Of a DNA stretch of 64,000 nucleotides, positions 1 through 64,000 are shown in pieces. The notes under the pieces are model-generated. The model ran no database searches and had not been told where the DNA came from. It worked only from the letters and a program-made list of their open reading frames with translations. Made by a program: the position numbers and the translations under genes. Where the stretch lies: positions 1-64,000 of the IMG/VR virus record IMGVR_UViG_3300035180_001778; one strand, 5' to 3'. Each line of letters starts with the position of its first letter. The stretch's first letter is position 1.

Positions 1-117
1 CTTGTACCACCAGACGTGGAACATGTTGCTCCACCAGGCGACGCTTGCGACGTTCTCCGGCAAGCTGCACGCCTTGCGGACAGCCTTCAGAGAGATGGGG
101 GGCTTTTTCTCTTTCAT
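1..117 (-). CDS. Hypothetical protein, 5' part (runs off window edge)
   Basis: ATG at 117 overlaps the upstream stop (ATGA); frame MKEKKPPISLKAVRK... is open to position 1. Confidence 0.5.
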   Translation of the reverse strand, partial: MKEKKPPISLKAVRKACSLPENVASVAWWSNMFHVWWYK

Positions 118-351
118 TTCGCGAACTTCCTCTGGATCAGATCCCGGAAGCCGCGGAGATGTTCCATCTCCGCTGTTTCGTCGGGGGCTCCGAAGGTCCC
201 GATGTACTTGTGGTGAGCGTGGGTCCCCACGCTTTTTGTGACGTACACCACCATCCCCCCGGACCGCAAGGGTGACGATGTAGGGGTTGATGGCCCACGA
301 AATGGCCATGCAAGCGGGTTCTTTTTCGGCTTTCGTTTCGGGTTCGCTCAT
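114..351 (-). pseudogene. Hypothetical protein with apparent frameshift
   Basis: MSEPETKAE...; removing one base from the C6 run at 255-260 gives ...VRGMVVYVTKSVG...RKFAK* ending in an ATGA overlap with the next gene. Confidence 0.45.
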
Positions 352-674
352 TGCTCGTGTCCTACACGACGGCGTTTGAACCGATCAACCTTCTTCTTGG
401 TCGACTTGCCGACCGGCGGCCTCAGCATCCGGCGAGCCTTGTGGTAGGCCTCCTGGATCGTCCGGCCGTAGAAGCTGTGGATGTTCATCCCGGCGAGGAG
501 ATATACCTTCCAGACGAAGCAGACACCCCGCTGCGTCTCGGGCGGGGTCGGATGCACCCCAACCTCTGTCGCCCTCGAAGCGTCCACGTAGACCTGCGAG
601 ATGCCCGCCAAGGTGTCCCGATCGCTTGCCCACTTCGCCAATTCCGTCAGGGCTTTGTCGACGTTCCACTTCAT
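348..674 (-). CDS. Hypothetical protein with basic C-terminus
   Basis: ORF MKWNVDKAL...; stop overlaps the next start. Confidence 0.7.
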   Translation of the reverse strand: MKWNVDKALTELAKWASDRDTLAGISQVYVDASRATEVGVHPTPPETQRGVCFVWKVYLLAGMNIHSFYGRTIQEAYHKARRMLRPPVGKSTKKKVDRFKRRRVGHEQ

Positions 675-691
675 GGTGTAATCTCTTGGGG

Positions 692-1081
692 ATGGCCTAC
701 GAAATTGGGGATTGGCTGGAGCTTGAAGGACCCGCCTACTGGGCTGAAGTGGTCGCTCTTTCTGCGGATGGTATCTGGCTTCTGGCGGTGGGCGAATCCG
801 TAGACACCTCATTCGAGAAGATCGAGCTTGGCTGGGCCCCGTTCAAACCGAGAGAAGGGGGCACGCTGGTCCCTCATTGGGTACACCATGACGCGGTGTT
901 CGTGGACAAGGATCCCACACACTTCCGAAATATGGTCTCCGTCGTGACCATCAAAAAGGGCTGGCTGTCTTACCGCCGGGACGACTCGAAACAATTCAGG
1001 ATTTCGTCTTGGGATGACTTCTGTTTGGAATGGTCGCCTTTGAAGCATCCCACGGCCTGGGATGCCATCCTGGAGGATTGA
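692..1081 (+). CDS. Hypothetical protein with C-terminal tag (HPTAWDAILED)
   Basis: GGTGTA motif at 675-680, 11 nt before ATG 692. Confidence 0.75.
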   Translation: MAYEIGDWLELEGPAYWAEVVALSADGIWLLAVGESVDTSFEKIELGWAPFKPREGGTLVPHWVHHDAVFVDKDPTHFRNMVSVVTIKKGWLSYRRDDSKQFRISSWDDFCLEWSPLKHPTAWDAILED

Positions 1082-1082
1082 T

Positions 1083-1445
1083 ATGCCTGACCTGGTTATT
1101 TGGGATCTGAGATTCCCCACCTCGAACTCCGAGGAGTTCACTCGTTTCCGTCACTTTCAATCAGTCTTGAGAAGCGACGAGCATGTTCAAGAGGTGCATG
1201 TCTATTCACCCCCAAACAGTGCTCAGTCTGAAATGACTGTCTGCTTCCGAGACGGGTATAGCCGGCCTCACACCCATGAAGTCCAAGGGCTCAATGTTCT
1301 GTATCCCGCTCGATGGGCGATGGGGCAACCCCAGCTCATTCGCAAATTCGTGAGCCACATCGACTATAAGCACTATGGGCCGTCTTCGGTGCCGAGTGTT
1401 CGGACGTGGCATGAGCGTCTGATGAAAGAAGACGAAGACTTCTGA
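1083..1445 (+). CDS. Hypothetical protein with C-terminal tag (RTWHERLMKEDEDF)
   Basis: Starts 1 nt after the previous stop. Confidence 0.75.
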   Translation: MPDLVIWDLRFPTSNSEEFTRFRHFQSVLRSDEHVQEVHVYSPPNSAQSEMTVCFRDGYSRPHTHEVQGLNVLYPARWAMGQPQLIRKFVSHIDYKHYGPSSVPSVRTWHERLMKEDEDF

Positions 1446-1571
1446 TTTCTGTCCGAGACACGATATCTCTGGTGTAGAGTGGGTATACGACCGGGGCTCA
1501 GAGGAGTCTCTGTCTCCCTCGGAGTCCTCAGTGGAGGACCGAGGGTCGAAACACTCACACAGAGGTGTGTC

Positions 1572-2420
1572 ATGGCGAAGATCAAGGAAGGCTCGAACTC
1601 GTTTCTACTCCAGACCCTCACGGCGGTTCTCGCTTCGGAGGGCGCTCTCCGGCCCGACAAGGTGGACGCGGTGCGGACCAAGTTCCTGGAGCGGCTGATG
1701 TCGGAGCCGATGGGCAAGCAGTACCCGGCGGAGACGAACCGCCACGCCTGGACGATACTATCCAGGCTCTTCCCCGTCACGGAACAGGCGCCGGTTCTGG
1801 ATCTTCACAAGGAGGTTCCGATCGAGGCGCTCAAGCTTCCGGAGGCTGTCCGTTCCAAGACGGAAGAGGCTCTTCGGAACTTCCTTCAGGGGAAGGAGGA
1901 GAAGACTCCGCCCTCGAACCCGGGCGTGAATCTCGCGCTCGATCCGGCGGACATGGACCTCCTTTTGGAGGACGTGAACGATGCCGCTCCGGCTGCCCTG
2001 AAGGATGGCCTTCAGGTGGCTCTGGAGGAAACGGCAGACCGTTTCGCGAAGGGGTTGAAGCACCCCTTCATCGATACTCTCCGTCACGACGGGAAGTACT
2101 ACACGGTCGTCGGTACGGCGGTCATTCACTCGGCGAAGCGGGCGGGTTGCACGAGGAACTCGAACTGCACGGTCAACAACCTCCGTCGCATCAAGGACGC
2201 GGATGAGCGCATCCTGGTCCACCGCGACGGTCGTCCGATGGTCGTCTCTCGCGAGCTGGAGAATGGTGGCGGGGTCTGCTTCGTCTGGCTTCTTCACCAG
2301 AAGCCGGGGCTGGGCATCCGGTTCTGGCTGAACGAGAGGGACAACGGGACCTCGAAGGACAACCCGCGGGGGACCTTCCGGGTCACGCTGACTGAGGATG
2401 GCTGGAAGAAGGCCGGCTGA
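1572..2420 (+). CDS. Hypothetical protein, 282 aa
   Basis: AGAGG SD before ATG 1572; followed by a terminator. Confidence 0.8.
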   Translation: MAKIKEGSNSFLLQTLTAVLASEGALRPDKVDAVRTKFLERLMSEPMGKQYPAETNRHAWTILSRLFPVTEQAPVLDLHKEVPIEALKLPEAVRSKTEEALRNFLQGKEEKTPPSNPGVNLALDPADMDLLLEDVNDAAPAALKDGLQVALEETADRFAKGLKHPFIDTLRHDGKYYTVVGTAVIHSAKRAGCTRNSNCTVNNLRRIKDADERILVHRDGRPMVVSRELENGGGVCFVWLLHQKPGLGIRFWLNERDNGTSKDNPRGTFRVTLTEDGWKKAG

Positions 2421-2424
2421 AACG

Positions 2425-2463
2425 AAAAAAGCCCCCGGAGCGAGATGCTCCGGGGGCTTTTTT
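2425..2463. terminator. Bidirectional intrinsic terminator
   Basis: AAAAAA-GCCCCCGGAGC-gagat-GCTCCGGGGGC-TTTTTT between convergent genes. Confidence 0.9.
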
Positions 2464-2467
2464 GCGT

Positions 2468-2761
2468 TCACTTCCCGTAGGGGAGCGAAGCGAGGCGGTC
2501 CTTGACGGCCTTCAGCACGCTGGGGCTGAGGTTCGCGAGGAGCGCAGCCTGAGCGCTGGCGAGCTGGTTGAGTAAGCCGGCGGCGGCTTCGAACATGGCG
2601 CGGTCACCCTTCTTGGCCTTGGCCTTGGTGGTCGCCCACGCAGCCACGGCGTTGATGGTGGTGTCCACGGTCTTCTTGGCCACGGTCTTCTTGGCCGAGC
2701 GCTTGGTGCGCTTCGGGGTTGCAGTTGCGGTCGCGGTCGGAATCGAAGTGAGGTCGGTCAT
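2468..2761 (-). CDS. Small basic Lys/Ala-rich protein (possible DNA binding)
   Basis: KRTKRSAKKTVAKKTV; GGTGTA motif 10 nt upstream. Confidence 0.7.
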   Translation of the reverse strand: MTDLTSIPTATATATPKRTKRSAKKTVAKKTVDTTINAVAAWATTKAKAKKGDRAMFEAAAGLLNQLASAQAALLANLSPSVLKAVKDRLASLPYGK

Positions 2762-2804
2762 ACTTCCGTAGTACACCAGAAATTATCCCGGACATTCAGA
2801 GATT

Positions 2805-3230
2805 TCACAGAGGATGCGAAATCTCTGTTGCCAACCGCTGTCCGAGGTCATAGGCAGTCCGGGTTCCCTCGGAAGGGAATCTAGCTGCATCGCACCCCGC
2901 GAAGAATGAGATAGTCCCGGCGACCCCGACGCCGAGGAGCCTGCTTACCGTGGCGGTGGGAGCATACCTAACCCGCATTTCGTAGATGTAGGTCTCGGCG
3001 CCTTGATTCTCGTTGAGAATCAAGGCGCCGAGGAGATTCACAGGAAGTCCTGGGTTCGATCTCCATGGTGTGCCTTGTACCCACACGTGGGAGTCTTCGT
3101 CATAGGTGACGCCCCAGTCGCCGGACTGGACGATGATGCCGCGGGCTTTGCAGGCGAGGCAGGCCGCCGTGATCCGTTCTTCGATCTCATCGAAGTCGTT
3201 GAGGATCAGGTCCCAAGCCGTCGTGCTCAT
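2805..3230 (-). CDS. Hypothetical protein with N-terminal tag (MSTTAWDLILNDFD)
   Basis: ORF; GGTGTA motif 9 nt upstream. Confidence 0.75.
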   Translation of the reverse strand: MSTTAWDLILNDFDEIEERITAACLACKARGIIVQSGDWGVTYDEDSHVWVQGTPWRSNPGLPVNLLGALILNENQGAETYIYEMRVRYAPTATVSRLLGVGVAGTISFFAGCDAARFPSEGTRTAYDLGQRLATEISHPL

Positions 3231-3469
3231 GGCCCGGCATACACCAGAAGCTTCTTGGCCATCAACGACATGAGGATCGCGTCGTTGAGGATGGGGCTCT
3301 TTTTTTGAAGGTCAGGGATCGGATCCGGGGCGTAGTACTCCGTGAGGAGGTCGCGCACGGCTGTCTCCGGCATCGGTGGCAACTTGAAGTCGTTGCAGCC
3401 GTGATTGCCGAACTCGTCGGCCGCCATCTCCAGGAGGATGCCCGCCAGCCGCATCTCGCTTGGGGTCAC
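3227..3469 (-). CDS. Hypothetical protein
   Basis: 80-aa ORF with 4-nt overlaps on both sides. Confidence 0.7.
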   Translation of the reverse strand: MTPSEMRLAGILLEMAADEFGNHGCNDFKLPPMPETAVRDLLTEYYAPDPIPDLQKKSPILNDAILMSLMAKKLLVYAGP

Positions 3470-3948
3470 AGGTCATCCTCCAGGATCTTGGCCCAAGCAT
3501 TCAACGGGCCCGCGACAACAGCCGGCGTGTCCTCCCAGAGGAGCTGCCCCTTCAGGTGAACCGGCCGCCAGAGGTGAGCCCGCCGCTCCCTCTTCCATGT
3601 GTTGTAGGGCACCTTCTGGTAGTCCCCGCCCTCGGTCGGCCAGTAAACGAAGGTCGGATTCCCGATTTCTTCGTCGGCGGTCATGTCCTGGTTCGGGTGG
3701 AAGAAGGCGTGGCCGGGGCCCTTCGCGAGCTGGACATAGCTCGGATTTGCGCCTTCCGGCTTCATGAGCTTGCGGGCGGTGAGTTCCGCGCAGCCCTTCA
3801 CCTCCATGGCGTTCTCCACGAACGCCTTCCTGAAGAGGTCTGCAACCCGGTCAGTCATTTCTGAGTTCGGAGTGAGAAAGAGGACGGATCCTCCATCGAG
3901 CACAGTCTGTGCGACTTCCAGGCGGAGTTTCTTGTCGAGCTTGGGCAT
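3466..3948 (-). CDS. Hypothetical protein with C-terminal tag (LNAWAKILEDDL)
   Basis: ORF; GGTGTA motif 13 nt upstream. Confidence 0.8.
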   Translation of the reverse strand: MPKLDKKLRLEVAQTVLDGGSVLFLTPNSEMTDRVADLFRKAFVENAMEVKGCAELTARKLMKPEGANPSYVQLAKGPGHAFFHPNQDMTADEEIGNPTFVYWPTEGGDYQKVPYNTWKRERRAHLWRPVHLKGQLLWEDTPAVVAGPLNAWAKILEDDL

Positions 3949-3968
3949 GGCTTTTTTTACTTACACCA

Positions 3969-3996
3969 GTTGATCCGAATCCAGGTCGGACTGTAG
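3969..3996 (+). promoter_or_regulatory. Class I promoter-like motif
   Basis: GTTGATC-N16-TGTAG-N7-ATG 4004. Confidence 0.8.
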
Positions 3997-4003
3997 AGGC
4001 TAC

Positions 4004-4690
4004 ATGAAGCACACCGTTCTGGTCATACTCTCTGGTTTTGTCCTCGGTTGCGGCACGGACTACACGGTCCCGTGGCCCGACACCACCTCCAGCTCGTCTT
4101 CGACGGCCTCCAGCTCGTCTTCGACGACTTCATCCAGCTCCTCGGCTTCCTCCAGCTCCGGCACGGGCGGCGAAGGTGGAACCACGGTCTCCGTGTCGTC
4201 CAGCTCCAGCTCCTCGGGTACGGGCGGCTCCAGCGAGACCTCGTCCGGTACGGGCGGCACGGGAGGGACGTCTGGACTCGGCGGAGCTGGGGGTGAGATG
4301 GGGACGACGGGTGGGATGGACGGAGGGACGAGCGATACCAGCTCGTCGACCTCCGTTTCGGCGTCTTCGTCTTCGGGTGGCGGATTCTGCGCGACGGATG
4401 GGGATCTCTGTCCCGACGGAGTCTGCCTCGACGAAGTCTGCCTGCCCCATGTGCCCGTCGTCTGTGCTGTTCCGCAGCCTGGCGGCGGGTACTACACGGT
4501 GCTCGGGTGCTACGGGTCGGGGGATACTTCCCCAAACGGGTACAAGCTCTACCAGGGGAAGTGGAACGACCCGATGAGGAAGCTCCTCTGCTCGGGTGAC
4601 CCGGCCGACCTCGGCTTCTGCAAGCACGGAAGCATCTGCACGGCAGAGAGCAAGGTCGGCGGATGGTTCATCGAGGGGACCTGCTTCTAG
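4004..4690 (+). CDS. Lipoprotein with Ser/Gly/Thr low-complexity linker and Cys-rich C-terminal domain
   Basis: Signal peptide with lipobox VLGC; SSSSSGTGG repeats; CPDGVC and further Cys. Confidence 0.8.
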   Translation: MKHTVLVILSGFVLGCGTDYTVPWPDTTSSSSSTASSSSSTTSSSSSASSSSGTGGEGGTTVSVSSSSSSSGTGGSSETSSGTGGTGGTSGLGGAGGEMGTTGGMDGGTSDTSSSTSVSASSSSGGGFCATDGDLCPDGVCLDEVCLPHVPVVCAVPQPGGGYYTVLGCYGSGDTSPNGYKLYQGKWNDPMRKLLCSGDPADLGFCKHGSICTAESKVGGWFIEGTCF

Positions 4691-5124
4691 GCCCGCTTCC
4701 CGCCGTGAAGATGCGCGCGCCCTGCGTTCATCAGCATCTTCACGGCGACAGCCTTCGCCACATCGACGTTGAAGGCTTCGGCCCGATCGAGAGTCCGAAT
4801 GAAGGAGTCCGCGACTTCTTCTTCGGCGCTCGTGAGAACGGGTAGCCCCATCGAGCGCATCTTCTCGGCCTTATCGCACTCCGAGAAGAGAGTCCCATCC
4901 CGAAACGATTCCCAAAACTCGGCCAGCTCGCCGACCTCGTTCATCGTCATCACGGCAGCTCGGATGAGGATGCCGATCGGGCCCGCGATCTGAGTTGCCG
5001 TCAAGCCCTCCATGAGCTTCTCACGGAAGCCCTTCTTCGTCGAGTTCTCGACGACAAGGTCCTTGAGGTTGTTGAGGATGCTGAGGCCCTTGATGAAGGA
5101 CTCGGGAGAGGACATGTCTAGCAT
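4687..5124 (-). CDS. MazG-like nucleotide pyrophosphohydrolase
   Basis: GELAEFWE...EEEVADSFIR...VDVAKAVAVKM..N..R..LHG pattern. Confidence 0.75.
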   Translation of the reverse strand: MLDMSSPESFIKGLSILNNLKDLVVENSTKKGFREKLMEGLTATQIAGPIGILIRAAVMTMNEVGELAEFWESFRDGTLFSECDKAEKMRSMGLPVLTSAEEEVADSFIRTLDRAEAFNVDVAKAVAVKMLMNAGRAHLHGGKRA

Positions 5125-5924
5125 GGGGCGGGACTACACCGCCCCATGCTGTCCAGCTCAGTGCATGGTGGGGGTGTCGGTCGAGGGGCTTGAGCCCTGA
5201 AGAGCCGGTAGCGATGAAACCGGACCAGCTCGACCGGAAGGATCTGCACAAGGGCCGTCGACTTTGCGCAGTCGAGGATGCATTGAGCAATCACACCATC
5301 GATTTGCGTCAGGCTCAGACCAACCAACTCGTTGGCGATGCCAGGAGCGTTGTACTTCATGCCCTGAACTTGCGCGGTGCTGCTATTCGACTGGGGCGCC
5401 ATCTCTTGAAACATCTTGTCCAAGGTGTCCAGGTGCGTCTGAATGCTCTCCAGGTCCTCGACGAACCGCTCCGGAACGACATGCACGATGTCCGCGAGGT
5501 CCTCGGGGATTCCCTTGGAGCTGCCCACGAAGACCAAAGTGTGCGTGTCGCACGGATCCAAGGTGCGCCGGCTCGCCTTGTCCCGAATGTGGCGATGAGC
5601 TTCCGGGTCCTGAAGCCAGCGATCTCCGTCGAGGATGATGTAGATCCGACGGAAGTCGTCGGACTGGGGGAGCGAAAGAAAGAACTTTCGAAAGCGGACC
5701 GGCACCAAGCGGACCGGGGGTCGCACCCCTTGCGCAAGATACTCGCGCAGAGGAACAAGACCGCGTTCGGAGTTGAACACCTCGATCCTCGTGTGGTTCT
5801 CGGGGTCTGTCGTATCCGCCGCCTTCATCCCATTCAAGATGCGGAGCAAAGCCCCTTCCTCCGCATTGACGTAGATGTGCGGGAGCATGCCGCGAAGCAG
5901 TCGAACGAATGCGTCCTTGTCCAT
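5118..5924 (-). CDS. Hypothetical protein (weak likeness to N-terminal half of Ycf46-type AAA+ proteins, no Walker A)
   Basis: 268-aa ORF; GGTGTA motif 10 nt upstream. Confidence 0.65.
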   Translation of the reverse strand: MDKDAFVRLLRGMLPHIYVNAEEGALLRILNGMKAADTTDPENHTRIEVFNSERGLVPLREYLAQGVRPPVRLVPVRFRKFFLSLPQSDDFRRIYIILDGDRWLQDPEAHRHIRDKASRRTLDPCDTHTLVFVGSSKGIPEDLADIVHVVPERFVEDLESIQTHLDTLDKMFQEMAPQSNSSTAQVQGMKYNAPGIANELVGLSLTQIDGVIAQCILDCAKSTALVQILPVELVRFHRYRLFRAQAPRPTPPPCTELDSMGRCSPAPC

Positions 5925-5964
5925 GGCTCTAGGTTACACCACGGACCCCCAAGACGACCCCAAA

Positions 5965-6792
5965 TCAGTCGTCGTCTTCGAGGAAGGGCCTCTGTAGAAC
6001 CTCGAACGCCGTCGGGAGCTTCGCATGCTCCGCAGCTCGAATCGCCGCAGTACGGGCGTTTGCTTGAGGGGCAGGCACAGCCCTGGAGGTGTGCTCGATG
6101 AAGCTCGGACGGGGCGCGGGTTCGTCAACCGAGCGGGTGCTCCGATCCGAGAAGATGACCTGCCCGTTTCGGGTTCGTCCGATCTCTCGCATGTTGGCCC
6201 CAACCAGCTCTCGACGGAACGCGGTCTGATCCGTCGGGGGGCGCGTGACATTGAAGCGCGGCTGGCTGGCTGCCCCCATTCCCGAAGGCCTCGCTTGCTG
6301 CACAGGGGGATCGTAATCCAGCTCCCCGGTCGAGAAATCGATGTCGAGGCTTCCTCGCCGCCCGGTATCCCTCGCCACAGCCCCACCCCAGATGTCCTCC
6401 AGGCTCCCCAGGGACGCCGCCGGGTCCTCAGCGGGCTCATCTTCGGAGTCGAAGGAGGCTGCATACTCACGCCGAAAGACGTTCCTGTCCTCTCGGGGAG
6501 CCCGAGGAACGGGCATGCGCTGCGTGTAGCCTTCGGCGGCCCTCATCTCTCGGAGGGCGCTGCTCGATAGGAGCATCTCGGGGGTGAGGTCGGGGAGCTG
6601 TTGACGGATCGCAGCTTGACTCGCGGTTCGGGCCATTGTTGCTGGTCGTTGTAGCTTGACTCGCGGTTCGTGTTGCTTCTGAGCGAGAAGCTGACGCAAG
6701 GAGCCTTCAAGACAGGAGCAAGCTCCCGCGATGTGGTCCTCCCAATAGATCATCTGATGACAGCTCTTGCATTGAGCAATGACGGTGGCCAT
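5965..6792 (-). CDS. Hypothetical protein with N-terminal CxxC and C-terminal tag (PTAFEVLQRPFLEDDD)
   Basis: 275-aa ORF with Cys pairs. Confidence 0.7.
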   Translation of the reverse strand: MATVIAQCKSCHQMIYWEDHIAGACSCLEGSLRQLLAQKQHEPRVKLQRPATMARTASQAAIRQQLPDLTPEMLLSSSALREMRAAEGYTQRMPVPRAPREDRNVFRREYAASFDSEDEPAEDPAASLGSLEDIWGGAVARDTGRRGSLDIDFSTGELDYDPPVQQARPSGMGAASQPRFNVTRPPTDQTAFRRELVGANMREIGRTRNGQVIFSDRSTRSVDEPAPRPSFIEHTSRAVPAPQANARTAAIRAAEHAKLPTAFEVLQRPFLEDDD

Positions 6793-6840
6793 ACCTATTT
6801 CCTACGATTCTTTGGGGAGTCCTGCAACGATAAAAGTGTC

Positions 6841-6846
6841 GGTGTA
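6841..6846 (+). promoter_or_regulatory. Class II motif GGTGTA (representative)
   Basis: 10 nt before ATG 6857. Confidence 0.65.
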
Positions 6847-6856
6847 GGGACGGGGG

Positions 6857-7246
6857 ATGTGGCAAGAGACGGAAGACGACTTGGGGTTCCCTGTTTCCTA
6901 CGTGGCCCCCGCAGCAAAAGTCCCGTCTGTGAAGAGACCTTCCCGCACCAAAAAACCCGTCCCTGTTCCTGGAAACCCCAAGAACAAGTTCGATCACCGG
7001 CTCTCGGATGTGCGGGCTCCCGCTCTCACGGACCCTTGTTGGGTGGGGTGGACCGCCCCCATCTCCAAGTACTTGTCGGAACCTCGGACGTGGCCCCAGC
7101 TCGAAGCGTGGCGGAAGACGTCGGGGGTCTCCTCTGCCCTTCTACGGCATGGTCTCGCATGGCTCGAAGAGATGGGGCACGCGAGGTCGTACTCTCAGAA
7201 GGACGTCATCTACTGGGCTTCAAACATCACAGATTGTAGCGTTTGA
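6857..7246 (+). CDS. Hypothetical protein
   Basis: GGTGTA at 6841, 10 nt before ATG. Confidence 0.7.
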   Translation: MWQETEDDLGFPVSYVAPAAKVPSVKRPSRTKKPVPVPGNPKNKFDHRLSDVRAPALTDPCWVGWTAPISKYLSEPRTWPQLEAWRKTSGVSSALLRHGLAWLEEMGHARSYSQKDVIYWASNITDCSV

Positions 7247-8270
7247 GGCTCTTCTCCAGCATCTCGCTCTGACGTGAAGAGAGGGGCTTCTTGTCCCTCA
7301 TCAGGGTGTTGACGTTCTTCGCGAAGTTCGCGACCCACATGTCATCCTGCTCCGTTGCTGTGTCGATGAGCTTGATGCAGCGAATCCGCAATTTGGTGAT
7401 GCGCTCTTCCTCCTCGAACTTGGATCGGGCCCCCTGTTGCTTCTCGGCCAACAGCCTGGAGATCTCCGCCGGCTGCGACATCAAGAGACGGTAGCGAGCG
7501 AACCCCTTTTCGAGGGTGGCACTTTGAGCCGGGGATAGGTTCCAGGTGGTGCCCGCTCGTTCGAGCCTTGTTGCGATATCCCGAGCGAAGTTGTGCATCC
7601 ATGCGTCGTCGGAGACTTCCGCAGCACGGGCAAGAAGCCTTGCTCGGTCGATGAAGACTCGCTTCTCGGTGCGAGCTTCTTGGTCGTGCTCGTAGGGCCG
7701 GTTTGCAGCTCGTGACATGGCCTGTCGAACGGCCTGTCGAAATGGGCTCAGAGAGAAGGGGGTTGTCACCATGATGGTCTGCTTTCCTTTATCACCCCCA
7801 AAAAGCACAGCTTCATGGGCGCCCCACTCGACCGTAGGGAAAGTTTCGTCGAATACGTGATCTGCGTCGACCAACGGGTCTTCAGAATACCCCAAAGTCA
7901 CATGAGGCTTGAACTCGGGCCATTTCTTCGAGAAATCGACCCCGGCTGAGTCGAAGGCGTCCTGGAGAACTCGGTGGAAGTCGTGAAGGGCGTTGGAGTC
8001 CACCAGAGCGATCATGGGGGTCTTCTTCCCCTCCTGAGAAGGGAAAGTTGCCGCTCGACTCGTCTGCACTGAGAATGGCCTGGTCTTCGAGGCTACATCG
8101 TACAGCACACGAATGGCCTCGGTCAGAGTCTCAATGGGCACATCGTCCCCCAGATGGAGCAGCGTGATGTGCGCCTGATCCATGGGTTCCGGATTCCCAA
8201 ATCCCTTGAGGTCGATCTGCTTCAAGAGTTGAGCAGTCTCGGGCGGTACACGAAGTCTGATCATGGCCAT
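7227..8270 (-). CDS. 2H phosphoesterase (2'-5' RNA ligase-like) with C-terminal helical extension
   Basis: Two HxT motifs: AHITLLHL and PHVTLGY. Confidence 0.8.
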   Translation of the reverse strand: MAMIRLRVPPETAQLLKQIDLKGFGNPEPMDQAHITLLHLGDDVPIETLTEAIRVLYDVASKTRPFSVQTSRAATFPSQEGKKTPMIALVDSNALHDFHRVLQDAFDSAGVDFSKKWPEFKPHVTLGYSEDPLVDADHVFDETFPTVEWGAHEAVLFGGDKGKQTIMVTTPFSLSPFRQAVRQAMSRAANRPYEHDQEARTEKRVFIDRARLLARAAEVSDDAWMHNFARDIATRLERAGTTWNLSPAQSATLEKGFARYRLLMSQPAEISRLLAEKQQGARSKFEEEERITKLRIRCIKLIDTATEQDDMWVANFAKNVNTLMRDKKPLSSRQSEMLEKSLKRYNL

Positions 8271-8303
8271 CGTGTATAGGGTTTTTTTAGGAAGATCCTC
8301 AGT

Positions 8304-9047
8304 GTGATCCTGAACCTTCCTCCGTCCGCTGGGCTTGCTCGTGAGCAGGCGATCCGAGCACTCGTCGCAGACGGGACCTTCGACCCTATTCTGTGGTCCA
8401 CGGTCACCTCCGACCATGGCGAGCACCACGCCGAGTTCCAGGTCTTCTCGGATGCCCTCAAAATCGAGGGCATCCGGATCAACGCTTCCGCCGAGACAGA
8501 GCAACACCTCGCGGATCTTCTCGGCTGCTCTCTGCTCACCCCGAAGCTGGCGGATCTCATCTGGGCGCAGAAGTCCGTCTCTTTGGAGCCGTCGATTCAG
8601 CCGTTCGATTCTTCCACGGCGGCGATGCTCGCACACAGCTCACGGATCGATGCAGCTCTTGCCGCTCAAGGCAACCCCCAGGGCATCGTGTGCAACGTCG
8701 GCAAGCACTGGGTCATCGACAACGCGATTCTCTCCCACCCGGGCTTCGTCGAGAACTACGGCTGGCACTTCGAGGGCGTGGGGTTCAAGGGCATCCGAGG
8801 GGAAGCCAATGTCTCTCTCACGAAGGACTCCAAGGGGCGCTTCGTCCGCGTCATTCAGGGTTGTGGGTGGCAACACAACATGGCGCACACGGACTACAGC
8901 CAGACGGTCACCCTCGTCTCGTTGGGCTGCACGGTCGACGGTCAGGACATGCACCTGTTCGACGTGTTCCGGAGCCCGGAGCTGGCGCCCCTCGTGAGCC
9001 ACAACGGAGCGCTGAAGCTCGTGCGTCTTCCTGGCGTGGGCCAATGA
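8304..9047 (+). CDS. Hypothetical protein (NYGWH...HN.AHTDYSQ motif)
   Basis: 247-aa GC3-rich ORF ending at a terminator. Confidence 0.75.
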   Translation: MILNLPPSAGLAREQAIRALVADGTFDPILWSTVTSDHGEHHAEFQVFSDALKIEGIRINASAETEQHLADLLGCSLLTPKLADLIWAQKSVSLEPSIQPFDSSTAAMLAHSSRIDAALAAQGNPQGIVCNVGKHWVIDNAILSHPGFVENYGWHFEGVGFKGIRGEANVSLTKDSKGRFVRVIQGCGWQHNMAHTDYSQTVTLVSLGCTVDGQDMHLFDVFRSPELAPLVSHNGALKLVRLPGVGQ

Positions 9048-9079
9048 AAAAAGCCCGGGAAGCCAAGACTTCCCGGGCT
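9047..9079 (-). terminator. Intrinsic terminator
   Basis: AGCCCGGGAAG-ccaaga-CTTCCCGGGCT stem with adjacent A-run (U-tract on the minus strand). Confidence 0.8.
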
Positions 9080-9118
9080 CCCATGCCCACTCACCACGAC
9101 CGACCCAGAGAAACCAGC

Positions 9119-9844
9119 CTACTTCGCCGTCGTCGCTTTTGCAAGCGGCTTCTTCAGTGCGTCCAATACAGTTTGGATCCGCTTGAACCGAGCGTGAGAG
9201 ACCGCGTCCAGATCGCCGATGGCCCTGGGGATCGAGGGCGCGTCGAGCCAGGCCTGAAGCGTGTCCGGGTGCTCGGTGGACCCGAGGTGGACATAGTGCG
9301 GACGAAGGGGGAGCAGCTCCTTGACCAGGTCCTTGCTGTGAGAAACCACGAAGGCGGCCTTGGTGTGTTTCGGGATCTCTGTGACGAAATCTCGAATCGC
9401 AATCCCGACGCCCGCCGACCATCCGCCGGAGAGCCCGAAGTCCGGCTCATCCCAGAAGATGACGTGGTCTTTGTCACGGCTCTTACATGTGTTGATCCCG
9501 GCGGTCACGGTGTTGCCTGAAAGTTGCCCCGTCGAGTTGTACATCTCGTCGCCGTAAATCAATGCGGTCACAATCGGGGGCGCGAAGCCTCCTCGACGGC
9601 CCTCCATCGAGATGGTCATGCACTCCATCTCCGACCGCTGGCACATGCCCTGGACGATCCGACGCATGAAGCTCTTCCCGCTGGCGTTCTCGCCCACGAT
9701 GACCACGAGCGGGCAGTTGCCCGGAACCCAGAGGTGCGGGATGGCTGGCTCGGTGAACCCGTCTTCCTCGAAGGTGTGGAAGTAGTCGAGATCGAACGCC
9801 TTTTCGAGGAGCTGATCAACCGTCTCGAAGGAGAAGTCTTTCAT
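9119..9844 (-). CDS. ABC-type P-loop ATPase
   Basis: Walker A GENASGKS; Walker B IFWDEPD; C-terminal SH. Confidence 0.8.
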   Translation of the reverse strand: MKDFSFETVDQLLEKAFDLDYFHTFEEDGFTEPAIPHLWVPGNCPLVVIVGENASGKSFMRRIVQGMCQRSEMECMTISMEGRRGGFAPPIVTALIYGDEMYNSTGQLSGNTVTAGINTCKSRDKDHVIFWDEPDFGLSGGWSAGVGIAIRDFVTEIPKHTKAAFVVSHSKDLVKELLPLRPHYVHLGSTEHPDTLQAWLDAPSIPRAIGDLDAVSHARFKRIQTVLDALKKPLAKATTAK

Positions 9845-9874
9845 TACTGTTCTACGAATTGAAGGATGCGAGGG

Positions 9875-10606
9875 TCAACCAGAATTCCTGGTAGAGCATC
9901 GACGCTGCCTGAAATCCCAAGCAGCTCCGCACACGCAAGGCCCAACGCCATTGCCGAACCCAGGCGCGAGCCTGTGCTCCGTGGAGCGACGAATAGCAGC
10001 CTCTTCGAGTCTGTTCGTCATAATGTCCCACGCATCTTGTCGAATGGAGGGTCGCGGGGTCGGAGGGGGATCCACGATGGGAGACGAGTTGTAGTCGACA
10101 GGGGGCCCGTCTATGATGGGGTCAGGGTCGGGCACGATGGGAGCCGGAGGATCCGGGCGAGCAACCAAGCCCCGTCCAAATTCGATCGTCTGGTGGACGA
10201 TCGCTTCGAGGTTGCGAAGGGCCATCTCTGCTTGGAAGCGATCGTGGTCCGTGGCGCCCTCAGCTTGCGCTTGCCTCCGTCGGTTCTCATAGTTGAGGTC
10301 GGCGTTCCCCATGCGAATGAGCATCGACTCGACGACTCCGAGGTGCATCACCCGCTCTTCGGACTCCAAACGACGGACGCACATCTGCGTCCAGAACTCG
10401 ACCGCAGCTTCATCCGGCGTGTAGTCCGGGCCGTAGGTCAGAGTGCCGTCAGGGTGAATCCGAACGAGGACCCGATCTTTGTATGTCCCGATGACGAGGT
10501 CTCCAGGATGCTTCCCGTAGAAGTTCGGGAGCGCGGGTTCAGGGACCGGCCCAACCTGTAGGTCTTCCCAGTATTCTTTGAGGTTGTCGTCGTCAGGGGT
10601 AGGCAT
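9875..10606 (-). CDS. Hypothetical protein
   Basis: 243-aa ORF in a co-oriented run. Confidence 0.75.
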   Translation of the reverse strand: MPTPDDDNLKEYWEDLQVGPVPEPALPNFYGKHPGDLVIGTYKDRVLVRIHPDGTLTYGPDYTPDEAAVEFWTQMCVRRLESEERVMHLGVVESMLIRMGNADLNYENRRRQAQAEGATDHDRFQAEMALRNLEAIVHQTIEFGRGLVARPDPPAPIVPDPDPIIDGPPVDYNSSPIVDPPPTPRPSIRQDAWDIMTNRLEEAAIRRSTEHRLAPGFGNGVGPCVCGAAWDFRQRRCSTRNSG

Positions 10607-10609
10607 CGT

Positions 10610-11077
10610 CTACTTCTTCTCGGTGTTCTCGACCGTCCCGATCTCATCGCCCTCTTCGAGGAGCTTTGAGTGCCAAGTGGTCGGCTCCGGCGGGATCTTC
10701 TTTGCCCGAGACTTTCGCGGGGCCTTCTTGGGAGGCGAAGGGATCTCGGGGAAGAGTTCAGGTGAGGTGTCGCCCGCGGGGCGAAGGGCCGCGATCTGTT
10801 CTCGAAGATCCGCAATCGCTTGTTGGGCTCGACCTTGGAGGTGGGTGCGCCTCTGCACCTCCTCTTCCAGTCCTTGGATCTTCGCTCTGTCCAGGCGTTG
10901 CAAGGCGTCTGCAATGCGACGGTGCTTGCGAGCCCCTCTCAGGTAGGAGTCGAAACACCCGAGGAAGAAGAACGCGTTGAGCGCAAGAACCCCCCAGGGA
11001 TGCACCTTGCACCACTCGAAGATAGGGAGCGCCCACGTCTTCAAGTCTTGCCACACTGCAACGGCGTCGGGGTTCAT
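10610..11077 (-). CDS. Membrane-anchored coiled-coil protein with tag (TTWHSKLLEEGDE)
   Basis: Hydrophobic WGVLALNAFFFLGC segment; ATG 11077 lies 10 nt from GGTGTA. Confidence 0.7.
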   Translation of the reverse strand: MNPDAVAVWQDLKTWALPIFEWCKVHPWGVLALNAFFFLGCFDSYLRGARKHRRIADALQRLDRAKIQGLEEEVQRRTHLQGRAQQAIADLREQIAALRPAGDTSPELFPEIPSPPKKAPRKSRAKKIPPEPTTWHSKLLEEGDEIGTVENTEKK

Positions 11078-11086
11078 CGCCATAGA

Positions 11087-11299
11087 TTACACCTTCGAAC
11101 TGGGCGCGGGCTCTTTTATCAGCCACGGTCCGCCTCGACACCACGAGCAGCAACACGAGGAGCCCGGCATAGGTCCCAGCGGACGGTTGTGCTCGCAGTG
11201 AACCACCGGGCATCGTTGCGTAGCATCCCCATGGGAGTGCAACGATGCCCAAGAGAGACGACGGCGCTCTTCCAGGGAGAGGTTCTGAGGGGTCGACAT
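11087..11299 (-). CDS. Small Cys/His-rich protein
   Basis: CPVVHC...CCCSWC. Confidence 0.55.
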   Translation of the reverse strand: MSTPQNLSLEERRRLSWASLHSHGDATQRCPVVHCEHNRPLGPMPGSSCCCSWCRGGPWLIKEPAPSSKV

Positions 11300-11301
11300 G
11301 G

Positions 11302-11541
11302 TCAGAAGATGGGGGTGGACTTGGGGCGCTTGGGGGTGCCCACCTGACGGAAGCCCCCACCTTCTGCCATCACGGTGATGTTGCCGTCGCCGACGAGGGC
11401 GAGGAACTTCTTCCCGGAGACATTCAGGGTCCAGATGTCGCCCTGCGTCACCCCTTTCTTCACGACCTCCACATATTTGGGGTACATGACGCGGGTCAGA
11501 CGACGGATGGTGCGATCTTCGTAGTTGGTTCGACGGTCCAT
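11302..11541 (-). CDS. Hypothetical protein
   Basis: Directly downstream of a class I promoter motif. Confidence 0.75.
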   Translation of the reverse strand: MDRRTNYEDRTIRRLTRVMYPKYVEVVKKGVTQGDIWTLNVSGKKFLALVGDGNITVMAEGGGFRQVGTPKRPKSTPIF

Positions 11542-11548
11542 GTTTCAC

Positions 11549-11576
11549 CTACAGCAAGAGGGTGGCCGGGATCAAC
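11549..11576 (-). promoter_or_regulatory. Class I promoter-like motif
   Basis: N16; N7 to ATG 11541. Confidence 0.8.
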
Positions 11577-12897
11577 CGCAGTCGTAGATGGCCCCGGTTT
11601 CCCGCGTGTGTATCCTCCCGTTTTTCGGCGAGAGGGTCAACCTCGCCCCCTTGGGGTAGCGAGTCAGAGCGTCGGGGACAAGCAGGATCGGGACGCAGTG
11701 CTCCATCGCCACCAGAGCCAGGTGCGCGAGCCTTCCTCCCGCTTGCGTGATGACGGCCTTCGACTTCATCACGGCTTCGAGGTTCTTGGGGTCGAGGTCG
11801 GACAGAACGAGGATGTCCTTGCCGACCTCCCCCGTCACATCCTCCCCCGAGACGACGACACCACACTCCCAGTTGCCGAGCTTCCGTTGAAGGTCGAAGC
11901 GTGCAGTCCAGGAGGCATCCTTGACCAGGCCCTCGTAAGCCGACTTGAGGGTCTGCCAGGCTCCGAGAACCCAGTCCGTGTGGTTGACATCGTCCCCCGG
12001 CATCTTCATACCCGGACTGGAGATACACTTCCACGGCGGGGCAAGGTGGCTCAGCGACGTGTTCCGGAGGGCCCAGTTCTCGAAGGGTGCCCGCGGGACC
12101 TTGATCGTCGACCCGTCCTCCAAGGGCAGCTCGAACGTATCGTCGCCAGCTTGAAGCACCACCTGAGCCCCGATGGTGATGCACTTCATCGAGAAGGCAG
12201 CGATCTCCTTCCGATCCTCTTCGTCCTCCTTGGCCCGCTTGGCAGCAATGGCCTGCTTATCGTCGTCCGTGAGGGGCGGCGGGGTGATCTTCTTGGTGTG
12301 GGCCTGGTAGCGACGCGACCAGCCATACAGCTCCAGCTTGCGCCCGGCGGCCAGGAAGTCCTTGAGAGCGGCATCCGTCGTCCGGTTGACTGGCCACCAA
12401 TGCGGCGGCTCTCCGGTCGGTTCGAAGATGAGGGAGTCCCCCTCGACATCGAAGACGCGCTCATCCTTGAGCCCGTAGTGAGCGACGCGCTGACGTCCGA
12501 TCTCGTGGAGCTGTGCCTTGCCTGCCGTGGTAGCCCGGTCGCCTGCCACGGCACCCTTCGGCCAATCCTCGGGGCCGAAGTTCGTGACCTTGGCTCTCGG
12601 CCGCCACCATCGTCCCTCTTTACGGATGCGGCCGGCGTAGATGTACCGGGCCTGCTTTTGGAAGTCCGCCGCGTCATCGTCGACCGGCTCCAGGCCCACC
12701 GTCTCGTTGCCGACGAGCTTGGTCTTCCCGTTGAGGATGAGCTTGGCGTAGTACTCGGCTTGTCCCGGCTCCCCGCCCATCAGGCCTTCCGTGATGAAGC
12801 GCCACGCAGCATCAGGGCGCTCCTCCAGAAAGAAGTCCCTGGCGATGCGGGTGAAGTCGTCTCCGTCGATCCGAAAGTGCATTTGGCCGGTCGTCAT
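11572..12897 (-). CDS. Protein with C-terminal PEP-utilising enzyme mobile (phospho-His swivel) domain
   Basis: AVITQAGGRLAHLALVAMEHCVPILLV matches the swivel-domain His motif. Confidence 0.7.
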   Translation of the reverse strand: MTTGQMHFRIDGDDFTRIARDFFLEERPDAAWRFITEGLMGGEPGQAEYYAKLILNGKTKLVGNETVGLEPVDDDAADFQKQARYIYAGRIRKEGRWWRPRAKVTNFGPEDWPKGAVAGDRATTAGKAQLHEIGRQRVAHYGLKDERVFDVEGDSLIFEPTGEPPHWWPVNRTTDAALKDFLAAGRKLELYGWSRRYQAHTKKITPPPLTDDDKQAIAAKRAKEDEEDRKEIAAFSMKCITIGAQVVLQAGDDTFELPLEDGSTIKVPRAPFENWALRNTSLSHLAPPWKCISSPGMKMPGDDVNHTDWVLGAWQTLKSAYEGLVKDASWTARFDLQRKLGNWECGVVVSGEDVTGEVGKDILVLSDLDPKNLEAVMKSKAVITQAGGRLAHLALVAMEHCVPILLVPDALTRYPKGARLTLSPKNGRIHTRETGAIYDCG

Positions 12898-13166
12898 ACT
12901 TCCCAGTCTTCGTCGTTCAGTTGGAGGTACTCAGCGGCGAGAAGAAGGGCAGCTTCCTCATCCCCGTCTGTATTCGGTCGCCAGGCCAGATCCCGAAAGT
13001 TGAAGCTCGCAGCCCCAACCAGACGCGGGTTCTTGAAGTCCTCCAGGTCCTCAGCCAGGTCCTCAGCCAGGTGCATGATCGCCCAGTACGCGCGGGTACT
13101 CTGCGAAACCAGGGCTGCGATCTCTCGAAGTTGTTTCGAGATTTCAGGGAGGGTGGCGAGGGCCAT
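12894..13166 (-). CDS. Hypothetical protein
   Basis: Class I promoter motif at canonical spacing. Confidence 0.7.
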   Translation of the reverse strand: MALATLPEISKQLREIAALVSQSTRAYWAIMHLAEDLAEDLEDFKNPRLVGAASFNFRDLAWRPNTDGDEEAALLLAAEYLQLNDEDWEV

Positions 13167-13173
13167 GACCTTC

Positions 13174-13201
13174 CTACAAAAACACCAGGCAGAGGATCAA
13201 C
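13174..13201 (-). promoter_or_regulatory. Class I promoter-like motif
   Basis: N16; N7 to ATG 13166. Confidence 0.8.
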
Positions 13202-13214
13202 CAGGGAAAATCTG

Positions 13215-13242
13215 GTTGATCCTCCTCGGGCTTCCTGTGTAG
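13215..13242 (+). promoter_or_regulatory. Class I promoter-like motif
   Basis: N16; N8 to ATG 13251. Confidence 0.8.
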
Positions 13243-13250
13243 AGGTACAC

Positions 13251-13720
13251 ATGCCGAAGGTTATCGTTCTGCAAGGTCCGTCTGGGGTGGGGAAGTCCAC
13301 GATCGCCAAGAAGTTGATCGATGGCGTCCCCCAGTCCGTCATCGTCTCCACGGACGATTCGTTCATCAACGAGGCAGGCGTGTACGAACACGATCTGTCC
13401 AAGCTCGGAGAGGCTCACGGGGCGTGCTTCCGCTCGTTCCTCCGCGCTCTGGAAGCGGACAAGGCGCTCATCATCGTGGACAACACGAATACGTGCGCCT
13501 CCGAGATTTCGCCCTACATGCTCGCGGCTTCGGCCTTCGGGTACGAAGCGGCCATCCTGCGCATCGAGTGCTCCGTCGAGAAGGCGGCAGCTCGGAACCT
13601 GCACGGGACTCCCCTGGACGTCGTCCAGGCCATGGCCGCTCGGGTCGCCGAGCCCCTCCCGCTCGGGTCGCCGAGCCCCTCCCGCCCTACTGGACGGTCG
13701 AGACGATCACCAACGACTAG
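13251..13720 (+). CDS. AAA_33-like P-loop nucleotide kinase; C-terminus frameshifted by a 23-bp tandem duplication
   Basis: Walker A QGPSGVGKST; IIVDNTN motif; duplication at 13638-13683. Confidence 0.8.
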
Positions 13721-14004
13721 TCAAAGTCGTCCGTGAGAAGCTGTTCCTCAAAGGACTTCGGGGGCAGCTTCTTTTTCTGGTACTTCGGCGTTCCGTCATA
13801 CTCGGCCGCAATCCGAGACACGCAGTCCGGCCAGTGCTTGCAGCCGTAGAAGCGGCCGTAGGGACCGTCGATAAGCCTCATGGGCCCACGCTCGCAGACA
13901 GGGCAAGACAGCTTCATCCTGTGGGTGATAGCTATCTGGTTCATCCTCAACTGAACCCCCGGCAAACGCTGTTTGGGGACCCATCCTTCAGGGTAGCGTT
14001 TCAT
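13717..14004 (-). CDS. Topoisomerase-type C4 zinc-finger protein with tag (KSFEEQLLTDDFD)
   Basis: CPVC...GPYGRFYGCKHWPDC. Confidence 0.75.
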   Translation of the reverse strand: MKRYPEGWVPKQRLPGVQLRMNQIAITHRMKLSCPVCERGPMRLIDGPYGRFYGCKHWPDCVSRIAAEYDGTPKYQKKKLPPKSFEEQLLTDDFD

Positions 14005-14008
14005 CGCG

Positions 14009-14584
14009 TCACTCCCCAATGGAGTCGTCGAGGATTGCTTCCCACGCGTTCGTGACCCCGAAGTGTTCTCGCACCAAGATGGCAAGCTTTCCGCACATCT
14101 CGATGGAGAATCGGGCGATGTGGGCCTCTGTGGGGAGGATGCCCATGGTCTCAGCCATCCAGGTGTAGGCCTGGATTCGGCTCAGATTGGAGCCGGGCTG
14201 GTTCCAGATACGGTCGAAGACCAGGTGGACCGCAGTGCGGGCTTGACGGGTCGCGAGATCCCCAGGGATACCTTTCGGAGCGCCGTCTGCATTGGCCCCG
14301 TGAGTGCCCTTGCACGCGGGGTAGGAAGGGCACCCGTAGAAGAGCCCGTGCATGGACTTTCGGAGCTGCATGAATGTCTTCGCGCAGTCGGGGCACTTCA
14401 AGTCGAAGCGCTCACCCGAGAGACCCATGCCCACGGGTTTCTCGTCCATGTCGATGTCGTAGATGGTCTGAACCTTGGGGTTCTTGAACAGGTCCTCAAC
14501 CGAGATGTGGTCACACGAGGTGTACGGCTCGTTGGGGTTGAAGATGGCCCGGCAGATGAGGCAGCGCGGAGGGCTCATCCCCAT
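14009..14584 (-). CDS. DUF3268-like zinc-finger protein with tag (TNAWEAILDD)
   Basis: CPDC...FYGCPSYPAC...GIPGDLATRQAR..VH.VFD.IW...AY.WMA...HIARF. Confidence 0.75.
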   Translation of the reverse strand: MGMSPPRCLICRAIFNPNEPYTSCDHISVEDLFKNPKVQTIYDIDMDEKPVGMGLSGERFDLKCPDCAKTFMQLRKSMHGLFYGCPSYPACKGTHGANADGAPKGIPGDLATRQARTAVHLVFDRIWNQPGSNLSRIQAYTWMAETMGILPTEAHIARFSIEMCGKLAILVREHFGVTNAWEAILDDSIGE

Positions 14585-14635
14585 GCCGCTTTGGGGGTCT
14601 AGCTGATGGGGCATCCCTTATATGGACACCAAGAG

Positions 14636-15148
14636 CTAGATGTCGTCGTCGTCCATCTTCTCCCAGGCCGTCGGACGACGCTGATCGTTCGGCTTCCCCG
14701 TGTCGATCGACGTGACTTGGCCGTTTTCGATGTGGATGGTCGTACGATCTGCGCCGGTCTTGACAGGATCGAAGTTGCCCATGATCCAGAACGCAGGGGT
14801 GCTCCCAGGCTCGATCGTGAGCTTGAGATTTCGGCCCCCCGTGTGTTCGATGGATAGGTCGAAATTCCGATGCGATTCTTTCCCATTGCGGACCGCCGAG
14901 CGGATTTGATACTTCCCCGGCTGAGTGGCTTGTCTCTCTCGATAGACCAGTCCCCCCGTCGAGCGGGCTCCCGCTGCAATCGGAATGTCGTCCCATTCCC
15001 CCGTTGCTGCGAACTGATGCTGCACATGGTCATTCCCCCCGATGGGGGTTGTGGCCGTGGCGACGAGCATGAGGAGGTCTTCGTCCCCTTCATCAACGTC
15101 GAGAGGTTCGAGTTCGACGACATCACATGTGAAGTTGATCCGGATCAT
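14636..15148 (-). CDS. Hypothetical protein with tag (PTAWEKMDDDDI)
   Basis: ATGA overlap with the upstream gene. Confidence 0.7.
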   Translation of the reverse strand: MIRINFTCDVVELEPLDVDEGDEDLLMLVATATTPIGGNDHVQHQFAATGEWDDIPIAAGARSTGGLVYRERQATQPGKYQIRSAVRNGKESHRNFDLSIEHTGGRNLKLTIEPGSTPAFWIMGNFDPVKTGADRTTIHIENGQVTSIDTGKPNDQRRPTAWEKMDDDDI

Positions 15149-15978
15149 GACTTGGACCAGGCGAGCCCGGCCTCCAATTCGGCGGTGAGGTTTTGATTGA
15201 GCTTGCGGAGTTTTGCGGTATCGCTTCGAGTCGTCGAGAATCCAAGGAGTATGCCGATCGGGCAATGGGTGATCAGCGCCCATCGTCGGACTTCAGAGGC
15301 GAGAGACACGAGCTGGCGAAGAGCATCCTTGTTCTCCGCTTGAATGGCCTGGTCCAACCCATTGAAGGCCAGAACCAAGCTGCTCTGGATCTCATTCTGA
15401 GAGGCGAGGGTGCGGAGGAAGCACAGCACTTCCACTTTCTCTCGGAAGGATGTGCGAAACTTCGAGACTCCGAGGGCCCGGAGCCTCTGTACCTCATGCT
15501 CTCGGAGGTGTGCATCACGGATCCACCGTCGAAAGATATCGAACAGCTCCTCAGCTTGAACCGAGTTCTCTCGACGCAAGAACCTGATTTCCCAGAGGAG
15601 CCGGAACACATCGTGCTCCAGGTAGTGGGTCGTGTCGGCCATCGTTCGGATGGTGCCCTCCAGATCGAGGTCCTGACAGGAGACGAGCGCTGCTATGGTC
15701 GTGTCGAGGCCCACCTCCAACCAGGCGTCGTTTTCCGGGTCGCACTCAAAATGGGTGATCCCCCCGATTCGGGCCACTGCTCGAAAAGTCAGGCATCGCT
15801 CCATCGGTGTGCCCGGGACAACCATGAGAGGGGTGTGACCCGGCGAGCCGAGGGTCTTGGCCCATTCGGTCGCGGTCTCAAGGGAGATCACAGGGGACGG
15901 CATGGGCTCAGGGGTTCGCCTCTGCGGCTCGGGCCGCAGCACGGCCCAGTAATCGTCCAGCGAGGCATCGTCGTACAT
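15145..15978 (-). CDS. Hypothetical protein, 277 aa
   Basis: GGTGTA motif 10 nt upstream. Confidence 0.75.
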   Translation of the reverse strand: MYDDASLDDYWAVLRPEPQRRTPEPMPSPVISLETATEWAKTLGSPGHTPLMVVPGTPMERCLTFRAVARIGGITHFECDPENDAWLEVGLDTTIAALVSCQDLDLEGTIRTMADTTHYLEHDVFRLLWEIRFLRRENSVQAEELFDIFRRWIRDAHLREHEVQRLRALGVSKFRTSFREKVEVLCFLRTLASQNEIQSSLVLAFNGLDQAIQAENKDALRQLVSLASEVRRWALITHCPIGILLGFSTTRSDTAKLRKLNQNLTAELEAGLAWSKS

Positions 15979-15988
15979 GGGGAGAGGT

Positions 15989-15994
15989 TACACC
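15989..15994 (-). promoter_or_regulatory. Class II motif GGTGTA (representative)
   Basis: 10 nt before ATG 15978. Confidence 0.65.
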
Positions 15995-16069
15995 GACTTC
16001 GACAGGTAGCTTCTAGTATGTTAGATCACGTACTAGACGGAAACTTGAAAGTCTCCTCTCCAGATAGAC

Positions 16070-16585
16070 TCACTGTTCCTCGACTCCGGCGAACATGTCC
16101 ACTGCAACAGGCACGGAGATAAGCTTGTCACGCATCCAGGTCGGGACAGGATCGGATGCGAGGTAGCTGTAGGACACCCAGTGGGCCGGGGGCTCGTCAA
16201 ACTGCGTGGAGATCCCGATACGAAGGTTGTTGAAGAAAGAGGCGATGAGCTTTGCAGCTTTCACCTTGGCCTCCTTCTGACTGGGCATCTTCTTGAGGCG
16301 CTCGAAGAAGCCTTTGGCAATCTCCTTGAGCCTTTTCAGACACCAGACCAGCTCGTCTGCGGACCGAACCAAGAAGAACACCTGGTTCGGTTCCTCTTCG
16401 TTTTCGGGCCACGTTTGGGCTAGCCCCAAAATGATGGTGGCGTCCAGAATCGACAGATCACGTTCGTTGTGGGAGAACCCTCGTGCTTTGGGGTATGCTG
16501 CATAGAGATGTTCTTGAGTCGAGTCCGGAGACTTGCTCAGGAACATCTCGTGAATCGCCTTGAGCTTCTTTGAGTCGATGGGCAC
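16070..16585 (-). CDS. Hypothetical protein
   Basis: GTG start 9 nt from GGTGTA. Confidence 0.7.
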   Translation of the reverse strand: MPIDSKKLKAIHEMFLSKSPDSTQEHLYAAYPKARGFSHNERDLSILDATIILGLAQTWPENEEEPNQVFFLVRSADELVWCLKRLKEIAKGFFERLKKMPSQKEAKVKAAKLIASFFNNLRIGISTQFDEPPAHWVSYSYLASDPVPTWMRDKLISVPVAVDMFAGVEEQ

Positions 16586-16619
16586 GAAGGCGTCTACACC
16601 AGAAGTGAAGGCGTTCTAG

Positions 16620-16667
16620 AAATTATGAGCCTTTTGGGGATCAACACCCCCAAAAGGCTCATAATTT
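16620..16667. repeat. Perfect inverted repeat, 20-bp arms and 8-nt loop
   Basis: AAATTATGAGCCTTTTGGGG-atcaacac-CCCCAAAAGGCTCATAATTT. Confidence 0.95.
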
Positions 16668-16751
16668 GGTCGATTTCTCTTGATTTCGACTTTATCTGGT
16701 GTAGAAAGGCCAGCCCTGCTCTTTTTGGGGCAGGCTTTCAGGAGGTTGATT

Positions 16752-17450
16752 GTGAAGTTTCTTGTTTCTTGGATCCTGGCGTTCTTGGTGGCCAAGGCTC
16801 CGCCGGGTCACACCCAATATGGGGGAGGTCTCGAAACTCCCGAGCAAACCCAGGCACGGTATGAGCAGACCGCCCAAGACCTTGCTGAAGTGGTCATGAG
16901 CGAGCCCTCGTTCTACAGCGCATCGACGAAGGGCTCTGATCACGGCTTGGTCCGCACGGCGGCGGCAATGCTCGGAGGGGCCTACTTCGAGTCGGGTCGT
17001 TTCGCTGTGAAGGTGGACAATGGCATCCTTCGAGGCGATGGTGGGAAGAGCGTCTGCTTGATGCAGATCAACGTGGGCAAGGGGCGAACGAGGGACTGGA
17101 ACAAGACCCTGAGTCGATGGGCTTCTCCCTACGATGATGCCGCTGATGTCCAGGTTGGCTGGACGGCTGACGAGCTGCTTGCGGATCGGAAGAAGTGCTT
17201 CCGAGCTGCGCACCACTTGATGAAGTCGTCCGTGGCTTCGTGCTCGCGTCTCGGCACACTGGAGGGTCTCCGGGCCTATGCGAGCGGCTCGTGCGATGGA
17301 GGCTCCAAGGAGAGCCAGCTCCGCATGGGGGTTGCTGTCCGCTGGTTCGGGACGCACATCCCGAGCTTCACGACCGCGGACATCCTGAAGCCGGAGGCTC
17401 CCGCAGAGCCGGTCGAGTCGATGACCATCCCGACGATCTCGATGCTCTGA
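16752..17450 (+). CDS. Putative secreted lytic transglycosylase (SLT/lysozyme-like)
   Basis: Signal-like N-terminus; FESGRF...GDGGKSVCLMQI; GGAGG SD. Confidence 0.6.
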   Translation: MKFLVSWILAFLVAKAPPGHTQYGGGLETPEQTQARYEQTAQDLAEVVMSEPSFYSASTKGSDHGLVRTAAAMLGGAYFESGRFAVKVDNGILRGDGGKSVCLMQINVGKGRTRDWNKTLSRWASPYDDAADVQVGWTADELLADRKKCFRAAHHLMKSSVASCSRLGTLEGLRAYASGSCDGGSKESQLRMGVAVRWFGTHIPSFTTADILKPEAPAEPVESMTIPTISML

Positions 17451-17470
17451 TGTCGGTGTAGATGTGGGAG

Positions 17471-17665
17471 ATGCACCCCATCTCCCACATCTACAGACTT
17501 GGGGCTACAGGTTCCGCTGGGGCAGCAACGTGTATGCGAAGCTGCCAGGTCGAGCGCAAACTTGACCCTGCTTCTGGGGGTTTCCTCTACAGGATCAATC
17601 GCGGGCCCTGGCAGAAACAAGCCCCTTCCTGCATCCCTCGACGCAGGTTTTGGCGGCCCGTCTAG
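17471..17665 (+). CDS. Small hypothetical protein
   Basis: GGTGTA at 17455, 10 nt before ATG. Confidence 0.5.
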   Translation: MHPISHIYRLGATGSAGAATCMRSCQVERKLDPASGGFLYRINRGPWQKQAPSCIPRRRFWRPV

Positions 17666-18786
17666 TTCCTCATCTGCCACTCGGCCAGAAGCGCCTTCCG
17701 GGTCATGGGTCCGATGATCCCGTCGACCTTGAGCCCGTGGACCCCCTGGAAAGCGAACAGGGCATCCGTGGTCTTGATCCCGATCCGCCCATCAGCTCCC
17801 GCCGGTCCGAGGTCATAGCCCTCTGCGATCAGCTCCGTCTGAACCTCTTTCGGGGTCAGGAAAGGAGGCATCGAGTCTGTAGGGTCGATCCCCAGCTTCG
17901 CGCTCCAAGCCCGGAGATCCGCTGCGAAGTCGGGCAGGTCCACACCGTAGATCCGCTCGATGAGCGGCCGGATCCCGTTGTAGCGAACCGGGTAGATTGT
18001 GATCTGCGGCCCAAACGTGAGCTGCTTCAAGATGTCGATGCACCAGTCCGAGGACCACTTCGGAGCCTTCGACTTCGCGACGGCGATCTTGAGCTGGTTG
18101 CTTGCGACGGTGGGGAGATTGGCGGCAAAGGAAAGGTAGGCCGAACGGAGAGCCCCGATCCAGCCTGAAGACATGGAAGAAGCCTCCGTCGAGAGAGAAC
18201 CCCCCCATAGAATGGCGTGGGCTTCCGGCGTGACGAAGCCCATGAGCTTCGGGACCGTGAAGGCTACTTGGACCTTCTGCGCCTCGGGGAGTGCCAGGGT
18301 GTTTGCAATGGCTGCCGCCCAGCTCTTGGCATACTCCTTTGAGCCCTCGTCCCAAGTTCCCTTCAAGCCGTTCGAGCGGAGCAAGAAGAGCTGCTTCTGC
18401 TCATCGAGCCGGTCGACCTCACCTCGGAAGTCACGGAAGAAGAACCTCCAGCGGCCCTTGGCATTCTTCTCGAAGTTGATGCCGGCGTTGGAGAGCTGAG
18501 TCTGGAAAGGCTTCGGGAAGCCCCCTGCCTGGTCAACGATGGCCCCGAGCATATCGGAGACGCTGTACTGGCCCGCCTCGCCCCACTGAATGATCCCTGC
18601 TGTGCAGATCATCCGGTCGTAGAGGTTCATGGCATCGTAGCGTCCGCCTTCGGTCGCTGTGATCACCGCCATGACCTTGTCCATGCTCGACGGGTCGGCC
18701 GGAAGGGTATAGGGAACGGACCCTCGAAAGAAGGGTCCCTCGTAGCCCTTGTAGGATCCCCACCCGATGTCTTCGATCTTCGCCAT
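17662..18786 (-). CDS. Putative endolysin: lysozyme-like N-terminal domain plus PG_binding_1 domain
   Basis: C-terminal ADGRIG..T..AL..FQ..HGL.VDGIIGP.T; N-terminal TEGG.YDAMNLYD...AGIIQW. Confidence 0.75.
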   Translation of the reverse strand: MAKIEDIGWGSYKGYEGPFFRGSVPYTLPADPSSMDKVMAVITATEGGRYDAMNLYDRMICTAGIIQWGEAGQYSVSDMLGAIVDQAGGFPKPFQTQLSNAGINFEKNAKGRWRFFFRDFRGEVDRLDEQKQLFLLRSNGLKGTWDEGSKEYAKSWAAAIANTLALPEAQKVQVAFTVPKLMGFVTPEAHAILWGGSLSTEASSMSSGWIGALRSAYLSFAANLPTVASNQLKIAVAKSKAPKWSSDWCIDILKQLTFGPQITIYPVRYNGIRPLIERIYGVDLPDFAADLRAWSAKLGIDPTDSMPPFLTPKEVQTELIAEGYDLGPAGADGRIGIKTTDALFAFQGVHGLKVDGIIGPMTRKALLAEWQMRN

Positions 18787-18822
18787 GTTGAGCCTCCACA
18801 TCGAGAGGCTCAACAAGAAGAA

Positions 18823-19107
18823 TCAAGGAGATTCGGGCTTCGGTCCCTGAGCGGCGATCAGGAGTTGCAGGTTCTCAGCTCCGAAATCGCGGTCATCTCC
18901 CCAACCCTCTGCGGTCTGCTTTTCCACGACGGCGATCTTCTTGGACAAGCACTGTGCGTCACACAGGTGGATCAGAGCAAGATGCTCCTCGGACCCCTCC
19001 GCCATTTTGACCGTGAGGAAGGGTCGGATCTGTCGAGTCCCGCTGGTCAACATGGTCCGGCAAAAGTCACAGATCGTTGCGCCCCTGCCTCCGTTGAACT
19101 TGAACAT
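18823..19107 (-). CDS. Hypothetical Zn-binding protein
   Basis: CDFC and HLCDAQC. Confidence 0.6.
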   Translation of the reverse strand: MFKFNGGRGATICDFCRTMLTSGTRQIRPFLTVKMAEGSEEHLALIHLCDAQCLSKKIAVVEKQTAEGWGDDRDFGAENLQLLIAAQGPKPESP

Positions 19108-19115
19108 GGGACTCC

Positions 19116-19292
19116 CTACTTCCCTTCCACAGCCTTCCCCCGCACCCAGGTGAAGAGGTGGTCGAGGGTCGAGAAGGTGGCCGCCCCGAAGAGGAAGCAG
19201 GCGATGAGGTGATGATCCACTCCGCTTCCCCACAGGAGAAGGGCCACGAGGGTCATCACGAACAGGACGGGAGTGTTTCTTTGCAGATTCAT
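19116..19292 (-). CDS. Small two-TM membrane protein (holin-like position)
   Basis: Two hydrophobic segments and a basic tail; upstream of the lysin. Confidence 0.5.
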   Translation of the reverse strand: MNLQRNTPVLFVMTLVALLLWGSGVDHHLIACFLFGAATFSTLDHLFTWVRGKAVEGK

Positions 19293-19294
19293 GG

Positions 19295-20209
19295 TCACAC
19301 CTTGGGGGGCATCTCGAACTTGAAGTACTTCGGCGGGCCGATCACTCGTCGAAGTACCTCGTTGAATTTCTCGACGAGGTCCCATGCGTTGTTCGGCCGG
19401 AGGTGTTGCATGGGAGACAGGCACTCCCTCAAGAACCTCTGAATGGGCTCCGGTGTGGTATCCGGCATCGCGTTCGTGGTGACGTCCCCGCCTTGCAGGG
19501 CGACCATGCACTTGGCCAGCATGTAGATGTCCGTCGCCGCCGTCGGGATCTCCTTGGCGAGAATCTCGGGAGCGTAGAAGCTACGCCAAGGGGCGGACAT
19601 GGCCCGAACCTTGTTCCGCCGTGTGTTCGCGTTGGTGACGGCGTAAGACCAGTCGATCAGCTTGGCCCCGTGGTCGGCCGGATGGATCAGCAAGTGCGGA
19701 GGGAGGACCGCTCCGTGAAGGACGTTCTTCTCATGGACGTACCCGAGGCCTTCCAGCCCGCGCTTGAACATCCAGACCATGTTCTGGTACTCGATGCCCG
19801 CGGGGTAGGCCTTCAGGATGTCCGCGACGGAGACGTGCTCCCCAAGCCAGGGAAAGACGTTGATCCGTTTCCCCTCCCGTTCGTTGTGGAAGGAGTAGCT
19901 GAGCTTGGAAAGGTAGCGGAGGAACCCAGCGTTCGCCTCTTCTGCGGGGAAGAGGTGCCGGATGACGTCCGCCTCGTGCTCGACGAGGTCGTTGACGTCG
20001 ACCCCATGAGAGACCTTCAGGGCCGCAGGGCGGCCGTTGTAGGTGCCTCGGTAGATGTCGCAGAGGTCCCCTTCCGCAACCTTCATGTCGAAGGTGAAGA
20101 TTGCGGTGTCCCCCTCGAGGTTACCATCGTCATCCGCCATGAGCGCTTCCCACGCATTGGTGGCGTGACGTGGTCGCGTGGGGGGCAGAATAATCGTGAT
20201 GAGGTCCAT
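19295..20209 (-). CDS. Atypical Ser/Thr protein kinase-fold protein with N-terminal tag (TNAWEALMADDD)
   Basis: AALK, HEAD, LHGAVLPPHLLI, LIDWSYA, YAPE, TDIYMLA subdomains. Confidence 0.8.
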   Translation of the reverse strand: MDLITIILPPTRPRHATNAWEALMADDDGNLEGDTAIFTFDMKVAEGDLCDIYRGTYNGRPAALKVSHGVDVNDLVEHEADVIRHLFPAEEANAGFLRYLSKLSYSFHNEREGKRINVFPWLGEHVSVADILKAYPAGIEYQNMVWMFKRGLEGLGYVHEKNVLHGAVLPPHLLIHPADHGAKLIDWSYAVTNANTRRNKVRAMSAPWRSFYAPEILAKEIPTAATDIYMLAKCMVALQGGDVTTNAMPDTTPEPIQRFLRECLSPMQHLRPNNAWDLVEKFNEVLRRVIGPPKYFKFEMPPKV

Positions 20210-21552
20210 TATCGCTTGTCCTTGGCCGTGGGGCCGAACGACTTGATGGTGATCGGCGTCTTCAGGAGGTCTTCGATCGTGGGGATGAACATTCCCCAGT
20301 TGACCTTCTCTTCCAAGTACACCGGACACGCCTGAGAGAGATTCAAAGAGATTTTCTCTCGGTCGTCAAAACGCCCCCGGATATCGGACACCCAAGACAC
20401 ATCCCTCAACTCCGATGCAACACCCAGGCCCCCCAGGTAGTCCACACATATCCTGTGCGGTTCATTCGTCCGCAGACACGCCACATCGCAGTGCGTCATG
20501 GCGATCTCGTCGACACCCCCAATAACCCTCAGAGCGTATTGGGTGGCAAACGCGTCGAAGGCCCCCAACCTGAAATCCTGTTGCCAGGAGTTGAGCGCGT
20601 TGTGCTCGACCTTCGGGGTCGGGAGAAAGACGCCCTTGCCTTCCGTGACGAACGGACCCGCCCCGTGCCGGGTCATGTAGGACCGGAGGATACCGATCTT
20701 CCTGATGTCCCCCGAGAAGCCTTCGATCAGGTTGAGGGCGTTGCCGAATGTCGTGTCGGACCAGGTCGTGTAGGGGTGGAACCCGTAGTCTTGGTCGAGC
20801 AGGACACCCTGAGCGCCCTCGAAGATCGTGGTCCCTTCTTTCATGATGCGCTGGAGATAGGCTGAACCGACAACCTGGAGCGGGAGCTGGCGGAAACCAT
20901 TCAGCAAATCCCTGATCACAGGGTGAAGGCTGTTGCTCAACAGCATGTTCCACTCTGCCTTGAAAGAGCAGATGCAGTCGAGGTCCCTGGACTTGCACTC
21001 GGGGCTGTGGAGATGAGACAGCTCTGTGAGGTAGCGATCCCGGACCTTCGTCAACTGGATCCCAACCTTAGCCCGGTCTTCCAGGTCTCCGACTTGAAGG
21101 TCGTGATCCGGGAAGCTCAAGTGACTGCTCACCGTCTCGCCGATCCCCATTCCACAGGAGCCGTGGCGGTTCGAGCGGGCCATCTCCCGGATGCGGTTCG
21201 CCGTCACATGGTAGGGCGTTGTGACCAGAGCTTCTCTCTCGATGGTCAGCCGCTCGAAGGCGTCGAGGACACCCACAGAACGGAGGTGCTTCTCCTCGGA
21301 GAGCATGAAGATCGGGTTCACGAGCATGTGCCGGCTGAGGTGCGTCTTCACTCCGGGCACGAAGGTGGCGCTCCCGAACTGAGCGAAGGTGTGATGCCGA
21401 CCATCCTCCAGGACCACGTTGTGACCAGCCTGTGCTCCTCCGTTAAATCGGCACACTACCTTTGCGTTGTGTTTTCGGGCCAAATAATCAACGATGGTTC
21501 CTTTACCTTCGTCACCATAATTCAACCCAAGAACAATCAACGCTTCAGACAT
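20209..21552 (-). CDS. Adenylosuccinate synthetase (PurA)-fold ligase, divergent
   Basis: GLNYGDEGKG, GGAQAGHNV, FEGAQGVLLD...HPYTTWSDT. Confidence 0.85.
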   Translation of the reverse strand: MSEALIVLGLNYGDEGKGTIVDYLARKHNAKVVCRFNGGAQAGHNVVLEDGRHHTFAQFGSATFVPGVKTHLSRHMLVNPIFMLSEEKHLRSVGVLDAFERLTIEREALVTTPYHVTANRIREMARSNRHGSCGMGIGETVSSHLSFPDHDLQVGDLEDRAKVGIQLTKVRDRYLTELSHLHSPECKSRDLDCICSFKAEWNMLLSNSLHPVIRDLLNGFRQLPLQVVGSAYLQRIMKEGTTIFEGAQGVLLDQDYGFHPYTTWSDTTFGNALNLIEGFSGDIRKIGILRSYMTRHGAGPFVTEGKGVFLPTPKVEHNALNSWQQDFRLGAFDAFATQYALRVIGGVDEIAMTHCDVACLRTNEPHRICVDYLGGLGVASELRDVSWVSDIRGRFDDREKISLNLSQACPVYLEEKVNWGMFIPTIEDLLKTPITIKSFGPTAKDKR

Positions 21553-22114
21553 GACTAACCTCGAAATGCTTGAGATATATACTCTTCACGTGCTCTAGGA
21601 ACGCTTCGAGTGAAAGAGACCTCTTGGCGTAGTTGCAAATTGCGCAACATGTGACGACGTTATCAGTCGTGTACCCAAGGGAGTTGTTCTTCCGATCGAT
21701 ACCGTTGTATGTGATGGAACTACCAGTCTTTCGGACCCCTTTGGGGATGCGCCGGCAAACACTTTTGGGGGGAGCGCCGCAGTAGTAGCACGCACACTTG
21801 ATGAGCGTCTGGAAGGCGGCAGCCGACAAGTCCCAGGAATGGCCCCTTCGAGTGGCGTGTCTCTGGTAATTCTTCGACAGAGCTGCAAGTGCTGAAGCTT
21901 CTCTATCCTGACGAGGCTTGGACCCATGAGGCAAACACCCACAACTTTTGGTGTTCCCTTTCTTCAAGGATTCTGCAAACCCCGTCCAATCGTTCCCGCA
22001 CGCGCACTTCCCTCGGACGATTTGGCCCCTGTGCTTGTACCCGAGCTTGTGTGCCCCTCCCAGCGATTCGCACACAGTAATCAGTCCGAATGTTTGTCCG
22101 AGCAAGTCTTCCAT
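21545..22114 (-). mobile_element. Free-standing HNH homing endonuclease gene
   Basis: GQTFGLITV, CACG, SCGC, CYYCG, YNGIDRKNNSLGYT..NVV.CCAICNYAK; visibly lower GC. Confidence 0.8.
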
Positions 22115-22169
22115 GAGGGTGCGGTGTAAGAGAGGATCGATAACCCTTTCGTACTACCGCACCCGACGG

Positions 22170-22538
22170 TCAGTCCGCCTGGTAGTACATGCTGATGTTG
22201 TCCCAGCCCGCGTTGACGAGGTGGTCACAGAGAGCTTCCGCGGCCTTCGTTCGCGAGTAGGCCTGCCCGCCACAGCCGGGACCGAAGACGAAGCGACGGT
22301 TCTTGTGATTACCGAACGAGTCTCCCGTCCAGTAGCCGGGAACCCCTGCTTCCGTGGCGGCCTTCTCGAACTCCGCCCGCACCTTGGGGGACGGAGAACG
22401 GCTGAAGTGGAACTTGGGGGCGTCGAAGTTACAGGTGCCGCCATCGTGGGTGGCCGCCGCAACCTGCTTGGCCACGATGAGGCCATCCTTGAGGTCCGCA
22501 GTGAGCTTGGTGAAGTCGTACGTGGTCTTGGTGGGCAT
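22170..22538 (-). CDS. Hypothetical protein
   Basis: Class I promoter at canonical spacing. Confidence 0.8.
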   Translation of the reverse strand: MPTKTTYDFTKLTADLKDGLIVAKQVAAATHDGGTCNFDAPKFHFSRSPSPKVRAEFEKAATEAGVPGYWTGDSFGNHKNRRFVFGPGCGGQAYSRTKAAEALCDHLVNAGWDNISMYYQAD

Positions 22539-22545
22539 GGTAGTC

Positions 22546-22573
22546 CTACAGCCGGGGCGGGTTTCGGATCAAC
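22546..22573 (-). promoter_or_regulatory. Class I promoter-like motif
   Basis: N16; N7 to ATG 22538. Confidence 0.8.
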
Positions 22574-22928
22574 CTCGGCGGGGGTAAAACTTCTCTTCGG
22601 CGGTACGAACGCAATCCCAGGCGAGATCCCATTCCGCTTTGGCGTCCACCGCGGGCTGGCCCGTCTTCGTGGGCTTCAGGGCTCGTTCGAAGAGCACTCG
22701 GGCCATCGCCGCGATGTCTTCGGTCGTGGCCACACCCTCGCCACGGTGCGTCGAGCTGGCCGGGAGGTGGTGATCCGAACGTGAGTAGTCGTCGCAGCGT
22801 TCGGGATGCGGTACCCCATCAGCATCTCGGGGGCAGTACACGCAAGTACCCCAGTGCCCGTTGCGAGCGACCAGGATTTCACGGTAGGAGGTTCTGAGAG
22901 CAAGAGCACGATCGATGGTATTCAGCAT
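22569..22928 (-). CDS. Hypothetical protein with CxxC
   Basis: ORF 1 nt after the upstream stop. Confidence 0.65.
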   Translation of the reverse strand: MLNTIDRALALRTSYREILVARNGHWGTCVYCPRDADGVPHPERCDDYSRSDHHLPASSTHRGEGVATTEDIAAMARVLFERALKPTKTGQPAVDAKAEWDLAWDCVRTAEEKFYPRRG

Positions 22929-22929
22929 T

Positions 22930-23163
22930 TCAGTTCTCCACGGAATCAAGGCCGTTTACCCAGGACCACAGCTCATTCCGCCCCATGAGCATGTATCCGT
23001 GAGTCTTCAGGGCGCGCTTCTTTCCTTCGGGGATGATCCCGAAGAACATGATTCCTGCGAAACCCTTCTTCGGGTCGATCGTGAAGCCTTTGCCCGTTTC
23101 GGGCACTCGGACTTTCACCGGCTTGTTGGCGAATAGGGCGTCAACCATTTCTTCAGGAGTCAT
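22930..23163 (-). CDS. Hypothetical protein
   Basis: Class I promoter at canonical spacing. Confidence 0.75.
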   Translation of the reverse strand: MTPEEMVDALFANKPVKVRVPETGKGFTIDPKKGFAGIMFFGIIPEGKKRALKTHGYMLMGRNELWSWVNGLDSVEN

Positions 23164-23170
23164 GATCAGC

Positions 23171-23198
23171 CTACAGTCCGAGGGAGCCGCCGATCAAC
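23171..23198 (-). promoter_or_regulatory. Class I promoter-like motif
   Basis: N16; N7 to ATG 23163. Confidence 0.8.
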
Positions 23199-23200
23199 CT

Positions 23201-23473
23201 CTACATGCTCGGTCCGTTGCCTCGCGGGGCGAACGTCCGAGCATCAGCAACCGTCCCCGGGGTGATGGGTGCATCACTCGGTTCTCCGTTGACCATTCGC
23301 CATTCGCGAATCGGCGTCGTGGGGTCAGAGAACAGGACGAAGCGAGCCACCCGCCTCTCCTCCTTGGAGTCATGTACCCACTGCTCCGCCTGTTACATGT
23401 ATTCCAGGTTGCGAGCGACCCCAATCAGGGTGCCGCCTTCGTCTGTCGTGTCGTCGTGGATTTCGAGGTTCAC
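23201..23473 (-). pseudogene. Hypothetical ORF interrupted by in-frame TAA (23393-23395)
   Basis: MNLEIHDD...NLEYM*QAEQWVHDSKEERR... continues in frame to TAG at 23201. Confidence 0.55.
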
Positions 23474-23675
23474 AGGTGCCTCACGAGCTGGTTGCGGAAG
23501 TTGTTGGTGTTGTCCGCCAAGGTGTTCACCATCACCTTGCAAAGGATGCCCGGAAACTCGTGCTCCGGGATGTGCCCTTCGTCCCGCAGACGGGCGAACA
23601 GGTCGTCAATGGAAGCACCCCCGCCGATCAAGCCGGCGAGGGTGTTCATGAGCTGGGGGAGAGTTCGATGGGCAT
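23470..23675 (-). CDS. Hypothetical protein; promoter-linked ATG out of frame by one base
   Basis: One extra base in the G5 run at 23655-23659 gives MPIELSPQLMNTLAG... Confidence 0.55.
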
Positions 23676-23683
23676 GGGGATCT

Positions 23684-23711
23684 ATACAAGGCGGGGAGCC
23701 TTTGGATCAAC
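23684..23711 (-). promoter_or_regulatory. Class I promoter-like motif (TGTAT)
   Basis: N16; N8 to ATG 23675. Confidence 0.7.
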
Positions 23712-23726
23712 CCATGCCCTGGGGGT

Positions 23727-24244
23727 TCACCGCGGGTCGTGAGCGTACCGGCGGAGCGCATCCGTGTGGAGCGGGAAGCCCAGCTCCGCATCCCAGAGGG
23801 CGATGGCCACCTCGGATACCTCGCGGTTCGGCTTGAACGCCTTCTGGACGTCTTCCCAGAGAACGATAGGTCCTCCGCAGAAGATGATCAGGCTCGACCC
23901 CGAGGGAGTCGTCTTGACTTCGAGGAGACGGTACTCCGAGGCGGGGGTCACGATCCCCACTTCTTCCTCGATCTCCCGAGCTGCCGCTTGCTCGAAGGAT
24001 TCTCCGAAGTCGACGTAGCCGCCGGGGAGAGCGAGGGTCCCCTTGGCCGGTTCGATGTTGCGCCGGATGACGAGGGCTCCCATCAGGGTTTTGTGCTTAC
24101 TGACGGGGACGATGGCCACCACGACCGGGGCTGGATTGCGGTAGGTGCTGCATTCGCAGGTTGCACACTTCCAGGGCCACAACTTCAGTGCCTCGGAGGA
24201 GTAGTGCTGCCCGCAGAAGTGACAGAAAAGATGGGGGTAGGCAT
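23727..24244 (-). CDS. Nudix hydrolase with N-terminal zinc ribbon (YjhB-like)
   Basis: CHFC..CATC; Nudix box GGYVDFGESFEQAAAREIEEEVG; the ATG at 24244 needs +1 base in G5 at 24233-24237. Confidence 0.85.
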
Positions 24245-24251
24245 GGCGGAA

Positions 24252-24278
24252 GTACAAGAGACGCCCCCGAGGATCAAC
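24252..24278 (-). promoter_or_regulatory. Class I promoter-like motif (TGTAC, N15)
   Basis: Spacer contains a C5 run; N7 to ATG 24244. Confidence 0.65.
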
Positions 24279-24298
24279 CCCAGGGGCGTCTCTTGTTG

Positions 24299-25258
24299 CT
24301 AGAGCCGGATGGTCGAGCTGGTGCTGGCCTTGCCGAGGCTTTCGGCGAGGGGCGTCAGGCTGGCGACGGTGTCGTTGATCAGCTTGCCCGAGACACCCGC
24401 CGTCGCGAGGCCCTGGCGAGCCCGGTCGAGATCGGTCGTCCCTTCGCAGAGCCCCACGGTGAGGGCGATCGTCTCGGCCACGCCCTCGGCGGAGGCCAGA
24501 GCGAGGACGTGGGTCTCGTCGAAGAGCTTGACCCAGTAGTTGCGGATCCTGGAGTCACGCCCGCCGGACGTCTCGGCCGGGATGATGAAGAAGACGTTGT
24601 ACTTCTCCTGGGCTTCCGCGATGATCTGCTCCAGGGGGATGTCCTCCTGGAGCGTCTCGCCGAAGAGCGCCTCGACTTCACGCTTGCTCACCCTCAGGTA
24701 GGCCTCCTCATCGCCGAGGAGGAAGAGGTAGCCCTTCTTGTTGCGCTTCTCGACGCAGTCGATCTGCGTGTGCCGGGCGAAGAAGTAGAGCGCGTTCTGG
24801 TAGCTCTCCTGCTTCGTGCCCCCGCCGCCCGCTTCGAGCCAGACGTTGCTGAAGGTCTCGTCCATCTCGTTGCCCGACTCGAACTCGCCGATCTGGATCG
24901 AGCCCTTGTCGCTGCGGGCATCACCGACGCATCCGAAGAGGAGCTGAGGATGCTGGACGCCGTTCTCCGTGAGGAGGTTCATCAGCCGCGGGAGCTTCTC
25001 CTGAAAGCTCTTCGGGGTCGTCGACATCGAGCCCGTCACGTCGAACATCACGGCCACGGCGAGCGACTCGGGATGAGCCGCCGAGTCGCGGGACTCGCGG
25101 ATGAGCTTGTTCTTGGGGTCGAGCAGAGCGTGCGTCCGCTGCTCGGAACGCGGCTTTGACACGACGGCCGCCGAATAGGCGAACGTCGTGGTTGCCGTGC
25201 GGACACGATCCGCCTTGCGCGCATTGTAGAAGTCTTCGCTGTAGCTGGAACCGCCCAT
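24299..25258 (-). CDS. vWA-domain protein
   Basis: MIDAS-like DVTGSM; GGGG..QESY; FLLGDE. Confidence 0.8.
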   Translation of the reverse strand: MGGSSYSEDFYNARKADRVRTATTTFAYSAAVVSKPRSEQRTHALLDPKNKLIRESRDSAAHPESLAVAVMFDVTGSMSTTPKSFQEKLPRLMNLLTENGVQHPQLLFGCVGDARSDKGSIQIGEFESGNEMDETFSNVWLEAGGGGTKQESYQNALYFFARHTQIDCVEKRNKKGYLFLLGDEEAYLRVSKREVEALFGETLQEDIPLEQIIAEAQEKYNVFFIIPAETSGGRDSRIRNYWVKLFDETHVLALASAEGVAETIALTVGLCEGTTDLDRARQGLATAGVSGKLINDTVASLTPLAESLGKASTSSTIRL

Positions 25259-25333
25259 GGGGGACTCTCTTTCTTCGTCTCAGGTGAGAAGGTGTTGGGG
25301 TCACTCGCACTATGCGGCAACCCCAACATCGCT

Positions 25334-25513
25334 TCAGGGGGTCGCCGGGGTCTCGCCGGTCGGGGTCGTGGTGGGAGCCGGGGTCGTGACCGGGGGCTCT
25401 TCCTTGGTTTCCGGGACCGTCGGAGCGACCACCGCCGGGGTCGCCGGGACGGTCTCGCTCACAGCCTTCTTGGCACTGTCGCTGAACTCTTCGCTGTAGA
25501 CGCTGCTGCCCAT
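25334..25513 (-). CDS. Pro/Thr-rich mini-protein sharing its N-terminus with the vWA gene
   Basis: MGSSVYSEEF vs MGGSSYSEDF, with near-identical leaders. Confidence 0.5.
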   Translation of the reverse strand: MGSSVYSEEFSDSAKKAVSETVPATPAVVAPTVPETKEEPPVTTPAPTTTPTGETPATP

Positions 25514-25523
25514 GGGGGGCCTC

Positions 25524-25603
25524 TTTTCTTCTTGGGGGTCGACTTCGGTAGATGAGAGATACACCAGATACCCTTCATCTACCGAAGTTTTCTTCTTGGG
25601 GTC
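25524..25603. repeat. Direct repeat / inverted repeat cassette enclosing a GGTGTA motif
   Basis: TTTTCTTCTTGGGG(G)TC direct repeats flank the 14-bp IR ACTTCGGTAGATGA / TCATCTACCGAAGT. Confidence 0.85.
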
Positions 25604-26987
25604 AGAAGATGTGACGTTCCGAGATTTTCCGGATCTCGGCGAGGGTCGGCTGAACCAGGATCTTCCCGTTCTCGAAGACCGGGATGAGGGCGCTGTTCCG
25701 GCGCAAGCCCTGGACGGTCTTGTACTCGCCGTTCTCGTGTATGAGGTCGAGGAGCCCTGCCTTCGAGCGCTTGCCCTTGTCGGTGACGGGGTCCTTGAAG
25801 ACATCCCGGGGCTCGCCGTCGACCACGATGTTCGAGCACTTGTAGGCGAAGCGCTGGGTGTCGCGATTGACACCCTGAAGCAGAGCGCCACCCATGCCGA
25901 ATCCGATGTTCGAGGCGCTGTAGCCGTTGGCCATCATCACGTTGAGGATCTCGCGAATCGACTCCTCGTTCACGCCGTCGCCCTGGATCAGGCGGATGTA
26001 CTTCGGAAGGACCTTGAAGCCCTTGGTGTTGGTCGTCATCCCGACCTTGCGCTCCAAGATATGGAGACACTTGAGGATGACCTCCGAAGGATTGCCCGAG
26101 TCCGGCCGGATCACGAGGGTCGCGCCCGACTCCTTGATCTCCTCGCGGAGGGTGTCACCCCAGATGTTCTCGACCGTGTTGTAGAGGTCGTAGGAGTCGC
26201 TGACGCAGGCGAACATCTTGCCCGGCTTCGCGAACTGGTGAACCATGTTGCGGTAGGCGTCGATCTCGTTCGACTTGCCCCAGCTCGTGATCGTCGAGTG
26301 CTCCGACGCGGGGATCGAGAAGCCCGCCATCTTGTCCTTGTAGTAGAAGTTGGCGAAGCGGATGCCCTCGATGGTGTCCGAGCCGAGGAAGTTGACCAGG
26401 TGGCTCATGCCGCCGATGCCGGCCGATTCCCGCGAGCTGACGCCCCGGCTGCCGAAGTCGTGGAGCTTGAATCCGATCTCGCCGACCGGGTCATCCGAGG
26501 ACTTCACGAGGGCCTCGAAGATGATCTTCTTGATGAAGAACGACTGGGTGGCGACGGTGATCGGATACCAGAGGCGCACGAGCTGGTTCTCGATCCACGA
26601 GCCGACCCACGGAGCCTCGGAATCCGTCGACTCGACGGTCATGAGCACGTTGTGCGTCGGGACGAGCGTGCCTTCCGGAACCGCGTTGATCTTCACCGGG
26701 TAGAAGCCGCCCTTGGCCACCAGACGGTCCCAGGCGGCCTTGGGGAAGGGCTCACCATGGAGAGCGGCGAAGTCGGCCGCTTCGTTGACGTGGGCCTGCG
26801 TGAAGCCCTTGCTGAGGTACTCCTGGCACAGGTAGCTGAGGCCGAAGAACAGGGTCGAGCCGTAGCGGCCACCGCGCGACTCGAAGTAGTTGAACATGCG
26901 CGTCATGCCCGGCGGATATTGCAGCTCGGGGTGCGAGAGCTTGTAGCTGTCGGTGTCGAGGATCGGGTTCGTTTCGTACGTGGTCAT
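25602..26987 (-). CDS. nadV: Nicotinamide phosphoribosyltransferase
   Basis: TDSYKLSH, HDFGSRG, ASEHS, VSDSYD, IRPDSG, IQGDG, FGMGGALLQ..NRDT. Confidence 0.92.
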   Translation of the reverse strand: MTTYETNPILDTDSYKLSHPELQYPPGMTRMFNYFESRGGRYGSTLFFGLSYLCQEYLSKGFTQAHVNEAADFAALHGEPFPKAAWDRLVAKGGFYPVKINAVPEGTLVPTHNVLMTVESTDSEAPWVGSWIENQLVRLWYPITVATQSFFIKKIIFEALVKSSDDPVGEIGFKLHDFGSRGVSSRESAGIGGMSHLVNFLGSDTIEGIRFANFYYKDKMAGFSIPASEHSTITSWGKSNEIDAYRNMVHQFAKPGKMFACVSDSYDLYNTVENIWGDTLREEIKESGATLVIRPDSGNPSEVILKCLHILERKVGMTTNTKGFKVLPKYIRLIQGDGVNEESIREILNVMMANGYSASNIGFGMGGALLQGVNRDTQRFAYKCSNIVVDGEPRDVFKDPVTDKGKRSKAGLLDLIHENGEYKTVQGLRRNSALIPVFENGKILVQPTLAEIRKISERHIF

Positions 26988-26998
26988 GGGGGTCTCCA

Positions 26999-27715
26999 TC
27001 AAATCTCGAAGTTGAAACCTTCACGAACAGCTCGCTCGTAAGCAACGCTGTCGAATCTGTAGAGGGTTGCTCGTCGGTGCGGAACACCAACCTGGACACC
27101 CGCCTCTTTGAGGATGCCCATTGCCAGGATGCGCTTGCGGAAGTTCCGCTTGTCGAGCGTCCGATTGAGGATCAGCTCGTAGAGCGATTGCAGCTCCGTC
27201 AGAGAGAACTTCGGCGGAAGAAGGTTGAACCCGATGGGGGCATATCGAACCTTCGCCTGGAGCCTTGCCCAAGCATCCTTGAGAATCTTGTCGTGATCGA
27301 AAGCCTTGTACATCTGGAGGGCTTTCTCGATCGGCCACCACTTGGCCTCTGCCGCATCATCACCACCCTTGACCGGATGGTCTTCCAGGCGGACCAGAGC
27401 GTAGTAGGCGACCGAGATCACCCGGCCTCGCGGGTCTCTCCCGGGGGTTCCGTAGGTGCCGAGCTGCTCCAGAAAGCCCACTTGAGCCCCCGTCTCCTCG
27501 CTCAGCTCACGTTGCGCCGCTTCGTCCAGGGACTCGCCCTGATTCCCGGTATCCGAGGTCTCGACGAACCCGCCCGGAAGAGCCCACAACCCCTGAAAGG
27601 GATCGGAGCCACGGCGGATCAGGAGAACGTGCATCTCCTTGAGATGGTCTGCGACGCCGAAGACAACGCAGTCGACCGTGACGGACGGTCGGGGATATTC
27701 GTACGTGTGACTCAT
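26999..27715 (-). CDS. nrtR: NrtR-family Nudix-related transcriptional regulator
   Basis: TVDCVVF...WALPGGF Nudix domain plus wHTH: [11 protein letters not shown]...[10 protein letters not shown]...ATLYRF. Confidence 0.88.
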
Positions 27716-27756
27716 GGTGTTTCTTCTACACCAACCATGGTGTGCTTTTCACACAA
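27715..27756. promoter_or_regulatory. Two tandem NrtR-operator-like palindromes overlapping the nrtR start and promoter
   Basis: TGGTGT-N7-ACACCA (27715-27733) and TGGTGT-N7-ACACAA (27738-27756). Confidence 0.65.
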
Positions 27757-27799
27757 ATCAACAGGCTGGCGGACGATTGTTGCTAACCCCTCGGAATCC

Positions 27800-27964
27800 C
27801 TAGCGGTTTTTCAGCTTCGGGGTGGGGTTCTTGCGGATCCACTGCGCGACGGCCTTGCACAGGCCGTCGTGAGACTTCGTCCCGAGCGGAATCTTGAGGG
27901 CTCGGGCAAGCCTGACGACGTTCGCGGGGTCCGCGTTGAAGAGGTCGTTGTAGTCGATCGTCAT
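27800..27964 (-). CDS. Small hypothetical protein
   Basis: MTIDYNDLFNADP...; class I promoter variant upstream. Confidence 0.6.
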   Translation of the reverse strand: MTIDYNDLFNADPANVVRLARALKIPLGTKSHDGLCKAVAQWIRKNPTPKLKNR

Positions 27965-27975
27965 GGCGGGGAGCA

Positions 27976-28003
27976 ATACAGCTCGACCCTTCCGCGGATC
28001 AAC
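27976..28003 (-). promoter_or_regulatory. Class I promoter-like motif (TGTAT)
   Basis: N16; N11 to ATG 27964. Confidence 0.7.
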
Positions 28004-28509
28004 TACCAGAGACCTTTCGAGCGGAGAATTTCGGAGGTGTGTTCGATGCCCACATCGTAGGCACGGTAGAACGCATCAGCGTCCTCTTCAGACATCCTGG
28101 AGAGGGTCCCAGAGGGGTCGCAGAACAGGACCCGGCTTTGGACGTCTTCCCCCGAGACAAACCAGAAGCAGTCAATGACGAAGCAATCCATCGTCCCGAT
28201 GAAGGATTGCGTACCCAGCTCTTGGAGCCTGGCAAGGTCGTGTCGTATCTCTTGTCAGTGCTTCGGAGGATAGATCAGACAGGGAAGGAGGCCTGAAATC
28301 TCTTTCTCATGAGAAAAAGCAGAAATCTCCCACCAGAGCTGTTCGATGGCAAACCGGAGACCCTCTATCGTTGTGCCGAGCACGAGATGGGGTTTAGGCT
28401 CCAAACGAAGCCCTCGAAAGCACGAGATGGGTTCGATCTTGCCCGAGGTCCGAGGAGGAGTTGGGGACGGTGGGTGCAAGAGGTCCCACATTTCGTCGAT
28501 CTCGGCCAT
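28003..28509 (-). pseudogene. Hypothetical ORF interrupted by in-frame TGA (28255-28257)
   Basis: ...IYPPKH*QEIRHDLARLQELGTQSFIGTMDCF... is one frame. Confidence 0.55.
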
Positions 28510-28515
28510 GACTTC

Positions 28516-28713
28516 TCAGTCGTCTTCCATGAGGTGATCGTGCCAGGTTGCTTGCTTCGATGCCTCCTCCGGCACCTCGACAATCGTCCCCGAGAAGATA
28601 GAGCGCTGCAACCAGGGCTGCCGCACCAAGTCCTCTTCGGTGATGGTCGCCCCCTTGGCGAAGAGGATGGAGTTGCCTACCCCAAAGAAGTCCTTCATTG
28701 CACGGTATTTCAT
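28516..28713 (-). CDS. Tandem paralog 3 with tag (ATWHDHLMEDD)
   Basis: MKYRAMKDFF...; ATGA overlap. Confidence 0.75.
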   Translation of the reverse strand: MKYRAMKDFFGVGNSILFAKGATITEEDLVRQPWLQRSIFSGTIVEVPEEASKQATWHDHLMEDD

Positions 28714-28898
28714 AGGTCGTCCGCGAGCAAGCGCTCTTGCCAAGTAGGGGGCTCGGATGAGACAAGCCAACCCTGCTTGATAGCGTCCTCCAGATTGTAC
28801 TCTTTCACTTCCCAGTCCGACACGATGTCGTCCTTGTAGACCGTGATGTCGCCGAGCATCAGCGAGTAGTAGAATTCTTGGGTCGCCCTATACGGCAT
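28710..28898 (-). CDS. Tandem paralog 2 with tag (PTWQERLLADDL)
   Basis: MPYRATQEFY...GWLV. Confidence 0.75.
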   Translation of the reverse strand: MPYRATQEFYYSLMLGDITVYKDDIVSDWEVKEYNLEDAIKQGWLVSSEPPTWQERLLADDL

Positions 28899-28900
28899 GC

Positions 28901-29116
28901 TCAGATGATCTCGTCCGCGAGCAAATGGGCTTGCCAGGTAGGATATACTCCACGAGGGACTTCAGGGATTCCCACCAACCATCCCTGGTGAACAGCTCCT
29001 TGAAGTGCAGGATGTTCTCTGAACAGGTCATCAGAAATGATATCCCCTGCTCTGAATACTTGGTCTCTTCCAGGACCATGCTTTACCGTGAAGTTTCGGG
29101 TCGCGCGGTAGCTCAC
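28901..29116 (-). CDS. Tandem paralog 1 with tag (PTWQAHLLADEII)
   Basis: GTG start; MSYRATRNF...GWLV. Confidence 0.75.
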   Translation of the reverse strand: MSYRATRNFTVKHGPGRDQVFRAGDIISDDLFREHPALQGAVHQGWLVGIPEVPRGVYPTWQAHLLADEII

Positions 29117-29418
29117 GGAGCGACTCGGACGCACTTCCCGAAGATGGCTCCTCGGGTCACCCAGCCGTTGACGTGCCCTTTGTTGTTGGATATCTGGTAC
29201 TGGCGGTCGCGCACCGCGGAGATGAGGTGGACGTACTCGTTGCCCTTCACCTTGCAAAGGACGATGTCCCCCATCTCCAGGGGGGTCGCCATCAGCAGGG
29301 GCTCGATCGTCACGAGCTGGCCGCTCTCGATCTTCCCTGTCATCGAGTGGCCGTGAGGTCGAAATTGAACGACCTCACCCTTTTGAAGCTTCGCGATGTG
29401 GTGTGCTGCCCAGCCCAT
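29113..29418 (-). CDS. S24/S26 peptidase-like protein
   Basis: HGHSMTGKIESGQLV...GDIVLCKV...YVHLI. Confidence 0.7.
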   Translation of the reverse strand: MGWAAHHIAKLQKGEVVQFRPHGHSMTGKIESGQLVTIEPLLMATPLEMGDIVLCKVKGNEYVHLISAVRDRQYQISNNKGHVNGWVTRGAIFGKCVRVAP

Positions 29419-29421
29419 GAT

Positions 29422-29684
29422 CTAGCTCTCCAGAAGTTCTTGAAGCTTCTTCTTGGCAGCTTCCTGCCCCACCCCATAGTGCTTTTTGACGCAGGCCATA
29501 CAGCACTGTGTCTTCACCATCCCAGGGAGTATTTTGTGGAGGGTGTCGGGCCAGACGAAGGCGGGCCCCTGTTCTCAAGCTTTTGGAAGGCCGTGAACAG
29601 CTCGACGGCCACGGCTTCACCAATTCGGATGGCTAGCGCGGCGCCTCGGAGGCGTTTTTGATCTTCTGTGAGCTTCTTTGTCAC
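29422..29684 (-). CDS. Hypothetical protein with apparent frameshift
   Basis: GTG 9 nt from GGTGTA; +1 base near 29563-29569 joins ENRG to PAFVWPDTLHK...ELLES*. Confidence 0.55.
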
Positions 29685-29708
29685 GGTGGATCATACACCG
29701 AAATGACC

Positions 29709-30428
29709 TCAGCCAAAGGCCAGAGATTCGGCTGCCTCCCTGGCGCATCTCGCCAGGTCATCGAGCGTCCCATCGTTGACGATGACGACGTCAAAGTTTT
29801 CGTTGGGGATCGACATCTGCTCGACCTCGCTCGCGTGAAGCCCCGTCGCCCCCTTCAGCCCAGCCCCGGGCCGCACGACCCGAATGAGCTTCCCGCCGGC
29901 TTCCTTGATGGCGGTCATCTCGTTCTTGAATCGAACGTCGGAAATGGCCACCCCTTGGCCAAAGGTCGGGATCTCCAGAGCCGTCACGAGGCTGTAGAAG
30001 CCTGTCATCTGGTTGTACCCCACCAGATTCGGCCCGAGTAGCTTCCTGGCGTTCTGGATCGCGAGGTTCACCCAGGTGTTGTCGAAACATGCTCGACCCC
30101 ATTCGGTGCCGAGCATCTGGAGAGCGAATCGAGGCGTGAGGTGGCAAGGACCGCCTTCCTCGAATCCGTCGAGTTTCCCAGGCATGCCGCAGCAAGCGCA
30201 CTTGCTGTCCGTCGTCCAGGGGCCGTGCTTGCGGAGGTATCGCGTGTCCGGCTTGTTGCGGCTTGCCGAGGGACCCCAGAGCTGGTCCTCCGTGAAGTCG
30301 AAGACCTCTCGGCAGATCCTCTTGAGAGGATCCGCTAGGGCGATGGGAACGAAGTTGAGGTTGCGGAGGAAATTGGCAACGGTGTCTTTGCCAGAGCCCG
30401 CAAGACCAGAGATTCCGAGTAGCTTCAT
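29709..30428 (-). CDS. Deoxynucleoside monophosphate kinase
   Basis: GISGLAGSGKDT, LADPLK, TPRFALQMLGTEWGR, ISDVRFKNE. Confidence 0.88.
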   Translation of the reverse strand: MKLLGISGLAGSGKDTVANFLRNLNFVPIALADPLKRICREVFDFTEDQLWGPSASRNKPDTRYLRKHGPWTTDSKCACCGMPGKLDGFEEGGPCHLTPRFALQMLGTEWGRACFDNTWVNLAIQNARKLLGPNLVGYNQMTGFYSLVTALEIPTFGQGVAISDVRFKNEMTAIKEAGGKLIRVVRPGAGLKGATGLHASEVEQMSIPNENFDVVIVNDGTLDDLARCAREAAESLAFG

Positions 30429-30438
30429 GCCCCCCGGC

Positions 30439-30444
30439 TACACC
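30439..30444 (-). promoter_or_regulatory. Class II motif GGTGTA (representative)
   Basis: 10 nt before ATG 30428. Confidence 0.65.
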
Positions 30445-30450
30445 GAGACT

Positions 30451-30924
30451 TCAGCCGATATCGTCGTCGAGAAGAGCCTTGCTGAAAGGCGTCGACTCGG
30501 ATTTGAGAGAAGCGCGCAGCTTGGTGGTGGCATTCTTGGCCGCCCCCGGGCCCGCATCACGATCGAAGAGCCTCTCGTCGAACTCGTCGCCGCTGAGATC
30601 GGCCTTGATGGGCCGCCCCAGGAAGTAATCGATGTTGGACGACTGGGCGAGCTTCTCGGAGGCATTGGCCTCACTCGGAGAGATCCCAGCTTGAAGCCGC
30701 CCCAAACCGAGGGGTTGGGTGGCGTTGCACAGCGCCACCAAAACAGAAGCCTTGTTCAAACCTTTGATACTGATCATGGTGTGTCTTCCTGCCGTGTGGT
30801 CGGCGTCAGGCACCTCTTTGAAGGAGGTGCTTTGCATGTCCGGGTGGAACCTGCACTTCGGGCACATTCCGGTCTGATCCAGGAATTCCCCGCAGTCGTC
30901 ATCATGAAAGAGCTTCTTGGCCAT
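30451..30924 (-). CDS. Hypothetical protein with N-terminal Zn ribbon and tag (STPFSKALLDDDIG)
   Basis: ORF; GGTGTA 9 nt upstream. Confidence 0.75.
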   Translation of the reverse strand: MAKKLFHDDDCGEFLDQTGMCPKCRFHPDMQSTSFKEVPDADHTAGRHTMISIKGLNKASVLVALCNATQPLGLGRLQAGISPSEANASEKLAQSSNIDYFLGRPIKADLSGDEFDERLFDRDAGPGAAKNATTKLRASLKSESTPFSKALLDDDIG

Positions 30925-30946
30925 ACCAACAGGTACACCAAAAAGC

Positions 30947-31111
30947 TCAGCCGACGTAGATTTCGCTGGAGGGGGAGTCGTGGGACTCGGCGGGGGTGAA
31001 GTCGACTGAGTCCGCGGGGACTGCGTTCTTCGCCGCCACGACGAGTAGGATACGGACGACCCACTTGATAATGGGGGTCATCACGACGCGGGAGGAAATG
31101 GGGTCAGACAT
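30947..31111 (-). CDS. Small hydrophobic protein
   Basis: Class I promoter; GC3-rich 54-aa frame. Confidence 0.5.
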   Translation of the reverse strand: MSDPISSRVVMTPIIKWVVRILLVVAAKNAVPADSVDFTPAESHDSPSSEIYVG

Positions 31112-31140
31112 GGTCCCCCTTCTACAGAGGGACCATGTCT
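31106..31140. repeat. 12-bp inverted repeat with the TGTAG promoter core in its loop
   Basis: AGACATGGTCCC-ccttctacaga-GGGACCATGTCT. Confidence 0.9.
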
Positions 31141-31149
31141 CGGATCAAC
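31122..31149 (-). promoter_or_regulatory. Class I promoter-like motif
   Basis: N16; N10 to ATG 31111. Confidence 0.75.
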
Positions 31150-31151
31150 CC

Positions 31152-33722
31152 CTAGACGAGGACCTTTTCCTCTTCCTGCCCGACGATGAAGTCGACCTTG
31201 GAGCCGTCGACCGTCGTCATCGTCGCCAGGGTGCCGAGGAGGTTCCGGGGGTCCTTCTTCGTCGGGATCGTGAAGGCGACCGGGGTCGCGTACTCCGGCT
31301 CGGAGAACCAGACCTGCCCGACGATGATCGAGAAGACCATCTGAGCCTTCTCACGGAGCGCTGCCCGCGTCTCCTTGACCGTCTGGTCGGCCTGCCCCTC
31401 GATCCAGGCCGCGAAGAGCGTCTCCGGGTCCTTCGCCTTCGTGTAGACGTCGGACTTCTTGAAGGCTTCCACCTCCTTGACGACCTCCGCCATGAGAGCC
31501 GCCCCGCCGGCCATCTTGCCGTTCGCGGCGATCTTCTTGTTCAGCTCCGCCATGCTCGGGAGCGTGTCGAGCTTGCCCGTGGCTGCCTTGCCGGCCGCGA
31601 TCTTGTCCTTGGCGCCCTCCTCGTAGAGCATGACCGTGAGGATCCGGCTCATGTAGAAGTCGATCGGGTCGGCCGTCGTCACCTTCGGAGCGAAGCCGCC
31701 GGACTCCGTGAGTCCCAGCTCCTTGAGGAACTTCTCCGCGTGCTCGCCGTAGATGGCCACGAAGCCTTCCGACTTCTTCGCTCCCACCGTCTCGGTCTTG
31801 AAGGCCTTGTAGACCTTCTGCGCCGCCCGGAGCTTGGTGAGGCGGTACTCCAGCTCGAAGAGCTTGAGCGCCGAAGTCTCCTTCACCATCTGGCGGTTCA
31901 TCGTCGGCATCCCCTTCAGGATGATCGTGACGTCGACATCACCCGCCGTCGGGAAGCTCGTGGGCGGGTCCTTGAGCATGGCCATCGTGAAGCCCGCCGC
32001 GACCAGCTCGTCCAGGGTGGCCTTCGTCAGACGAACCGGAAGCTCGTCGGCGTTGCACCAGCCGTCCTTGATGGGGGCGTAGTTGCGGTAGCGGAAGGTG
32101 TCCATCACCTCGGGGATCTTGGCGATCTGGAGGAGCTTGTCCGCGTTCTCGCTGTCGTTTGCGGGGGTCGCCTTGCTGTCCGCGACGAGGCGAGCCATCT
32201 CCGCCTGGATCCGGTCCTTGAGAGCCACCTTGCCCTGACGCGTCGTCAGCACGGAGACGTTGGGGGTCTCCTCGTTGAAGACGAGGCTCGTCATCGGGAT
32301 CCCTTCCGGGACCGGGGTCGCCTCGAACTTGAGGGCCGGAGACTTCGAGTCCAGGATGGCCTGGATCTTCGCCTCGACGACGGCGATCTTCTCCTTGATC
32401 TGCTCGATGACCATCGAGGAGCGCTTGCCCTTCATGTCCGCACGGAGCACGTCGATCTCGGCGTTGTACTCCCCGACCTTCGCGGCCTCATCCACCGTGA
32501 GGTTCTCGGCGGAAGCGATCTTCGCGCGGCCGATCTTCGCGTAGCTCTTCTCGAACTCCTCGATCCGGAGCTTGTTTCCCGGGTTCTTGGTGAGGATCTC
32601 CAGGAGGCGGAAGACCGTGAAGGCGTCGTCCGCGGGGACGGCGTCGGGGTTGTAGCCCTTCTCGAACCGCCCGCGACCGAAGGCCGCCTCGCGAGCGAGC
32701 TTCTCGAAGTCGGAGTACTTCTCCTTGCCGAAGCAGGTCGAGAAGGCCTCGATGAGCTTGACGTCGCCGAGGGCCTTGAGGAGCGGGATCACGACCTCGC
32801 CCTTGAGGCGCACCGCGAAGAGGCTCAAGGCCGCGTAGGCGTTGTCGAGCCCCGTGTAGTCGCCCTTGACCTTGTCGTTGTTGTCCTTGGCGAGCTGCGT
32901 GAGCGAGAGGTGACGGGTTGCATCGCCCACCGCCGTGGCCGAGATGTACGAGATCGCCGTCACATCCTCGGGGACCGAGACGAAGCCGTTGGCGACCGAG
33001 AACGTGAGCAGGTCGTTGCCCTGGAAGCCGTACACGAGGCCCGCGACGGGCTCTCCGTCGAGCTTGACGTCGACACGCTTGCCGCCCGTGAGCTTGCGAC
33101 CCATGGTGGCCTCGAACTCCGGCTCGTAGGCTGCGAAGTTGGCCGCGAAGAGACGACGACCGTTGCCCACGGTGGCCATGTCGGTGAGGAGCGCGCGGTT
33201 GGCGTATCGACCGAACTCGACGACCGTGACGCTGTCCATCTTGGCGGACGCGAGCTTCATGGCATCGATGACCTGAGCCCGGCTGCCCTGGTTCTCGTCA
33301 CCGTCGCTGAGGAACCAGAACGAGTTGGCTCCCGGGTGCTTCGCCCCGACCCGATCACGCATGGCCGCGATCTCCTTCAGGGGGTCGATGAAACCCGTGT
33401 AGTTCGTGGCCCGGACCAGGCGATCGATGAGCGGGTAGACGGACTTGAAATCCGCCATCTTGACGCCCTCGCAGACCTTGTGGACCTCGCCACGGCTGGA
33501 GAAGACGACCATCGAGAGGGTGTCGTTGGGACCCATGATCGACGGGAGCTTCATCTTGACCTGGTTTCGCAGGTCGTCGATGGTCCCGTACATGCTGCCA
33601 GACCCGTCGATGCAGACGTAGTTGTTGACCGGCACGGGGGCCGCAACAGCCGGCGTGGCCGTGCTGACGGCGGCGAGAACGAGGAAGAGACTGGTGGTGA
33701 TTCGGAAAGATCGTGAGGGCAT
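31152..33722 (-). CDS. Large protein (856 aa) with N-terminal vWA domain
   Basis: CIDGSGSM MIDAS, TGFIDPL, FLSDGDEN; strong GC3 bias. Confidence 0.85.
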   Translation of the reverse strand: MPSRSFRITTSLFLVLAAVSTATPAVAAPVPVNNYVCIDGSGSMYGTIDDLRNQVKMKLPSIMGPNDTLSMVVFSSRGEVHKVCEGVKMADFKSVYPLIDRLVRATNYTGFIDPLKEIAAMRDRVGAKHPGANSFWFLSDGDENQGSRAQVIDAMKLASAKMDSVTVVEFGRYANRALLTDMATVGNGRRLFAANFAAYEPEFEATMGRKLTGGKRVDVKLDGEPVAGLVYGFQGNDLLTFSVANGFVSVPEDVTAISYISATAVGDATRHLSLTQLAKDNNDKVKGDYTGLDNAYAALSLFAVRLKGEVVIPLLKALGDVKLIEAFSTCFGKEKYSDFEKLAREAAFGRGRFEKGYNPDAVPADDAFTVFRLLEILTKNPGNKLRIEEFEKSYAKIGRAKIASAENLTVDEAAKVGEYNAEIDVLRADMKGKRSSMVIEQIKEKIAVVEAKIQAILDSKSPALKFEATPVPEGIPMTSLVFNEETPNVSVLTTRQGKVALKDRIQAEMARLVADSKATPANDSENADKLLQIAKIPEVMDTFRYRNYAPIKDGWCNADELPVRLTKATLDELVAAGFTMAMLKDPPTSFPTAGDVDVTIILKGMPTMNRQMVKETSALKLFELEYRLTKLRAAQKVYKAFKTETVGAKKSEGFVAIYGEHAEKFLKELGLTESGGFAPKVTTADPIDFYMSRILTVMLYEEGAKDKIAAGKAATGKLDTLPSMAELNKKIAANGKMAGGAALMAEVVKEVEAFKKSDVYTKAKDPETLFAAWIEGQADQTVKETRAALREKAQMVFSIIVGQVWFSEPEYATPVAFTIPTKKDPRNLLGTLATMTTVDGSKVDFIVGQEEEKVLV

Positions 33723-33748
33723 TTTCGTTGGTTTTCCTTCGGGGGTTA

Positions 33749-33997
33749 CTACACCGAAACGGGCTGAAAAATAGCCCGTAGTTGATCGAGAACGGCCGAA
33801 ACTTTGCGGGTCGTGGGGTAGAGGATGAAGTTCTCCCCCACCTTCTGAGACACCGTCATTTGCGTCCCCGTTCAAGGGACGCAAATGACGGTGTCGGTCA
33901 GGACGACCTCGCCGTCCAGCTCTTCGATGCCCTCGCTATGCGAGAGAACCGGGAGGGAGTTCTTCTTGAAGGACCGTGCAAGCTTGGCTGCTTTCAT
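33749..33997 (-). pseudogene. Promoter-driven hypothetical ORF split by a 47-bp hairpin
   Basis: MKAAKLARSF...TDTVICVP* then ...QKVGENFILYPTTRK...QPVSV*. Confidence 0.45.
33849..33895. repeat. Perfect inverted repeat, 20-bp arms and 7-nt loop
   Basis: GACACCGTCATTTGCGTCCC-cgttcaa-GGGACGCAAATGACGGTGTC. Confidence 0.95.
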
Positions 33998-34004
33998 GGC
34001 CACC

Positions 34005-34032
34005 ATACAGAGGTAGGAGCATAGGGATCAAC
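34005..34032 (-). promoter_or_regulatory. Class I promoter-like motif (TGTAT)
   Basis: N16; N7 to ATG 33997. Confidence 0.75.
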
Positions 34033-34264
34033 CGGGGACCGAGATTTTGGGGGTCCTGACGTAGCCCCGGATGTTGACCCCATCTCGCCGCATTCGAGCC
34101 GCGTTGATGCCGATCATGTGCATCGCGATGGGGAAGATGACCGCGCAGGGGCAGCCAGGATGATGCACGAAATGCGAAGGATCGTAGATCCTGCAAATCG
34201 GGCAGATGTGGGCGTAGTCGGCCTTGGAGGCGACACGGGATTTGGAGGAGGATTTGCGGGCCAT
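34028..34264 (-). CDS. Small Cys/His-rich basic protein
   Basis: CPIC..H..HHPGCPC; class I promoter. Confidence 0.7.
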   Translation of the reverse strand: MARKSSSKSRVASKADYAHICPICRIYDPSHFVHHPGCPCAVIFPIAMHMIGINAARMRRDGVNIRGYVRTPKISVPG

Positions 34265-34271
34265 GCTTCTG

Positions 34272-34299
34272 CTACAAGCTGGAGGCCCTTCGGATCAAC
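34272..34299 (-). promoter_or_regulatory. Class I promoter-like motif
   Basis: N16; N7 to ATG 34264. Confidence 0.8.
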
Positions 34300-34753
34300 T
34301 GATCCCCTCATCTTGAGGGAGAACCAGATCCCACCAGGGCATGGTGGACAGAGGCGAGTCGAGCGCTGTGATTCGGGGCTCGTAGGTCTTGAGGATCTTC
34401 TCGATCCCTTCGCGCCAGCACGAATCGTGGTCGGCGACCTTCTCCCAGGGCTTCGTGGTCTTGACGTAGCCCTTCCCCTCTTTGGGAACCATCTCGCCCG
34501 TCTGATCCTCGGGGTCCGATTCCTCCATGTCGTCGAGCGAGATGACGTTGGATTGCTCCCGGCAGTAGACCTGGACGTAGTTCGACGCGCCGTAGATCAG
34601 GACGTCGAGGTAGCGGTAGCCCTCTTCCACCTCGTGATTGGTCTGAAGGCGGAACGTGAACTTGAAGGCCTGCGGCACGGGCTTCTTGCTCTGCCACTTG
34701 CCGCAGACAGCCTCGAACGTCGTACAGATCATCGACTTGAGAATGCTTCGCAT
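34295..34753 (-). CDS. Hypothetical protein with tag-like tail (PWWDLVLPQDE)
   Basis: Class I promoter variant. Confidence 0.75.
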   Translation of the reverse strand: MRSILKSMICTTFEAVCGKWQSKKPVPQAFKFTFRLQTNHEVEEGYRYLDVLIYGASNYVQVYCREQSNVISLDDMEESDPEDQTGEMVPKEGKGYVKTTKPWEKVADHDSCWREGIEKILKTYEPRITALDSPLSTMPWWDLVLPQDEGIS

Positions 34754-34763
34754 GATGAGGCTC

Positions 34764-34791
34764 ATACAGGCTGAAGCCCGTGGGGATCAAC
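34764..34791 (-). promoter_or_regulatory. Class I promoter-like motif (TGTAT)
   Basis: N16; N10 to ATG 34753. Confidence 0.7.
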
Positions 34792-35539
34792 CTTTGGGGA
34801 TGGGGGACAGCCGCGAGACGGTCGCGACGCCCCACTTGCTACGGGCCCACACCGCCTCGAAGACGAAGTACATGCACAGCCCAGTTCCCTGGCAAGCCAG
34901 GATTACGTGCCAGGGGATGGCGCTGAAGGCCACCTTGAAGAGGGACGTGAGGATCGTGGTCGAGACGAGAGCGTAGGTTGCCGTCTTTGCGCAGACGCGG
35001 CGGAAGAATACGTGATCGGGGTCTCCAGCTCCGTTGTCTCCGATCCCGAAATTCGAGTCGTGCCAGATCCTCTCGTGAATGAACCCGAAGGCGGCCATCA
35101 GCCCGACGAACACCATCAGGATCTTCGGGGAGTACCCGAGGCTCAAGAGAATCGCCACGTACCAGCCTGTACCCGCGACCCCCACAACCGCGACCTTCCC
35201 GGCGCTCCGCCAGTTGGAAGACTGCGCCCCGCGATCCGGCTCCCACGGTTCACGCCCCTGGACTCGGTCGTACATCCGGAAGGCCCAGAAAGCGGCGGGG
35301 TAGACCAGCGGCTCGAAGTGCATGACGAGGAAGAACGGGATGAGCGCGGGCATCCCACATTTCCAGGAGATGAAGGGGAACAGTACGTCCTCGATCAGCT
35401 CCCAGATGACCGCAAAGACGAAGAAGCGGCGGCCGTGCTTCTTCCCGATCTGGAGCAGCGTCTTCCACGTCTCGAAGACGTTGATCTTCTCCCAGGCTTC
35501 TCCGACGAGCCAGCGCAAAGCGCGAACGATGGTCTTCAT
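34787..35539 (-). CDS. Multi-pass membrane protein with two DUF2061-like repeats
   Basis: RSAGKV...FIHERIW and CAKTATY...FVFEAVW. Confidence 0.7.
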   Translation of the reverse strand: MKTIVRALRWLVGEAWEKINVFETWKTLLQIGKKHGRRFFVFAVIWELIEDVLFPFISWKCGMPALIPFFLVMHFEPLVYPAAFWAFRMYDRVQGREPWEPDRGAQSSNWRSAGKVAVVGVAGTGWYVAILLSLGYSPKILMVFVGLMAAFGFIHERIWHDSNFGIGDNGAGDPDHVFFRRVCAKTATYALVSTTILTSLFKVAFSAIPWHVILACQGTGLCMYFVFEAVWARSKWGVATVSRLSPIPKG

Positions 35540-35547
35540 GGGGCAAT

Positions 35548-35575
35548 CTACAGGAAGTCACTGCGTCGGATCAAC
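35548..35575 (-). promoter_or_regulatory. Class I promoter-like motif
   Basis: N16; N8 to ATG 35539. Confidence 0.8.
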
Positions 35576-35576
35576 C

Positions 35577-37259
35577 TCAAGGGGAGGGATCCCAGCCCGC
35601 GGCGTCGAGCGGGCCGTCATCGATCCCCATGTCGGGGATCCGGCCTTCCTTGGTGAACCGGGCCATCAGCTTCTTCACGCGGGCCAACGTCGCAGCATCC
35701 GGAGGGTTGGCGGTCCGAGGCCGGGGGAGGATCGACACGAGGTAGAAGGCCTCTTCGGGGGCCAATCCCATGGCTGAGGTCTTGAAGTACTTCCTGGACG
35801 CCGGGCCGATCCCGTAGAGCCCCTTGCCGAACTCGACCACGTTCACGTAGAGCGCGAGGATCTCTTCCTTCGAGAGGCAGCTCTCCAGCCCCATCGTCAA
35901 GAAGGCCTCCTGAACCTTGCGGCCAATGGTCTTCTCTTGGGTGAGCCAGAGGTTCTTCGCGAGCTGCATCGTGAGGGTCGATCCCCCGCGCACGAACTTG
36001 TTCGCCTTGAGGTTCATCTGGAAAGATTTCTCGATGGCCATCCCGCTGAGGCCCCGATGCTGGAAGAAGCCCGGGTCTTCCATGGTGGTCAAAGCCGTGA
36101 TCACATCGGGGCTCACTTGAGCCAGAGGCGTCCAGTCCTTTCCTCCAGGTCCGATCGCTCGCATCCCCGGCGTCCCGTCCGCCTCCAAGATGTCGTAGGC
36201 GAAGGTCTTCTTGAGGTTCTTGAACAGCGGGACGTCACATGTCGCCTTGCATGTGTAGAGAAAGAAGGCATGCGGAGGGTCCTTCGAGACATCGAAGGAC
36301 ATGTTTCCCGTCATGTCCAGTTGCTTGACGTACTCGTTCTTGAGCTGGTCCGGCATCTCTTCGAGCCATTCCGAACAGGTGCCCTTGCCCGTCAGCGTCT
36401 TCTTCCTGAAGTTGCCCGTGATCACAGGGGTGAAGCCCGAGTCGTGCCAGACCGTGAATTCCCCGCTCTCGAACGTGTAGGCATCCACCGGGATCCGCAT
36501 CTGATGCACAGTCAGAGGCTTGCTGAAGAGCTTCGGGTGCTCGATGGTGGCTGAACCCAGGAGGAGGGCCACCCGGTGGATCTTGTCTTCGCCTATGTAC
36601 TCTTCGAGCCGGACCGCTGAAGCGCTCGCGTTCAGCTCGGCTACTTCAGCGTGTTCGATCGACGCCCGCCATTCCTTTTCGGGGTTGCGGGAGACCTCGA
36701 TAGCCGTGGCGGTCAACGTTCCGAGCTGGTCGGGGCCGTCTTCCGGGATGACCATCGACGCTGAATCGATGTGGGCGAAGTCCAGGTGGTTCTTGTTGAA
36801 CTTGACCCCGTTGAGATAGGCATTCCGGCCATACCTATGAGCCCCGACATTGTCGATGGTCACCATGGGGCCGTGCAGGGAGAGACCTCCGAAAGCAAAG
36901 ACACCTTCGGGAGATATCACCGTACCTTCGAGGTCAGTGATGGTGATGTCTTTGCTCGGGCCCTCCCCAGTCGAGGAGGGTCGCTTCTCGGGGTACACGC
37001 GAACGATTCCGCCCTGTATTGTGATGGCATCCTTCCAGGTGATCATGACCGTATCGAGCTTCCCGCATACCCACCCGCGGTCGAACGTGACTGTGTGGAG
37101 GACCGTCTTCCCCCATTGGGGTTCGATGAAGTCCACCTTCACATCCGGGTAGCGCTCTGCGAGCTTCTCGCTTACCCGCCAGCGAACGAACGCCGGGGCG
37201 TAGTAGTAGAGGGTCAGAGCGATCAGGACGAGAAGGCCGAGGGCAATACGTCGTTTCAT
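35577..37259 (-). CDS. Monofunctional peptidoglycan glycosyltransferase (GT51) with N-terminal membrane anchor
   Basis: EDPGFFQHRG, GGSTLTMQLAKNL, RKVQE, SKEEILALYVN, YGIGPASRKYF. Confidence 0.88.
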   Translation of the reverse strand: MKRRIALGLLVLIALTLYYYAPAFVRWRVSEKLAERYPDVKVDFIEPQWGKTVLHTVTFDRGWVCGKLDTVMITWKDAITIQGGIVRVYPEKRPSSTGEGPSKDITITDLEGTVISPEGVFAFGGLSLHGPMVTIDNVGAHRYGRNAYLNGVKFNKNHLDFAHIDSASMVIPEDGPDQLGTLTATAIEVSRNPEKEWRASIEHAEVAELNASASAVRLEEYIGEDKIHRVALLLGSATIEHPKLFSKPLTVHQMRIPVDAYTFESGEFTVWHDSGFTPVITGNFRKKTLTGKGTCSEWLEEMPDQLKNEYVKQLDMTGNMSFDVSKDPPHAFFLYTCKATCDVPLFKNLKKTFAYDILEADGTPGMRAIGPGGKDWTPLAQVSPDVITALTTMEDPGFFQHRGLSGMAIEKSFQMNLKANKFVRGGSTLTMQLAKNLWLTQEKTIGRKVQEAFLTMGLESCLSKEEILALYVNVVEFGKGLYGIGPASRKYFKTSAMGLAPEEAFYLVSILPRPRTANPPDAATLARVKKLMARFTKEGRIPDMGIDDGPLDAAGWDPSP

Positions 37260-37280
37260 GCCCTCGGTTAGTACACCAAG

Positions 37281-37778
37281 TCAGCCCGCGCTCAACGTGA
37301 GGTACAGCTCGATGGGGCGATCTTCGGGGATCCTGATCTTGGTGGCAATGCTTCGAATGAGCATCGCCATTTCCGTCGTTCCCAGGAGTGACCTCGAAAT
37401 GGCATCTTGGGTAGATCCCCCACGATGACTCCCCGTTGTCAGGAGTTCAATACCGAGCACCGGGGTGATTTCCTTGTCGCTCATGCTGCTGGGAAAGGGT
37501 TGGCCGTCGTAGATTCCGACGTTCTTTTCCCAGTCCCCGATGCTGAAGAGGTCTTCAGGAGGAATCCTCAGCGTCTCTGCATACGCGCGGAGTGCGGCCG
37601 TGGGCCGGCGGATGTACTTTTCCTTGAACGGGGTGCCGTCTTGGGGGCAGAACTCGAAGGAGTTCTCCCTGACGTGCCCCTTTTTACAGAGCACGGAAGG
37701 TTCGGGGTCTCTCGGGAATAGCTCCTCGCGAGAAACGGCCACACCCAAGATCAGATTTGCTGAATAGTCAACGCCCAT
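37281..37778 (-). CDS. Hypothetical protein
   Basis: GGTGTA 10 nt upstream. Confidence 0.75.
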   Translation of the reverse strand: MGVDYSANLILGVAVSREELFPRDPEPSVLCKKGHVRENSFEFCPQDGTPFKEKYIRRPTAALRAYAETLRIPPEDLFSIGDWEKNVGIYDGQPFPSSMSDKEITPVLGIELLTTGSHRGGSTQDAISRSLLGTTEMAMLIRSIATKIRIPEDRPIELYLTLSAG

Positions 37779-37807
37779 GGGGGCGGACTACACCGACTGA
37801 GGCAGCT

Positions 37808-37978
37808 TCACTTGGCGGGAAGCTCGGTGTCCGGCTTGCACTTCTCCTGGCAGGCGTACAGCGCATCGCTGTCACCCTTGTGTGCATCTTCACACTTCGC
37901 CACGCAAGCAGCCTGCTCGTCAGTACACCCGATGAACAGGCAACCCGCGACGAGGATGGACGCAAAGAACGTTTTCAT
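37808..37978 (-). CDS. Small Cys-rich lipoprotein
   Basis: MKTFFASILVAGCLFIGC lipobox; CVAKC and CQEKC. Confidence 0.65.
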   Translation of the reverse strand: MKTFFASILVAGCLFIGCTDEQAACVAKCEDAHKGDSDALYACQEKCKPDTELPAK

Positions 37979-38043
37979 ACTATCTTCTCCGATATATTGC
38001 CGACATTGACGACAAGTGAGTCCTGCCGTACTACGCGGACATA

Positions 38044-38391
38044 CTACACCGGATAGCCGAGAGCCTTACGAAAAGCGTTCCAGGCAGCCCAAGCATCCTC
38101 TTCTTTGGCCCCGGGACCAATGACCTCGAAGTCGACTCCCACCTGGTTATTGGTGTAGAGACGCCAATAACCAGGTGTATTCTCCCAGATCCAGAGCCGG
38201 CATTCCGGCCCCTTGACGAAGGTGGTGGTCTGTCTTCCGAGCTTCAGCTTGAAGAGGTCGAGAAGAGACACCCCAGGGCCCTTCTGCGTGTCGAGCCAGG
38301 CCCGGAGTTCCATCTCTTCATTGATGTACCGATCCCGATCAACATGCACGATGTTGATCATGGGGTTGGACCAGGCGCGTTTTTTGGGCAT
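38044..38391 (-). CDS. Tandem paralog B
   Basis: WIWEN..WRLY.NN..G...DAWAAWNAFRKALGYPV. Confidence 0.75.
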   Translation of the reverse strand: MPKKRAWSNPMINIVHVDRDRYINEEMELRAWLDTQKGPGVSLLDLFKLKLGRQTTTFVKGPECRLWIWENTPGYWRLYTNNQVGVDFEVIGPGAKEEDAWAAWNAFRKALGYPV

Positions 38392-38393
38392 GT

Positions 38394-38729
38394 TCACACC
38401 GGACATCCGACGGCTTTGCGATAAGCCGTCCAGGCAGCGAGAGCATCTTGCTCGGAAGGGGTTCGGTGGTCCTTGGCACAGATGACCTCGACTCCGATCC
38501 CTTTCGTGTTGGAGACGTAGACTCGCCAGCGTTCTTCCAGGTTCTCCCACACCCAGTAACGCTTGAAGCCTTGAAAGGTGTAGGCCTGTTTCCCGAGCAG
38601 CTCTTTATGACGGGCAACGAGGTCCCCATGCCCGATGTACTCACACAGAGCCATGTACTCGGAAACCCAGTTGGGGTAGTTCCAAGCACTGTTGCTCAGA
38701 GGCGTGTATTCAGGGCGCCCTTGAGGCAT
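38394..38729 (-). CDS. Tandem paralog A
   Basis: WVWEN..WRVY.SN..G...DALAAWTAYRKAVGCPV. Confidence 0.75.
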   Translation of the reverse strand: MPQGRPEYTPLSNSAWNYPNWVSEYMALCEYIGHGDLVARHKELLGKQAYTFQGFKRYWVWENLEERWRVYVSNTKGIGVEVICAKDHRTPSEQDALAAWTAYRKAVGCPV

Positions 38730-38731
38730 GA

Positions 38732-39211
38732 TCAGCCGATTCCGTCGTCGAGGAGAGCCTTGCCGAAAGGCGTCGACTCGGGCTTCGGGGGAGGCAGGGG
38801 CTTCTGGGGCTTCGGCTTCCCCACGACGTAGAGGGTCGTCTTCGCCACATGGAAGCCGGCATCACGGGCTTCTCTCTCGCGGTTGATGTCGTCCACCGTA
38901 TCGGGCCCCTCGACGAGGAAAGCCACGACCTCATCGCGAACTTCCTCGGGGATCTGTGCGATGACCTCCGCGACGCTGGGCTTGAAGAAGCCGGCGTAGG
39001 AGAAGCTGTGCAGGGTGCGAAGGGTCAGACCATGAGGTTTGACGATCGCTTCCTCGGTAGTCAGCGTCGTCCACGAGAACGATGTGTTGCGGTGATCGCT
39101 CTTGCTGTCGTAGTAGTAGAGCTTGCCGTCTCTCTTGCCGACGGGACGGATCGTCTTCGCGCGTTTTGCCAGCTCAGGATTCGAGATGGCAGGGATGCTC
39201 AGGGTGGGCAT
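38732..39211 (-). CDS. Hypothetical protein with Pro-rich linker and tag (STPFGKALLDDGIG)
   Basis: GC3-rich ORF. Confidence 0.75.
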   Translation of the reverse strand: MPTLSIPAISNPELAKRAKTIRPVGKRDGKLYYYDSKSDHRNTSFSWTTLTTEEAIVKPHGLTLRTLHSFSYAGFFKPSVAEVIAQIPEEVRDEVVAFLVEGPDTVDDINREREARDAGFHVAKTTLYVVGKPKPQKPLPPPKPESTPFGKALLDDGIG

Positions 39212-39215
39212 GGGA

Positions 39216-39395
39216 TCACCGGGTGAAGAGGGTGAGAAGTCCAACGATACCCAGGCCGAAGAGCCCCGCCAGGGCCATCAACGCCAGGAAGAGGCGGAAG
39301 AGCTGCCGGTTCTCGTTGTCCTGGATCTTCCGGGCGATCTCGACGTTCGCCCGGCGAAACTCATCGTCATTCTTCCGAAGCTCGTGATAGTTCAT
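39216..39395 (-). CDS. Small C-terminally anchored membrane protein
   Basis: LFLALMALAGLFGLGIVGLL. Confidence 0.6.
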   Translation of the reverse strand: MNYHELRKNDDEFRRANVEIARKIQDNENRQLFRLFLALMALAGLFGLGIVGLLTLFTR

Positions 39396-39402
39396 ACGTT
39401 CC

Positions 39403-39615
39403 CTACTTGCAGCCGCAGTGACCGTGGAAGTGGTCGAACTCGTCTGTGCAGCTTGGTTGAGGCCGATCGGCCGCTTCTCGGAGGCGGCGGGCGAATTCCC
39501 GGGCCTCTTTGGGCATCGTGAGCACGTCCACGATTGAGCCGTCCGACAGGGTGAGGTTGAACCCCCCTGTCGGAGTCTGAGAAGCGGATACGATCTTGCT
39601 AATGGTGTTCGTCAG
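39403..39615 (-). CDS. Hypothetical protein (start uncertain)
   Basis: Protein-like frame LTNTISKIV...HGHCGCK* without a clean ATG. Confidence 0.4.
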   Translation of the reverse strand: MTNTISKIVSASQTPTGGFNLTLSDGSIVDVLTMPKEAREFARRLREAADRPQPSCTDEFDHFHGHCGCK

Positions 39616-39803
39616 GATGCCACTGCGGCATCCCAGTCCGGGATCTCGTACAGAAGCCGGGTGCCCGCGATCAACTTCCGGTTGACCGACGTGCTCTGAA
39701 TGAAGACGGCGTACTCTTCGAGGTGCGCCGTCCGAAGACGGATGTCTTCATCATGCAGCGGGAGCGAGAGCAGCTCCCGAGCCTTCTTGGCTTCCCGACT
39801 CAC
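39612..39803 (-). CDS. Hypothetical protein
   Basis: GTGA overlap with the upstream stop. Confidence 0.6.
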   Translation of the reverse strand: MSREAKKARELLSLPLHDEDIRLRTAHLEEYAVFIQSTSVNRKLIAGTRLLYEIPDWDAAVAS

Positions 39804-40239
39804 TTGGCAATCCCCGCCGAGAAGATTTTGACGACACCGTGGTCCACGACCACGACGGCGAGCCCCTTGTGCGCTCGAAGGATCTCGCCCTCTTCCTTGT
39901 CGAGGATGTCGATGACATCCTGAATCCCCTCCCGACCGGCGAGCCCGCGAGCGAAGGGGACCTCACCCCCGTCACGCATCGCCTGCCAGTCGCAACCTGG
40001 CATCAGCACGTCCGCGAGAGGGCCCCGTGGACATCGTCCACGTTGATGACCGTGATGACGACCTCCGACGGGAGCTTGCCGAGGTCTCGGACTCGGTTGA
40101 CGAAGTGCTCGACGCGTTCGGCATGGAGCGCGAGGGTGTTCGCGCAGTTGTGTTTTCCGACGGCTTGGATCATTCCGTTTGCGACGTCGGAATCGTGAGG
40201 GGACAGAACGGCGAGGACTTCGGAAGGGTACTGGGGCAT
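39800..40239 (-). CDS. Hypothetical protein with apparent frameshift
   Basis: +1 base in C4 at 40023-40026 joins VDDVHG to GPLADVLMPGCDWQAMRDGG; class I promoter. Confidence 0.7.
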
Positions 40240-40246
40240 GGGGAAC

Positions 40247-40274
40247 CTACATCTGGCGGGGCCGTGGGATCAAC
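40247..40274 (-). promoter_or_regulatory. Class I promoter-like motif
   Basis: N16; N7 to ATG 40239. Confidence 0.8.
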
Positions 40275-40518
40275 CGGGAGAGACTTCGCTGAGGACCTGC
40301 CAGCCGAAGGACCTCCAGCGGTCCTCGGTCGCCGGCTTCCCGCTGGGACTGAACCGGCGGAGAGTCACCGTCCGTACTTCTTCGGACGTCCTCAGCTTGT
40401 AGGAGTCCTCCTCCGTCTTCGGTCCGCACATGTCGTACCGGAGCATATCCCAGGGGAACTCACCCGACCCGCGGACTTCGAGGATCGTGACGAAGAGCTT
40501 CTCTGCTTTCTTGGGCAT
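40270..40518 (-). CDS. Hypothetical protein
   Basis: GEFPWDMLRYD; GGTGTA 9 nt upstream. Confidence 0.7.
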   Translation of the reverse strand: MPKKAEKLFVTILEVRGSGEFPWDMLRYDMCGPKTEEDSYKLRTSEEVRTVTLRRFSPSGKPATEDRWRSFGWQVLSEVSPG

Positions 40519-40564
40519 GACCCCTCTTACACCGTTTTGGGGGTAGAACAGGGCCAATTTTACG

Positions 40565-40592
40565 GTTGATCCGTCCGACCCCCAACTTGTAG
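40565..40592 (+). promoter_or_regulatory. Class I promoter-like motif
   Basis: N16; N7 to ATG 40600. Confidence 0.8.
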
Positions 40593-40599
40593 GACCCCC

Positions 40600-40851
40600 A
40601 TGACGCCCAAGACTTTCATGACGTGGCTCAAGACCTTCCTCAGCGAGAAGGAAATCTCCCTCGACGAGCCCCTCGAAGTGGAAGGGCCCAGCGGGACCAA
40701 CTACATGACGATCGGGATCCTCCTGGACGTCATGAAGACGGCGCCCTTGAAGGAGCTGGTGGGGATCAAGACGATGCTCGTCCAGATCGACTTCGTGAAC
40801 GCCCCTGTCCGCCCCTACCTGAAGCACCTCGCGACGGCCATCGCGAAGTGA
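40600..40851 (+). CDS. Hypothetical protein
   Basis: Class I promoter. Confidence 0.8.
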   Translation: MTPKTFMTWLKTFLSEKEISLDEPLEVEGPSGTNYMTIGILLDVMKTAPLKELVGIKTMLVQIDFVNAPVRPYLKHLATAIAK

Positions 40852-43167
40852 TCAGTCGATGTTGAGAACCCAGACCCCGGTGGGGTTGTTCTCGTAGGAC
40901 TTGCAACGCCGAACCTCGTACGTGCCAGCCGGCATCGCCTTGATGTTCTCGTGCTCGGGGTGCTTCACCATGAAGATGCCCTCGCAGATGAGGTGCCCCA
41001 GCCGGTTCTTGATCTTCGTGGTGTTTGGAGCCAGGAGCACGGGCTTGTCCTGCTTGGGGACGAAGCAGTGAGACTCGAACTCCTTCACCGGCTTCACCGC
41101 GTCGGTGATCTCGATCTTCTGGTCCGTCTTGATGAAGATGAGGTCGCCCTGCTGTGCGAAGATTTCCTCCGCCCGGATGTTGCCCGCCATGTAGCGGTAT
41201 CCCTCCTCGATGAGCTTGGATGCCGGCGTCTCACGGCCGTCCTTCGAGCGGCACGGGTGGACCCGGTGGAAGTGGACGTGCGTCTTCGAGATGGTCTTGC
41301 GCCGTTCGAAGATGATCAGGAAGGCGGGGTAGCCCGTGTTCCTCGCGGTCCCCGTCAGCGTGAAGTACATCATCCCGTAGTCGTCGCGCCCGTTGAGCTT
41401 CTTCTCCAGCTCACGGACGATCGGGGTGCTCGACTGACGGTCGATGTCCATCGTCTCGAAGACCTGGTAGTCGAGCGAGTAGCAGTAGGTCGTCTGAATG
41501 CCCGAGATCGCCATGGCGACGTAGGGAACCACGACGGTCCGCTTGGCGTTGTTGACGTCGGGAGTCATCGCGGAACGACGCTTGGTGGTCCCCGCTTCTG
41601 ACGCCTCTTCGTCCTTCATCTCCAGCTCGTACTCCGACTTCACGAACTTGGGCATCATCTTCCAGCCCGCGCCCGGCTCCGTGTTCCGATCGAGGTAGTT
41701 GGGCAGCCGGAACAGGAAGGCGAGGTAGGGCGTGATGTCCTTCTCGTACTTGCTCCGCCGGCTCGCATCGTGGGCGATCTCGGAGAGGATCGGCCTCCAG
41801 CCCGGCTGAACGAGAGCCATCTCCCAGAGATCGAACTCCGTGTTCACGAGGGCCAGAGCGTCTCCGTGCTTGTGGAAGAGGCTGAGCGGGATCTCCTGAG
41901 CCTCGATGGCCGCAAGGAGGGTCGGGTGGCCTTCGGGGGACACGCCCAAGCCGATGGCCTGGTTCCGTGCGCCCTTGCGCATGTTCCACTCCTTCTTCGA
42001 GCGCTGCTCCTCGTTCTTCTCGGAAGCACCCGGGAGCGAGAGGCAGATTTCCCGCCGCCCCATCGGCTGCTCGTACGAGTAGGAGTTGGCACCACCCCGA
42101 CGACTCCGCCAGCTCTTGGTGATGGTCACCTTCCCCGGGGCCGCTGCCATGGCCGTACGAAGGCCCGCGACGACAGCATCGTAATCCGTCCCATGCTTCG
42201 TCAGGAAGGCCGCCAGCAACGTGTTGTTGCTGGTCCCGCCAGAGGTCTTGCTCTCGTGGAGCCAGTCGTAGAAGCGAGCGAGAAGCGGCTCCTCGACACG
42301 CAGCCGAGCGAGGACTTCCTTGACAGCCTTCCGACCCTCGATGCCCTTGACCTTCGCGACGTCTTCCCCGTTCTTCGCGTTGTCGTCGAGGAATCGAGTC
42401 CAGAGCGCATCAGCACCCTCTGCGATCTTGTATCCACGGAGAAGCTCGGTCATCTTCGACCACTGCTGATCGCGACCCTCACCATAGCGATTGGTGTCGA
42501 GCGCCAGCGACTCGGTCCACGTCAACGGCAGCCCGAAGAAGTTCAGGGAAGCCTTGAAGTCCAAAGACCCCTGGTTCAGCGTGAGGGTGCCGCCCAAGGG
42601 ACGGTGGATCTTGAGGTTGACCTCCTGTGAGACCGACCCCGCCGTGACCTTCATCTTGCAGAAGTTCCACGGGGCGCCAGGCACATGGCGCTTCAGATCG
42701 TAGTCGTAGCGATCGTTGTAGGTGTCCAGTCGCGAGACGGTCCTTGACGACCAACGACTGAAGTAAGGGGCATTCTGGTTTTCGTACTGCTTGGTGACCT
42801 GGACTTGCCGATGCTCCGGGACTCCGATGACCTGCATCTCGACGAACGGCTCGACCTCTTCAACCCCCCCGACGATCTGGTAGGTGCTGATGTCGGTATA
42901 GTGATGGTCCCCGACGAACACGTAGTCCCCCCACGCGTAGACGTTCAAGGAGAGAGCGCTTGTTGTGGTCTCCTCTTGCTCGATCCAGTACGCCATGAGT
43001 TCATCCCCCTCTTCCGGCGGGGCGACCCCGTTCGTGATCGGAATCGCGACATTGCATTTCAGGACCTTGATTCCGGCCGGAGGAAGCGGGAGGCCATGCT
43101 TCTGGAGGATCCGATGCGGGTCCTGGTTGATTTCGTCTTGCAGAGAGAAGATTTTGAAGTCGCCCAT
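40852..43167 (-). CDS. Large hypothetical protein (771 aa) with His-rich C-terminal module
   Basis: QQGDLIF...ESH...HL...KHPEH...AGTYEVRR; GGTGTA 11 nt upstream. Confidence 0.85.
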   Translation of the reverse strand: MGDFKIFSLQDEINQDPHRILQKHGLPLPPAGIKVLKCNVAIPITNGVAPPEEGDELMAYWIEQEETTTSALSLNVYAWGDYVFVGDHHYTDISTYQIVGGVEEVEPFVEMQVIGVPEHRQVQVTKQYENQNAPYFSRWSSRTVSRLDTYNDRYDYDLKRHVPGAPWNFCKMKVTAGSVSQEVNLKIHRPLGGTLTLNQGSLDFKASLNFFGLPLTWTESLALDTNRYGEGRDQQWSKMTELLRGYKIAEGADALWTRFLDDNAKNGEDVAKVKGIEGRKAVKEVLARLRVEEPLLARFYDWLHESKTSGGTSNNTLLAAFLTKHGTDYDAVVAGLRTAMAAAPGKVTITKSWRSRRGGANSYSYEQPMGRREICLSLPGASEKNEEQRSKKEWNMRKGARNQAIGLGVSPEGHPTLLAAIEAQEIPLSLFHKHGDALALVNTEFDLWEMALVQPGWRPILSEIAHDASRRSKYEKDITPYLAFLFRLPNYLDRNTEPGAGWKMMPKFVKSEYELEMKDEEASEAGTTKRRSAMTPDVNNAKRTVVVPYVAMAISGIQTTYCYSLDYQVFETMDIDRQSSTPIVRELEKKLNGRDDYGMMYFTLTGTARNTGYPAFLIIFERRKTISKTHVHFHRVHPCRSKDGRETPASKLIEEGYRYMAGNIRAEEIFAQQGDLIFIKTDQKIEITDAVKPVKEFESHCFVPKQDKPVLLAPNTTKIKNRLGHLICEGIFMVKHPEHENIKAMPAGTYEVRRCKSYENNPTGVWVLNID

Positions 43168-43224
43168 GGGCAGATCCCTACACCGACAGCGGCCCGAATC
43201 GCCAGGATTTCCAGGGCCGTGTGA

Positions 43225-43251
43225 CGTTTTTGGGGTCCGACCCCAAAAACG
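43225..43251. repeat. 27-bp palindrome abutting a GGTGTA motif
   Basis: CGTTTTTGGGGTC-c-GACCCCAAAAACG. Confidence 0.9.
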
Positions 43252-43256
43252 GTGTA
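43251..43256 (+). promoter_or_regulatory. Class II motif GGTGTA (representative)
   Basis: 10 nt before ATG 43267. Confidence 0.65.
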
Positions 43257-43266
43257 CTAGGGAGAC

Positions 43267-43494
43267 ATGGGCCTGAACCTCAATCTCGTTTCCATGCTGG
43301 GCATGCCGACAAAAGCGGTCTGCCCGCACTGCGAACAGATCAACGAGCTGTACTTCGATGGCTTCGATGTCGAAGGAGTGAAGACTCCAAAGGGCGGAGT
43401 CTTCACTCTCGGCAAAGAGTGCCACACCTGTGAGAAGAACTTCACAGTCGTCTGCAAGTTCGAACCCCCCACCATCTTCATCAAGAAGGCCTGA
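43267..43494 (+). CDS. Zinc-ribbon protein
   Basis: CPHC...CHTC; GGTGTA 10 nt upstream. Confidence 0.75.
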   Translation: MGLNLNLVSMLGMPTKAVCPHCEQINELYFDGFDVEGVKTPKGGVFTLGKECHTCEKNFTVVCKFEPPTIFIKKA

Positions 43495-43495
43495 A

Positions 43496-43930
43496 ATGCT
43501 TCCTCGCCGGGTTATCGTAGATCACGCGCTCGACGTCATGGAGTGCCTCATGCTCCGCCGGCTCGGAGCGGACGAAGCGAATGCTGTGGAGCAGATCGCC
43601 GTTCTGGGGTTGCAGCTCCGGGAGCCCATTCAGAAGCTCGACGATGCTCGTGCGGAGCTGAACAAGCTCTCGGCGCAGTTCCCCAAGGCCACTCCCGAAG
43701 GGAAGGAGGATCTGAAGAAGGCGGCGAACAAGGTCAAGACCATGATCTCGTACTGGGAATCCACGGCTCGTCGGCTCCAGGACGCGATGAAGGAGCACGA
43801 GGGTAGGATCCCCAACATCCCCTCGCCCGACTGTCCGCTTCCTTCGCACCTGACCCCTGACCAGGTCGAGTGGAAGCGGATCCTGCTCCGCCGGGTTCAC
43901 CGTCTCATCGCAGAGGAGAATGGGGGATGA
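43496..43930 (+). CDS. Coiled-coil hypothetical protein
   Basis: ORF in operon. Confidence 0.7.
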   Translation: MLPRRVIVDHALDVMECLMLRRLGADEANAVEQIAVLGLQLREPIQKLDDARAELNKLSAQFPKATPEGKEDLKKAANKVKTMISYWESTARRLQDAMKEHEGRIPNIPSPDCPLPSHLTPDQVEWKRILLRRVHRLIAEENGG

Positions 43931-44244
43931 TTACCTACCCCGGATTCAGCCGCGTTGAATCCGAGAAGCAGCTCTTCATCTGTGAGAACTGCCAGCATGC
44001 TTGGTGGTACGAAACAGGGACGGCTCCTTCCTGTTGCAACGAGCCCAGCCGAGCGGCAACGCCGGAAGAGACTGCTTTGGCCCTGGAGTGCCTCGCGGAA
44101 TCAGATGTTCTTCGGCTCCCACCAGAGAACAAACCTCTTCGTCGTGCTTGGTTGGCACGTTGGCGAGGGCATTGCGAAGTCTGCGGGGAACCGTGGAAAA
44201 ACCACAAATGCCTGAATGGGGTGCGCGTCGGGGAGCCTCGATGA
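43927..44244 (+). CDS. Cys-rich Zn-binding protein (paralog of 44542-44811)
   Basis: MITYPG...ICENC..AWWY...CC; CEVC. Confidence 0.7.
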   Translation: MITYPGFSRVESEKQLFICENCQHAWWYETGTAPSCCNEPSRAATPEETALALECLAESDVLRLPPENKPLRRAWLARWRGHCEVCGEPWKNHKCLNGVRVGEPR

Positions 44245-44249
44245 AACGA

Positions 44250-44277
44250 GTTGATCGTCCCACCCGTTCCCCTGTAG
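44250..44277 (+). promoter_or_regulatory. Class I promoter-like motif
   Basis: N16; N7 to ATG 44285. Confidence 0.8.
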
Positions 44278-44284
44278 GTCCACC

Positions 44285-44779
44285 ATGACGACCCAACTGG
44301 AGGCTGCCCGTCAGGCAGCCCGTGACGAAGTTCTGATTACCCGCGTCCCGAGAGATGGAGGGTACAACGTGCTCCTCGGCCTGGGGAAGCCGTACGAGTT
44401 GTACGTCTGTGTCAACGTCAACCTGGACACGGCCCAGCATCGGGCCCGGATGCTCGCTCACGCGCTCATCTGCACGGCCGACCCCCACTGCCTGATGACC
44501 GAGGTCAACGCGCTCATCGACGGTATCAAGGTGGTCGGAGGATCAAGTATCCCGGCTACAAGGCGAGCAACCCCCGCCACGCTCGCATCGTCATCTGCGA
44601 CAACTGCAAGGAAGCTTGCTGGTACAGCAGCTTCCCCAACCCCCGCTGTGGAAGCTGCCCGTACATCATGCGGGACGGAACCCAGGAAGAGGAAAAGCTC
44701 GCCGAGCAGTGCGCGTCGGAGTGTGAGGTGGCCTACCCCAAAGCCGGAGGCGGCTACCAGCTCTACGACGTCTGGCTGA
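44285..44779 (+). CDS. Hypothetical protein (true stop probably near 44543)
   Basis: Class I promoter; the C-terminal part looks out of frame. Confidence 0.6.
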   Translation: MTTQLEAARQAARDEVLITRVPRDGGYNVLLGLGKPYELYVCVNVNLDTAQHRARMLAHALICTADPHCLMTEVNALIDGIKVVGGSSIPATRRATPATLASSSATTARKLAGTAASPTPAVEAARTSCGTEPRKRKSSPSSARRSVRWPTPKPEAATSSTTSG

Positions 44780-44811
44780 AGAAGTGGCGCCCTGGTGTGC
44801 TCGGACCCTAG
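44542..44811 (+). pseudogene. Start-less paralog of 43927-44244
   Basis: IKYPG...ICDNC..ACWY...C..C...TQEEEKLA..C..E..V...WLKKWR. Confidence 0.65.
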
Positions 44812-44819
44812 AGTACCCC

Positions 44820-45053
44820 ATGCCTAAGATGGACCGGCAGCTTGCCACCAACAAGTTCTTGGACGAAAATCACCCCGGATTGCCCGATTGGGTCCGGGAT
44901 ACGATTGCGTTCAGGGTGGAATACGCCTGGTTGGCGGTTTTGAGGTTCGCCGGGTTCGCCTCCCAAGGGGACGGATTCCGCAACCTCGTTCGCCGCATGA
45001 CCCTTCGGGCTCTCCAGGATTTGGAAGCTGGGGTTCTCGAACGAATCGTGTGA
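44820..45053 (+). CDS. Hypothetical protein
   Basis: ORF in operon. Confidence 0.6.
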   Translation: MPKMDRQLATNKFLDENHPGLPDWVRDTIAFRVEYAWLAVLRFAGFASQGDGFRNLVRRMTLRALQDLEAGVLERIV

Positions 45054-45057
45054 CCTG

Positions 45058-45085
45058 GTTGATCGAGACGGCCCCCAACCTGTAG
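45058..45085 (+). promoter_or_regulatory. Class I promoter-like motif
   Basis: N16; N7 to ATG 45093. Confidence 0.8.
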
Positions 45086-45092
45086 AGGAAGC

Positions 45093-45389
45093 ATGAAACG
45101 TGAAGCCCCTACCTCCGCCGCTGTGAACGACACTGTTGCCAGGTGGTCGGCGAAGCACCCCGACCTCGGTCCCCGTATGGAGCGAGCCAAGGCGCTCGTC
45201 GCCAACGTCAAGCCGGGTCGCTGCGACCACGTCTACTTCGTCGAGTCCGCGCCCACCCAGGACTACATCGTCCGGGTGAACCGCCGTGCCCGGACGTCAA
45301 CCTGCAACTGTCCGGACTCGACCCTTCGGGGCGCCCACTGCAAGCACCGTCTTGCTGCGGCCCTCTTCGAGTCTGCCCACGTCTCCTGA
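45093..45389 (+). CDS. SWIM zinc-finger protein
   Basis: STCNCPD...HCKHRLAA; class I promoter. Confidence 0.8.
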   Translation: MKREAPTSAAVNDTVARWSAKHPDLGPRMERAKALVANVKPGRCDHVYFVESAPTQDYIVRVNRRARTSTCNCPDSTLRGAHCKHRLAAALFESAHVS

Positions 45390-45409
45390 ACCCCGGAAAG
45401 AACCCTCCC

Positions 45410-46096
45410 ATGCTTCGAGAAGTATTCAACATCTCCCGTCAGGACAACACGATTCCGGAGACCCTCGCATTCAGCGCGAGGGTCCTCCACGAAGTGGCTC
45501 TCCCGATCGATCTCGCAACCGTGCTCCGAAAGTCCTGTAACAACTACACCAAGATCCGGTTCACCTCCCTGGAGTCGACCCCTCTCGCTCTGGGGCTCAA
45601 GGTCTACTGGATCGCTGAGCTGGGGGCTATCGTCATCACGGGCCGGATCGCCAGTGCTGGAAACGAGTACAAATCTCCGCCGCGAGGTAACCGCGTCTAC
45701 GGCGAGGGCAAGAAGTGCCTCAACACGACTTCCGCCACCCCGGATGTGGTGGACGAGATCCCGGGCGGCCGGTCGTACATGCGAATCATCCCCGAGGACA
45801 ACTTCTACGCGGCAACGGCCCGCGTCGTGGCCCTGGTCGAAGAGGAAGGACAGCGCATCCGGAACCTCCTCGCCGGTAAGCTCAACCCGACCTCGAACGA
45901 GAAGGGTTTTCAGGAAGCCCTGACCGAGGAAGCTCTCGGTCTTCTGGTGAAGGACCGCCCGATCCTGGAGAAAGAGGAGCCCATGCCGGCTCCGGAACCC
46001 GCTCCGGAGGATCTCGCGACCCTTCCGGAACCGGCGAAGCCCGCGGAGCCCTTCTTCTACCCGCCCAAGGCCGAAGACCCCTTCGCCAAGTCGTAG
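45410..46096 (+). CDS. Hypothetical protein
   Basis: 228-aa GC3-rich ORF. Confidence 0.75.
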   Translation: MLREVFNISRQDNTIPETLAFSARVLHEVALPIDLATVLRKSCNNYTKIRFTSLESTPLALGLKVYWIAELGAIVITGRIASAGNEYKSPPRGNRVYGEGKKCLNTTSATPDVVDEIPGGRSYMRIIPEDNFYAATARVVALVEEEGQRIRNLLAGKLNPTSNEKGFQEALTEEALGLLVKDRPILEKEEPMPAPEPAPEDLATLPEPAKPAEPFFYPPKAEDPFAKS

Positions 46097-46199
46097 ACGC
46101 AAAGTTGGCCTGGGGGGGCCAACCTTCTACCCTACCTACATGGTCAAGCTCACCGCCACGATTCAGATCGACGCCCCGCCGGATGCTCCCGCCGCCGAG

Positions 46200-46589
46200 T
46201 TAGGCGACGTCCTCAAGCAGATCCGGAACATCGTCCTCCCCGAAGGATGGACCATCAAAATCGGACCCGTCGAGATCAATGCCCCGGTCCGCGTCATCCG
46301 CAAGAAAACCAGGTAGAAGCCCATCGTGGACTTCCCGGTGACAGCGGCAGCAAAGAAGCACGCACCTGTCTAGCTCGGGTCGGATCACCTTCCAAGAGGT
46401 CATCCGACCCGAGATGGTGAAGTCCTTCTCTCGGGGGTCCACATGGTGGAAGTCGAAAGCTGTGACGCAGCGATCGTACCCACACTTGGGGTTCATGCAG
46501 CGACCCCCAAGATACGAGACAGCCTTTTCGCGTAGCGCTCGACGGCGTAGCGATGTTTTCAACCGACGATCGGTGTAAGGATCAGCCAT
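46200..46589 (-). CDS. HNH endonuclease with acidic tail
   Basis: GGRC..CGY...FDFHH.DP..K...C.LLC..CHREVH. Confidence 0.75.
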   Translation of the reverse strand: MADPYTDRRLKTSLRRRALREKAVSYLGGRCMNPKCGYDRCVTAFDFHHVDPREKDFTISGRMTSWKVIRPELDRCVLLCCRCHREVHDGLLPGFLADDADRGIDLDGSDFDGPSFGEDDVPDLLEDVA

Positions 46590-46998
46590 GAATTTCGAGG
46601 ATTTCGAGGATGAGGTGCCGCCGACCTGCGAGTCTCGCTATCACGATAGGGTCGAGAAGTTCGTTCAAGACGGTACACCGAACCCGCGACTTCGCCACCA
46701 CCTCTTGTGGCTGGCGCACAACTGCGTCGCTCACCCTCTCCTGGGGGTCCTCCCGAACATGAGGACGGTCGAGCTGCATACGGTCACCTCGAACTGGCTC
46801 AACAAGAACCGCGCGATGCGTGACCTGGTTCCGATGTTCACCGAGATGCGCCTCAAGGAGATCCCCACGAAGCCCGATAAGTGGTGGGTGCTCCACAACG
46901 TGGCCGCGCACATTGCCATCGGCCTCGCTCCCATCAAGCCCTGCTTCGACTTCCACGACTGTAGCGCGAAGAAGATGAACGTGCCGGGGTGGGTCTGA
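46588..46998 (+). CDS. Hypothetical protein with duplicated HN..AH motif
   Basis: GGTGTA 10 nt upstream. Confidence 0.75.
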   Translation: MNFEDFEDEVPPTCESRYHDRVEKFVQDGTPNPRLRHHLLWLAHNCVAHPLLGVLPNMRTVELHTVTSNWLNKNRAMRDLVPMFTEMRLKEIPTKPDKWWVLHNVAAHIAIGLAPIKPCFDFHDCSAKKMNVPGWV

Positions 46999-47462
46999 TG
47001 AGCACCCGAGGTTGCGTGGCAGTGGGCAATTACTCCCAGTGGCAAGGCGTCTACAACCACTGCGATTCGTACCCCACAGGTCTTGGGAAAGAGTTGTGGG
47101 ATTGGGTGCAACAGGCCGGCAAAACGGGTCTGGGTTTTGACTCCCATCTCAAACTCTTGCTCAAATCGAAGAGGTGGGAAGCCTTCGTTGGCAAGAGGGA
47201 GGTAGACGAATCTGAACCCTTGATGACCAGTGAGAGATACAACTTCGATATCAGGTGGATCTATATCATCGACCCCCAAGCAGACACCCTGATCGTCTCT
47301 TACCGCAATGGGGAGGGTGGGCGGGACTCCTACGCTTTCCCGCTGGCTGGGCCCGAACCCGACTGGGCCGAACTCGAACAATGGGTGGGGAAGAACACGA
47401 CGCCGTCCACCCCGGAGCCCCCCAAGACCTTCTGGGACCAGCTCAACACGGACGAGCTGTGA
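46998..47462 (+). CDS. Hypothetical protein with tag (KTFWDQLNTDEL)
   Basis: MSTRG...YNHCDSYPTGLG; TGATG overlap. Confidence 0.75.
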   Translation: MSTRGCVAVGNYSQWQGVYNHCDSYPTGLGKELWDWVQQAGKTGLGFDSHLKLLLKSKRWEAFVGKREVDESEPLMTSERYNFDIRWIYIIDPQADTLIVSYRNGEGGRDSYAFPLAGPEPDWAELEQWVGKNTTPSTPEPPKTFWDQLNTDEL

Positions 47463-47662
47463 GACTCCGTTTCAAATTCAAGGCGGCGGAGCAGGCGCAG
47501 ACTCTCTTCACGTCGTCAAAGACGACCCCCGTTGTGGGTGACGTGATCAAGGTGTACGACAAGGCGACGTGGTCGGGGAACAAGCCCACCTTGGTGCGGG
47601 TCGTCGAGATCGTCACGCACATCAAAGGCGGGGACATCTTCATCATTGAATATCTGGTGTAG
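47459..47662 (+). CDS. Small hypothetical protein
   Basis: GTGA overlap; its stop coincides with a GGTGTAG motif. Confidence 0.6.
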   Translation: MRLRFKFKAAEQAQTLFTSSKTTPVVGDVIKVYDKATWSGNKPTLVRVVEIVTHIKGGDIFIIEYLV

Positions 47663-47670
47663 GCTCGGGT

Positions 47671-48336
47671 ATGCCCGAGCTTCCCTACGATCCTTCGAGC
47701 GACTTCCACATCATCGGCTGTGATGAGGCTGGCTACGGAAGCTGGGCTGGGCCTCTTGTCGCTGCGGTCGTGATCGCCCCAGCGGGTTGGTGTGGCTCGC
47801 CTCGGATTCGGGACTCGAAAGACCTCACGGAGAAGAGGCGCAAGCTCGCTTTTGACGAGCTGATGGCCGACCCCTCCATCAACTGGCTCTGGCGCTTCTC
47901 GGACTCGGTCGAGATCGACGCGAAAGGGGTCTACGTGTGTCTTTGCCAGATGCACACGGCCAACGTCGCATGGGCACAGGCTCTCATGAAGGAGAGCCAC
48001 CCGGGCTCGACCATGGCCATCGTGGATGGGAACCTCAAGATTGAAGGGGCTCGGAGCATACACAAAGCGGACAGCTTCATCCCGGCGGTCTCCGCTGCCA
48101 GCATCATCGCCAAGACCATTCAGAGCGAGATGATGATCGAGATGGGCAAGCTCTACCCCGAGTATGGCTTCGAGCAGCACAAGGGCTACGGCGGAGACGA
48201 CGCCCACCAACACACGCGGGCTCTTCAGGCGCACGGACCTTGCTCGATCCACAGGCGAAGCTACGAACCCGTGGCCCGAGTCCTCCGGGAGCGGTCCGTG
48301 GATGAGCCGCTCCTTTCTTGGGAGGTCGACCTGTAA
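47671..48336 (+). CDS. rnhB: Ribonuclease HII
   Basis: GCDEAGYG..AGPLVAA, DSKDL, DGN, KAD...VSAASIIAK, HKGYG, IHRRSY. Confidence 0.92.
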   Translation: MPELPYDPSSDFHIIGCDEAGYGSWAGPLVAAVVIAPAGWCGSPRIRDSKDLTEKRRKLAFDELMADPSINWLWRFSDSVEIDAKGVYVCLCQMHTANVAWAQALMKESHPGSTMAIVDGNLKIEGARSIHKADSFIPAVSAASIIAKTIQSEMMIEMGKLYPEYGFEQHKGYGGDDAHQHTRALQAHGPCSIHRRSYEPVARVLRERSVDEPLLSWEVDL

Positions 48337-48342
48337 TTCCAG

Positions 48343-48370
48343 GTTGATCCCCAAGCTGGTCGTCCTGTAG
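48343..48370 (+). promoter_or_regulatory. Class I promoter-like motif
   Basis: N16; N7 to ATG 48378. Confidence 0.8.
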
Positions 48371-48377
48371 GAGATCC

Positions 48378-48719
48378 ATGCGTAACACCGGCAAGCTCAT
48401 CGCCTTCCCCGAGTTCGGCTGCTTCATGATGGTGAAGGAGGGACCCCTCCCCGCTGAAGTGCCCATCGAGTTCGAGGACATCTGGCTGGACGGCACCCTT
48501 CTGACGTGCGCGATGTTCAACGACAACACCCCCGACATCGAGAACATCGGGGAGTTCGAGATCATCTGCGGGCACGTCGTGAACGCGGCCAACAAGACGT
48601 TCGGCACCACCTTCGTCTGCGAGGACTTCAACCAAATGGGGGTCGAGAGTCACGCCAGCGACCCCTGTGAGTGCCGCGAGGAAGCTCGGGCTCTGCACTC
48701 GGACGGCGTGGGGAACTGA
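48378..48719 (+). CDS. Hypothetical protein
   Basis: Class I promoter. Confidence 0.8.
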   Translation: MRNTGKLIAFPEFGCFMMVKEGPLPAEVPIEFEDIWLDGTLLTCAMFNDNTPDIENIGEFEIICGHVVNAANKTFGTTFVCEDFNQMGVESHASDPCECREEARALHSDGVGN

Positions 48720-48721
48720 CC

Positions 48722-49022
48722 ATGATCAAAGCAAGCGAAATCGAAGAGCGCGTCCGCGTCGTGGACGCGCAAATCATCAAGCAGGGGAGGAACACATCGA
48801 TCGGGTGATCGAAACGGATTGGCAGCCGGGGTCAACGATCCTCGTCAGCTTCGATCAGCAGTTCACGTCTCGTATCCTCGACGAGCTGAAGTCGAGGATA
48901 CGAGACCGAAGGCGGGTGGCACGTCGAGAAGGGCGGGGGCGACCAGAGGGATGAGGGATGGTGGCTACTGGCTCAAGCTCACGAAGCGTGTGGCCTCCGC
49001 CAGCAGCTTCTACGAACGATAG
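48722..49022 (+). pseudogene. Hypothetical gene with three apparent lesions
   Basis: G4 at 48784-48787, an extra base near 48898 and a 7-bp duplication at 48946-48959; repaired text reads MIKASEIEER...DQRDGGYWLKL...FYER*. Confidence 0.55.
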
Positions 49023-49043
49023 GCGGTGTAGCCGGGGGAGGGC

Positions 49044-49976
49044 ATGTCCTCCCCCGCGCGCCCCTTTCTCAAATGGGTTGGTGGCAAGACCACCCTTCTA
49101 TCCTTCCTCCTCAAGACCTACCCCAAGAAGATCGGGACCTACTACGAACCCTTCCTTGGGGGTGGCGCTAGTTTCTGGGCGCTCGCTCAAGAGAAGAGGT
49201 TCGAGAAGGCCGTCCTGACCGACTTGAATGCCGAGCTGGTCAACGCATACCTGATGGTCGGCGGCTTCGGTGAAGAGGTGATTCGAGACCTTCTTGCGGT
49301 ACAAACCGCGTATCGCATCGCCCCCAAGGAAACGTTCACGACCTGGCGGCAGATGGACCCGGCGCTTCTGGAGCCGGTCACCCGAGCTGTCAGGATGATC
49401 TTCCTGAATAAGACCTGCTTCAACGGCTTGTACCGGACCAACAAGAAGGGGCAGTTCAACTCTCCCTGGGGGAAAGAAGAGAACGCCTCGATTTGCGATG
49501 GGGCCAATATCTCGGCTTGTGCGGAGGTCCTCCGGAGGGTCGATTCGACACTGGACGGACTCACCATTCAGCACAAGCCGTGGTGGCAAGAGGTCTCTCA
49601 GGCTCAGCCGGGGGACCTCGTCTACTTCGATCCCCCCTACGTGCCGGTCTCTGACACCGCGAGCTTCACGGGATACACTTCAGAGGGCTTCCCTGAAGCG
49701 GAACAGAGAGCCCTCGCCAAGAGCTTCTCTGAGCTGGCAGAACGTGGGGTGGCCGTCGTCCTCTCGAACTCGGATACGCCCCTTGTGAGAGAGCTGTACG
49801 AGGGGTGGGAAATTCACGAGGTGAAGATGGGGCGCTCTATCAACTCGGACGGAGCGAAGCGCGAAGCTGTGGGCGAAGTGGTCGTGGTGGGTCGCCGGGA
49901 CGGACTCACCCCTTTCATCTCGGAGCACCAAGAAGACCCCTTCGCCTACATGAACGCCCTCATGGAAGAGTTCTAG
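49044..49976 (+). CDS. dam: Dam-like (D12 class) N6-adenine DNA methyltransferase
   Basis: FLKWVGGK, EPFLGGG, FNGLYR.NKKG.FN.P.G, YFDPPY. Confidence 0.9.
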   Translation: MSSPARPFLKWVGGKTTLLSFLLKTYPKKIGTYYEPFLGGGASFWALAQEKRFEKAVLTDLNAELVNAYLMVGGFGEEVIRDLLAVQTAYRIAPKETFTTWRQMDPALLEPVTRAVRMIFLNKTCFNGLYRTNKKGQFNSPWGKEENASICDGANISACAEVLRRVDSTLDGLTIQHKPWWQEVSQAQPGDLVYFDPPYVPVSDTASFTGYTSEGFPEAEQRALAKSFSELAERGVAVVLSNSDTPLVRELYEGWEIHEVKMGRSINSDGAKREAVGEVVVVGRRDGLTPFISEHQEDPFAYMNALMEEF

Positions 49977-51225
49977 CGAACTTGACCTTCCCAGGGATGG
50001 CGATGTGGAGCCAGTGTCGGACTTGCTCCGGCACTCGGCCGGGACCGTAGGCGACCATGAGCCCAATGGCCTCGCAGAAGGCCTCCTCGGGGTTCTTGTT
50101 GGCGTAGGCTGTGATGGGTGTCGAGGGGACTCGAACGGTCTTGGTGCCCTCTGAGAGGAGCTTCTCGAAGTCGTCTCGGTTGAAGCGGTCGTGCAGGTAG
50201 GCACGGTCGTGAGACAGCGCATCGAGCTGGAGCGCAAGAACGGGGTCCGATGTCTCCAGGTGCTTCATCAGCGAATGCGTGAAATGTCCGACGTTGGGGG
50301 GCCACTTGCTCAACAGCTCGGCGATGTCGAGTTCCTTCAGGTCCCCGCTGATCACGGCGTACCAGAAGTCGCTCCCATCCTTGCCGAGGTGCTTGAACAG
50401 GTGGTGGCCCATCTCGTGAGCCATCACATGGGTTGCCCACTCGGGCCGTTCTGAGATCAAGGAGGCCGTCGAGAGAGTGATGGTGCCGTCTCCGTTGTAG
50501 CGGCCCCCCTCATCGAGGGTCATCCCGAAGTCCAGGATGACCGGGAGCTGGTTCTGGATCAACCAGGGGAGAATCTTGGCGGCTTTGGTCTTGTAGTCCT
50601 GGAGCCCCTGCTTCAGCTTCGAGAGAACCTTCTCATTCCAATGCGTATCGGACAAGTCGGTTCGATCGGACTTGAACCCGTGCATGATCACCTGGAATCC
50701 TTCCAAGGTGATCGTCTCATCCTTCGGGACATCAACAGGGATTTCGGGCGCCATCCCATTTGTCTTGAGCATCTCGAAGACTTCACGCATCGCTGTCCAG
50801 AAGACTCGGGCTTTGGCTTGAACGCGAGCCTTCCACTTGGGGGCATTGCGCTCGAACTCCAAGAACCGGCTCTCCTCGGAGTAATACTCGTTGGCAAACC
50901 CGATGGGCATGCTCTTCAGCTCCGACATCCATGTCCAAGCGACCGCACGAGTCTTGTGGTCGATCCAAGAGACATCGTGTCCTGTTGCCTTGGAAATGTC
51001 GTACTTGACGGCGTCCCCAAGGAAGTGCTTGAAGAACATGTCATCGAACCGATTGGAGTAGATCCGAATCGCTACCCGCAGCTCATGCGCTGTCTTGTAG
51101 TCTTTGACCAGGGGTATGTTCTTGACCAGCGTCAAGAAGTCCTTCCGGAGCTTCTCGATGAGAGCAAGGTCGACCATGACCTTGTCGGCGATCAGGAACC
51201 TGGCGAGAACTCGGTGAGCGATCAT
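49960..51225 (-). CDS. Zincin metallopeptidase-like protein with N-terminal RVLARF motif
   Basis: HEMGH; PITAYANKNPEEAFCE. Confidence 0.8.
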   Translation of the reverse strand: MIAHRVLARFLIADKVMVDLALIEKLRKDFLTLVKNIPLVKDYKTAHELRVAIRIYSNRFDDMFFKHFLGDAVKYDISKATGHDVSWIDHKTRAVAWTWMSELKSMPIGFANEYYSEESRFLEFERNAPKWKARVQAKARVFWTAMREVFEMLKTNGMAPEIPVDVPKDETITLEGFQVIMHGFKSDRTDLSDTHWNEKVLSKLKQGLQDYKTKAAKILPWLIQNQLPVILDFGMTLDEGGRYNGDGTITLSTASLISERPEWATHVMAHEMGHHLFKHLGKDGSDFWYAVISGDLKELDIAELLSKWPPNVGHFTHSLMKHLETSDPVLALQLDALSHDRAYLHDRFNRDDFEKLLSEGTKTVRVPSTPITAYANKNPEEAFCEAIGLMVAYGPGRVPEQVRHWLHIAIPGKVKFARTLP

Positions 51226-52958
51226 CGGAAGGACACCGGGCGCAGGAAGTAGTAGGCAAACCACTTCTCGCTCTCATACCCCTTCATCGCGTCCAAGAGG
51301 TCGTACATCTTGTCGCTCGGGGCCTCTCGTCGGATTTCTGCGTCCGCTGCCTTGATGCGGCGTTCGAGATTGTCGAGCCAGTGATCGAGGGCTTGGGCCA
51401 TCTTGGGATCGCTCATGTCCTGGGGGACCATCTCCGCCGTGACCTCCCGGGCGTACCGCGTCCCCTTGAAGAAGAACTGGAACCACTTGGTGTGTTGGCG
51501 CTCGCCGATGGCATCCGTGAGCTGCACGAAGGCCTTCCCGGGTGTGCCCTGCCCCCGAAGCTCCTGGTTGGCCCGCTGAGTCAACTGGAGCAGGTTGTCG
51601 AGCCACTTGTCGAGGTCCTTCGACATCGTTCCGGGGTCAACCCAGGAATCGGAGTTGTCGTCGTAGTAGCTCGCTTCCTTGTACTTCGACATGAAGCGGG
51701 CGAGGATCCGTTCCGACTGGTCATGCTCTTCGGGTTTCCCGTGGCAGCTACAGCTCTCGCACCCCTGCTTGAGGGACGCCGCCTTCTCGTGGAGCTTGTC
51801 CATGACCGTCCCATCCTTCAGATATGTGTCCTCCAGTCCGGGGACGAGATACTGGCTCTTCAGCGTGGCAGGCTCGTGGCCCACGGCTTCCGCTGTGACT
51901 TCGAGGGCTTCCTTGAACTCTTCCTTGAGCTGCTTCTCCCGCTTCTTGGGGTCTTCGGGGAGCTTGCCGCCCTTCTTCCTGGAGGCCTTGAGCTGGTCCT
52001 GCATCTCGACGTTCGCGTGCAACCCACGGATGTCCTTTGCCGAGATGTCAAATTCCTTCAGGTAGGCGTTCACCTTCTCGGCTGAGACCTTGCCCCCGTC
52101 CCACTCGAAGATACAGGACGTCTCGTTCTCGGCCGCCTCACAGGCATCCTTGAGCGCCTTGGTGATGGTCGAGTCGGTCACCTTCTTGACGTGCTTGACG
52201 CCGGACTTGCCGACGTACTTGATGGTCGCCCCGCCCTTGCTGAAGGTGATGTGGTCCTTCTGCCAGCCCGTGACCCCGAAGTGCCCGTCGTCCGCGCTCT
52301 CGTCGTTCCCGACCCGCTCGAACGTGTGATCCATCAGCATCACGGCGAGGGCCGTGAGCATCTTCTCGGGATCGCTCGACTTCAGGTCCTTCTTGGCCTT
52401 CGAGCGGACGTCGTCGATCTTGCCCCGGAGCTTCTCGATTCGCTTCGCCTTCTCCCGGTTCCGGTTGGCGATCTGCTTGTCGGAGTACTCGTAGACGGTC
52501 ATATCCTCGCCGTCTTGAGTCTTGACCTTCTTTTTCTTCTTGTAGCGGGCCGCGACTTTTTCGGTGATACCCATCATCTTGAGTTCGATCGGGGAGTAGA
52601 ACTGGAACACAGGGTTGGGAATGGTCACGGTCGACGCCGAAGAGATGTCGTCCCGCTGGAACACGTAGGGATTCCCGATGGTGCCTCCCTTGGGGTCGCG
52701 GGATGTCCACAGCTCGGACTTCCCATACACTCCCACGAAGACGATCCAAGAGCCTCCGTCGATGACCCCGAGGTAGCCTCCAACCTCTTTGGGGTTGGAG
52801 TAAATCTCCGTCAGGCCCGCGGTCAGAGCAGGGTGGTCCGCCATCTCCGGCGGTAGAGGCATCCCCCCGGAGCTTCCCCTTGCCACGACGGATCGTAGAG
52901 CGGCCTCCCGGCGGGAGACGACATGTTGAGCAGCTACTCGGAGGGACCGGCTGTGCAT
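51222..52958 (-). CDS. Type IB DNA topoisomerase embedded in a multidomain protein
   Basis: FERVGN, YVGKSG, KDIRGLHAN, VGHEPATLKSQY (R/K/R/H/Y catalytic set). Confidence 0.85.
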   Translation of the reverse strand: MHSRSLRVAAQHVVSRREAALRSVVARGSSGGMPLPPEMADHPALTAGLTEIYSNPKEVGGYLGVIDGGSWIVFVGVYGKSELWTSRDPKGGTIGNPYVFQRDDISSASTVTIPNPVFQFYSPIELKMMGITEKVAARYKKKKKVKTQDGEDMTVYEYSDKQIANRNREKAKRIEKLRGKIDDVRSKAKKDLKSSDPEKMLTALAVMLMDHTFERVGNDESADDGHFGVTGWQKDHITFSKGGATIKYVGKSGVKHVKKVTDSTITKALKDACEAAENETSCIFEWDGGKVSAEKVNAYLKEFDISAKDIRGLHANVEMQDQLKASRKKGGKLPEDPKKREKQLKEEFKEALEVTAEAVGHEPATLKSQYLVPGLEDTYLKDGTVMDKLHEKAASLKQGCESCSCHGKPEEHDQSERILARFMSKYKEASYYDDNSDSWVDPGTMSKDLDKWLDNLLQLTQRANQELRGQGTPGKAFVQLTDAIGERQHTKWFQFFFKGTRYAREVTAEMVPQDMSDPKMAQALDHWLDNLERRIKAADAEIRREAPSDKMYDLLDAMKGYESEKWFAYYFLRPVSFR

Positions 52959-52963
52959 GGGTT

Positions 52964-54841
52964 CTACATCAGGGGCGACGTACAAGAGAAATCTCCCCCA
53001 AGAAGCTGGAACCGAGCGAGGACTTGCTCAGCGGTCACGAGGGAGGATCGCTTCAGGATGAGCTTGAAGGTTTCGAGCTGGTCACGAGACATGTCCCAGT
53101 TCATGACGTAGGACCGAAACACCTCGGCCCATGCTTCGCCAATGTTGCTCCGGCCATAATCAGAGACAGGGAGGACCTCACGAGGATCAGCATCCCACTC
53201 GTCTTCCCAGGCCTTGGTGCGAAGCTCGATGTTGGTTTCTTGAAGCTCCTTCGCGTTCGAGTCCTTGATCGATTCGTCGATGAATGCGAAGGAGGTCTTC
53301 ATCGATTCGTCGATGAGAGCAATGCCCTTTTTGGCCCAAGCCGCCAAGATAGCCTTGAACGCAGTGTTCTTTGCCTCCTCGTCAGGGTACTTGGTGAGCT
53401 TCAGGGCCAGCTTGGGTGCCGCTTTGAAGTACACGTAAAGAGCCTTGCTCTTGGCGAAGGCATCCCAGTACAGCTTCTCGATCTCGGGGGTCCCTCGCTT
53501 CCAGGTGGTGTTCGTGAACACACTGGAAAGTTCATCCCGATGCTTCTTCGCAGCCTCTTCCAGAGGGGGCCCGAACTTGGCGAGAGTCTCCTGATACCCC
53601 AATTTGGAGTCCGTCATGTTCCCCAAGGGCTCTGCAATCGCCCCGAGGAGATCGAGAATCTGGTTTTTGCCCTTCTTGATCTTCTCGGGAGGGATGATGT
53701 AGGGGTCCCTCGTCTTCTCGGGCTTCTTGTTCTTATGCACCCGGACGAGGCTCTCAAAGAACTCTCGCTGTCTTGAGGAGAGCTGATGGAACCAGTACCT
53801 ATGGCCCAGCTCGTGGGCCATATAGCCCACGATGTGTTCGCTAGGGCGGGCGTAAATCATGACGACGTCTTTGCCGATATTGTATCTACCGGCTACTCCC
53901 AGGTCCGCCCCATTTTGATTGACCCCACCGCACGACTCACATTGAATGAAGACGACACCATACCACGCAGACTCAAGCTTCTTGGCTCGAAGGCGGTTGT
54001 AGGTCTCGTCGAGGTATCTGATGTAGAGACGGGTGTCGTCAGGGGTGACCTTCGAGTCCTCGATGATGACCCGCATCCCGTACATGTCAAAGTCGGTGAC
54101 TGTCGGAGTAGGGTTCGCTTCTTGGGCTTGTGCTGAGAACTTCTCGATGAGGTCCTTTTGAACGACGTCCACCCAATCCATGATCCATCCCCCGAACCCA
54201 GAGGGAGACTTGAGCAGAAGCTTCTTGCTGGCAGCGGTGAACCCCGACTGAGTCAGGTACTCCCAACGCCGCTTGCTGTCCGCGTCGTCTCCAAAAGACT
54301 CGGCCATGCCGTTCTTGAAGGCGGCGATCAGCTCGGGGGTTGTGATGCCCTTGAGGGCTTTCTGGACAAGGCTGTCCCGCTTCGGTAGGTCCACCCTCCA
54401 GTAGTACTTGATGTAGTCGAGCAGCGTGGAGACCTGGTCTTTGAAGGCGTACTCGATGTCAATACGTATCGTCCACTTGAGATACCCCTCGATATCCCCC
54501 GGAGCCGGAGTAGGGACAGATGTCAACATCTCCGCTGACTTCTGAGCCACCATGAGGTTCTCGGCCATGATCTTGTACCGAGTGTTGATGTACTCCCGGG
54601 CCGGGGCGAACGTGATGATGCTGTTGAAGTCTTCCTGGAATTCCAGGAAGAAGGTCTTCAAGTCCGTCATGACCTTGTACGCCACGTCCTCGGGGCTATT
54701 CGAGTTCCCCAGGGGAGTCTTGAGGCGCTTCCGCAATTCGGCCTTCTTCTCTTTGAAGAACTTGCTCGAAAGGAAGAACTCCGGGTCAGGAGCCTTCTTC
54801 GCCCCAAGGAATCGGGAAACTACACGAGAGGATAGAGACAT
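52964..54841 (-). CDS. Large zincin metallopeptidase-like protein with RVVSRF and QVLARF motifs
   Basis: HELGH; PVSDYGRSNIGEAWAE. Confidence 0.8.
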   Translation of the reverse strand: MSLSSRVVSRFLGAKKAPDPEFFLSSKFFKEKKAELRKRLKTPLGNSNSPEDVAYKVMTDLKTFFLEFQEDFNSIITFAPAREYINTRYKIMAENLMVAQKSAEMLTSVPTPAPGDIEGYLKWTIRIDIEYAFKDQVSTLLDYIKYYWRVDLPKRDSLVQKALKGITTPELIAAFKNGMAESFGDDADSKRRWEYLTQSGFTAASKKLLLKSPSGFGGWIMDWVDVVQKDLIEKFSAQAQEANPTPTVTDFDMYGMRVIIEDSKVTPDDTRLYIRYLDETYNRLRAKKLESAWYGVVFIQCESCGGVNQNGADLGVAGRYNIGKDVVMIYARPSEHIVGYMAHELGHRYWFHQLSSRQREFFESLVRVHKNKKPEKTRDPYIIPPEKIKKGKNQILDLLGAIAEPLGNMTDSKLGYQETLAKFGPPLEEAAKKHRDELSSVFTNTTWKRGTPEIEKLYWDAFAKSKALYVYFKAAPKLALKLTKYPDEEAKNTAFKAILAAWAKKGIALIDESMKTSFAFIDESIKDSNAKELQETNIELRTKAWEDEWDADPREVLPVSDYGRSNIGEAWAEVFRSYVMNWDMSRDQLETFKLILKRSSLVTAEQVLARFQLLGGDFSCTSPLM

Positions 54842-54844
54842 GGT

Positions 54845-55852
54845 TCAGTCTTCCCCGTCGTCGAGCATGGCGGCCTGGGTGTAACGAGCGAGCACCTTCT
54901 GAGCAAGAGCCGGCGGAGGGTCGTGCCAGATCTTGTAGAGGCCGATGATTTGGTTCTTCTTCCGGCCCTTGGGGACGGGCTCAATCTCGATGATGGGGTT
55001 CCCCTTGACGTCGAGCCCCACGGAGACGATCCTGCCCTTCTTGTTCTTGTACTTGCCGTACAGAATCCGGTCCCCCACATCGAAGAATCCCCGAGCGGAC
55101 ACGCTTTTCGAGGCGGTCATGTGGTGCGAGTAGACTTCGAGAAACTGCGCCTCGAACTCCCCAATCCGAGTTGAATCGTTCTCGTCGATCTTCACGTTCG
55201 CTGGGACCAAGACGTAAGCAGTTGCCATCTCGTATTCTTCGCTGATGTTCGTCTGAAGGATGGACCCACCCATTGCCGCCAGCTCGTGTTCGAGCCTCTT
55301 GACCATGGTCTGTGCGAGTTCCACAGACCATCCGCCAAAAGGGATGTCGAACTCGACGTAGCCCTTGAGAGGGAGTTGCTGTCCCTTCTCGTGGTGGCTC
55401 TTTCGAAAGCGAACCAGGTACTCGATGTACTTCGCGTCGTGGGGGGAAACGAAGACAGCGACCACGTCAGCTACCCGGACGCTGGCCGTCACGACCTCAT
55501 ACCCTCGCATCTGGGCGAAGTGTGTTGCCATCTTGAAGGACGGCGTCCAGGAGAGGAACTTCCGGACGATCGCCGGCTTGTCCACGGGCTCCCCTCGGTA
55601 GAGCGTGACCTCTGCCCCATGCTTGCTGTGGACCAGGTTGCGGACTGGCGTGTAGAGGTCGTACAGCTCGTCAGCATGGGCTTCCAGGGCCGGCGCAGAG
55701 CCTCCGAACACCCCGTGAAGGAAAGTCTCCACGCCGTGCTTCAAGTCGCTCGGAAGAGCCTCGAACACCGCAAGAGCGGCCTCTCGAACAGCCCCGTCCG
55801 TAGCGAGAGTCCCCGCGTATCTTTGCGCCACTTTTGAGGAAGCCGGAGCCAT
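54845..55852 (-). CDS. ADP-ribosyltransferase-like domain plus C-terminal SH3-like domain
   Basis: R-S-E pattern TLYRG / LSWT / IEYLV; KVAQRY and KVLARY motifs. Confidence 0.6.
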   Translation of the reverse strand: MAPASSKVAQRYAGTLATDGAVREAALAVFEALPSDLKHGVETFLHGVFGGSAPALEAHADELYDLYTPVRNLVHSKHGAEVTLYRGEPVDKPAIVRKFLSWTPSFKMATHFAQMRGYEVVTASVRVADVVAVFVSPHDAKYIEYLVRFRKSHHEKGQQLPLKGYVEFDIPFGGWSVELAQTMVKRLEHELAAMGGSILQTNISEEYEMATAYVLVPANVKIDENDSTRIGEFEAQFLEVYSHHMTASKSVSARGFFDVGDRILYGKYKNKKGRIVSVGLDVKGNPIIEIEPVPKGRKKNQIIGLYKIWHDPPPALAQKVLARYTQAAMLDDGED

Positions 55853-55886
55853 GTATCTACGGAGAGGGCCCTATCAATACTTTCCG

Positions 55887-55914
55887 GTTGATCCCCAAGG
55901 TTCTCGGTGTGTAG
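55887..55914 (+). promoter_or_regulatory. Class I promoter-like motif
   Basis: N16; N7 to ATG 55922. Confidence 0.8.
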
Positions 55915-55921
55915 TAGGGAC

Positions 55922-56271
55922 ATGATTATCGACGCGTATGCCGAATGGGACGACCCCCACGCTTTCCGTGTCTACCTCGTTGAGGAATACGACGAGTTCG
56001 AGAACAAGCCCCTGAAGGCGTCCTACACGGAGAACGACACTCACGGTCGGCTTTTCCGGGCCTGTTTTCTGGCCAACCCGAAGGACTTCGCGGGTCAGAC
56101 CGTGGGGATCCTCTGGTCGGCTGGGCGAAGGTGGCCCCCGCCAAGCGAGCGGCCACGGCTGTCAAGAAGGAGCTGAAGAAGATCGCGAAAGGTCTTCCCG
56201 GCCCGACCATGGCCGATGTCGCGTTCGCGGCTCAGCTCGCCATGATCATGACGAAGAAGCCGAAGGGTTGA
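55922..56271 (+). CDS. Hypothetical protein with apparent frameshift
   Basis: Class I promoter; +1 G at 56104-56107 joins GQTVG to DPLVGWAKVAP...KKPKG*. Confidence 0.65.
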
Positions 56272-56294
56272 TCCCGGATCCCTTCCTCCTGTAG
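56267..56294 (+). promoter_or_regulatory. Class I promoter-like motif
   Basis: N16; N7 to ATG 56302. Confidence 0.8.
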
Positions 56295-56301
56295 GACTCC
56301 C

Positions 56302-56595
56302 ATGAGCACCCAACAAAACGCATTCGACGCGGGCATCATCGAGATCGTTCTACGTCTCGGAGGCTGGCAAGGTGTCCGCGAGGCCCTCTACATCAAAACC
56401 CTGGCGGGCCCTCTTCGCGTTCTTCCGCAGTGGGACTATGTCGACTGTCGGTTCGACGACCCCAAAGCGGCCAGCCAGCTCACGGGCGACCCCATCGACC
56501 CTCAGACGGGCAAGTGGAACCACGAATACCTCGGAAAGTCCATCCGCACAGCGCTGAAGGAATTCGAGGAGACTCTCCGAAAGGTGCTGCCGTGA
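56302..56595 (+). CDS. Tandem paralog C
   Basis: AFDAG..EI..RLGG...CRFDDP.AA...GKWN; class I promoter. Confidence 0.8.
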   Translation: MSTQQNAFDAGIIEIVLRLGGWQGVREALYIKTLAGPLRVLPQWDYVDCRFDDPKAASQLTGDPIDPQTGKWNHEYLGKSIRTALKEFEETLRKVLP

Positions 56596-56969
56596 TCAAG
56601 AAGTTGACCAAGAAGCAAAAGGCGGCTCAAGAGGTCGCCTTCAATGCCGGGGTGGTCGAGATCGGTACCCGTCTGGGTGGGGTCTCTCAGGGCAAGGAAT
56701 GGCTCCCCAACTACTACGAGATCACGACCCGAGCAGGGTATCTCAGCATTGCCACCTACGGTAACTGGGTCGCCTGCAAGTTCAACGACCCTGACGCGGC
56801 GAAGGCTGTCGTGGGGACATCTGGGCTCAACCCATTCTCCGGGAAGTGGAACCAGAACTACTTCGACGTGCCCGTCAAAGACGCCTTGGAAGACTTCGAA
56901 CGAGTTCTCCGGAGGATTTTGCCTCCCGAGGTTGATCGTCTCGCCCCCGTTCGTGTACTGGCTTCGTAA
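56592..56969 (+). CDS. Tandem paralog D
   Basis: AFNAG..EI..RLGG...CKFNDP.AA...GKWN. Confidence 0.8.
   Translation: MIKKLTKKQKAAQEVAFNAGVVEIGTRLGGVSQGKEWLPNYYEITTRAGYLSIATYGNWVACKFNDPDAAKAVVGTSGLNPFSGKWNQNYFDVPVKDALEDFERVLRRILPPEVDRLAPVRVLAS
56931..56958 (+). promoter_or_regulatory. Class I promoter-like motif (TGTAC), with leader
   Basis: N16; 45 nt and an SD before ATG 57004. Confidence 0.6.
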
Positions 56970-57003
56970 ACGGGCTTTGCCCCATCTCACAGAGGAGTTT
57001 CGA

Positions 57004-57363
57004 ATGTTCATCCCCGATGCAACCCACACCGCGCTGTTCCAGGCCATGAGCGACCTCGACAAGAGCCGCACAGCACTCAAGTCGGGCCAGTGGGCCGCGA
57101 AAGTGCTCACCATGCTCCTGACCTCCGCTGATGTCGGTGCCCTCGATTCGAGCATCGCGTTCCTGAAGGCGAACGCGGACAAGATCAACAAGATCCCCGG
57201 CGTTTGCGCCGAAGGTTCCGAGGCGATCGAGAAGGCGAACTCCGCCCTGGAGAGGGCCCGCTCCAAGATCCCCAACACCACGCCCCCGGATCCCCGCGGC
57301 TTCGAGTCCTGTGCGGCTCCGAGCGAGCCGGTGGACGAGTGGGCATTCATCCCCCCGACCTGA
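57004..57363 (+). CDS. Hypothetical helical protein
   Basis: GAGGAG SD; TGTAC-variant promoter upstream. Confidence 0.7.
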   Translation: MFIPDATHTALFQAMSDLDKSRTALKSGQWAAKVLTMLLTSADVGALDSSIAFLKANADKINKIPGVCAEGSEAIEKANSALERARSKIPNTTPPDPRGFESCAAPSEPVDEWAFIPPT

Positions 57364-57369
57364 CCTTCG

Positions 57370-57397
57370 GTTGATCGCGTCGAGCTTGGCCTTGTAG
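57370..57397 (+). promoter_or_regulatory. Class I promoter-like motif
   Basis: N16; N7 to ATG 57405. Confidence 0.8.
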
Positions 57398-57404
57398 GAC
57401 CCCC

Positions 57405-57653
57405 ATGAAGGCCAAGCTCGACAAGAAGACGAACAAGTACGAGTTCGAGTTCGAGTTCAACGGGCGGGAGTACACGGTTGACGGCGACCGCTTGTTCGAT
57501 GCCCTCGCCGTCAGTATCGGTGGCACTTGCTACCATGTGGGCTGGTTGGCTGAGGTTCTGGGCCGTAACTCCCTGACTCTCAGCCCCCTCAGCATGGGAG
57601 ATGTCATCCCCGGCTGGCAGATCGCCCCCGCCAAACTCCTCCCCCAGTTCTGA
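57405..57653 (+). CDS. Hypothetical protein
   Basis: Class I promoter. Confidence 0.75.
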   Translation: MKAKLDKKTNKYEFEFEFNGREYTVDGDRLFDALAVSIGGTCYHVGWLAEVLGRNSLTLSPLSMGDVIPGWQIAPAKLLPQF

Positions 57654-57654
57654 G

Positions 57655-58650
57655 CTACCCGTCGATGAGATTCCTGTAGGGCTCGTCGTTGACCTCCGAG
57701 TAGAAGGTCTCCTTGGGGCCTTCGAACAGCGCGAGAGTCCGACGGATCATCTCGTAAGGCTGCGGATCAGTCGGGACCATCGTCCGATTGAACCCCGCGG
57801 CTTTCGTGTGTCCGCCACCCCCGAAGACCTTCGCGAACTTCGCACAGTCGAACGTCGTGTGGCTCCGCGTCGAGAACGCGAGCTTGTGGTTCTCCCCGTC
57901 GAACTGGCATGAGAACCCGATGACGAGGTCTGCATCCTCGCCAAGCAGCTCCGCTGCATCGCTCGTCGTCGTGAGCCCCTGGAAGACCACCACCCGCGTC
58001 CCGACCGGCGTCGTGTAGCGGTAGGCCCTCGCCACAATGCTCTCGACCTTGGCTTGCTGCTTCTGGACAAGGACGGGCCCGATCTCCGCAAGGTCGGACC
58101 AATCGATCGCATCACACTTGAGCCACTTCTCTCGCGGCCAGAACAGAAGCGCTTCAGCCTGAGCACAGGCTTCGAGCCAGCGAGGGCTTCTCCTCTGCCA
58201 GGTGTCCCGGATGCCAGCGAGGGTTGCGAAGTCTTCGATCAGCTTCTCATAGGCCGTGGGCCTCGTTCGGCCTGCGAGCCGGCACATCGGACGCCACACC
58301 TCACGGAAAGCGAGGACCGCTCCGGAGACACCCGGTTCCAGAGCTTCGTCTGCGTAGACGCTGTTCTCCCCGAAGGACTTGATGGTCGCCTCCGAGGACT
58401 TGTGGTGGTCGAGCACGATGGCGCCCGCGTCCACGAACTTCTGGGCCTGGTCGGCGTGAGGGGTGAAGTCGCAGAAGAGCATCCCCGGCTTGGGCTCCAG
58501 GGCGGCCAGCTCGGGGGACATGTGCCGCATGAAGACGATCTCGGCCTTGGGCAGAGCGTCATGCAGGATCATCGCTGAGGCGAGACCATCCGGGCAGTTG
58601 TCGTGAACGATGAGGGTGGTGACGGCGTCGAGCTTGTCGAGGGAGATCAT
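57655..58650 (-). CDS. DHH/DHHA1 phosphoesterase
   Basis: HDNCPDG, DFT, LDHH, GGGGHTKAAG. Confidence 0.88.
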   Translation of the reverse strand: MISLDKLDAVTTLIVHDNCPDGLASAMILHDALPKAEIVFMRHMSPELAALEPKPGMLFCDFTPHADQAQKFVDAGAIVLDHHKSSEATIKSFGENSVYADEALEPGVSGAVLAFREVWRPMCRLAGRTRPTAYEKLIEDFATLAGIRDTWQRRSPRWLEACAQAEALLFWPREKWLKCDAIDWSDLAEIGPVLVQKQQAKVESIVARAYRYTTPVGTRVVVFQGLTTTSDAAELLGEDADLVIGFSCQFDGENHKLAFSTRSHTTFDCAKFAKVFGGGGHTKAAGFNRTMVPTDPQPYEMIRRTLALFEGPKETFYSEVNDEPYRNLIDG

Positions 58651-58659
58651 CCCACGCAG

Positions 58660-58931
58660 CTACACCAAGAACGTGCGCCCAAGCTGGAGAGCGCGAGCAT
58701 CCGCCGCTTCTTTTGCCTTCTCGAAGTCCAGATCGAAGCCCTTCCAGTCATTGGACCCATGACAGACCTTCCAGATCCATCCCAGCCCCGGCTTTCTTTG
58801 GAGCCAAGTCTTCTTCTCGGTTTCATCGATCTCTTTTGGGGAAAGAGACATGATTGACGACCCAGTCTCGTGATCACGACGACAGAGAAAACGAGCGTCT
58901 GCTGAGGCAGGTTCCCAGATCGAAGGATCAT
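58660..58931 (-). CDS. Hypothetical protein (probable 5' frameshift; alternative start 58851)
   Basis: ATGA overlap at 58931; +1 base in C3 at 58914-58916 gives MILRSGEPASADARFLCRRD... Confidence 0.55.
58661..58666 (-). promoter_or_regulatory. Class II motif GGTGTA (representative)
   Basis: 10 nt before ATG 58650. Confidence 0.65.
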
Positions 58932-59461
58932 GCTCGGTAGGTCCCTCCAGGGACGTCGTACACGTAGACATCGAGGCCACCCATGGTCTCTTCGATGATC
59001 TTGGAGACCTCCGCCCAAGACCCACCCGCGAGCCCACAGCCGATCCTCGGCATGTGGATCGTGGCTTGGGTGGTCCTGGCAGCCTTTGCCACCTTCTGGA
59101 GGCACTTCCTCAGTGCGTCGTAGCGAATCGGAGGCCCGTCATCGTCTGCGCCCTTGTGCTGCGTCTTCTTGGAGCCGTAGCCGGTTTGGGCGATCATGTT
59201 CATCACCCAGATCCCGTTGTCCTCATGGGTCTTCCCCTGGACGCTCACGCTTTGAACCTCCCCAAGAGCGAACGGTCCGCTTCGAGGATGCTTCCCGTTT
59301 CGATACCACTCTCGGTAGGCGATCTCGGGGTCAAACCAACGCCCCGAGATCGCGAGGACGAATCCAGCGCCCCATCCCCCGACGTCGTTGCAGATGTGGA
59401 CGATGTATCGCGTCCCCGTGCCTTGGGGTCGGACGGCATTGCCGATGAGGTAGTGGATCAT
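58928..59461 (-). CDS. Macro-domain protein (Poa1p-like ADP-ribose-processing type)
   Basis: HICND.GGWGAGF, NMIAQ, IRYDAL..CL, MPRIGCGLAGG.W. Confidence 0.88.
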   Translation of the reverse strand: MIHYLIGNAVRPQGTGTRYIVHICNDVGGWGAGFVLAISGRWFDPEIAYREWYRNGKHPRSGPFALGEVQSVSVQGKTHEDNGIWVMNMIAQTGYGSKKTQHKGADDDGPPIRYDALRKCLQKVAKAARTTQATIHMPRIGCGLAGGSWAEVSKIIEETMGGLDVYVYDVPGGTYRA

Positions 59462-59464
59462 GCT

Positions 59465-59710
59465 TCACCAACAGAATCCGACAAGGCCGATACCAGATTC
59501 TCCTCGAACACGAAGAACTCGCTGGAAAGGGCCACAGAGGACCAAGAGTTCTTCGTCTTCGGGTGCCATATCCCAAAGAGGGACTTTGACCCATGTATCC
59601 GTTGTGTGCCCAATGCTGCGATCTGCCTGAAGGAAGAAAGCAGAACCTCCCTTGGGGACATCGTAACTGGGTGAGGCCCCAAGGGGTAGATTGTCTTCTT
59701 CGGTAGTCAT
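59465..59710 (-). CDS. Hypothetical protein
   Basis: ATGA overlap with the upstream gene. Confidence 0.55.
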   Translation of the reverse strand: MTTEEDNLPLGASPSYDVPKGGSAFFLQADRSIGHTTDTWVKVPLWDMAPEDEELLVLCGPFQRVLRVRGESGIGLVGFCW

Positions 59711-60053
59711 GCTTCCAGGAGAACGGGGAAACGGGTTGCTTGCCACATCGAGGTGGGGTGTGGCAAGCAACCCGGTAGCAGTCGTGGGGTATGCTGTTCT
59801 CAGGCGCCCCGATGAGCCCCGCTGTCTTCAGACGCGAGAAGACCCACGCCACGAGCGCTTGCTTGGCTCGCATCGAGTTGACGAACGACTCGATGCACAC
59901 ATGGTAGCGGTACTTGTGGTGCGGAAGAGCTGCGAAGTCCTTCTTGATGGCCTCTCGGATCGCAACAAGAAGCTTCTCCCTCTCCCACCGCCTCATCGAG
60001 GCACGGATCTGGGATTTGCGTCGAAGCGACCCGCCGGATCGGTAGGTGATCAT
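59707..60053 (-). CDS. Tandem paralog F (winged-helix-like), frameshift near the C-terminus
   Basis: RRWEREKLL...AKQALVAWVFSRLKTAGLIG; +1 base at 59755-59758 restores MWQAT. Confidence 0.7.
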
Positions 60054-60382
60054 GGCTTCAGAGTTACGATGAAACAGGTTGCTTGCCAAATCATGCCGGC
60101 TCGTTTGCCGGAGTACATTTCTTGGGGGACGGCATTGCAGGGCGGTCCGATGAGCCCCTCCGCCTTCAACCTGGAGAAGCACCAAGCGACCAGGCTCCGC
60201 TTGGCTCGGTACTTCTCAGCCACCTTCTCGATGAAGAGGCCGATCATTGATCGGTGATACGCCAAGATGTCCTGGACATCTTGGCGTATCACGGAGAGGA
60301 GCTTCTCCTTGTTCCACCGCCGGCACGATGGACGCATCCCCTGTTTTCGCTCAGGGGAATTGTAGTGCCTGGAGGTGTGCAT
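60050..60382 (-). CDS. Tandem paralog E (winged-helix-like)
   Basis: RRWNKEKLL...AKRSLVAWCFSRLKAEGLIG...WQAT; GGTGTA 10 nt upstream. Confidence 0.75.
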   Translation of the reverse strand: MHTSRHYNSPERKQGMRPSCRRWNKEKLLSVIRQDVQDILAYHRSMIGLFIEKVAEKYRAKRSLVAWCFSRLKAEGLIGPPCNAVPQEMYSGKRAGMIWQATCFIVTLKP

Positions 60383-60403
60383 CCTCCAATCTTACACCGA
60401 AAC

Positions 60404-60799
60404 CTACGGGAAGAGGAGCATCTTGATCCCCGCCGCCCTCGCTCGGGTGTGGCAGTCCTTCGTCCCCCGGCTGCGCTCCAGGTCGGGGGTGAAGGCGATC
60501 CCGAGGTCGAAGGACGTCCCGTCCTTGTGGGGGTGCTCGTCGCGGATCATCTTCGCGTTCCGGATCGGGCCCGCAGACTTGGGGTTGCCCGCTGCTTTCG
60601 CCGCGTCCCAGTCGGCGGGGTAGGCCCGCACCTCGAAGCCGTACTCCTTGGCCAGCTCGGTCGCCATGGCATCAGCCCCCGTCGGACAGTCCCCGTGGAC
60701 GATGATGATGCGGAGGGTCTTCTCGGCGAGCTTGTCGAAGACCCTCCGCATCCCGAGCTGGTTCTTGTAATCCCTCGACCCGGTCACGAGCACTTTCAC
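60404..60799 (-). CDS. SLOG-family (DUF2493/YspA-like) protein
   Basis: VLVTGSRDY, IVHGDCPTGAD, YPADW, AGPIRN, SRGT. Confidence 0.85.
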   Translation of the reverse strand: MKVLVTGSRDYKNQLGMRRVFDKLAEKTLRIIIVHGDCPTGADAMATELAKEYGFEVRAYPADWDAAKAAGNPKSAGPIRNAKMIRDEHPHKDGTSFDLGIAFTPDLERSRGTKDCHTRARAAGIKMLLFP

Positions 60800-61317
60800 T
60801 GGTTCTGTTCTCCTTCTGCGGACTTCTTGAGACCCCACGCTGTCAACAGCGATTTACGACTCCGGATCGCATCGAAGAGAGCGTTCCGAAGGCTCGATGT
60901 CTTCACCATCTCTCGGCGCTCTTTGGTGAGGCTGTACCACTCATTGAGCTTATCCAGCTCAGCCAACTGCTCCAGCTCCGAGAGCAGAGCGCGTTGAATG
61001 TCGTACTCGTAGTACTGCGCCGGGGGATTCTTGTACTCCTCCGCGGCCTTGGAAGTTGCAGCCTCCGGGATGTCCTTGAGCTGCTCGGTCACCTCGGTCA
61101 CCTTGCGGCCCAACTCAAGGGACATGTCCAGGGCCTTTCGGCCTTCCGTCTCCTGAGCCAGGTTTCCCGCGCAGATTTCGTTGAAGGTGAAGCGAAGCGC
61201 GTCAAACGATGCCATGAAGGCGTTGAACTGCGCCTGGCTCGTGACCGCCGGCATTTGTGCCTGAAGGGCACGGGCAAACTCCTCGTTCGGTTCCAGGGGC
61301 TCTCTGTTGTCGCTCAT
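60796..61317 (-). CDS. Hypothetical coiled-coil protein
   Basis: GC3-rich ORF in operon. Confidence 0.7.
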   Translation of the reverse strand: MSDNREPLEPNEEFARALQAQMPAVTSQAQFNAFMASFDALRFTFNEICAGNLAQETEGRKALDMSLELGRKVTEVTEQLKDIPEAATSKAAEEYKNPPAQYYEYDIQRALLSELEQLAELDKLNEWYSLTKERREMVKTSSLRNALFDAIRSRKSLLTAWGLKKSAEGEQNQ

Positions 61318-61325
61318 ACATATCC

Positions 61326-61613
61326 TCAGTGGGTGGGATGGTTGGCCCCACGAATCAGAAAATCGTAATACTTCCGAGCCTTTGACTCTGCATCGGGGAC
61401 CCCCTCCGAGCGCAAAGCGAGCTGGAATGTCCCCCGGATGAGCTGTGCGCCCTGCTCCGGGTTCGAGAGTAGTCGAAAGCATGGTCGACAATACTCGTAC
61501 TCATTTTGAGGCTCTTGCCCCATTTGTCGTACCGACTCCTTCTCGGAGTCCGATAGTCGAAGCGTGACACAGGCCGACGACTCGATCTTCTTCGAGCAAA
61601 CACAGCATTTCAT
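61326..61613 (-). CDS. Zn-binding hypothetical protein
   Basis: CCVC and CRPC. Confidence 0.7.
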   Translation of the reverse strand: MKCCVCSKKIESSACVTLRLSDSEKESVRQMGQEPQNEYEYCRPCFRLLSNPEQGAQLIRGTFQLALRSEGVPDAESKARKYYDFLIRGANHPTH

Positions 61614-62242
61614 CCGACGTCCCCATACTCTTTCAAGAGCGTGTGCTGTACGTCTTCTATCGCAAGTTTACCCGAACAGACACGCTCCGCGAGTAGTAGC
61701 GCTTTGGAGATAGGTAGAGGGATATGTTTCAACACATGCTGACGGAGCTTGGAAGCCTCCATCTGGTGGAAATCTCGAATGGTGTCCGCTCTCGGGACGA
61801 TCCCTGTTCGAGGTCCGAATCGGTGCGGGTGGCAATCGTAGGGGTCCCCCGTCGACCAGGTTGTCCTACAGACGAAGGGTCGGCCCTCGTGTGCAGAGCA
61901 CTTGCTCTCAGAGAGAAGTGGGCAAGGGATGTTGCTCAGGAACCAGACTTCATGAGCAAGGCCCCATACCTGCGTCGAGTGAGTCTGGAGCTTTGCCTGT
62001 AGGCTCGCAGTCCAAAGCCCTCGTTCGACCAGCCATCGGAAGAGACTGATACCCTCAAGAATAGAGATCCCCACAGGGTGGGAACAGCAGGCGGAGCACT
62101 TCACGACACACGAGATTACCCGTCCGAGATCCTCTGCCGTGTCACGAACCGAAGCCTCGAAGGCCCCAGCTCGCTCGAAGCGTTGAGCTTCGACCTCATG
62201 TGTGTCTCTCTCCAAAAGAAGGGGGAGCGACCGTCGGGTCAT
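61610..62242 (-). CDS. YkgJ-like (CxxCxxCC) Fe-S/Zn cluster protein
   Basis: CVVKCSACC...CPLL...CSAHEGRPFVCR. Confidence 0.75.
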   Translation of the reverse strand: MTRRSLPLLLERDTHEVEAQRFERAGAFEASVRDTAEDLGRVISCVVKCSACCSHPVGISILEGISLFRWLVERGLWTASLQAKLQTHSTQVWGLAHEVWFLSNIPCPLLSESKCSAHEGRPFVCRTTWSTGDPYDCHPHRFGPRTGIVPRADTIRDFHQMEASKLRQHVLKHIPLPISKALLLAERVCSGKLAIEDVQHTLLKEYGDVG

Positions 62243-62757
62243 TCGTCGAACTCGGCGTCATCGAGAAGATGGGTATAGGCGTTCTTCTCGGGTTTCGGCT
62301 TGACGGCGACGTGGGCGATTCGTTGCTTGACCGTCTTGAATTGCGCGGTGATGTCGATCCGCGAGCGGCCTTTCTCGTGAACGGCCACGAGGAGGTTCCC
62401 AGATTGCAGCCCCAACATGGGCGAGAAGAACACGGGCCCACCCATTCGAGCGGGGTCGCTCGCCACCCAGTCAACGTACAACCTCAAGGGTTCTTCCGTC
62501 GGAGTTGCCAGAGGCCCGATGATGCGAGCGATGTACTGCAACCGGCCCAAGCTGGGCCTGGACTGCATGACCACGAACGGCCACTCCGTCTGCGGGTTGG
62601 AGAGAACCGTCGCCTCTCCCTTGAGATCCGCATCGAAGCGAATCTCCTTCACCTGCCCGGAGGCTGCGAGAAGCTCCGACATGTGCGTACGCTTCAGGTC
62701 GTACTTGCGGACAATCCAGTGCTGCCCATCGTGCAGAAGAAGGTCTCCGAGCTTCAT
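62239..62757 (-). CDS. Hypothetical protein with tag (KNAYTHLLDDAEFDE)
   Basis: ATGA overlaps. Confidence 0.75.
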   Translation of the reverse strand: MKLGDLLLHDGQHWIVRKYDLKRTHMSELLAASGQVKEIRFDADLKGEATVLSNPQTEWPFVVMQSRPSLGRLQYIARIIGPLATPTEEPLRLYVDWVASDPARMGGPVFFSPMLGLQSGNLLVAVHEKGRSRIDITAQFKTVKQRIAHVAVKPKPEKNAYTHLLDDAEFDE

Positions 62758-63125
62758 GCTTCCACCACTGCCGGAATCAGGAGGTCTTGAGGCGTGAACT
62801 GCTCCTCGAACTTCTTGAGGATGGGGAACGCCGTTGCTGCGTCATCTTCGAACGACCGACGCACGTCGTAAAGCGCATTCCGGAAGGAATTCTCTATGAC
62901 GTGCGTCAGGATGGCTTTTTGAGGAGGATCCGAGAGATCCCAGGTCTTGAGGTGCCCCACCCACTCGGCGTGAGCGGACTTCTCGATGTCGTCTTCCAAC
63001 CCGAGCATGCGATGGTAGGGACCGATGTCCCCCTCCTCTCGACTTCTCGGGAGGTAGACAGTCCTTCGAGCCAGACTGCGAAGAAGGCGTTGGGCGAGGT
63101 GTTGAGCGAGAAGAGCGGAGGGCAT
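62754..63125 (-). CDS. Hypothetical protein
   Basis: ORF in operon. Confidence 0.7.
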   Translation of the reverse strand: MPSALLAQHLAQRLLRSLARRTVYLPRSREEGDIGPYHRMLGLEDDIEKSAHAEWVGHLKTWDLSDPPQKAILTHVIENSFRNALYDVRRSFEDDAATAFPILKKFEEQFTPQDLLIPAVVEA

Positions 63126-63170
63126 CGCCTATACTGACACCGAATCCGCTCCCAAGCAGAGAGGGATCGT

Positions 63171-63965
63171 TCAGCCGCCGAAAGGACCGCCGAGTTCGAG
63201 GCCGGCATCCTTGAGGACGTCGTCCGTGCTCTTGCGCTTCACGACGGACGCCTTGGGAGTCGTGGCGGGAGCCTCGTCTTCGACGGGAGCTGCCTTCACT
63301 TCCGATTCCGCCTTCTTGTCTTCGTCCGAGGACGCCTTGACAGGCTCGACGGCAGCCTTGGGCGAGCTGCCCTTGGCGAGCTTCTGCGCGACGAGGGCAG
63401 GGGGAGCCTCGTACGAGGACACGACGCGATAGAAGCCGCGTCCCTTGGCCGGGACCTTCTCGAAGGTCTCCTTGGCCGAGGAGAGGGTGTACGAGATGTA
63501 TCCTCGCGGGTTGTCCGAGAAGGGCAACCAGCCCATCTCCTTCATCTCCGTGAAGAGGGTGTCCGCGTTCACGATGCGATCCCCAGCCGTGACTGCCATG
63601 GCGTCGTGCAGCTTGGGACGATCCCCATTGGCCACCTGGCGACGGCCTTCCGCGGCTCGGCTCATGCCCGCCACCTTGGGCTTCGGGTCTGCGGCGGACT
63701 CGTCCTTGGCCTTCGGCTTGCGACCCGGCTTGCCCTTCGGCTTCACAGGTTCCGGAGTGCTCGTGGCATCCTCCGTTGCAGCCTTCGGCTTGCGGCCGGG
63801 CTTGCCCTTGGGGGCCGCTGCGGGAGCTGCTGAGGCCGACGATCCGTCACCGAAGATTTCGACGAACTTCGTCACCTTGTCCGCGGCCTTCACCGCTTCG
63901 GCCTGCTTCGTGGCAACTTCGGCCTGAAGCTCGGATAGGGTGCTCTCGTACGTGATCTTGTTCAT
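63171..63965 (-). CDS. Basic histone/nucleoid-like protein with duplicated KGKPGRKPKA
   Basis: Lys/Ala/Pro-rich repeats around a central globular segment. Confidence 0.75.
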   Translation of the reverse strand: MNKITYESTLSELQAEVATKQAEAVKAADKVTKFVEIFGDGSSASAAPAAAPKGKPGRKPKAATEDATSTPEPVKPKGKPGRKPKAKDESAADPKPKVAGMSRAAEGRRQVANGDRPKLHDAMAVTAGDRIVNADTLFTEMKEMGWLPFSDNPRGYISYTLSSAKETFEKVPAKGRGFYRVVSSYEAPPALVAQKLAKGSSPKAAVEPVKASSDEDKKAESEVKAAPVEDEAPATTPKASVVKRKSTDDVLKDAGLELGGPFGG

Positions 63966-64000
63966 ATTGGGATGATCTCCAGATGCACATGCCGTCTCTC

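What the first reader, a model, noticed from the sequence alone, without database searches (positions are those of the whole stretch)
692..62757. A shared terminal peptide tag on about 17 unrelated proteins: candidate phage-wide docking or targeting system
SEEN: unrelated ORFs on both strands carry the same short motif at a terminus. C-terminal: HPTAWDAILED* (692-1081), RTWHERLMKEDEDF* (1083-1445), LNAWAKILEDDL* (3466-3948), PTAFEVLQRPFLEDDD* (5965-6792), TTWHSKLLEEGDE (10610-11077), KSFEEQLLTDDFD* (13717-14004), TNAWEAILDDSIGE* (14009-14584), PTAWEKMDDDDI* (14636-15148), ATWHDHLMEDD*, PTWQERLLADDL*, PTWQAHLLADEII* (28516-29116), STPFSKALLDDDIG* (30451-30924), STPFGKALLDDGIG* (38732-39211), KTFWDQLNTDEL* (46998-47462), KNAYTHLLDDAEFDE* (62239-62757). 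N-terminal: MSTTAWDLILNDFD (2805-3230) and TNAWEALMADDD (kinase, 19295-20209). Weaker matches: 34295-34753 (PWWDLVLPQDE) and Dam (FAYMNALMEEF). Consensus: an N-cap T/N/S, an aromatic at +1 or +2, [ILM][LM] at about +5/+6, then an acidic tail, often after a Pro/Lys linker. KNOWLEDGE: terminal short linear motifs dock diverse proteins on one hub, e.g. the T4 clamp-binding tails of gp33/gp55/gp43 and the SSB C-terminal DDDIPF. INFERENCE: this phage tags many accessory proteins for one common partner (clamp, scaffold/compartment, protease adaptor or membrane hub). I know of no described system matching this motif.
Basis: partly seen in the sequence, partly recalled or inferred. Interest (0 to 1): 0.88.

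Follow-up and report, generated by a model that had tools for sequence, protein, structure and literature searches.

The report
Shared docking peptide on huge-phage proteins
A huge phage attaches the same short peptide (a small greasy helix followed by acidic residues) to a protein kinase and about 16 otherwise unrelated small proteins, and related phages keep it while the rest of each protein diverges, so it is very probably an undescribed address tag for one still-unknown partner.

Summary
A position matrix built from the tails splits the window's six-frame ORFs into 17 hits of at least 18 bits and a background of at most 14.4 bits. The 17 are 14 C-terminal, 2 N-terminal and 1 internal.

Shuffles give 0.6 tagged proteins against 18 observed. 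Fifty-five control phage loci have no C-terminal hit. Codons differ between tails, so selection acts on the peptide, not on a DNA element.

Orthologues keep the tag when the protein body falls to 33-48% identity or becomes undetectable. Distant homologues lack it.

Most telling is the kinase's family, found on many 100-760 kb contigs. There the same motif sits at three different places: the N-terminus and two surface loops. It is nearly exclusive with an N-terminal J-domain. It is therefore a portable, position-independent short linear motif: cap (T/N/D/S), aromatic, two aliphatics, acidic run.

The receptor is not identified. Candidates are the phage ClpX zinc-binding domain, DnaK, a vWA protein, the replisome and the capsid. 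I found no published description.

The tag is not genome-wide: it clusters in the first 63 kb of a 350-kb contig.

The parts
1046..1078 (+). C-terminal tag of gene 692-1081 (HPTAWDAILED*)
   Evidence: 24.3 bits; codons shown
1398..1442 (+). C-terminal tag of gene 1083-1445 (RTWHERLMKEDEDF*)
   Evidence: 22.8 bits
3186..3227 (-). N-terminal tag of gene 2805-3230 (residues 2-15, STTAWDLILNDFDE)
   Evidence: 21.6 bits
3469..3507 (-). C-terminal tag of gene 3466-3948
   Evidence: 22.9 bits
5968..6018 (-). Possible variant tag of gene 5965-6792 (PTAFEVLQ + RPFLEDDD*). Weak.
   Evidence: 2.0 bits only; the tail is identical in the L012 orthologue
10643..10684 (-). Tag of gene 10610-11083, ending 10 residues before the stop
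   Evidence: 23.4 bits. Kept in L012. The positional counterpart in L008 has no detectable body similarity but carries PTAWDRIQEDDDD.
13720..13761 (-). C-terminal tag of the Zn-ribbon protein 13717-14004
   Evidence: 21.9 bits; Pfam Zn_ribbon_Top1
14012..14056 (-). C-terminal tag of the DUF3268/Zn-ribbon protein 14009-14584
   Evidence: 24.0 bits. W is invariant in 8 homologues. AlphaFold2 shows a short helix with pLDDT below 50, not packed on the domain. Distant homologues lack the tail.
14639..14677 (-). C-terminal tag of gene 14636-15148
   Evidence: 23.4 bits; identical in L012
20123..20164 (-). N-terminal tag (residues 16-29) of the Ser/Thr kinase 19295-20209
   Evidence: 24.5 bits; Pkinase. 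The same motif sits at three alternative sites in homologous kinases.
28519..28554 (-). C-terminal tag of small paralogue 28516-28713
   Evidence: 27.0 bits. The L002 orthologue's body is 40% identical while 10 of the 11 tail residues are identical.
28713..28751 (-). C-terminal tag of small paralogue 28710-28898
   Evidence: 26.5 bits
28904..28945 (-). C-terminal tag of small paralogue 28901-29116
   Evidence: 23.5 bits
30454..30495 (-). C-terminal tag of gene 30451-30924, part of a ~50-nt cassette shared with 38732-39211
   Evidence: 20.6 bits; cassette with sharp borders
38735..38776 (-). C-terminal tag of gene 38732-39211 (same cassette)
   Evidence: 18.2 bits
47421..47459 (+). C-terminal tag of gene 47022-47462
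   Evidence: 24.3 bits
58222..58263 (-). Internal motif (residues 130-143) in the DHHA1-like protein 57655-58650.
   Evidence: 20.6 bits and not in the training set. The L083 orthologue has VWQRLTNTDDF at the matching place.
62242..62289 (-). C-terminal tag of gene 62239-62757
   Evidence: 19.5 bits. Linker and tag are kept in orthologues of 33-41% identity.
34298..34345 (-). Not accepted.
   Evidence: 7.3 bits
49938..49973 (+). Dam methylase tail (PFAYMNALMEEF*). Not accepted, though it is a lineage-specific extension.
   Evidence: Tail below 8 bits (it is absent from the list of all window hits of at least 8 bits). The Dam orthologue in L083 is 288 aa and ends without it.

Best explanation
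The tails are a portable short linear docking motif.

Anatomy: a helix N-cap residue (T, N, D or S), then an aromatic at +1 or +2, an acidic residue at +3, aliphatic residues at +5 and +6, then 2-5 acidic residues. A further hydrophobic residue often follows. The motif usually sits on a Pro/Lys-rich flexible linker at a protein end.

Proposed mechanism (inferred): on binding, the peptide folds into a two-turn amphipathic helix. Its W/L/L face fits a hydrophobic groove on a receptor, and its acidic run contacts a basic rim.

A lineage of huge phages uses it to tether a conserved Ser/Thr kinase, together with many small fast-evolving accessory proteins (probably host-takeover or counter-defence proteins), to one shared receptor.

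Shown: the motif, its enrichment, its conservation at the peptide level, its portability and its independence of position.

Inferred: that it binds a partner, that all copies bind the same partner, and which partner. My leading guess, about 0.3 in total, is a chaperone or unfoldase machine: either the unusually basic zinc-binding N-domain of the phage's own ClpX, used as SspB uses its tethering tail, or host DnaK, which J-domain versions of the same kinase must engage.
For: - Enrichment and bimodal scores.
- No C-terminal hit in 55 control phage loci.
- Codons vary between tails, so selection is on the peptide.
- Protein bodies are unrelated.
- Tail kept while the body diverges: 28516 has a 40% identical body and 10 of 11 tail residues identical; 62239 orthologues of 33-41% identity keep linker and tag; tagged proteins in L008 have no BLAST homologue in the window.
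- The tail is an add-on. Near DUF3268 homologues have it; distant phage homologues and the 6 bacterial/archaeal MAG homologues whose ends were read lack it.
- A ~50-nt tag cassette is shared by two otherwise unrelated genes.
- Kinase family: 45 of 120 homologues carry the motif. It lies at the N-terminus, in a loop after the GDLCDxY strand, or in a C-lobe loop.
- The cap position in 44 independent kinase copies is T26, N10, D5, S3, which is the classic N-cap set. The aromatic is W24, F11, Y9.
- Tag and J-domain are nearly exclusive: 5 of 58 J-domain kinases carry the tag against 40 of 62 without a J-domain, p=1e-10.
- Neighbourhoods of tagged kinases hold further tagged proteins: window, L096, L099 and L103, with the L008 contig as a probable fifth, so 5 of 6 loci. 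Neighbourhoods of J-domain kinases hold none: L095, L097, L100, L101 and L102, 0 of 5. My own hypergeometric calculation gives p of about 0.013.
- AlphaFold2 shows the tail as a short, low-confidence helix detached from the domain.
- ClpX candidate: a ClpX with a zinc-binding domain, a GYVG pore loop and an LGF loop lies about 7 kb beyond the window. In this clade the helix of that domain reads C[DN][KR]C and is basic, where the canonical one is acidic. Phage ClpX copies in which I found no zinc-ribbon motif come with no tags.
Against: - No binding partner was tested or could be tested with these tools.
- ClpX, the tags and the zinc-binding domain all follow one clade, so their co-occurrence is confounded by descent.
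- The 18 kb around ClpX has almost no tags.
- The tree shows that the J-domain/tag exclusivity rests on few evolutionary events: one main J-domain clade of 46 sequences.
- DnaK's substrate site disfavours acidic peptides, and acidic C-termini are poor ClpX pore degrons (both from my own knowledge).
- The tagged proteins have no known function, so nothing ties them to one pathway.
- The matrix and regex were derived from the same window. I answered this with leave-one-out scores and with independent loci.
Confidence: 0.65

Rival explanations
1. Timed-degradation tag. The peptide marks early proteins for destruction by the phage ClpX with host ClpP, or by another protease, so that they disappear later in infection.
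For: The phage ClpX keeps the pore loop and the ClpP-docking LGF loop. The tags sit at termini of small proteins in an accessory, early-looking region.
Against: Known ClpX degrons are non-polar or basic, and acidic C-termini such as the ssrA-DD control resist ClpXP (my own knowledge). The motif also works from internal kinase loops, which is unusual for a degron. The final residue is not conserved.
Confidence: 0.1
2. Virion-loading signal. The peptide binds the inside of the procapsid or a scaffold, so the kinase and small anti-defence proteins are packaged and injected with the DNA. This would resemble the T4 capsid-targeting sequence or encapsulin cargo-loading peptides.
For: Many different cargoes with one tag suit a lattice with hundreds of identical sites. 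The linker-plus-terminal-peptide build resembles encapsulin and microcompartment cargo tags (my own knowledge). Huge phages package many proteins (PMC7411985, abstract seen).
Against: No structural genes lie near the tagged genes in the 82 kb read. The T4 signal is N-terminal and cleaved. Encapsulin peptides have a different, non-acidic consensus. An acidic peptide next to packaged DNA is unfavourable.
Confidence: 0.1
3. Replisome or nucleoid docking. The tail is an SSB-type or T4 gp32/gp43-type acidic-hydrophobic tail that binds a polymerase, clamp or single-strand-binding protein.
For: The make-up (hydrophobic, acidic run, hydrophobic tip) is that of SSB, T7 gp2.5/gp4 and RB69 polymerase tails (my own knowledge). 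Two tagged proteins carry topoisomerase-type Zn ribbons.
Against: It matches neither QL[SD]LF nor DDDIPF. The last residue varies. Most tagged proteins show no DNA-related domain. No clamp or SSB was seen in the region read.
Confidence: 0.08
4. Ligand for a vWA metal-ion site. The acidic run completes the MIDAS site of the conserved vWA protein 24299-25258, which always accompanies the kinase and PurA.
For: 24299-25258 has the DVTGSM motif and a vWA fold. It is syntenic with the kinase in every phage examined. MIDAS sites bind an acidic residue of a peptide ligand (my own knowledge).
Against: The same vWA protein is present in J-domain phages that have no tags.
Confidence: 0.05
5. Not a protein signal. 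The tails would be translated by-products of a DNA element at gene ends (ribosome-binding site of the next gene, terminator, recombination linker), or of paralogy or composition.
For: In three tails (692, 3466, 14009) an SD-like GGAG or GGGGA lies within the last 33 nt, 9-16 nt before the end of the stop codon. One pair shares a near-identical 50-nt cassette.
Against: Synonymous codons differ throughout. 11 of 14 tails have no SD-like site at that distance. Tail-only shuffles that keep composition give 0.65 against 18. The motif also occurs at N-termini and inside kinase loops. The bodies are unrelated.
Confidence: 0.02

Closest known systems
SspB C-terminal ClpX-binding (XB) tail and UmuD N-terminal tether, which dock on the ClpX zinc-binding domain
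   Same: A short peptide at the very end of a flexible linker, at either terminus, tethering a folded protein to an AAA+ N-domain. A ClpX with that domain is encoded about 7 kb beyond the window.
   Different: The XB tail is basic and hydrophobic and binds an acidic domain. This motif is acidic, and the phage domain's helix is basic. Only a few adaptors use XB, against at least 17 proteins here. Binding is untested.
SSB C-terminal tip (DDDIPF) and the acidic tails of T7 gp2.5/gp4, T4 gp32 and RB69 gp43
   Same: An acidic run with hydrophobic anchors at a disordered terminus that docks in a hydrophobic pocket with a basic rim.
   Different: There, one hub protein carries the tail and many partners bind it. 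Here many proteins carry it. There is no IPF tip and the last residue is not conserved. The N-capped aromatic helix is specific to this motif.
Encapsulin cargo-loading peptides, microcompartment encapsulation peptides and the T4 capsid-targeting sequence
   Same: One terminal tag shared by unrelated cargo proteins and joined by a poorly conserved linker. Microcompartment peptides are also amphipathic helices found at either end.
   Different: The consensus differs and theirs is not acidic. No shell, encapsulin or scaffold gene was seen in the 82 kb read. The T4 signal is N-terminal and removed by the prohead protease.
Sliding-clamp-binding motifs (QL[SD]LF; PIP box)
   Same: A short motif at an N- or C-terminus, or internal, on many unrelated proteins that converge on one hub.
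   Different: No glutamine anchor, a different spacing, and a required acidic run.
Eukaryotic hydrophobic-x-x-hydrophobic-hydrophobic / LxxLL acidic amphipathic motifs (activation domains, nuclear-receptor boxes)
   Same: The W-x-x-[LI]-L core with acidic flanks, which folds on binding.
   Different: Different domain of life and different receptors. The likeness is physical chemistry only.
J-domain, the N-terminal module of the homologous kinases (for example Mycobacterium phage Colt gp251)
   Same: In the same kinase family it is nearly mutually exclusive with the tag, so both may act as recruitment modules.
   Different: A J-domain is a roughly 70-residue folded domain that binds Hsp70. The tag is about 12 residues, and its receptor is unknown.

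Membership tests
Bacterial beta-clamp-binding motif | Consensus QL[SD]LF or QLxLxL with a conserved Gln | tested here: not met
   None of the 17 tags, nor the 44 kinase copies, has this pattern.
SSB C-terminal tip | An acidic run ending in IPF-COOH, with the final Phe and free carboxylate essential | tested here: not met
   Final residues are D, F, L, K, D, E, I, D, L, I, G, G, L, E. The motif also occurs internally.
ssrA-type ClpXP C-degron | A non-polar C-terminal tripeptide (LAA-like) with a free carboxylate | tested here: not met
   The tails end in acidic or mixed residues. N-terminal and loop placements exist.
SspB-type ClpX tether | A terminal peptide after a flexible linker | tested here: met
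   Linkers are enriched in Pro (1.7 times) and Lys (1.6 times). The tail has pLDDT below 50.
SspB-type ClpX tether | A ClpX with an N-terminal zinc-binding domain is present | tested here: met
   L004:1390-2640 has zf-C4_ClpX plus AAA domains.
SspB-type ClpX tether | Direct binding of the peptide to the zinc-binding domain; XB-like basic consensus | not testable with these tools
   The sequence is acidic, not XB-like. The only hint is reversed charge on the domain's helix.
T4-type capsid-targeting sequence | An N-terminal ~10-residue signal removed by the prohead protease | tested here: not met
   14 of 17 tags are C-terminal, and no protease-site pattern is present.
Encapsulin or microcompartment cargo peptide | A shell protein gene (encapsulin, BMC-H) in the same genome | tested here: inconclusive
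   No such Pfam hit among about 50 proteins scanned. Only 82 of 350 kb could be read.
Membrane or secretion sorting signals (Sec, Tat, sortase, PEP-CTERM) | A hydrophobic span and basic residues | tested here: not met
   The tags are about 12 residues, net acidic, with no hydrophobic span.
Kinase phospho-acceptor or docking site | An obligatory Ser/Thr at the conserved polar position | tested here: not met
   That position is T26, N10, D5, S3 in the kinase copies, which is the N-cap set and not S/T only.

The most novel reading that the evidence does not exclude
Huge phages of this lineage run their own protein-addressing system. A genetically encoded ~12-residue tag can be copied between genes as a cassette. 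It delivers a kinase and dozens of fast-evolving effectors to one phage- or host-encoded receptor, whether an unfoldase, a chaperone or a compartment. It would be functionally interchangeable with the J-domain used by sister lineages, including Bixzunavirus mycobacteriophages. This would be a viral counterpart of cellular targeting signals, and a handle to pull out a whole set of unknown host-takeover proteins at once.
Probability: 0.35. Interest if true: 0.9.

Novelty: new variant of a known kind. Interest (0 to 1): 0.78.

Why it matters
Most genes of huge phages have no known function. A shared address tag groups at least 17 such genes in this window with a conserved kinase into one functional set, and similarly tagged genes appear in related huge-phage contigs. 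It also predicts a single receptor that an affinity pull-down with a 15-residue peptide could identify.

The tag gives a sequence rule for finding further members in metagenomes. It is a natural portable tag for engineering. It also offers a testable link between phage kinases, J-domains and the host or phage chaperone and unfoldase machinery.

Tried and rejected
- Megablast of 20 kb against cultured phages gave no match.
- Pfam, PHROGs and NCBIfam on the tagged proteins gave almost nothing. The exceptions were two Zn ribbons, the kinase and a few PHROG families of unknown function.
- Seven literature searches found no description of this motif, of a phage ClpX function or of J-domain kinases. 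One review only speculates on jumbo-phage ClpX.
- A scan of bacterial genomes with the DUF3268 family found homologues without tails and gave no clue to the host.
- The cluster look-up gave no organism names.
- The idea that acidic ends are ribosome-binding sites of downstream genes fits at most 3 of 14 tails.
- The idea that the conserved Thr is a phosphosite is rejected, because N and D replace it.
- The idea that J-domain and tag replaced each other repeatedly is not borne out. The tree shows mainly one J-domain clade, so the exclusivity rests on few events.
- A profile search of the 12-residue motif against the 1.8-billion-protein library was not run. About 20 bits cannot reach significance there.
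- Walking the contig was limited to kb 1-82.6, so I have no genome-wide count and made no search for a clamp, SSB, ClpP or capsid genes.

Full report
**Source and setting**

The window is the first 64 kb of a 350,469-bp viral contig, IMGVR_UViG_3300035180_001778. It has about 60% G+C. No cultured phage resembles it at the DNA level.

My codon-usage gene calls give about 108 genes, mostly small and mostly on the minus strand. The recognisable genes are accessory functions:
- a 2H phosphoesterase (Acb1/LigT-like)
- NAMPT, a Nudix protein and adenylosuccinate synthetase
- a dNMP kinase
- two vWA proteins
- a transglycosylase
- a type IB topoisomerase and Dam
- a Ser/Thr kinase

Yes. All listed peptides are present in frame next to a stop or start codon.

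- A regex written after seeing the tails hits the last 25 residues of 18 of 108 proteins. Whole-protein shuffles give 0.61 and tail-only shuffles, which keep tail composition, give 0.65. The enrichment of C-terminal over other positions is 17-fold, p=1.6e-12.
- That regex is post hoc, so I also counted all gapped patterns without prior choice. The top three-element pattern is aliphatic-x-acid-acid (21 tails against 5.9 expected, p=4e-7). The top two-residue pattern is WxxxL (11 against 2.8).
- MAFFT aligned 16 tails without gaps. The polar cap and the two aliphatic positions line up, and the aromatic sits at +1 or +2.
- A matrix built from that alignment gives leave-one-out scores of 10-24 bits.
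- Over all six-frame ORFs of the window it gives a bimodal result: 17 hits of at least 18 bits, and the next best is 14.4.
- The 17 are 14 C-terminal, 2 N-terminal and 1 internal hit that was not in the training set (57655-58650).

**Controls outside the window**

The matrix finds no C-terminal hit in 18 distant or unrelated phage loci. It finds none in 37 low-GC phage loci, which show 7 scattered internal hits. It finds none in 10 bacterial or archaeal MAG loci.

**Is it protein or DNA?**

Leu, Asp, Glu and Thr codons differ freely between tails. SD-like sequences for the downstream gene lie in only three tails. The motif also occurs at N-termini and inside proteins. Selection is therefore on the peptide.

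There is one exception. Genes 30451 and 38732 have otherwise unrelated bodies but share a ~50-nt near-identical stretch. It begins just before the tag and ends at the stop codon. The tag has been copied between genes as a cassette.

**Are the carriers unrelated?**

With the tails removed, BLAST links only the two Zn-ribbon proteins. The three tandem 62-71-residue genes at 28516-29116 look like old paralogues.

Apart from two Zn ribbons, the kinase and the weakly DHHA1-like 57655-58650 (the internal-hit protein), the tagged proteins match no informative family.

**Conservation**

- A 275-kb relative (L002/L012, about 85-95% identical) keeps every tag examined. For 28516 the body is only 40% identical while 10 of the 11 tail residues are identical.
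- DUF3268 homologues down to 46% identity keep the tail, and its Trp is invariant. More distant phage homologues and the 6 MAG homologues whose ends were read stop right after the last domain helix.
- Orthologues of 62239 at 33-41% identity keep both the KPK linker and the tag.
- A much more distant relative from another metagenome (L008 and L083, about 40-50% identity) carries PTAWDRIQEDDDD, RTWYSRILDDD and TVWDRLGTIGDDDD. Two of these are on proteins with no BLAST homologue in the window.
- The system therefore persists while its carriers turn over.

**The kinase family**

The kinase has 234 homologues, many on contigs of 100-760 kb.

- 45 of the 120 listed carry the motif at 10 bits or more.
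- An alignment shows it in three different places: before the kinase core (as in the window), in a loop just after the GDLCDxY strand, or in a C-lobe loop.
- Across 44 non-window copies the consensus is basic-basic-x-x-[T26 N10 D5 S3]-[A/R]-[W24 F11 Y9]-[D/E]-[K/R/H]-[L/I]-L-[E/D]-D-D-D.
- The polar position uses exactly the four classic helix N-cap residues. This argues for a short N-capped amphipathic helix and against a phosphorylation site.
- AlphaFold2 of 14009-14584 agrees: a short helix over AWEAIL, pLDDT below 50, not packed on the domain.

**J-domain versus tag**

About half of the kinase homologues carry an N-terminal J-domain instead (HPD motif; one has Pfam DnaJ). This group includes the kinase of Mycobacterium phage Colt.

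- J-domain and tag are nearly exclusive: 5 of 58 against 40 of 62, p=1e-10.
- The tree shows that this rests on few events, with one main J-domain clade.
- Neighbourhoods of tagged kinases contain further tagged proteins in 5 of 6 cases (window, L096, L099, L103 and probably the L008 contig). Five J-domain neighbourhoods contain none. My own hypergeometric calculation gives p of about 0.013.
- The tag is thus a lineage-level system of which the kinase is the most widely conserved member.

**What it most likely does**

The evidence fits a docking motif. It folds on binding into a two-turn amphipathic helix that fits a hydrophobic groove, and the acidic run contacts a basic rim. That all copies bind one receptor is inferred from their shared consensus. 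I could not test binding.

Receptor candidates seen:
1. The phage's own ClpX, about 7 kb beyond the window. It has an intact pore loop and an LGF ClpP-docking loop. In this clade its zinc-binding domain has a basic helix where canonical ClpX has an acidic one. That would be the reverse of the basic SspB tail on an acidic domain.
2. Host DnaK, by analogy with the J-domain versions.
3. The vWA protein 24299-25258, whose MIDAS site could take an acidic ligand. This protein also exists in phages without tags.
4. A replisome component or the procapsid. Neither was seen in the 82 kb available.

**Limits**

- The tag is not genome-wide. Contig kb 64-82 hold no hit at 12 bits or more; kb 64-74 were scanned with the matrix, and two weak-looking tails there and in kb 73-82 were judged by eye.
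- Only 82 of 350 kb could be read.
- The host is unknown.
- The matrix was trained on this window.

**Novelty**

Terminal peptides that address many proteins to one hub are a known principle. Examples are clamp-binding motifs, SSB tails, SspB tethers and encapsulin or microcompartment cargo tags.

This motif matches none of them (see the membership table). Seven full-text searches and one review found no description. I rate it a new variant of a known kind, with a real chance that the receptor makes it something more.

Noticed in passing
L004:1390-2640 (contig 71326-72576, just outside the window); L083:2728-5076: The phage encodes a ClpX with a zinc-binding domain, a GYVG pore loop and an LGF loop. 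In a distant relative the same gene (782 aa) carries an intein (Hom_end_hint / LAGLIDADG). The helix of the clade's zinc-binding domain is basic (C[DN][KR]C), not acidic.
   Followed up: partly
window 19295-25258; L095, L096, L097, L099, L100-L103: A conserved module of Ser/Thr kinase, vWA protein (phrog_2971, DVTGSM MIDAS motif, vWA fold by AlphaFold2/Foldseek) and PurA, in several loci with NAMPT and/or a Nudix gene nearby, is shared by many huge phages and by Bixzunavirus mycobacteriophages (Colt gp251-253). In the loci I read, the gene order is vWA-PurA-kinase in several tag-bearing phages (L096, L103, the P0041 contig) and kinase-vWA-PurA in most J-domain phages (L095, L097, L100, L101).
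   Followed up: partly
P0018-P0130; L100:5638-6711: About half of this kinase family are J-domain-kinase fusions. I found no publication describing them.
   Followed up: partly
window 30451-30500 and 38732-38781: A ~50-nt near-identical cassette with sharp borders ends at the stop codons of two genes whose bodies are unrelated. This is evidence of recent tag transfer or gene conversion.
   Followed up: yes
window 25334-25513 versus 24299-25258: A 59-residue ORF just upstream of the vWA gene begins with nearly the same N-terminal peptide (MG-SS-YSE-F) as the vWA protein, then runs into a Pro/Thr-rich tail. It may be a duplicated gene start.
   Followed up: no
window 38044-38397 and 38394-38729: Two adjacent paralogues (117 and 111 aa) share a different conserved C-terminus (AAW-A-RKA-G-PV*). 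This is a second recurrent ending, unlike the acidic tag.
   Followed up: no
window 30454-30462, 38735-38743, 14012-14023, 10625-10645; L038:3592-4059: Several tails end in an extra D/E-I-G element (DDDIG*, DDGIG*, DSIGE*, GDEIG..., EEEDIG*). This may be a second anchor within the tag.
   Followed up: no
window 7227-8636: A 2H phosphoesterase (LigT / 2',5' RNA ligase family) with a sub-threshold match to the anti-CBASS protein Acb1. Relatives (L008, L103) have it too. The region looks like a counter-defence and NAD-metabolism island.
   Followed up: no
L002:5593-6052 and L012:10593-10824: In the 275-kb relative, the orthologues of 38732 and 13717 appear split by frameshifts, yet the tag-coding end stays intact in its frame. 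This could be an assembly error or real decay.
   Followed up: no
window 31152-33722: An 856-residue protein with an N-terminal hydrophobic segment is about 30% identical to proteins of Ackermannviridae and Aeromonas phages, several of which are annotated there as vWFA-domain proteins. It was the most useful marker for finding relatives.
   Followed up: partly

What the first reader, a model, noticed from the sequence alone, without database searches (positions are those of the whole stretch)
3969..57404. 23 copies of GTTGATC-N16-TGTA(G/T/C), mostly 7 nt from the start codon: a dedicated promoter class making probably leaderless mRNAs
SEEN: 10 plus-strand and 13 minus-strand copies (listed as features). 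The spacer is 16 nt in 22 of 23. The distance from the TGTAN core to ATG is 7 nt in 16 cases, 8-11 nt in six, and 45 nt (with an SD) in one. KNOWLEDGE: bipartite -35/-10 elements with fixed spacing are the signature of sigma-factor promoters, and a start codon about 6-7 nt past the -10 hexamer is typical of leaderless transcripts. INFERENCE: one sigma factor (phage-encoded or a host alternative sigma) drives a regulon of small, probably early genes that are translated without SD leaders.
Basis: partly seen in the sequence, partly recalled or inferred. Interest (0 to 1): 0.7.

Follow-up and report, generated by a model that had tools for sequence, protein, structure and literature searches.

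The report
Repeated leaderless-type promoter of huge phage
A two-box DNA signal (GTTGATC, 16 bases, TGTA) that occurs 24 times in this window and 87 times in an uncultivated phage genome of over 350 kb is very probably a promoter class that starts transcription at or next to the start codon of small, fast-evolving accessory genes. The signal is clear and clean, but it is a new variant of a known kind of phage regulation.

Summary
GTTGATC-N16-TGTA occurs 24 times in the window (chance 0.01) and 87 times in the 350-kb phage record (0 in the control). The spacer is 16 in 87 of 90 copies, and only about 5 credible one-mismatch copies exist.

The sites are intergenic and co-oriented with the next gene. 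The ATG lies 8 nt after TGTA in about half, and some sites precede tRNA genes, so this is a transcription signal. In a relative about 89% identical in DNA the two boxes are 97% conserved, against 81% for the spacer.

More distant relatives keep the architecture with other -35 boxes: GTTGATT-N16-TGTA and TTGAAC-N17-TGTA.

No phage RNA polymerase and no sigma region 2 gene was found, only a sigma region 4-like tandem-HTH protein. The best reading is a -35/-10-type promoter for host RNA polymerase giving leaderless or nearly leaderless mRNAs for small, lineage-specific, probably early genes. Which sigma reads it is unresolved, and no RNA data exist.

Verdict: new variant of a known kind, moderate interest.

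The parts
363..389 (-). class-1 promoter-like site; ATG at 351, 11 nt after TGTA; ORF runs off the window start
3969..3995 (+). class-1 site; ATG at 4004 (8 nt after TGTA); 228-aa ORF; T-run just upstream
11550..11576 (-). class-1 site; ATG at 11541 (8 nt); 79 aa
13175..13201 (-). class-1 site; ATG at 13166 (8 nt); 90 aa; back to back with the next site
13215..13241 (+). class-1 site; ATG at 13251 (9 nt); 161 aa, AAA_33 kinase-like
22547..22573 (-). class-1 site; ATG at 22538 (8 nt); 122 aa
23172..23198 (-). class-1 site; ATG at 23163 (8 nt); 77 aa
23685..23711 (-). class-1 site; an ATG 9 nt after TGTA opens only 9 codons; the next ORF (59 aa) starts at 23649
24253..24278 (-). variant with 15-nt spacer; ATG 8 nt after TGTA, ORF shorter than 40 aa
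27977..28003 (-). class-1 site; ATG at 27964 (12 nt); 54 aa
31123..31149 (-). class-1 site; ATG at 31111 (11 nt; A kept at motif position 36); 54 aa
34006..34032 (-). class-1 site; ATG at 33997 (8 nt); 41 aa
34273..34299 (-). class-1 site; ATG at 34264 (8 nt); 78 aa
34765..34791 (-). class-1 site; ATG at 34753 (11 nt; C-A at positions 35-36); 152 aa
35549..35575 (-). class-1 site; ATG at 35539 (9 nt); 250 aa
39649..39675 (-). class-1 site with no ORF of 40 aa or more within 50 nt; lies near the 3' end of a called small ORF
40248..40274 (-). class-1 site; ATG at 40239 (8 nt); 78 aa
40565..40591 (+). class-1 site; ATG at 40600 (8 nt); 83 aa
44250..44276 (+). class-1 site; ATG at 44285 (8 nt); 164 aa
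45058..45084 (+). class-1 site; ATG at 45093 (8 nt); 98 aa
48343..48369 (+). class-1 site; ATG at 48378 (8 nt); 113 aa
55887..55913 (+). class-1 site; ATG at 55922 (8 nt); 84 aa
56267..56293 (+). class-1 site; ATG at 56302 (8 nt); 97 aa
56931..56957 (+). class-1 site with a 46-nt leader carrying GAGGAG before the ATG at 57004; 119 aa
57370..57396 (+). class-1 site; ATG at 57405 (8 nt); 82 aa

Best explanation
GTTGATC-N16-TGTA is a class of strong promoters of the bipartite (-35 box / -10 box) sigma-70-family type. It is used by the host's multisubunit RNA polymerase, because the phage record shows no polymerase of its own.

TTGATC acts as the -35 element. TGTA(G) is the core of the -10 region. 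Transcription most likely begins at motif position 36, the 9th base after TGTA. In about half of the sites that base is the A of the ATG, and in most others it lies within 1-3 nt of the ATG. The mRNAs are therefore leaderless or nearly so and are translated without a Shine-Dalgarno sequence.

The class drives about 70 small, lineage-specific accessory genes and some tRNA genes on one arm of the genome. Its probable role is an early or host-takeover programme.

Status of the steps:
- Shown: sequence, geometry, location, orientation and conservation.
- Inferred: promoter function, the +1, the timing, and the polymerase and sigma used.

I lean (about 50%) to a host-encoded sigma, most simply the primary one. 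It would read class 1 through -35 plus TGTA, and read the second class (YGGTGTA-N10-ATG) through an extended -10. A phage-specified specificity factor is the main alternative.
For: - Counts: 24 copies in the window against 0.01 expected. 87 in the genome against 0 in the control. The spacer is 16 in 87 of 90. Copies are near-invariant, with 87 exact against about 5 credible one-mismatch copies.
- Location: 62 of 87 sites are fully intergenic although about 79% of the genome is called coding (binomial p about 1e-23). 19 more overlap only gene ends, and none lies deep inside a same-strand gene.
- Orientation and distance: the ATG of a co-directional ORF lies 8 nt after TGTA in 45 sites, 9 nt in 8 and 11 nt in 11.
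- Transcription rather than translation: copies stand 12 and 51 nt before tRNA genes.
- Start site, indirect evidence: where the ATG is not at position 36, positions 35-36 still tend to be C-A (A in 18 of 39). C at -1 of the ATG is 87% for class-1 genes against 40% for genes without a TGTA promoter.
- SD control: 5 of the 6 sites I read with the ATG 20 or more nt downstream carry GAGG/AGGA before it, and the adjacent sites have no room for one.
- Footprint: in G003 (about 89% nt identity) 28 orthologous sites keep 299 of 308 box positions, against 364 of 448 spacer positions (Fisher p about 3e-12).
- Same architecture with other boxes in relatives, always with the ATG 8 nt after TGTA: G011 has GTTGATT-N16-TGTA (16 against 0). 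G009 has TTGAAC-N17 or N16-TGTA (27 against 1).
- No RNA polymerase beta, beta-prime or T7-type gene and no DxDGD motif. There are no canonical TTGACA/TATAAT promoters that could serve instead.
- Gene content: the first genes have a median of 93 aa. Only 10 of 66 have a homologue in four related phages, against 39 of 84 for class 2. They include ArdC-like plus M78, GmrSD_N-like, HD and kinase-like proteins.
- Published precedent: a -10 motif 6-7 bp before the ORF gives leaderless mRNA in Deinococcus-Thermus (PMC12340547). In D. deserti, 47% of TSSs lie exactly at the start codon (PMC4007540). Phage programmes that use a -10/-35 class and an extended -10 class are described for P23-45 and T4 (PMC4124052).
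Against: - No transcript ends could be examined, because no RNA run was listed.
- TGTA is not a canonical -10. If TA is taken as -12/-11, the ATG of class 1 lies 2 nt too close. If TGTAGG is the hexamer, G stands at -11. The two classes differ by 2 nt in the TGTA-to-ATG distance (8 against 10), so one register cannot make both canonical.
- One site, 249685(-), is followed by a tRNA that begins only 5 nt after TGTA (Rfam 53.9 bits). A +1 at position 36 would truncate it.
- Near-invariance and lineage-specific box variants are unusual for promoters read by a primary sigma.
- Relatives G012 and G014 have class 2 only, so class 1 is a subclade addition.
- The host is unknown. In the five bacterial genomes searched, the motif is at chance level.
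Confidence: 0.72

Rival explanations
1. The sites have the same promoter function, but the -35 box is read by a dedicated phage-specified factor rather than by a host sigma. Candidates are an unrecognised sigma, a split sigma, or a sigma-appropriation or activator protein. That would make class 1 a middle rather than immediate-early class.
For: - 87 exact copies against about 5 credible one-mismatch copies, with a rigid 16-nt spacer.
- Each phage lineage has its own box, invariant within the genome: GTTGATC, GTTGATT or TTGAAC with spacer 17.
- Class 1 is absent from G012 and G014, which manage with class 2 alone.
- The phage clade encodes a sigma region-4-like tandem-HTH protein under very strong purifying selection: 34 nt changes but 1 aa change against G003, where the median orthologue is 91% identical. 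Its fold matches -35-binding sigma-4 domains.
Against: - No Sigma70_r2 in G000, G001, G002 or G003.
- Both recognition helices of the sigma-4-like protein are invariant in 24 family members. They are near-identical in the G014 and G015 homologues, with conservative changes only. G014 lacks class 1, so the helices do not co-vary with the box.
- The seven genes shared only by the class-1 subclade show no DNA-binding or sigma-like feature.
- All box variants keep TTGA, the core of the universal -35.
Confidence: 0.3
2. GTTGATC is an operator for a phage regulator, an array of asymmetric sites like the 'stoperators' of cluster A mycobacteriophages. The promoter proper is only the TGTA region.
For: - There are many near-identical asymmetric sites in short intergenic regions, oriented with transcription.
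- A conserved HTH protein exists in the phage.
- Class 2 shows that TGTA with a GG extension can stand alone, without any upstream box.
Against: - The box sits at one fixed distance (16 nt) from TGTA and at the place and spacing of a -35 element.
- It starts with TTGA.
- Class-1 sites mostly lack the GG extension that class 2 has, as expected if the box substitutes for it as a positive element.
Confidence: 0.1
3. The sites are promoters of an unrecognised phage RNA polymerase that starts right after TGTA. The resulting 8-11-nt leaders begin with GGA(G), which serves as a short Shine-Dalgarno sequence.
For: - GGA or GAG follows TGTA in most sites.
- The 11-nt subclass reads TGTAGGAGAGGGACCATG.
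- One tRNA begins 5 nt after TGTA.
- Several very large proteins (1,078 to 2,091 aa) have no Pfam family.
- The record is about 73% complete.
Against: - No beta, beta-prime or T7-type polymerase match and no DxDGD motif in any called protein.
- A 16-nt unconserved spacer between two boxes is not how known single-unit phage polymerase promoters look.
- The GGA-to-ATG spacing of 4-5 nt is short for an SD.
- C-A is conserved at positions 35-36.
Confidence: 0.06
4. The motif is a translation signal (a start-associated sequence) or a repeated mobile or recombination element, and has no role in transcription.
For: It lies at a fixed distance from start codons.
Against: - It also precedes tRNA genes and sites without ORFs.
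- Spacers and flanks are unrelated between copies.
- Only the two boxes are conserved in the relative.
- Where the ATG is far away, a normal SD is present as well.
Confidence: 0.03

Closest known systems
Promoters of leaderless genes in Deinococcus-Thermus and Actinobacteria (-10 motif TANNNT 6-7 bp before the ORF)
   Same: A -10-type element stands a few bases before the start codon, there is no SD, and ATG dominates. With TGTAnn taken as the hexamer the gap to the ATG is 6 nt (class 1). With TAnnnn it is 6 nt for class 2. The published geometry is 6-7 bp (PMC12340547; PMC4007540).
   Different: - The -10 core is TGTA, with no conserved T at the last hexamer position.
- An invariant -35 box sits at a rigid distance.
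- Copies are nearly identical.
- The signal belongs to a phage whose host is unknown.
Temporal promoter classes of phages that use host RNA polymerase: T4 early/middle/late, and Thermus phage P23-45 with its -10/-35 class versus extended -10 class
   Same: Two classes sit in one genome, one with a -35 box and one with only an extended -10. Published cases switch between such classes through phage proteins that act on sigma region 4 or the beta flap (gp39, AsiA) (PMC4124052).
   Different: - No timing data exist here.
- No gp39 or AsiA homologue was identified.
- Both classes here sit directly on the start codon.
- That Thermus phage phiYS40 middle and late mRNAs are leaderless is recalled from memory (Sevostyanova et al. 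2007). The paper was not held.
ECF sigma promoters, for example B. subtilis sigma-W TGAAAC-N16-CGTA (recalled from memory, a lead only)
   Same: There is a short four-base -10 ending in GTA, a rigid 16-17-nt spacer, a 6-7-base -35 box, and very low degeneracy within the regulon.
   Different: - The -35 lacks the AAC signature and the -10 lacks CGT.
- No ECF-type gene (regions 2 plus 4) is present in the phage.
- 87 copies is far more than a usual ECF regulon.
Streptomyces-type sigma-70 consensus TTGACR-N18-TAGRRT (Strohl 1992, recalled from memory, a lead only)
   Same: Read as TTGATC-N18-TAGGAc, class 1 matches TTGA, the 18-nt spacing and TAGRR.
   Different: - The last T of the hexamer is not conserved.
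- In this register the ATG lies only 4 nt after the hexamer.
- Nothing ties the phage to an actinobacterial host. The tmRNA tag ANDN... points elsewhere.
Stoperators of cluster A mycobacteriophages and start-associated sequences of cluster K (recalled from memory)
   Same: There are dozens of asymmetric, oriented, near-identical short sites in intergenic regions of one phage genome.
   Different: - Here the site is bipartite with the geometry of a promoter and a fixed distance to the start codon.
- It also precedes tRNA genes.

Membership tests
sigma-70-family -35/-10 promoter | Two conserved boxes separated by 16-18 bp | tested here: met
   The spacer between GTTGATC and TGTA is 16 in 87 of 90 copies. 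That is 16 nt between TTGATC and TGTAGG, or 18 nt between TTGATC and TAGGAC.
sigma-70-family -35/-10 promoter | -35 box resembling TTGACA | tested here: met
   TTGATC matches 4 of 6 positions, and TTGA is invariant. The relatives have TTGATT and TTGAAC.
sigma-70-family -35/-10 promoter | -10 hexamer TAnnnT with A at -11 and T at -7 | tested here: inconclusive
   TA is invariant, but the fourth base after it is T in only 10 of 87 sites. The alternative register TGTAGG puts G at -11.
sigma-70-family -35/-10 promoter | Lies upstream of genes and points towards them | tested here: met
   62 of 87 sites are intergenic, 19 lie at gene ends, and none is deep in a same-strand gene. A co-directional ORF or tRNA follows.
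sigma-70-family -35/-10 promoter | Transcripts start about 7 nt after the -10 hexamer and depend on a sigma factor | not testable with these tools
   No RNA run was listed. Only indirect support exists: C-A at positions 35-36.
leaderless-mRNA gene | -10 element 6-7 bp before the start codon | tested here: inconclusive
   The gap is 6 nt if the hexamer is TGTAnn and 4 nt if it is TAnnnn. The reference geometry comes from PMC12340547.
leaderless-mRNA gene | No Shine-Dalgarno sequence in the mRNA; ATG as start | tested here: met
   With 8 nt between TGTA and the ATG there is no room for an SD downstream of any possible +1. The first start codon was ATG in 70 of the 74 sites where one was found. 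Sites with long leaders do carry an SD.
leaderless-mRNA gene | The 5' end of the mRNA is the A of AUG | not testable with these tools
   No transcript data.
ECF sigma regulon | -35 with AAC and -10 with CGT | tested here: not met
   The boxes are GTTGATC and TGTA.
ECF sigma regulon | A cognate sigma with regions 2 and 4 encoded in the genome | tested here: not met
   No Sigma70_r2 in G000-G003. The only region-4 protein lacks region 2. The record is about 73% complete, so absence is not proven.
phage-encoded RNA polymerase promoter (T7-type, phiKZ/AR9-type, crAss/YonO-type) | A polymerase gene in the phage | tested here: not met
   PF00562, PF00623 and PF00940 gave no match, and no DxDGD motif was found. 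The PF00940 control rang in no control genome, so that test is weak.
phage-encoded RNA polymerase promoter (T7-type, phiKZ/AR9-type, crAss/YonO-type) | One contiguous conserved block reaching the start site | tested here: not met
   There are two boxes with 16 unconserved bases between them.
operator or stoperator array | Position not tied to promoter geometry or to start codons | tested here: not met
   The distances to TGTA (16 nt) and to the ATG are fixed.
start-associated (translation) sequence | Associated only with protein-coding starts and present in the mRNA | tested here: not met
   The motif also precedes tRNA genes and sites without ORFs.

The most novel reading that the evidence does not exclude
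The -35 box of class 1 may be read, or its use switched on and off, by a phage-encoded factor of a kind not yet described. That factor would have diversified with the box (GTTGATC, GTTGATT, TTGAAC) within a widespread clade of 350-570-kb phages.

The clade-wide, almost invariant protein made of two sigma-region-4-like HTH domains would be part of this system. It could act as a stand-alone -35 reader, or as a beta-flap decoy that moves host RNA polymerase between the -35-dependent class 1 and the -35-independent class 2. That would make it a split or 'borrowed' sigma-4 mechanism.
Probability: 0.22. Interest if true: 0.75.

Novelty: new variant of a known kind. Interest (0 to 1): 0.5.

Why it matters
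The motif gives a ready-made regulatory map for an uncultivated clade of very large phages. It marks about 90 transcription units, corrects start codons of small genes, and separates a fast-evolving accessory (probably early, anti-defence) arm from the conserved core.

Together with the second class (GGTGTA-N10-ATG) it suggests that most promoter-proximal genes of these phages are expressed from leaderless or nearly leaderless mRNAs. That says something about the host's translation apparatus and may help to identify the host.

The lineage-specific -35 boxes offer a natural experiment on how promoter specificity evolves. The invariant 27-bp module could serve as a search key for related phages and as a portable promoter once the host is known.

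Tried and rejected
- RNA evidence: two searches for sequencing runs found only four DNA runs, from sediment and microbial-mat metagenomes. No RNA run was listed.
- Literature by sequence: searches on GTTGATC, on planctomycete and leaderless promoters, and on assembly accessions gave nothing specific.
- The phage collection gave no megablast match.
- Host identification failed:
  - The nearest bacterial PurA relatives are only 30-46% identical and spread over many phyla.
  - Atlas neighbours of PurA and of the transglycosylase domain point in different directions: viruses and Actinomycetota, Bacteroidota, Myxococcota.
  - The motif is at chance level in five bacterial genomes from those hits.
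  - Two NCBI records that carry the sigma-4-like gene are not held.
- Canonical TTGACA/TATAAT promoters: 3 against 2 in the control, and 3 against 3.5 in shuffles.
- Terminator-like hairpins: 21 against 15.1 expected, which is not convincing.
- A third, T-rich 'GTAG-TTTCT' motif seen by eye before core genes was not enriched, at 19 against 42 in the control, and was dropped.
- Sigma-4-like protein as reader of the box: the recognition helices are invariant across the clade, so there is no co-variation.
- Genes shared only by the class-1 subclade: seven were found, and none looks DNA-binding. My gene list (381 genes) misses many small ORFs, so this screen is incomplete.
- Complex prediction was not used, because a protein-DNA job gets no verdict.

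Full report
**What the window is.** The window is the first 64 kb of a 350,469-bp IMG/VR virus record (G000). The record is 'linear', CheckV estimates it 73% complete, and its GC content is 0.60.
- It carries 40 tRNA genes and a tmRNA at 242-266 kb.
- It also carries a family A DNA polymerase, helicases, a clamp-loader subunit and baseplate J.
- The window itself holds auxiliary genes: NAMPT, adenylosuccinate synthetase, topoisomerase IB, a peptidoglycan transglycosylase domain and a LigT/Acb1-like phosphoesterase.
- DNA runs that hold it come from sediment and microbial-mat metagenomes.
- G001 and G002 are other assemblies of the same phage.
- G003 (275 kb) is a collinear relative with about 89% nucleotide identity. 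It shows that the two ends of G000 are joined through about 15 kb that G000 lacks. The two motif-rich stretches (0-57 kb and 239-350 kb) therefore form one arm.

**The observation.** GTTGATC-N16-TGTA occurs 24 times in the window (10 on +, 14 on -) against 0.01 expected. It occurs 87 times in the genome against 0 for the reversed control.
- The spacer is 16 in 87 copies, 15 in 2 and 19 in 1.
- Only 11 one-mismatch copies exist, and about 5 of them look real.
Its '22 of 23 with spacer 16' corresponds to the spacer-15 copy at 24253-24278.
- The ATG lies 8 nt after TGTA in 15 of the 24 exact window sites and in 45 of 87 genome sites. It lies 9 nt after in 8 genome sites and 11 nt after in 11.
- The extended consensus is gGTTGATCs...cTGTAGGA-N4-cATG.

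**Why it is a transcription signal.**
- Location: 62 of 87 sites are fully intergenic in a genome that is about 79% coding by my calls (p about 1e-23). 19 overlap only gene ends, and none lies deep within a same-strand gene.
- Orientation: every window site points at the next ORF.
- tRNA genes: copies also stand 12 nt before a tRNA(UCA) gene and 51 nt before a tRNA-Ala gene. Others precede regions without ORFs in the tRNA array. This excludes a purely translational signal.
- Conservation: in G003, 28 orthologous sites keep 299 of 308 box positions (97%). They keep only 364 of 448 spacer positions (81%) and 858 of 1001 upstream positions (86%).

**Where transcription probably starts.** With TTGATC as the -35 hexamer, a 16-nt spacer and TGTAGG as the -10 hexamer, a canonical 6-nt discriminator puts +1 at motif position 36. 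In the 8-nt sites that is the A of the ATG.
- Independent hints: in the 39 sites whose ATG is not at position 36, position 36 is still A in 18 and position 35 is C in 21. The 11-nt subclass reads TGTAGGAGAGG-G-A-CC-ATG, which keeps A at position 36.
- C at -1 of the ATG is 87% for class-1 genes, 59% for class 2 and 40% for other genes.
- Five of the six sites I read with the ATG 20 or more nt away carry GAGG or AGGA before it. The same holds in G009 with AAGGAG. The host therefore uses SD sequences when a leader exists, and the adjacent sites have none.
- This geometry matches published leaderless promoters. The -10 motif lies 6-7 bp before the ORF in Deinococcus (PMC12340547). In D. deserti 47% of TSSs lie exactly at the start codon (PMC4007540).
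- Caveat on register: if TA is -12/-11, as in all known sigma-70 promoters, the class-1 ATG is 2 nt too close.
- Caveat on one site: at 249685(-) a well-scoring tRNA begins 5 nt after TGTA.
- No RNA run could be found.

Y-GGTGTA followed after 10 nt (range 8-13) by an ATG opening an ORF of 40 aa or more occurs 82 times, against 2 in the control. It has no conserved -35 region at all, and it is spread over the whole genome including the replication region.
- About 24 copies lie in the window.
- tRNA 5' ends follow its TGTA by 10, 11, 12, 15, 16 and 19 nt in this phage and its relatives.
- This class looks like an extended -10 promoter, with GG or GGTG replacing the -35 box.
- It is conserved in G009, G011, G012, G013 and G014 (22-30 exact matches against 0-4 in the control). 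It is not conserved in G015.

**Evolution of class 1.** The class-1 architecture exists only in a subclade, and each lineage has its own box.

| Genome | Class-1 box and spacer | Copies vs control |
|---|---|---|
| G000 | GTTGATC-N16-TGTA | 87 vs 0 |
| G003 | GTTGATC-N16-TGTA | 35 vs 0 |
| G011 | GTTGATT-N16-TGTA, with GGGT before TGTA | 16 vs 0 |
| G009 | TTGAAC-N17 or N16-TGTA | 27 vs 1 |
| G012, G014 | none detected | – |

In G000, G009 and G011 the ATG lies 8 nt after TGTA.

**Which polymerase and which sigma.**
- No beta, beta-prime or T7-type polymerase and no DxDGD motif were found. Host RNA polymerase is therefore the likely enzyme.
- No Sigma70_r2 was found in G000-G003.
- There are no canonical TTGACA/TATAAT promoters. 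At least one of the two TGTA classes must therefore be read by the unmodified host holoenzyme, unless a factor is injected with the DNA.
- The only sigma-like gene (212424-213134, minus strand, 236 aa) has an acidic N-terminus, a Sigma70_r4 domain and a second r4-like HTH.
- Its model (pLDDT 77.5) matches -35-binding sigma-4 domains of SigF, SigD, SigR, sigma-E and Taq sigma-A, with TM by target of 0.71-0.86.
- It is a core gene of a large clade. It has 693 homologues, many on contigs of 350-570 kb.
- It is under extreme purifying selection: 34 nucleotide changes but 1 amino-acid change against G003, where the median orthologue is 91% identical.
- Both recognition helices are invariant across 24 members. 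They are near-identical even in the G014 and G015 homologues, with conservative changes only.
- The helices therefore do not follow the box variants, and the protein is at best a reader of the shared TTGA. It might instead act on the beta flap, as the published gp39 and AsiA proteins do when they switch RNA polymerase from the -10/-35 class to the extended -10 class (PMC4124052). That idea is speculation.

**What the class drives.** The first genes after class-1 sites have a median length of 93 aa. Only 10 of 66 have a homologue in four related phages. For class 2 the median is 156 aa and 39 of 84 have a homologue.
- The few recognisable products are an ArdC-like anti-restriction domain with an M78 peptidase domain, a GmrSD_N-like protein, an HD-domain protein, an AAA_33 kinase-like protein and a cytidylyltransferase-like protein.
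- This is the profile of an early, host-takeover or anti-defence gene set, but timing was not measured.

**Verdict.**
- The promoter and leaderless reading is well supported by sequence and comparative evidence (about 0.7-0.8).
- 'Dedicated sigma factor' is open: host-encoded sigma about 0.5, phage-specified factor about 0.3, other about 0.2.
- Known phages and bacteria offer close parallels: leaderless -10-adjacent promoters, and phage programmes with a -35/-10 class and an extended -10 class. This is therefore a new variant of a known kind.
- What stands out is the unusual TGTA core, the near-perfect invariance of 87 copies, and the lineage-specific -35 boxes in an uncultivated huge-phage clade.

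Noticed in passing
window, TGTA box at: 2772-2777(-), 3240-3245(-), 3962-3967(-), 5135-5140(-), 5935-5940(-), 6841-6846(+), 15989-15994(-), 16595-16600(-), 17455-17460(+), 27727-27732(-), 29694-29699(-), 30439-30444(-), 30934-30939(-), 37272-37277(-), 37789-37794(-), 40528-40533(-), 43179-43184(-), 43251-43256(+), 46572-46577(+), 47656-47661(+), 49025-49030(+), 58661-58666(-), 60393-60398(-): A second promoter-like class, Y-GGTGTA followed after about 10 nt by the ATG of an ORF. It has no -35 box. There are 82 copies in the genome against 2 in the control, and it is conserved in five related huge phages.
   Followed up: yes
G000:212424-213134 (-), outside the window (L011:7424-8134): A 236-aa protein with two sigma-region-4-like HTH domains and no region 2. 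It is a core gene of a clade of 350-570-kb phages. Its recognition helices are invariant, and it differs from the G003 copy by 1 amino acid despite 34 nucleotide changes. Its fold matches -35-binding sigma-4 domains.
   Followed up: partly
G000:302161-302233 (+), outside the window: A 73-nt tRNA with anticodon UCA (Rfam tRNA, 64.7 bits), which aragorn labels SeC. Its size fits an opal-suppressor tRNA rather than a selenocysteine tRNA. It lies 12 nt after a class-1 site. Long ORFs read through with the standard code, so no recoding is claimed.
   Followed up: no
G000:242624-265701 (-), outside the window: An array of about 40 tRNA genes plus a one-piece tmRNA with tag ANDNALVPMQMAA. The relatives carry similar arrays and tags: ANDNGIPDLAIAA in G009 and ANDNGVAQARAA in G011.
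   Followed up: partly
G000:249659-249685 (-) and tRNA 249581-249654 (-), outside the window: A class-1 site whose TGTA is followed after only 4 nt by a full-length tRNA. A start at the usual position would cut the tRNA. This is unexplained.
   Followed up: partly
window 7227-8507(-), 11572-12897(-), 20209-21552(-), 25602-26999(-), 35577-37259(-), 51222-52844(-): Auxiliary genes on the accessory arm: a LigT / 2H phosphoesterase with a weak Acb1 (anti-CBASS) match, a PEP-utiliser mobile domain, adenylosuccinate synthetase, NAMPT, a peptidoglycan transglycosylase domain, and a type IB topoisomerase.
   Followed up: partly
window 13175-13241; also G000 288023-288098, 291253-291318, 297429-297484, 316916-316976, 348813-348896: Back-to-back divergent pairs of class-1 sites whose -35 boxes are 2-30 nt apart (GATCAAC...GTTGATC). 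These are compact bidirectional promoter regions.
   Followed up: no
G000:288109-288993 (+), outside the window: A class-1-driven gene with an ArdC-type anti-restriction N-terminal domain and an M78 (IrrE-like) peptidase domain.
   Followed up: no
window 5935-5950(-), 15989-16004(-) and other class-2 sites genome-wide: CTAG or CTAGA recurs a few bases after GGTGTA in many class-2 sites, for example GGTGTActagat and GGTGTAacctagag. TCTAGG is an enriched upstream 6-mer. The meaning is unknown.
   Followed up: no
G000 ends (1 and 350469) versus G003:233756-255598: The relative G003 bridges the two ends of the record with about 22 kb, of which G000 holds about 6.5 kb. The record therefore lacks at least about 15 kb there, and the two motif-rich stretches are contiguous.
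   Followed up: partly
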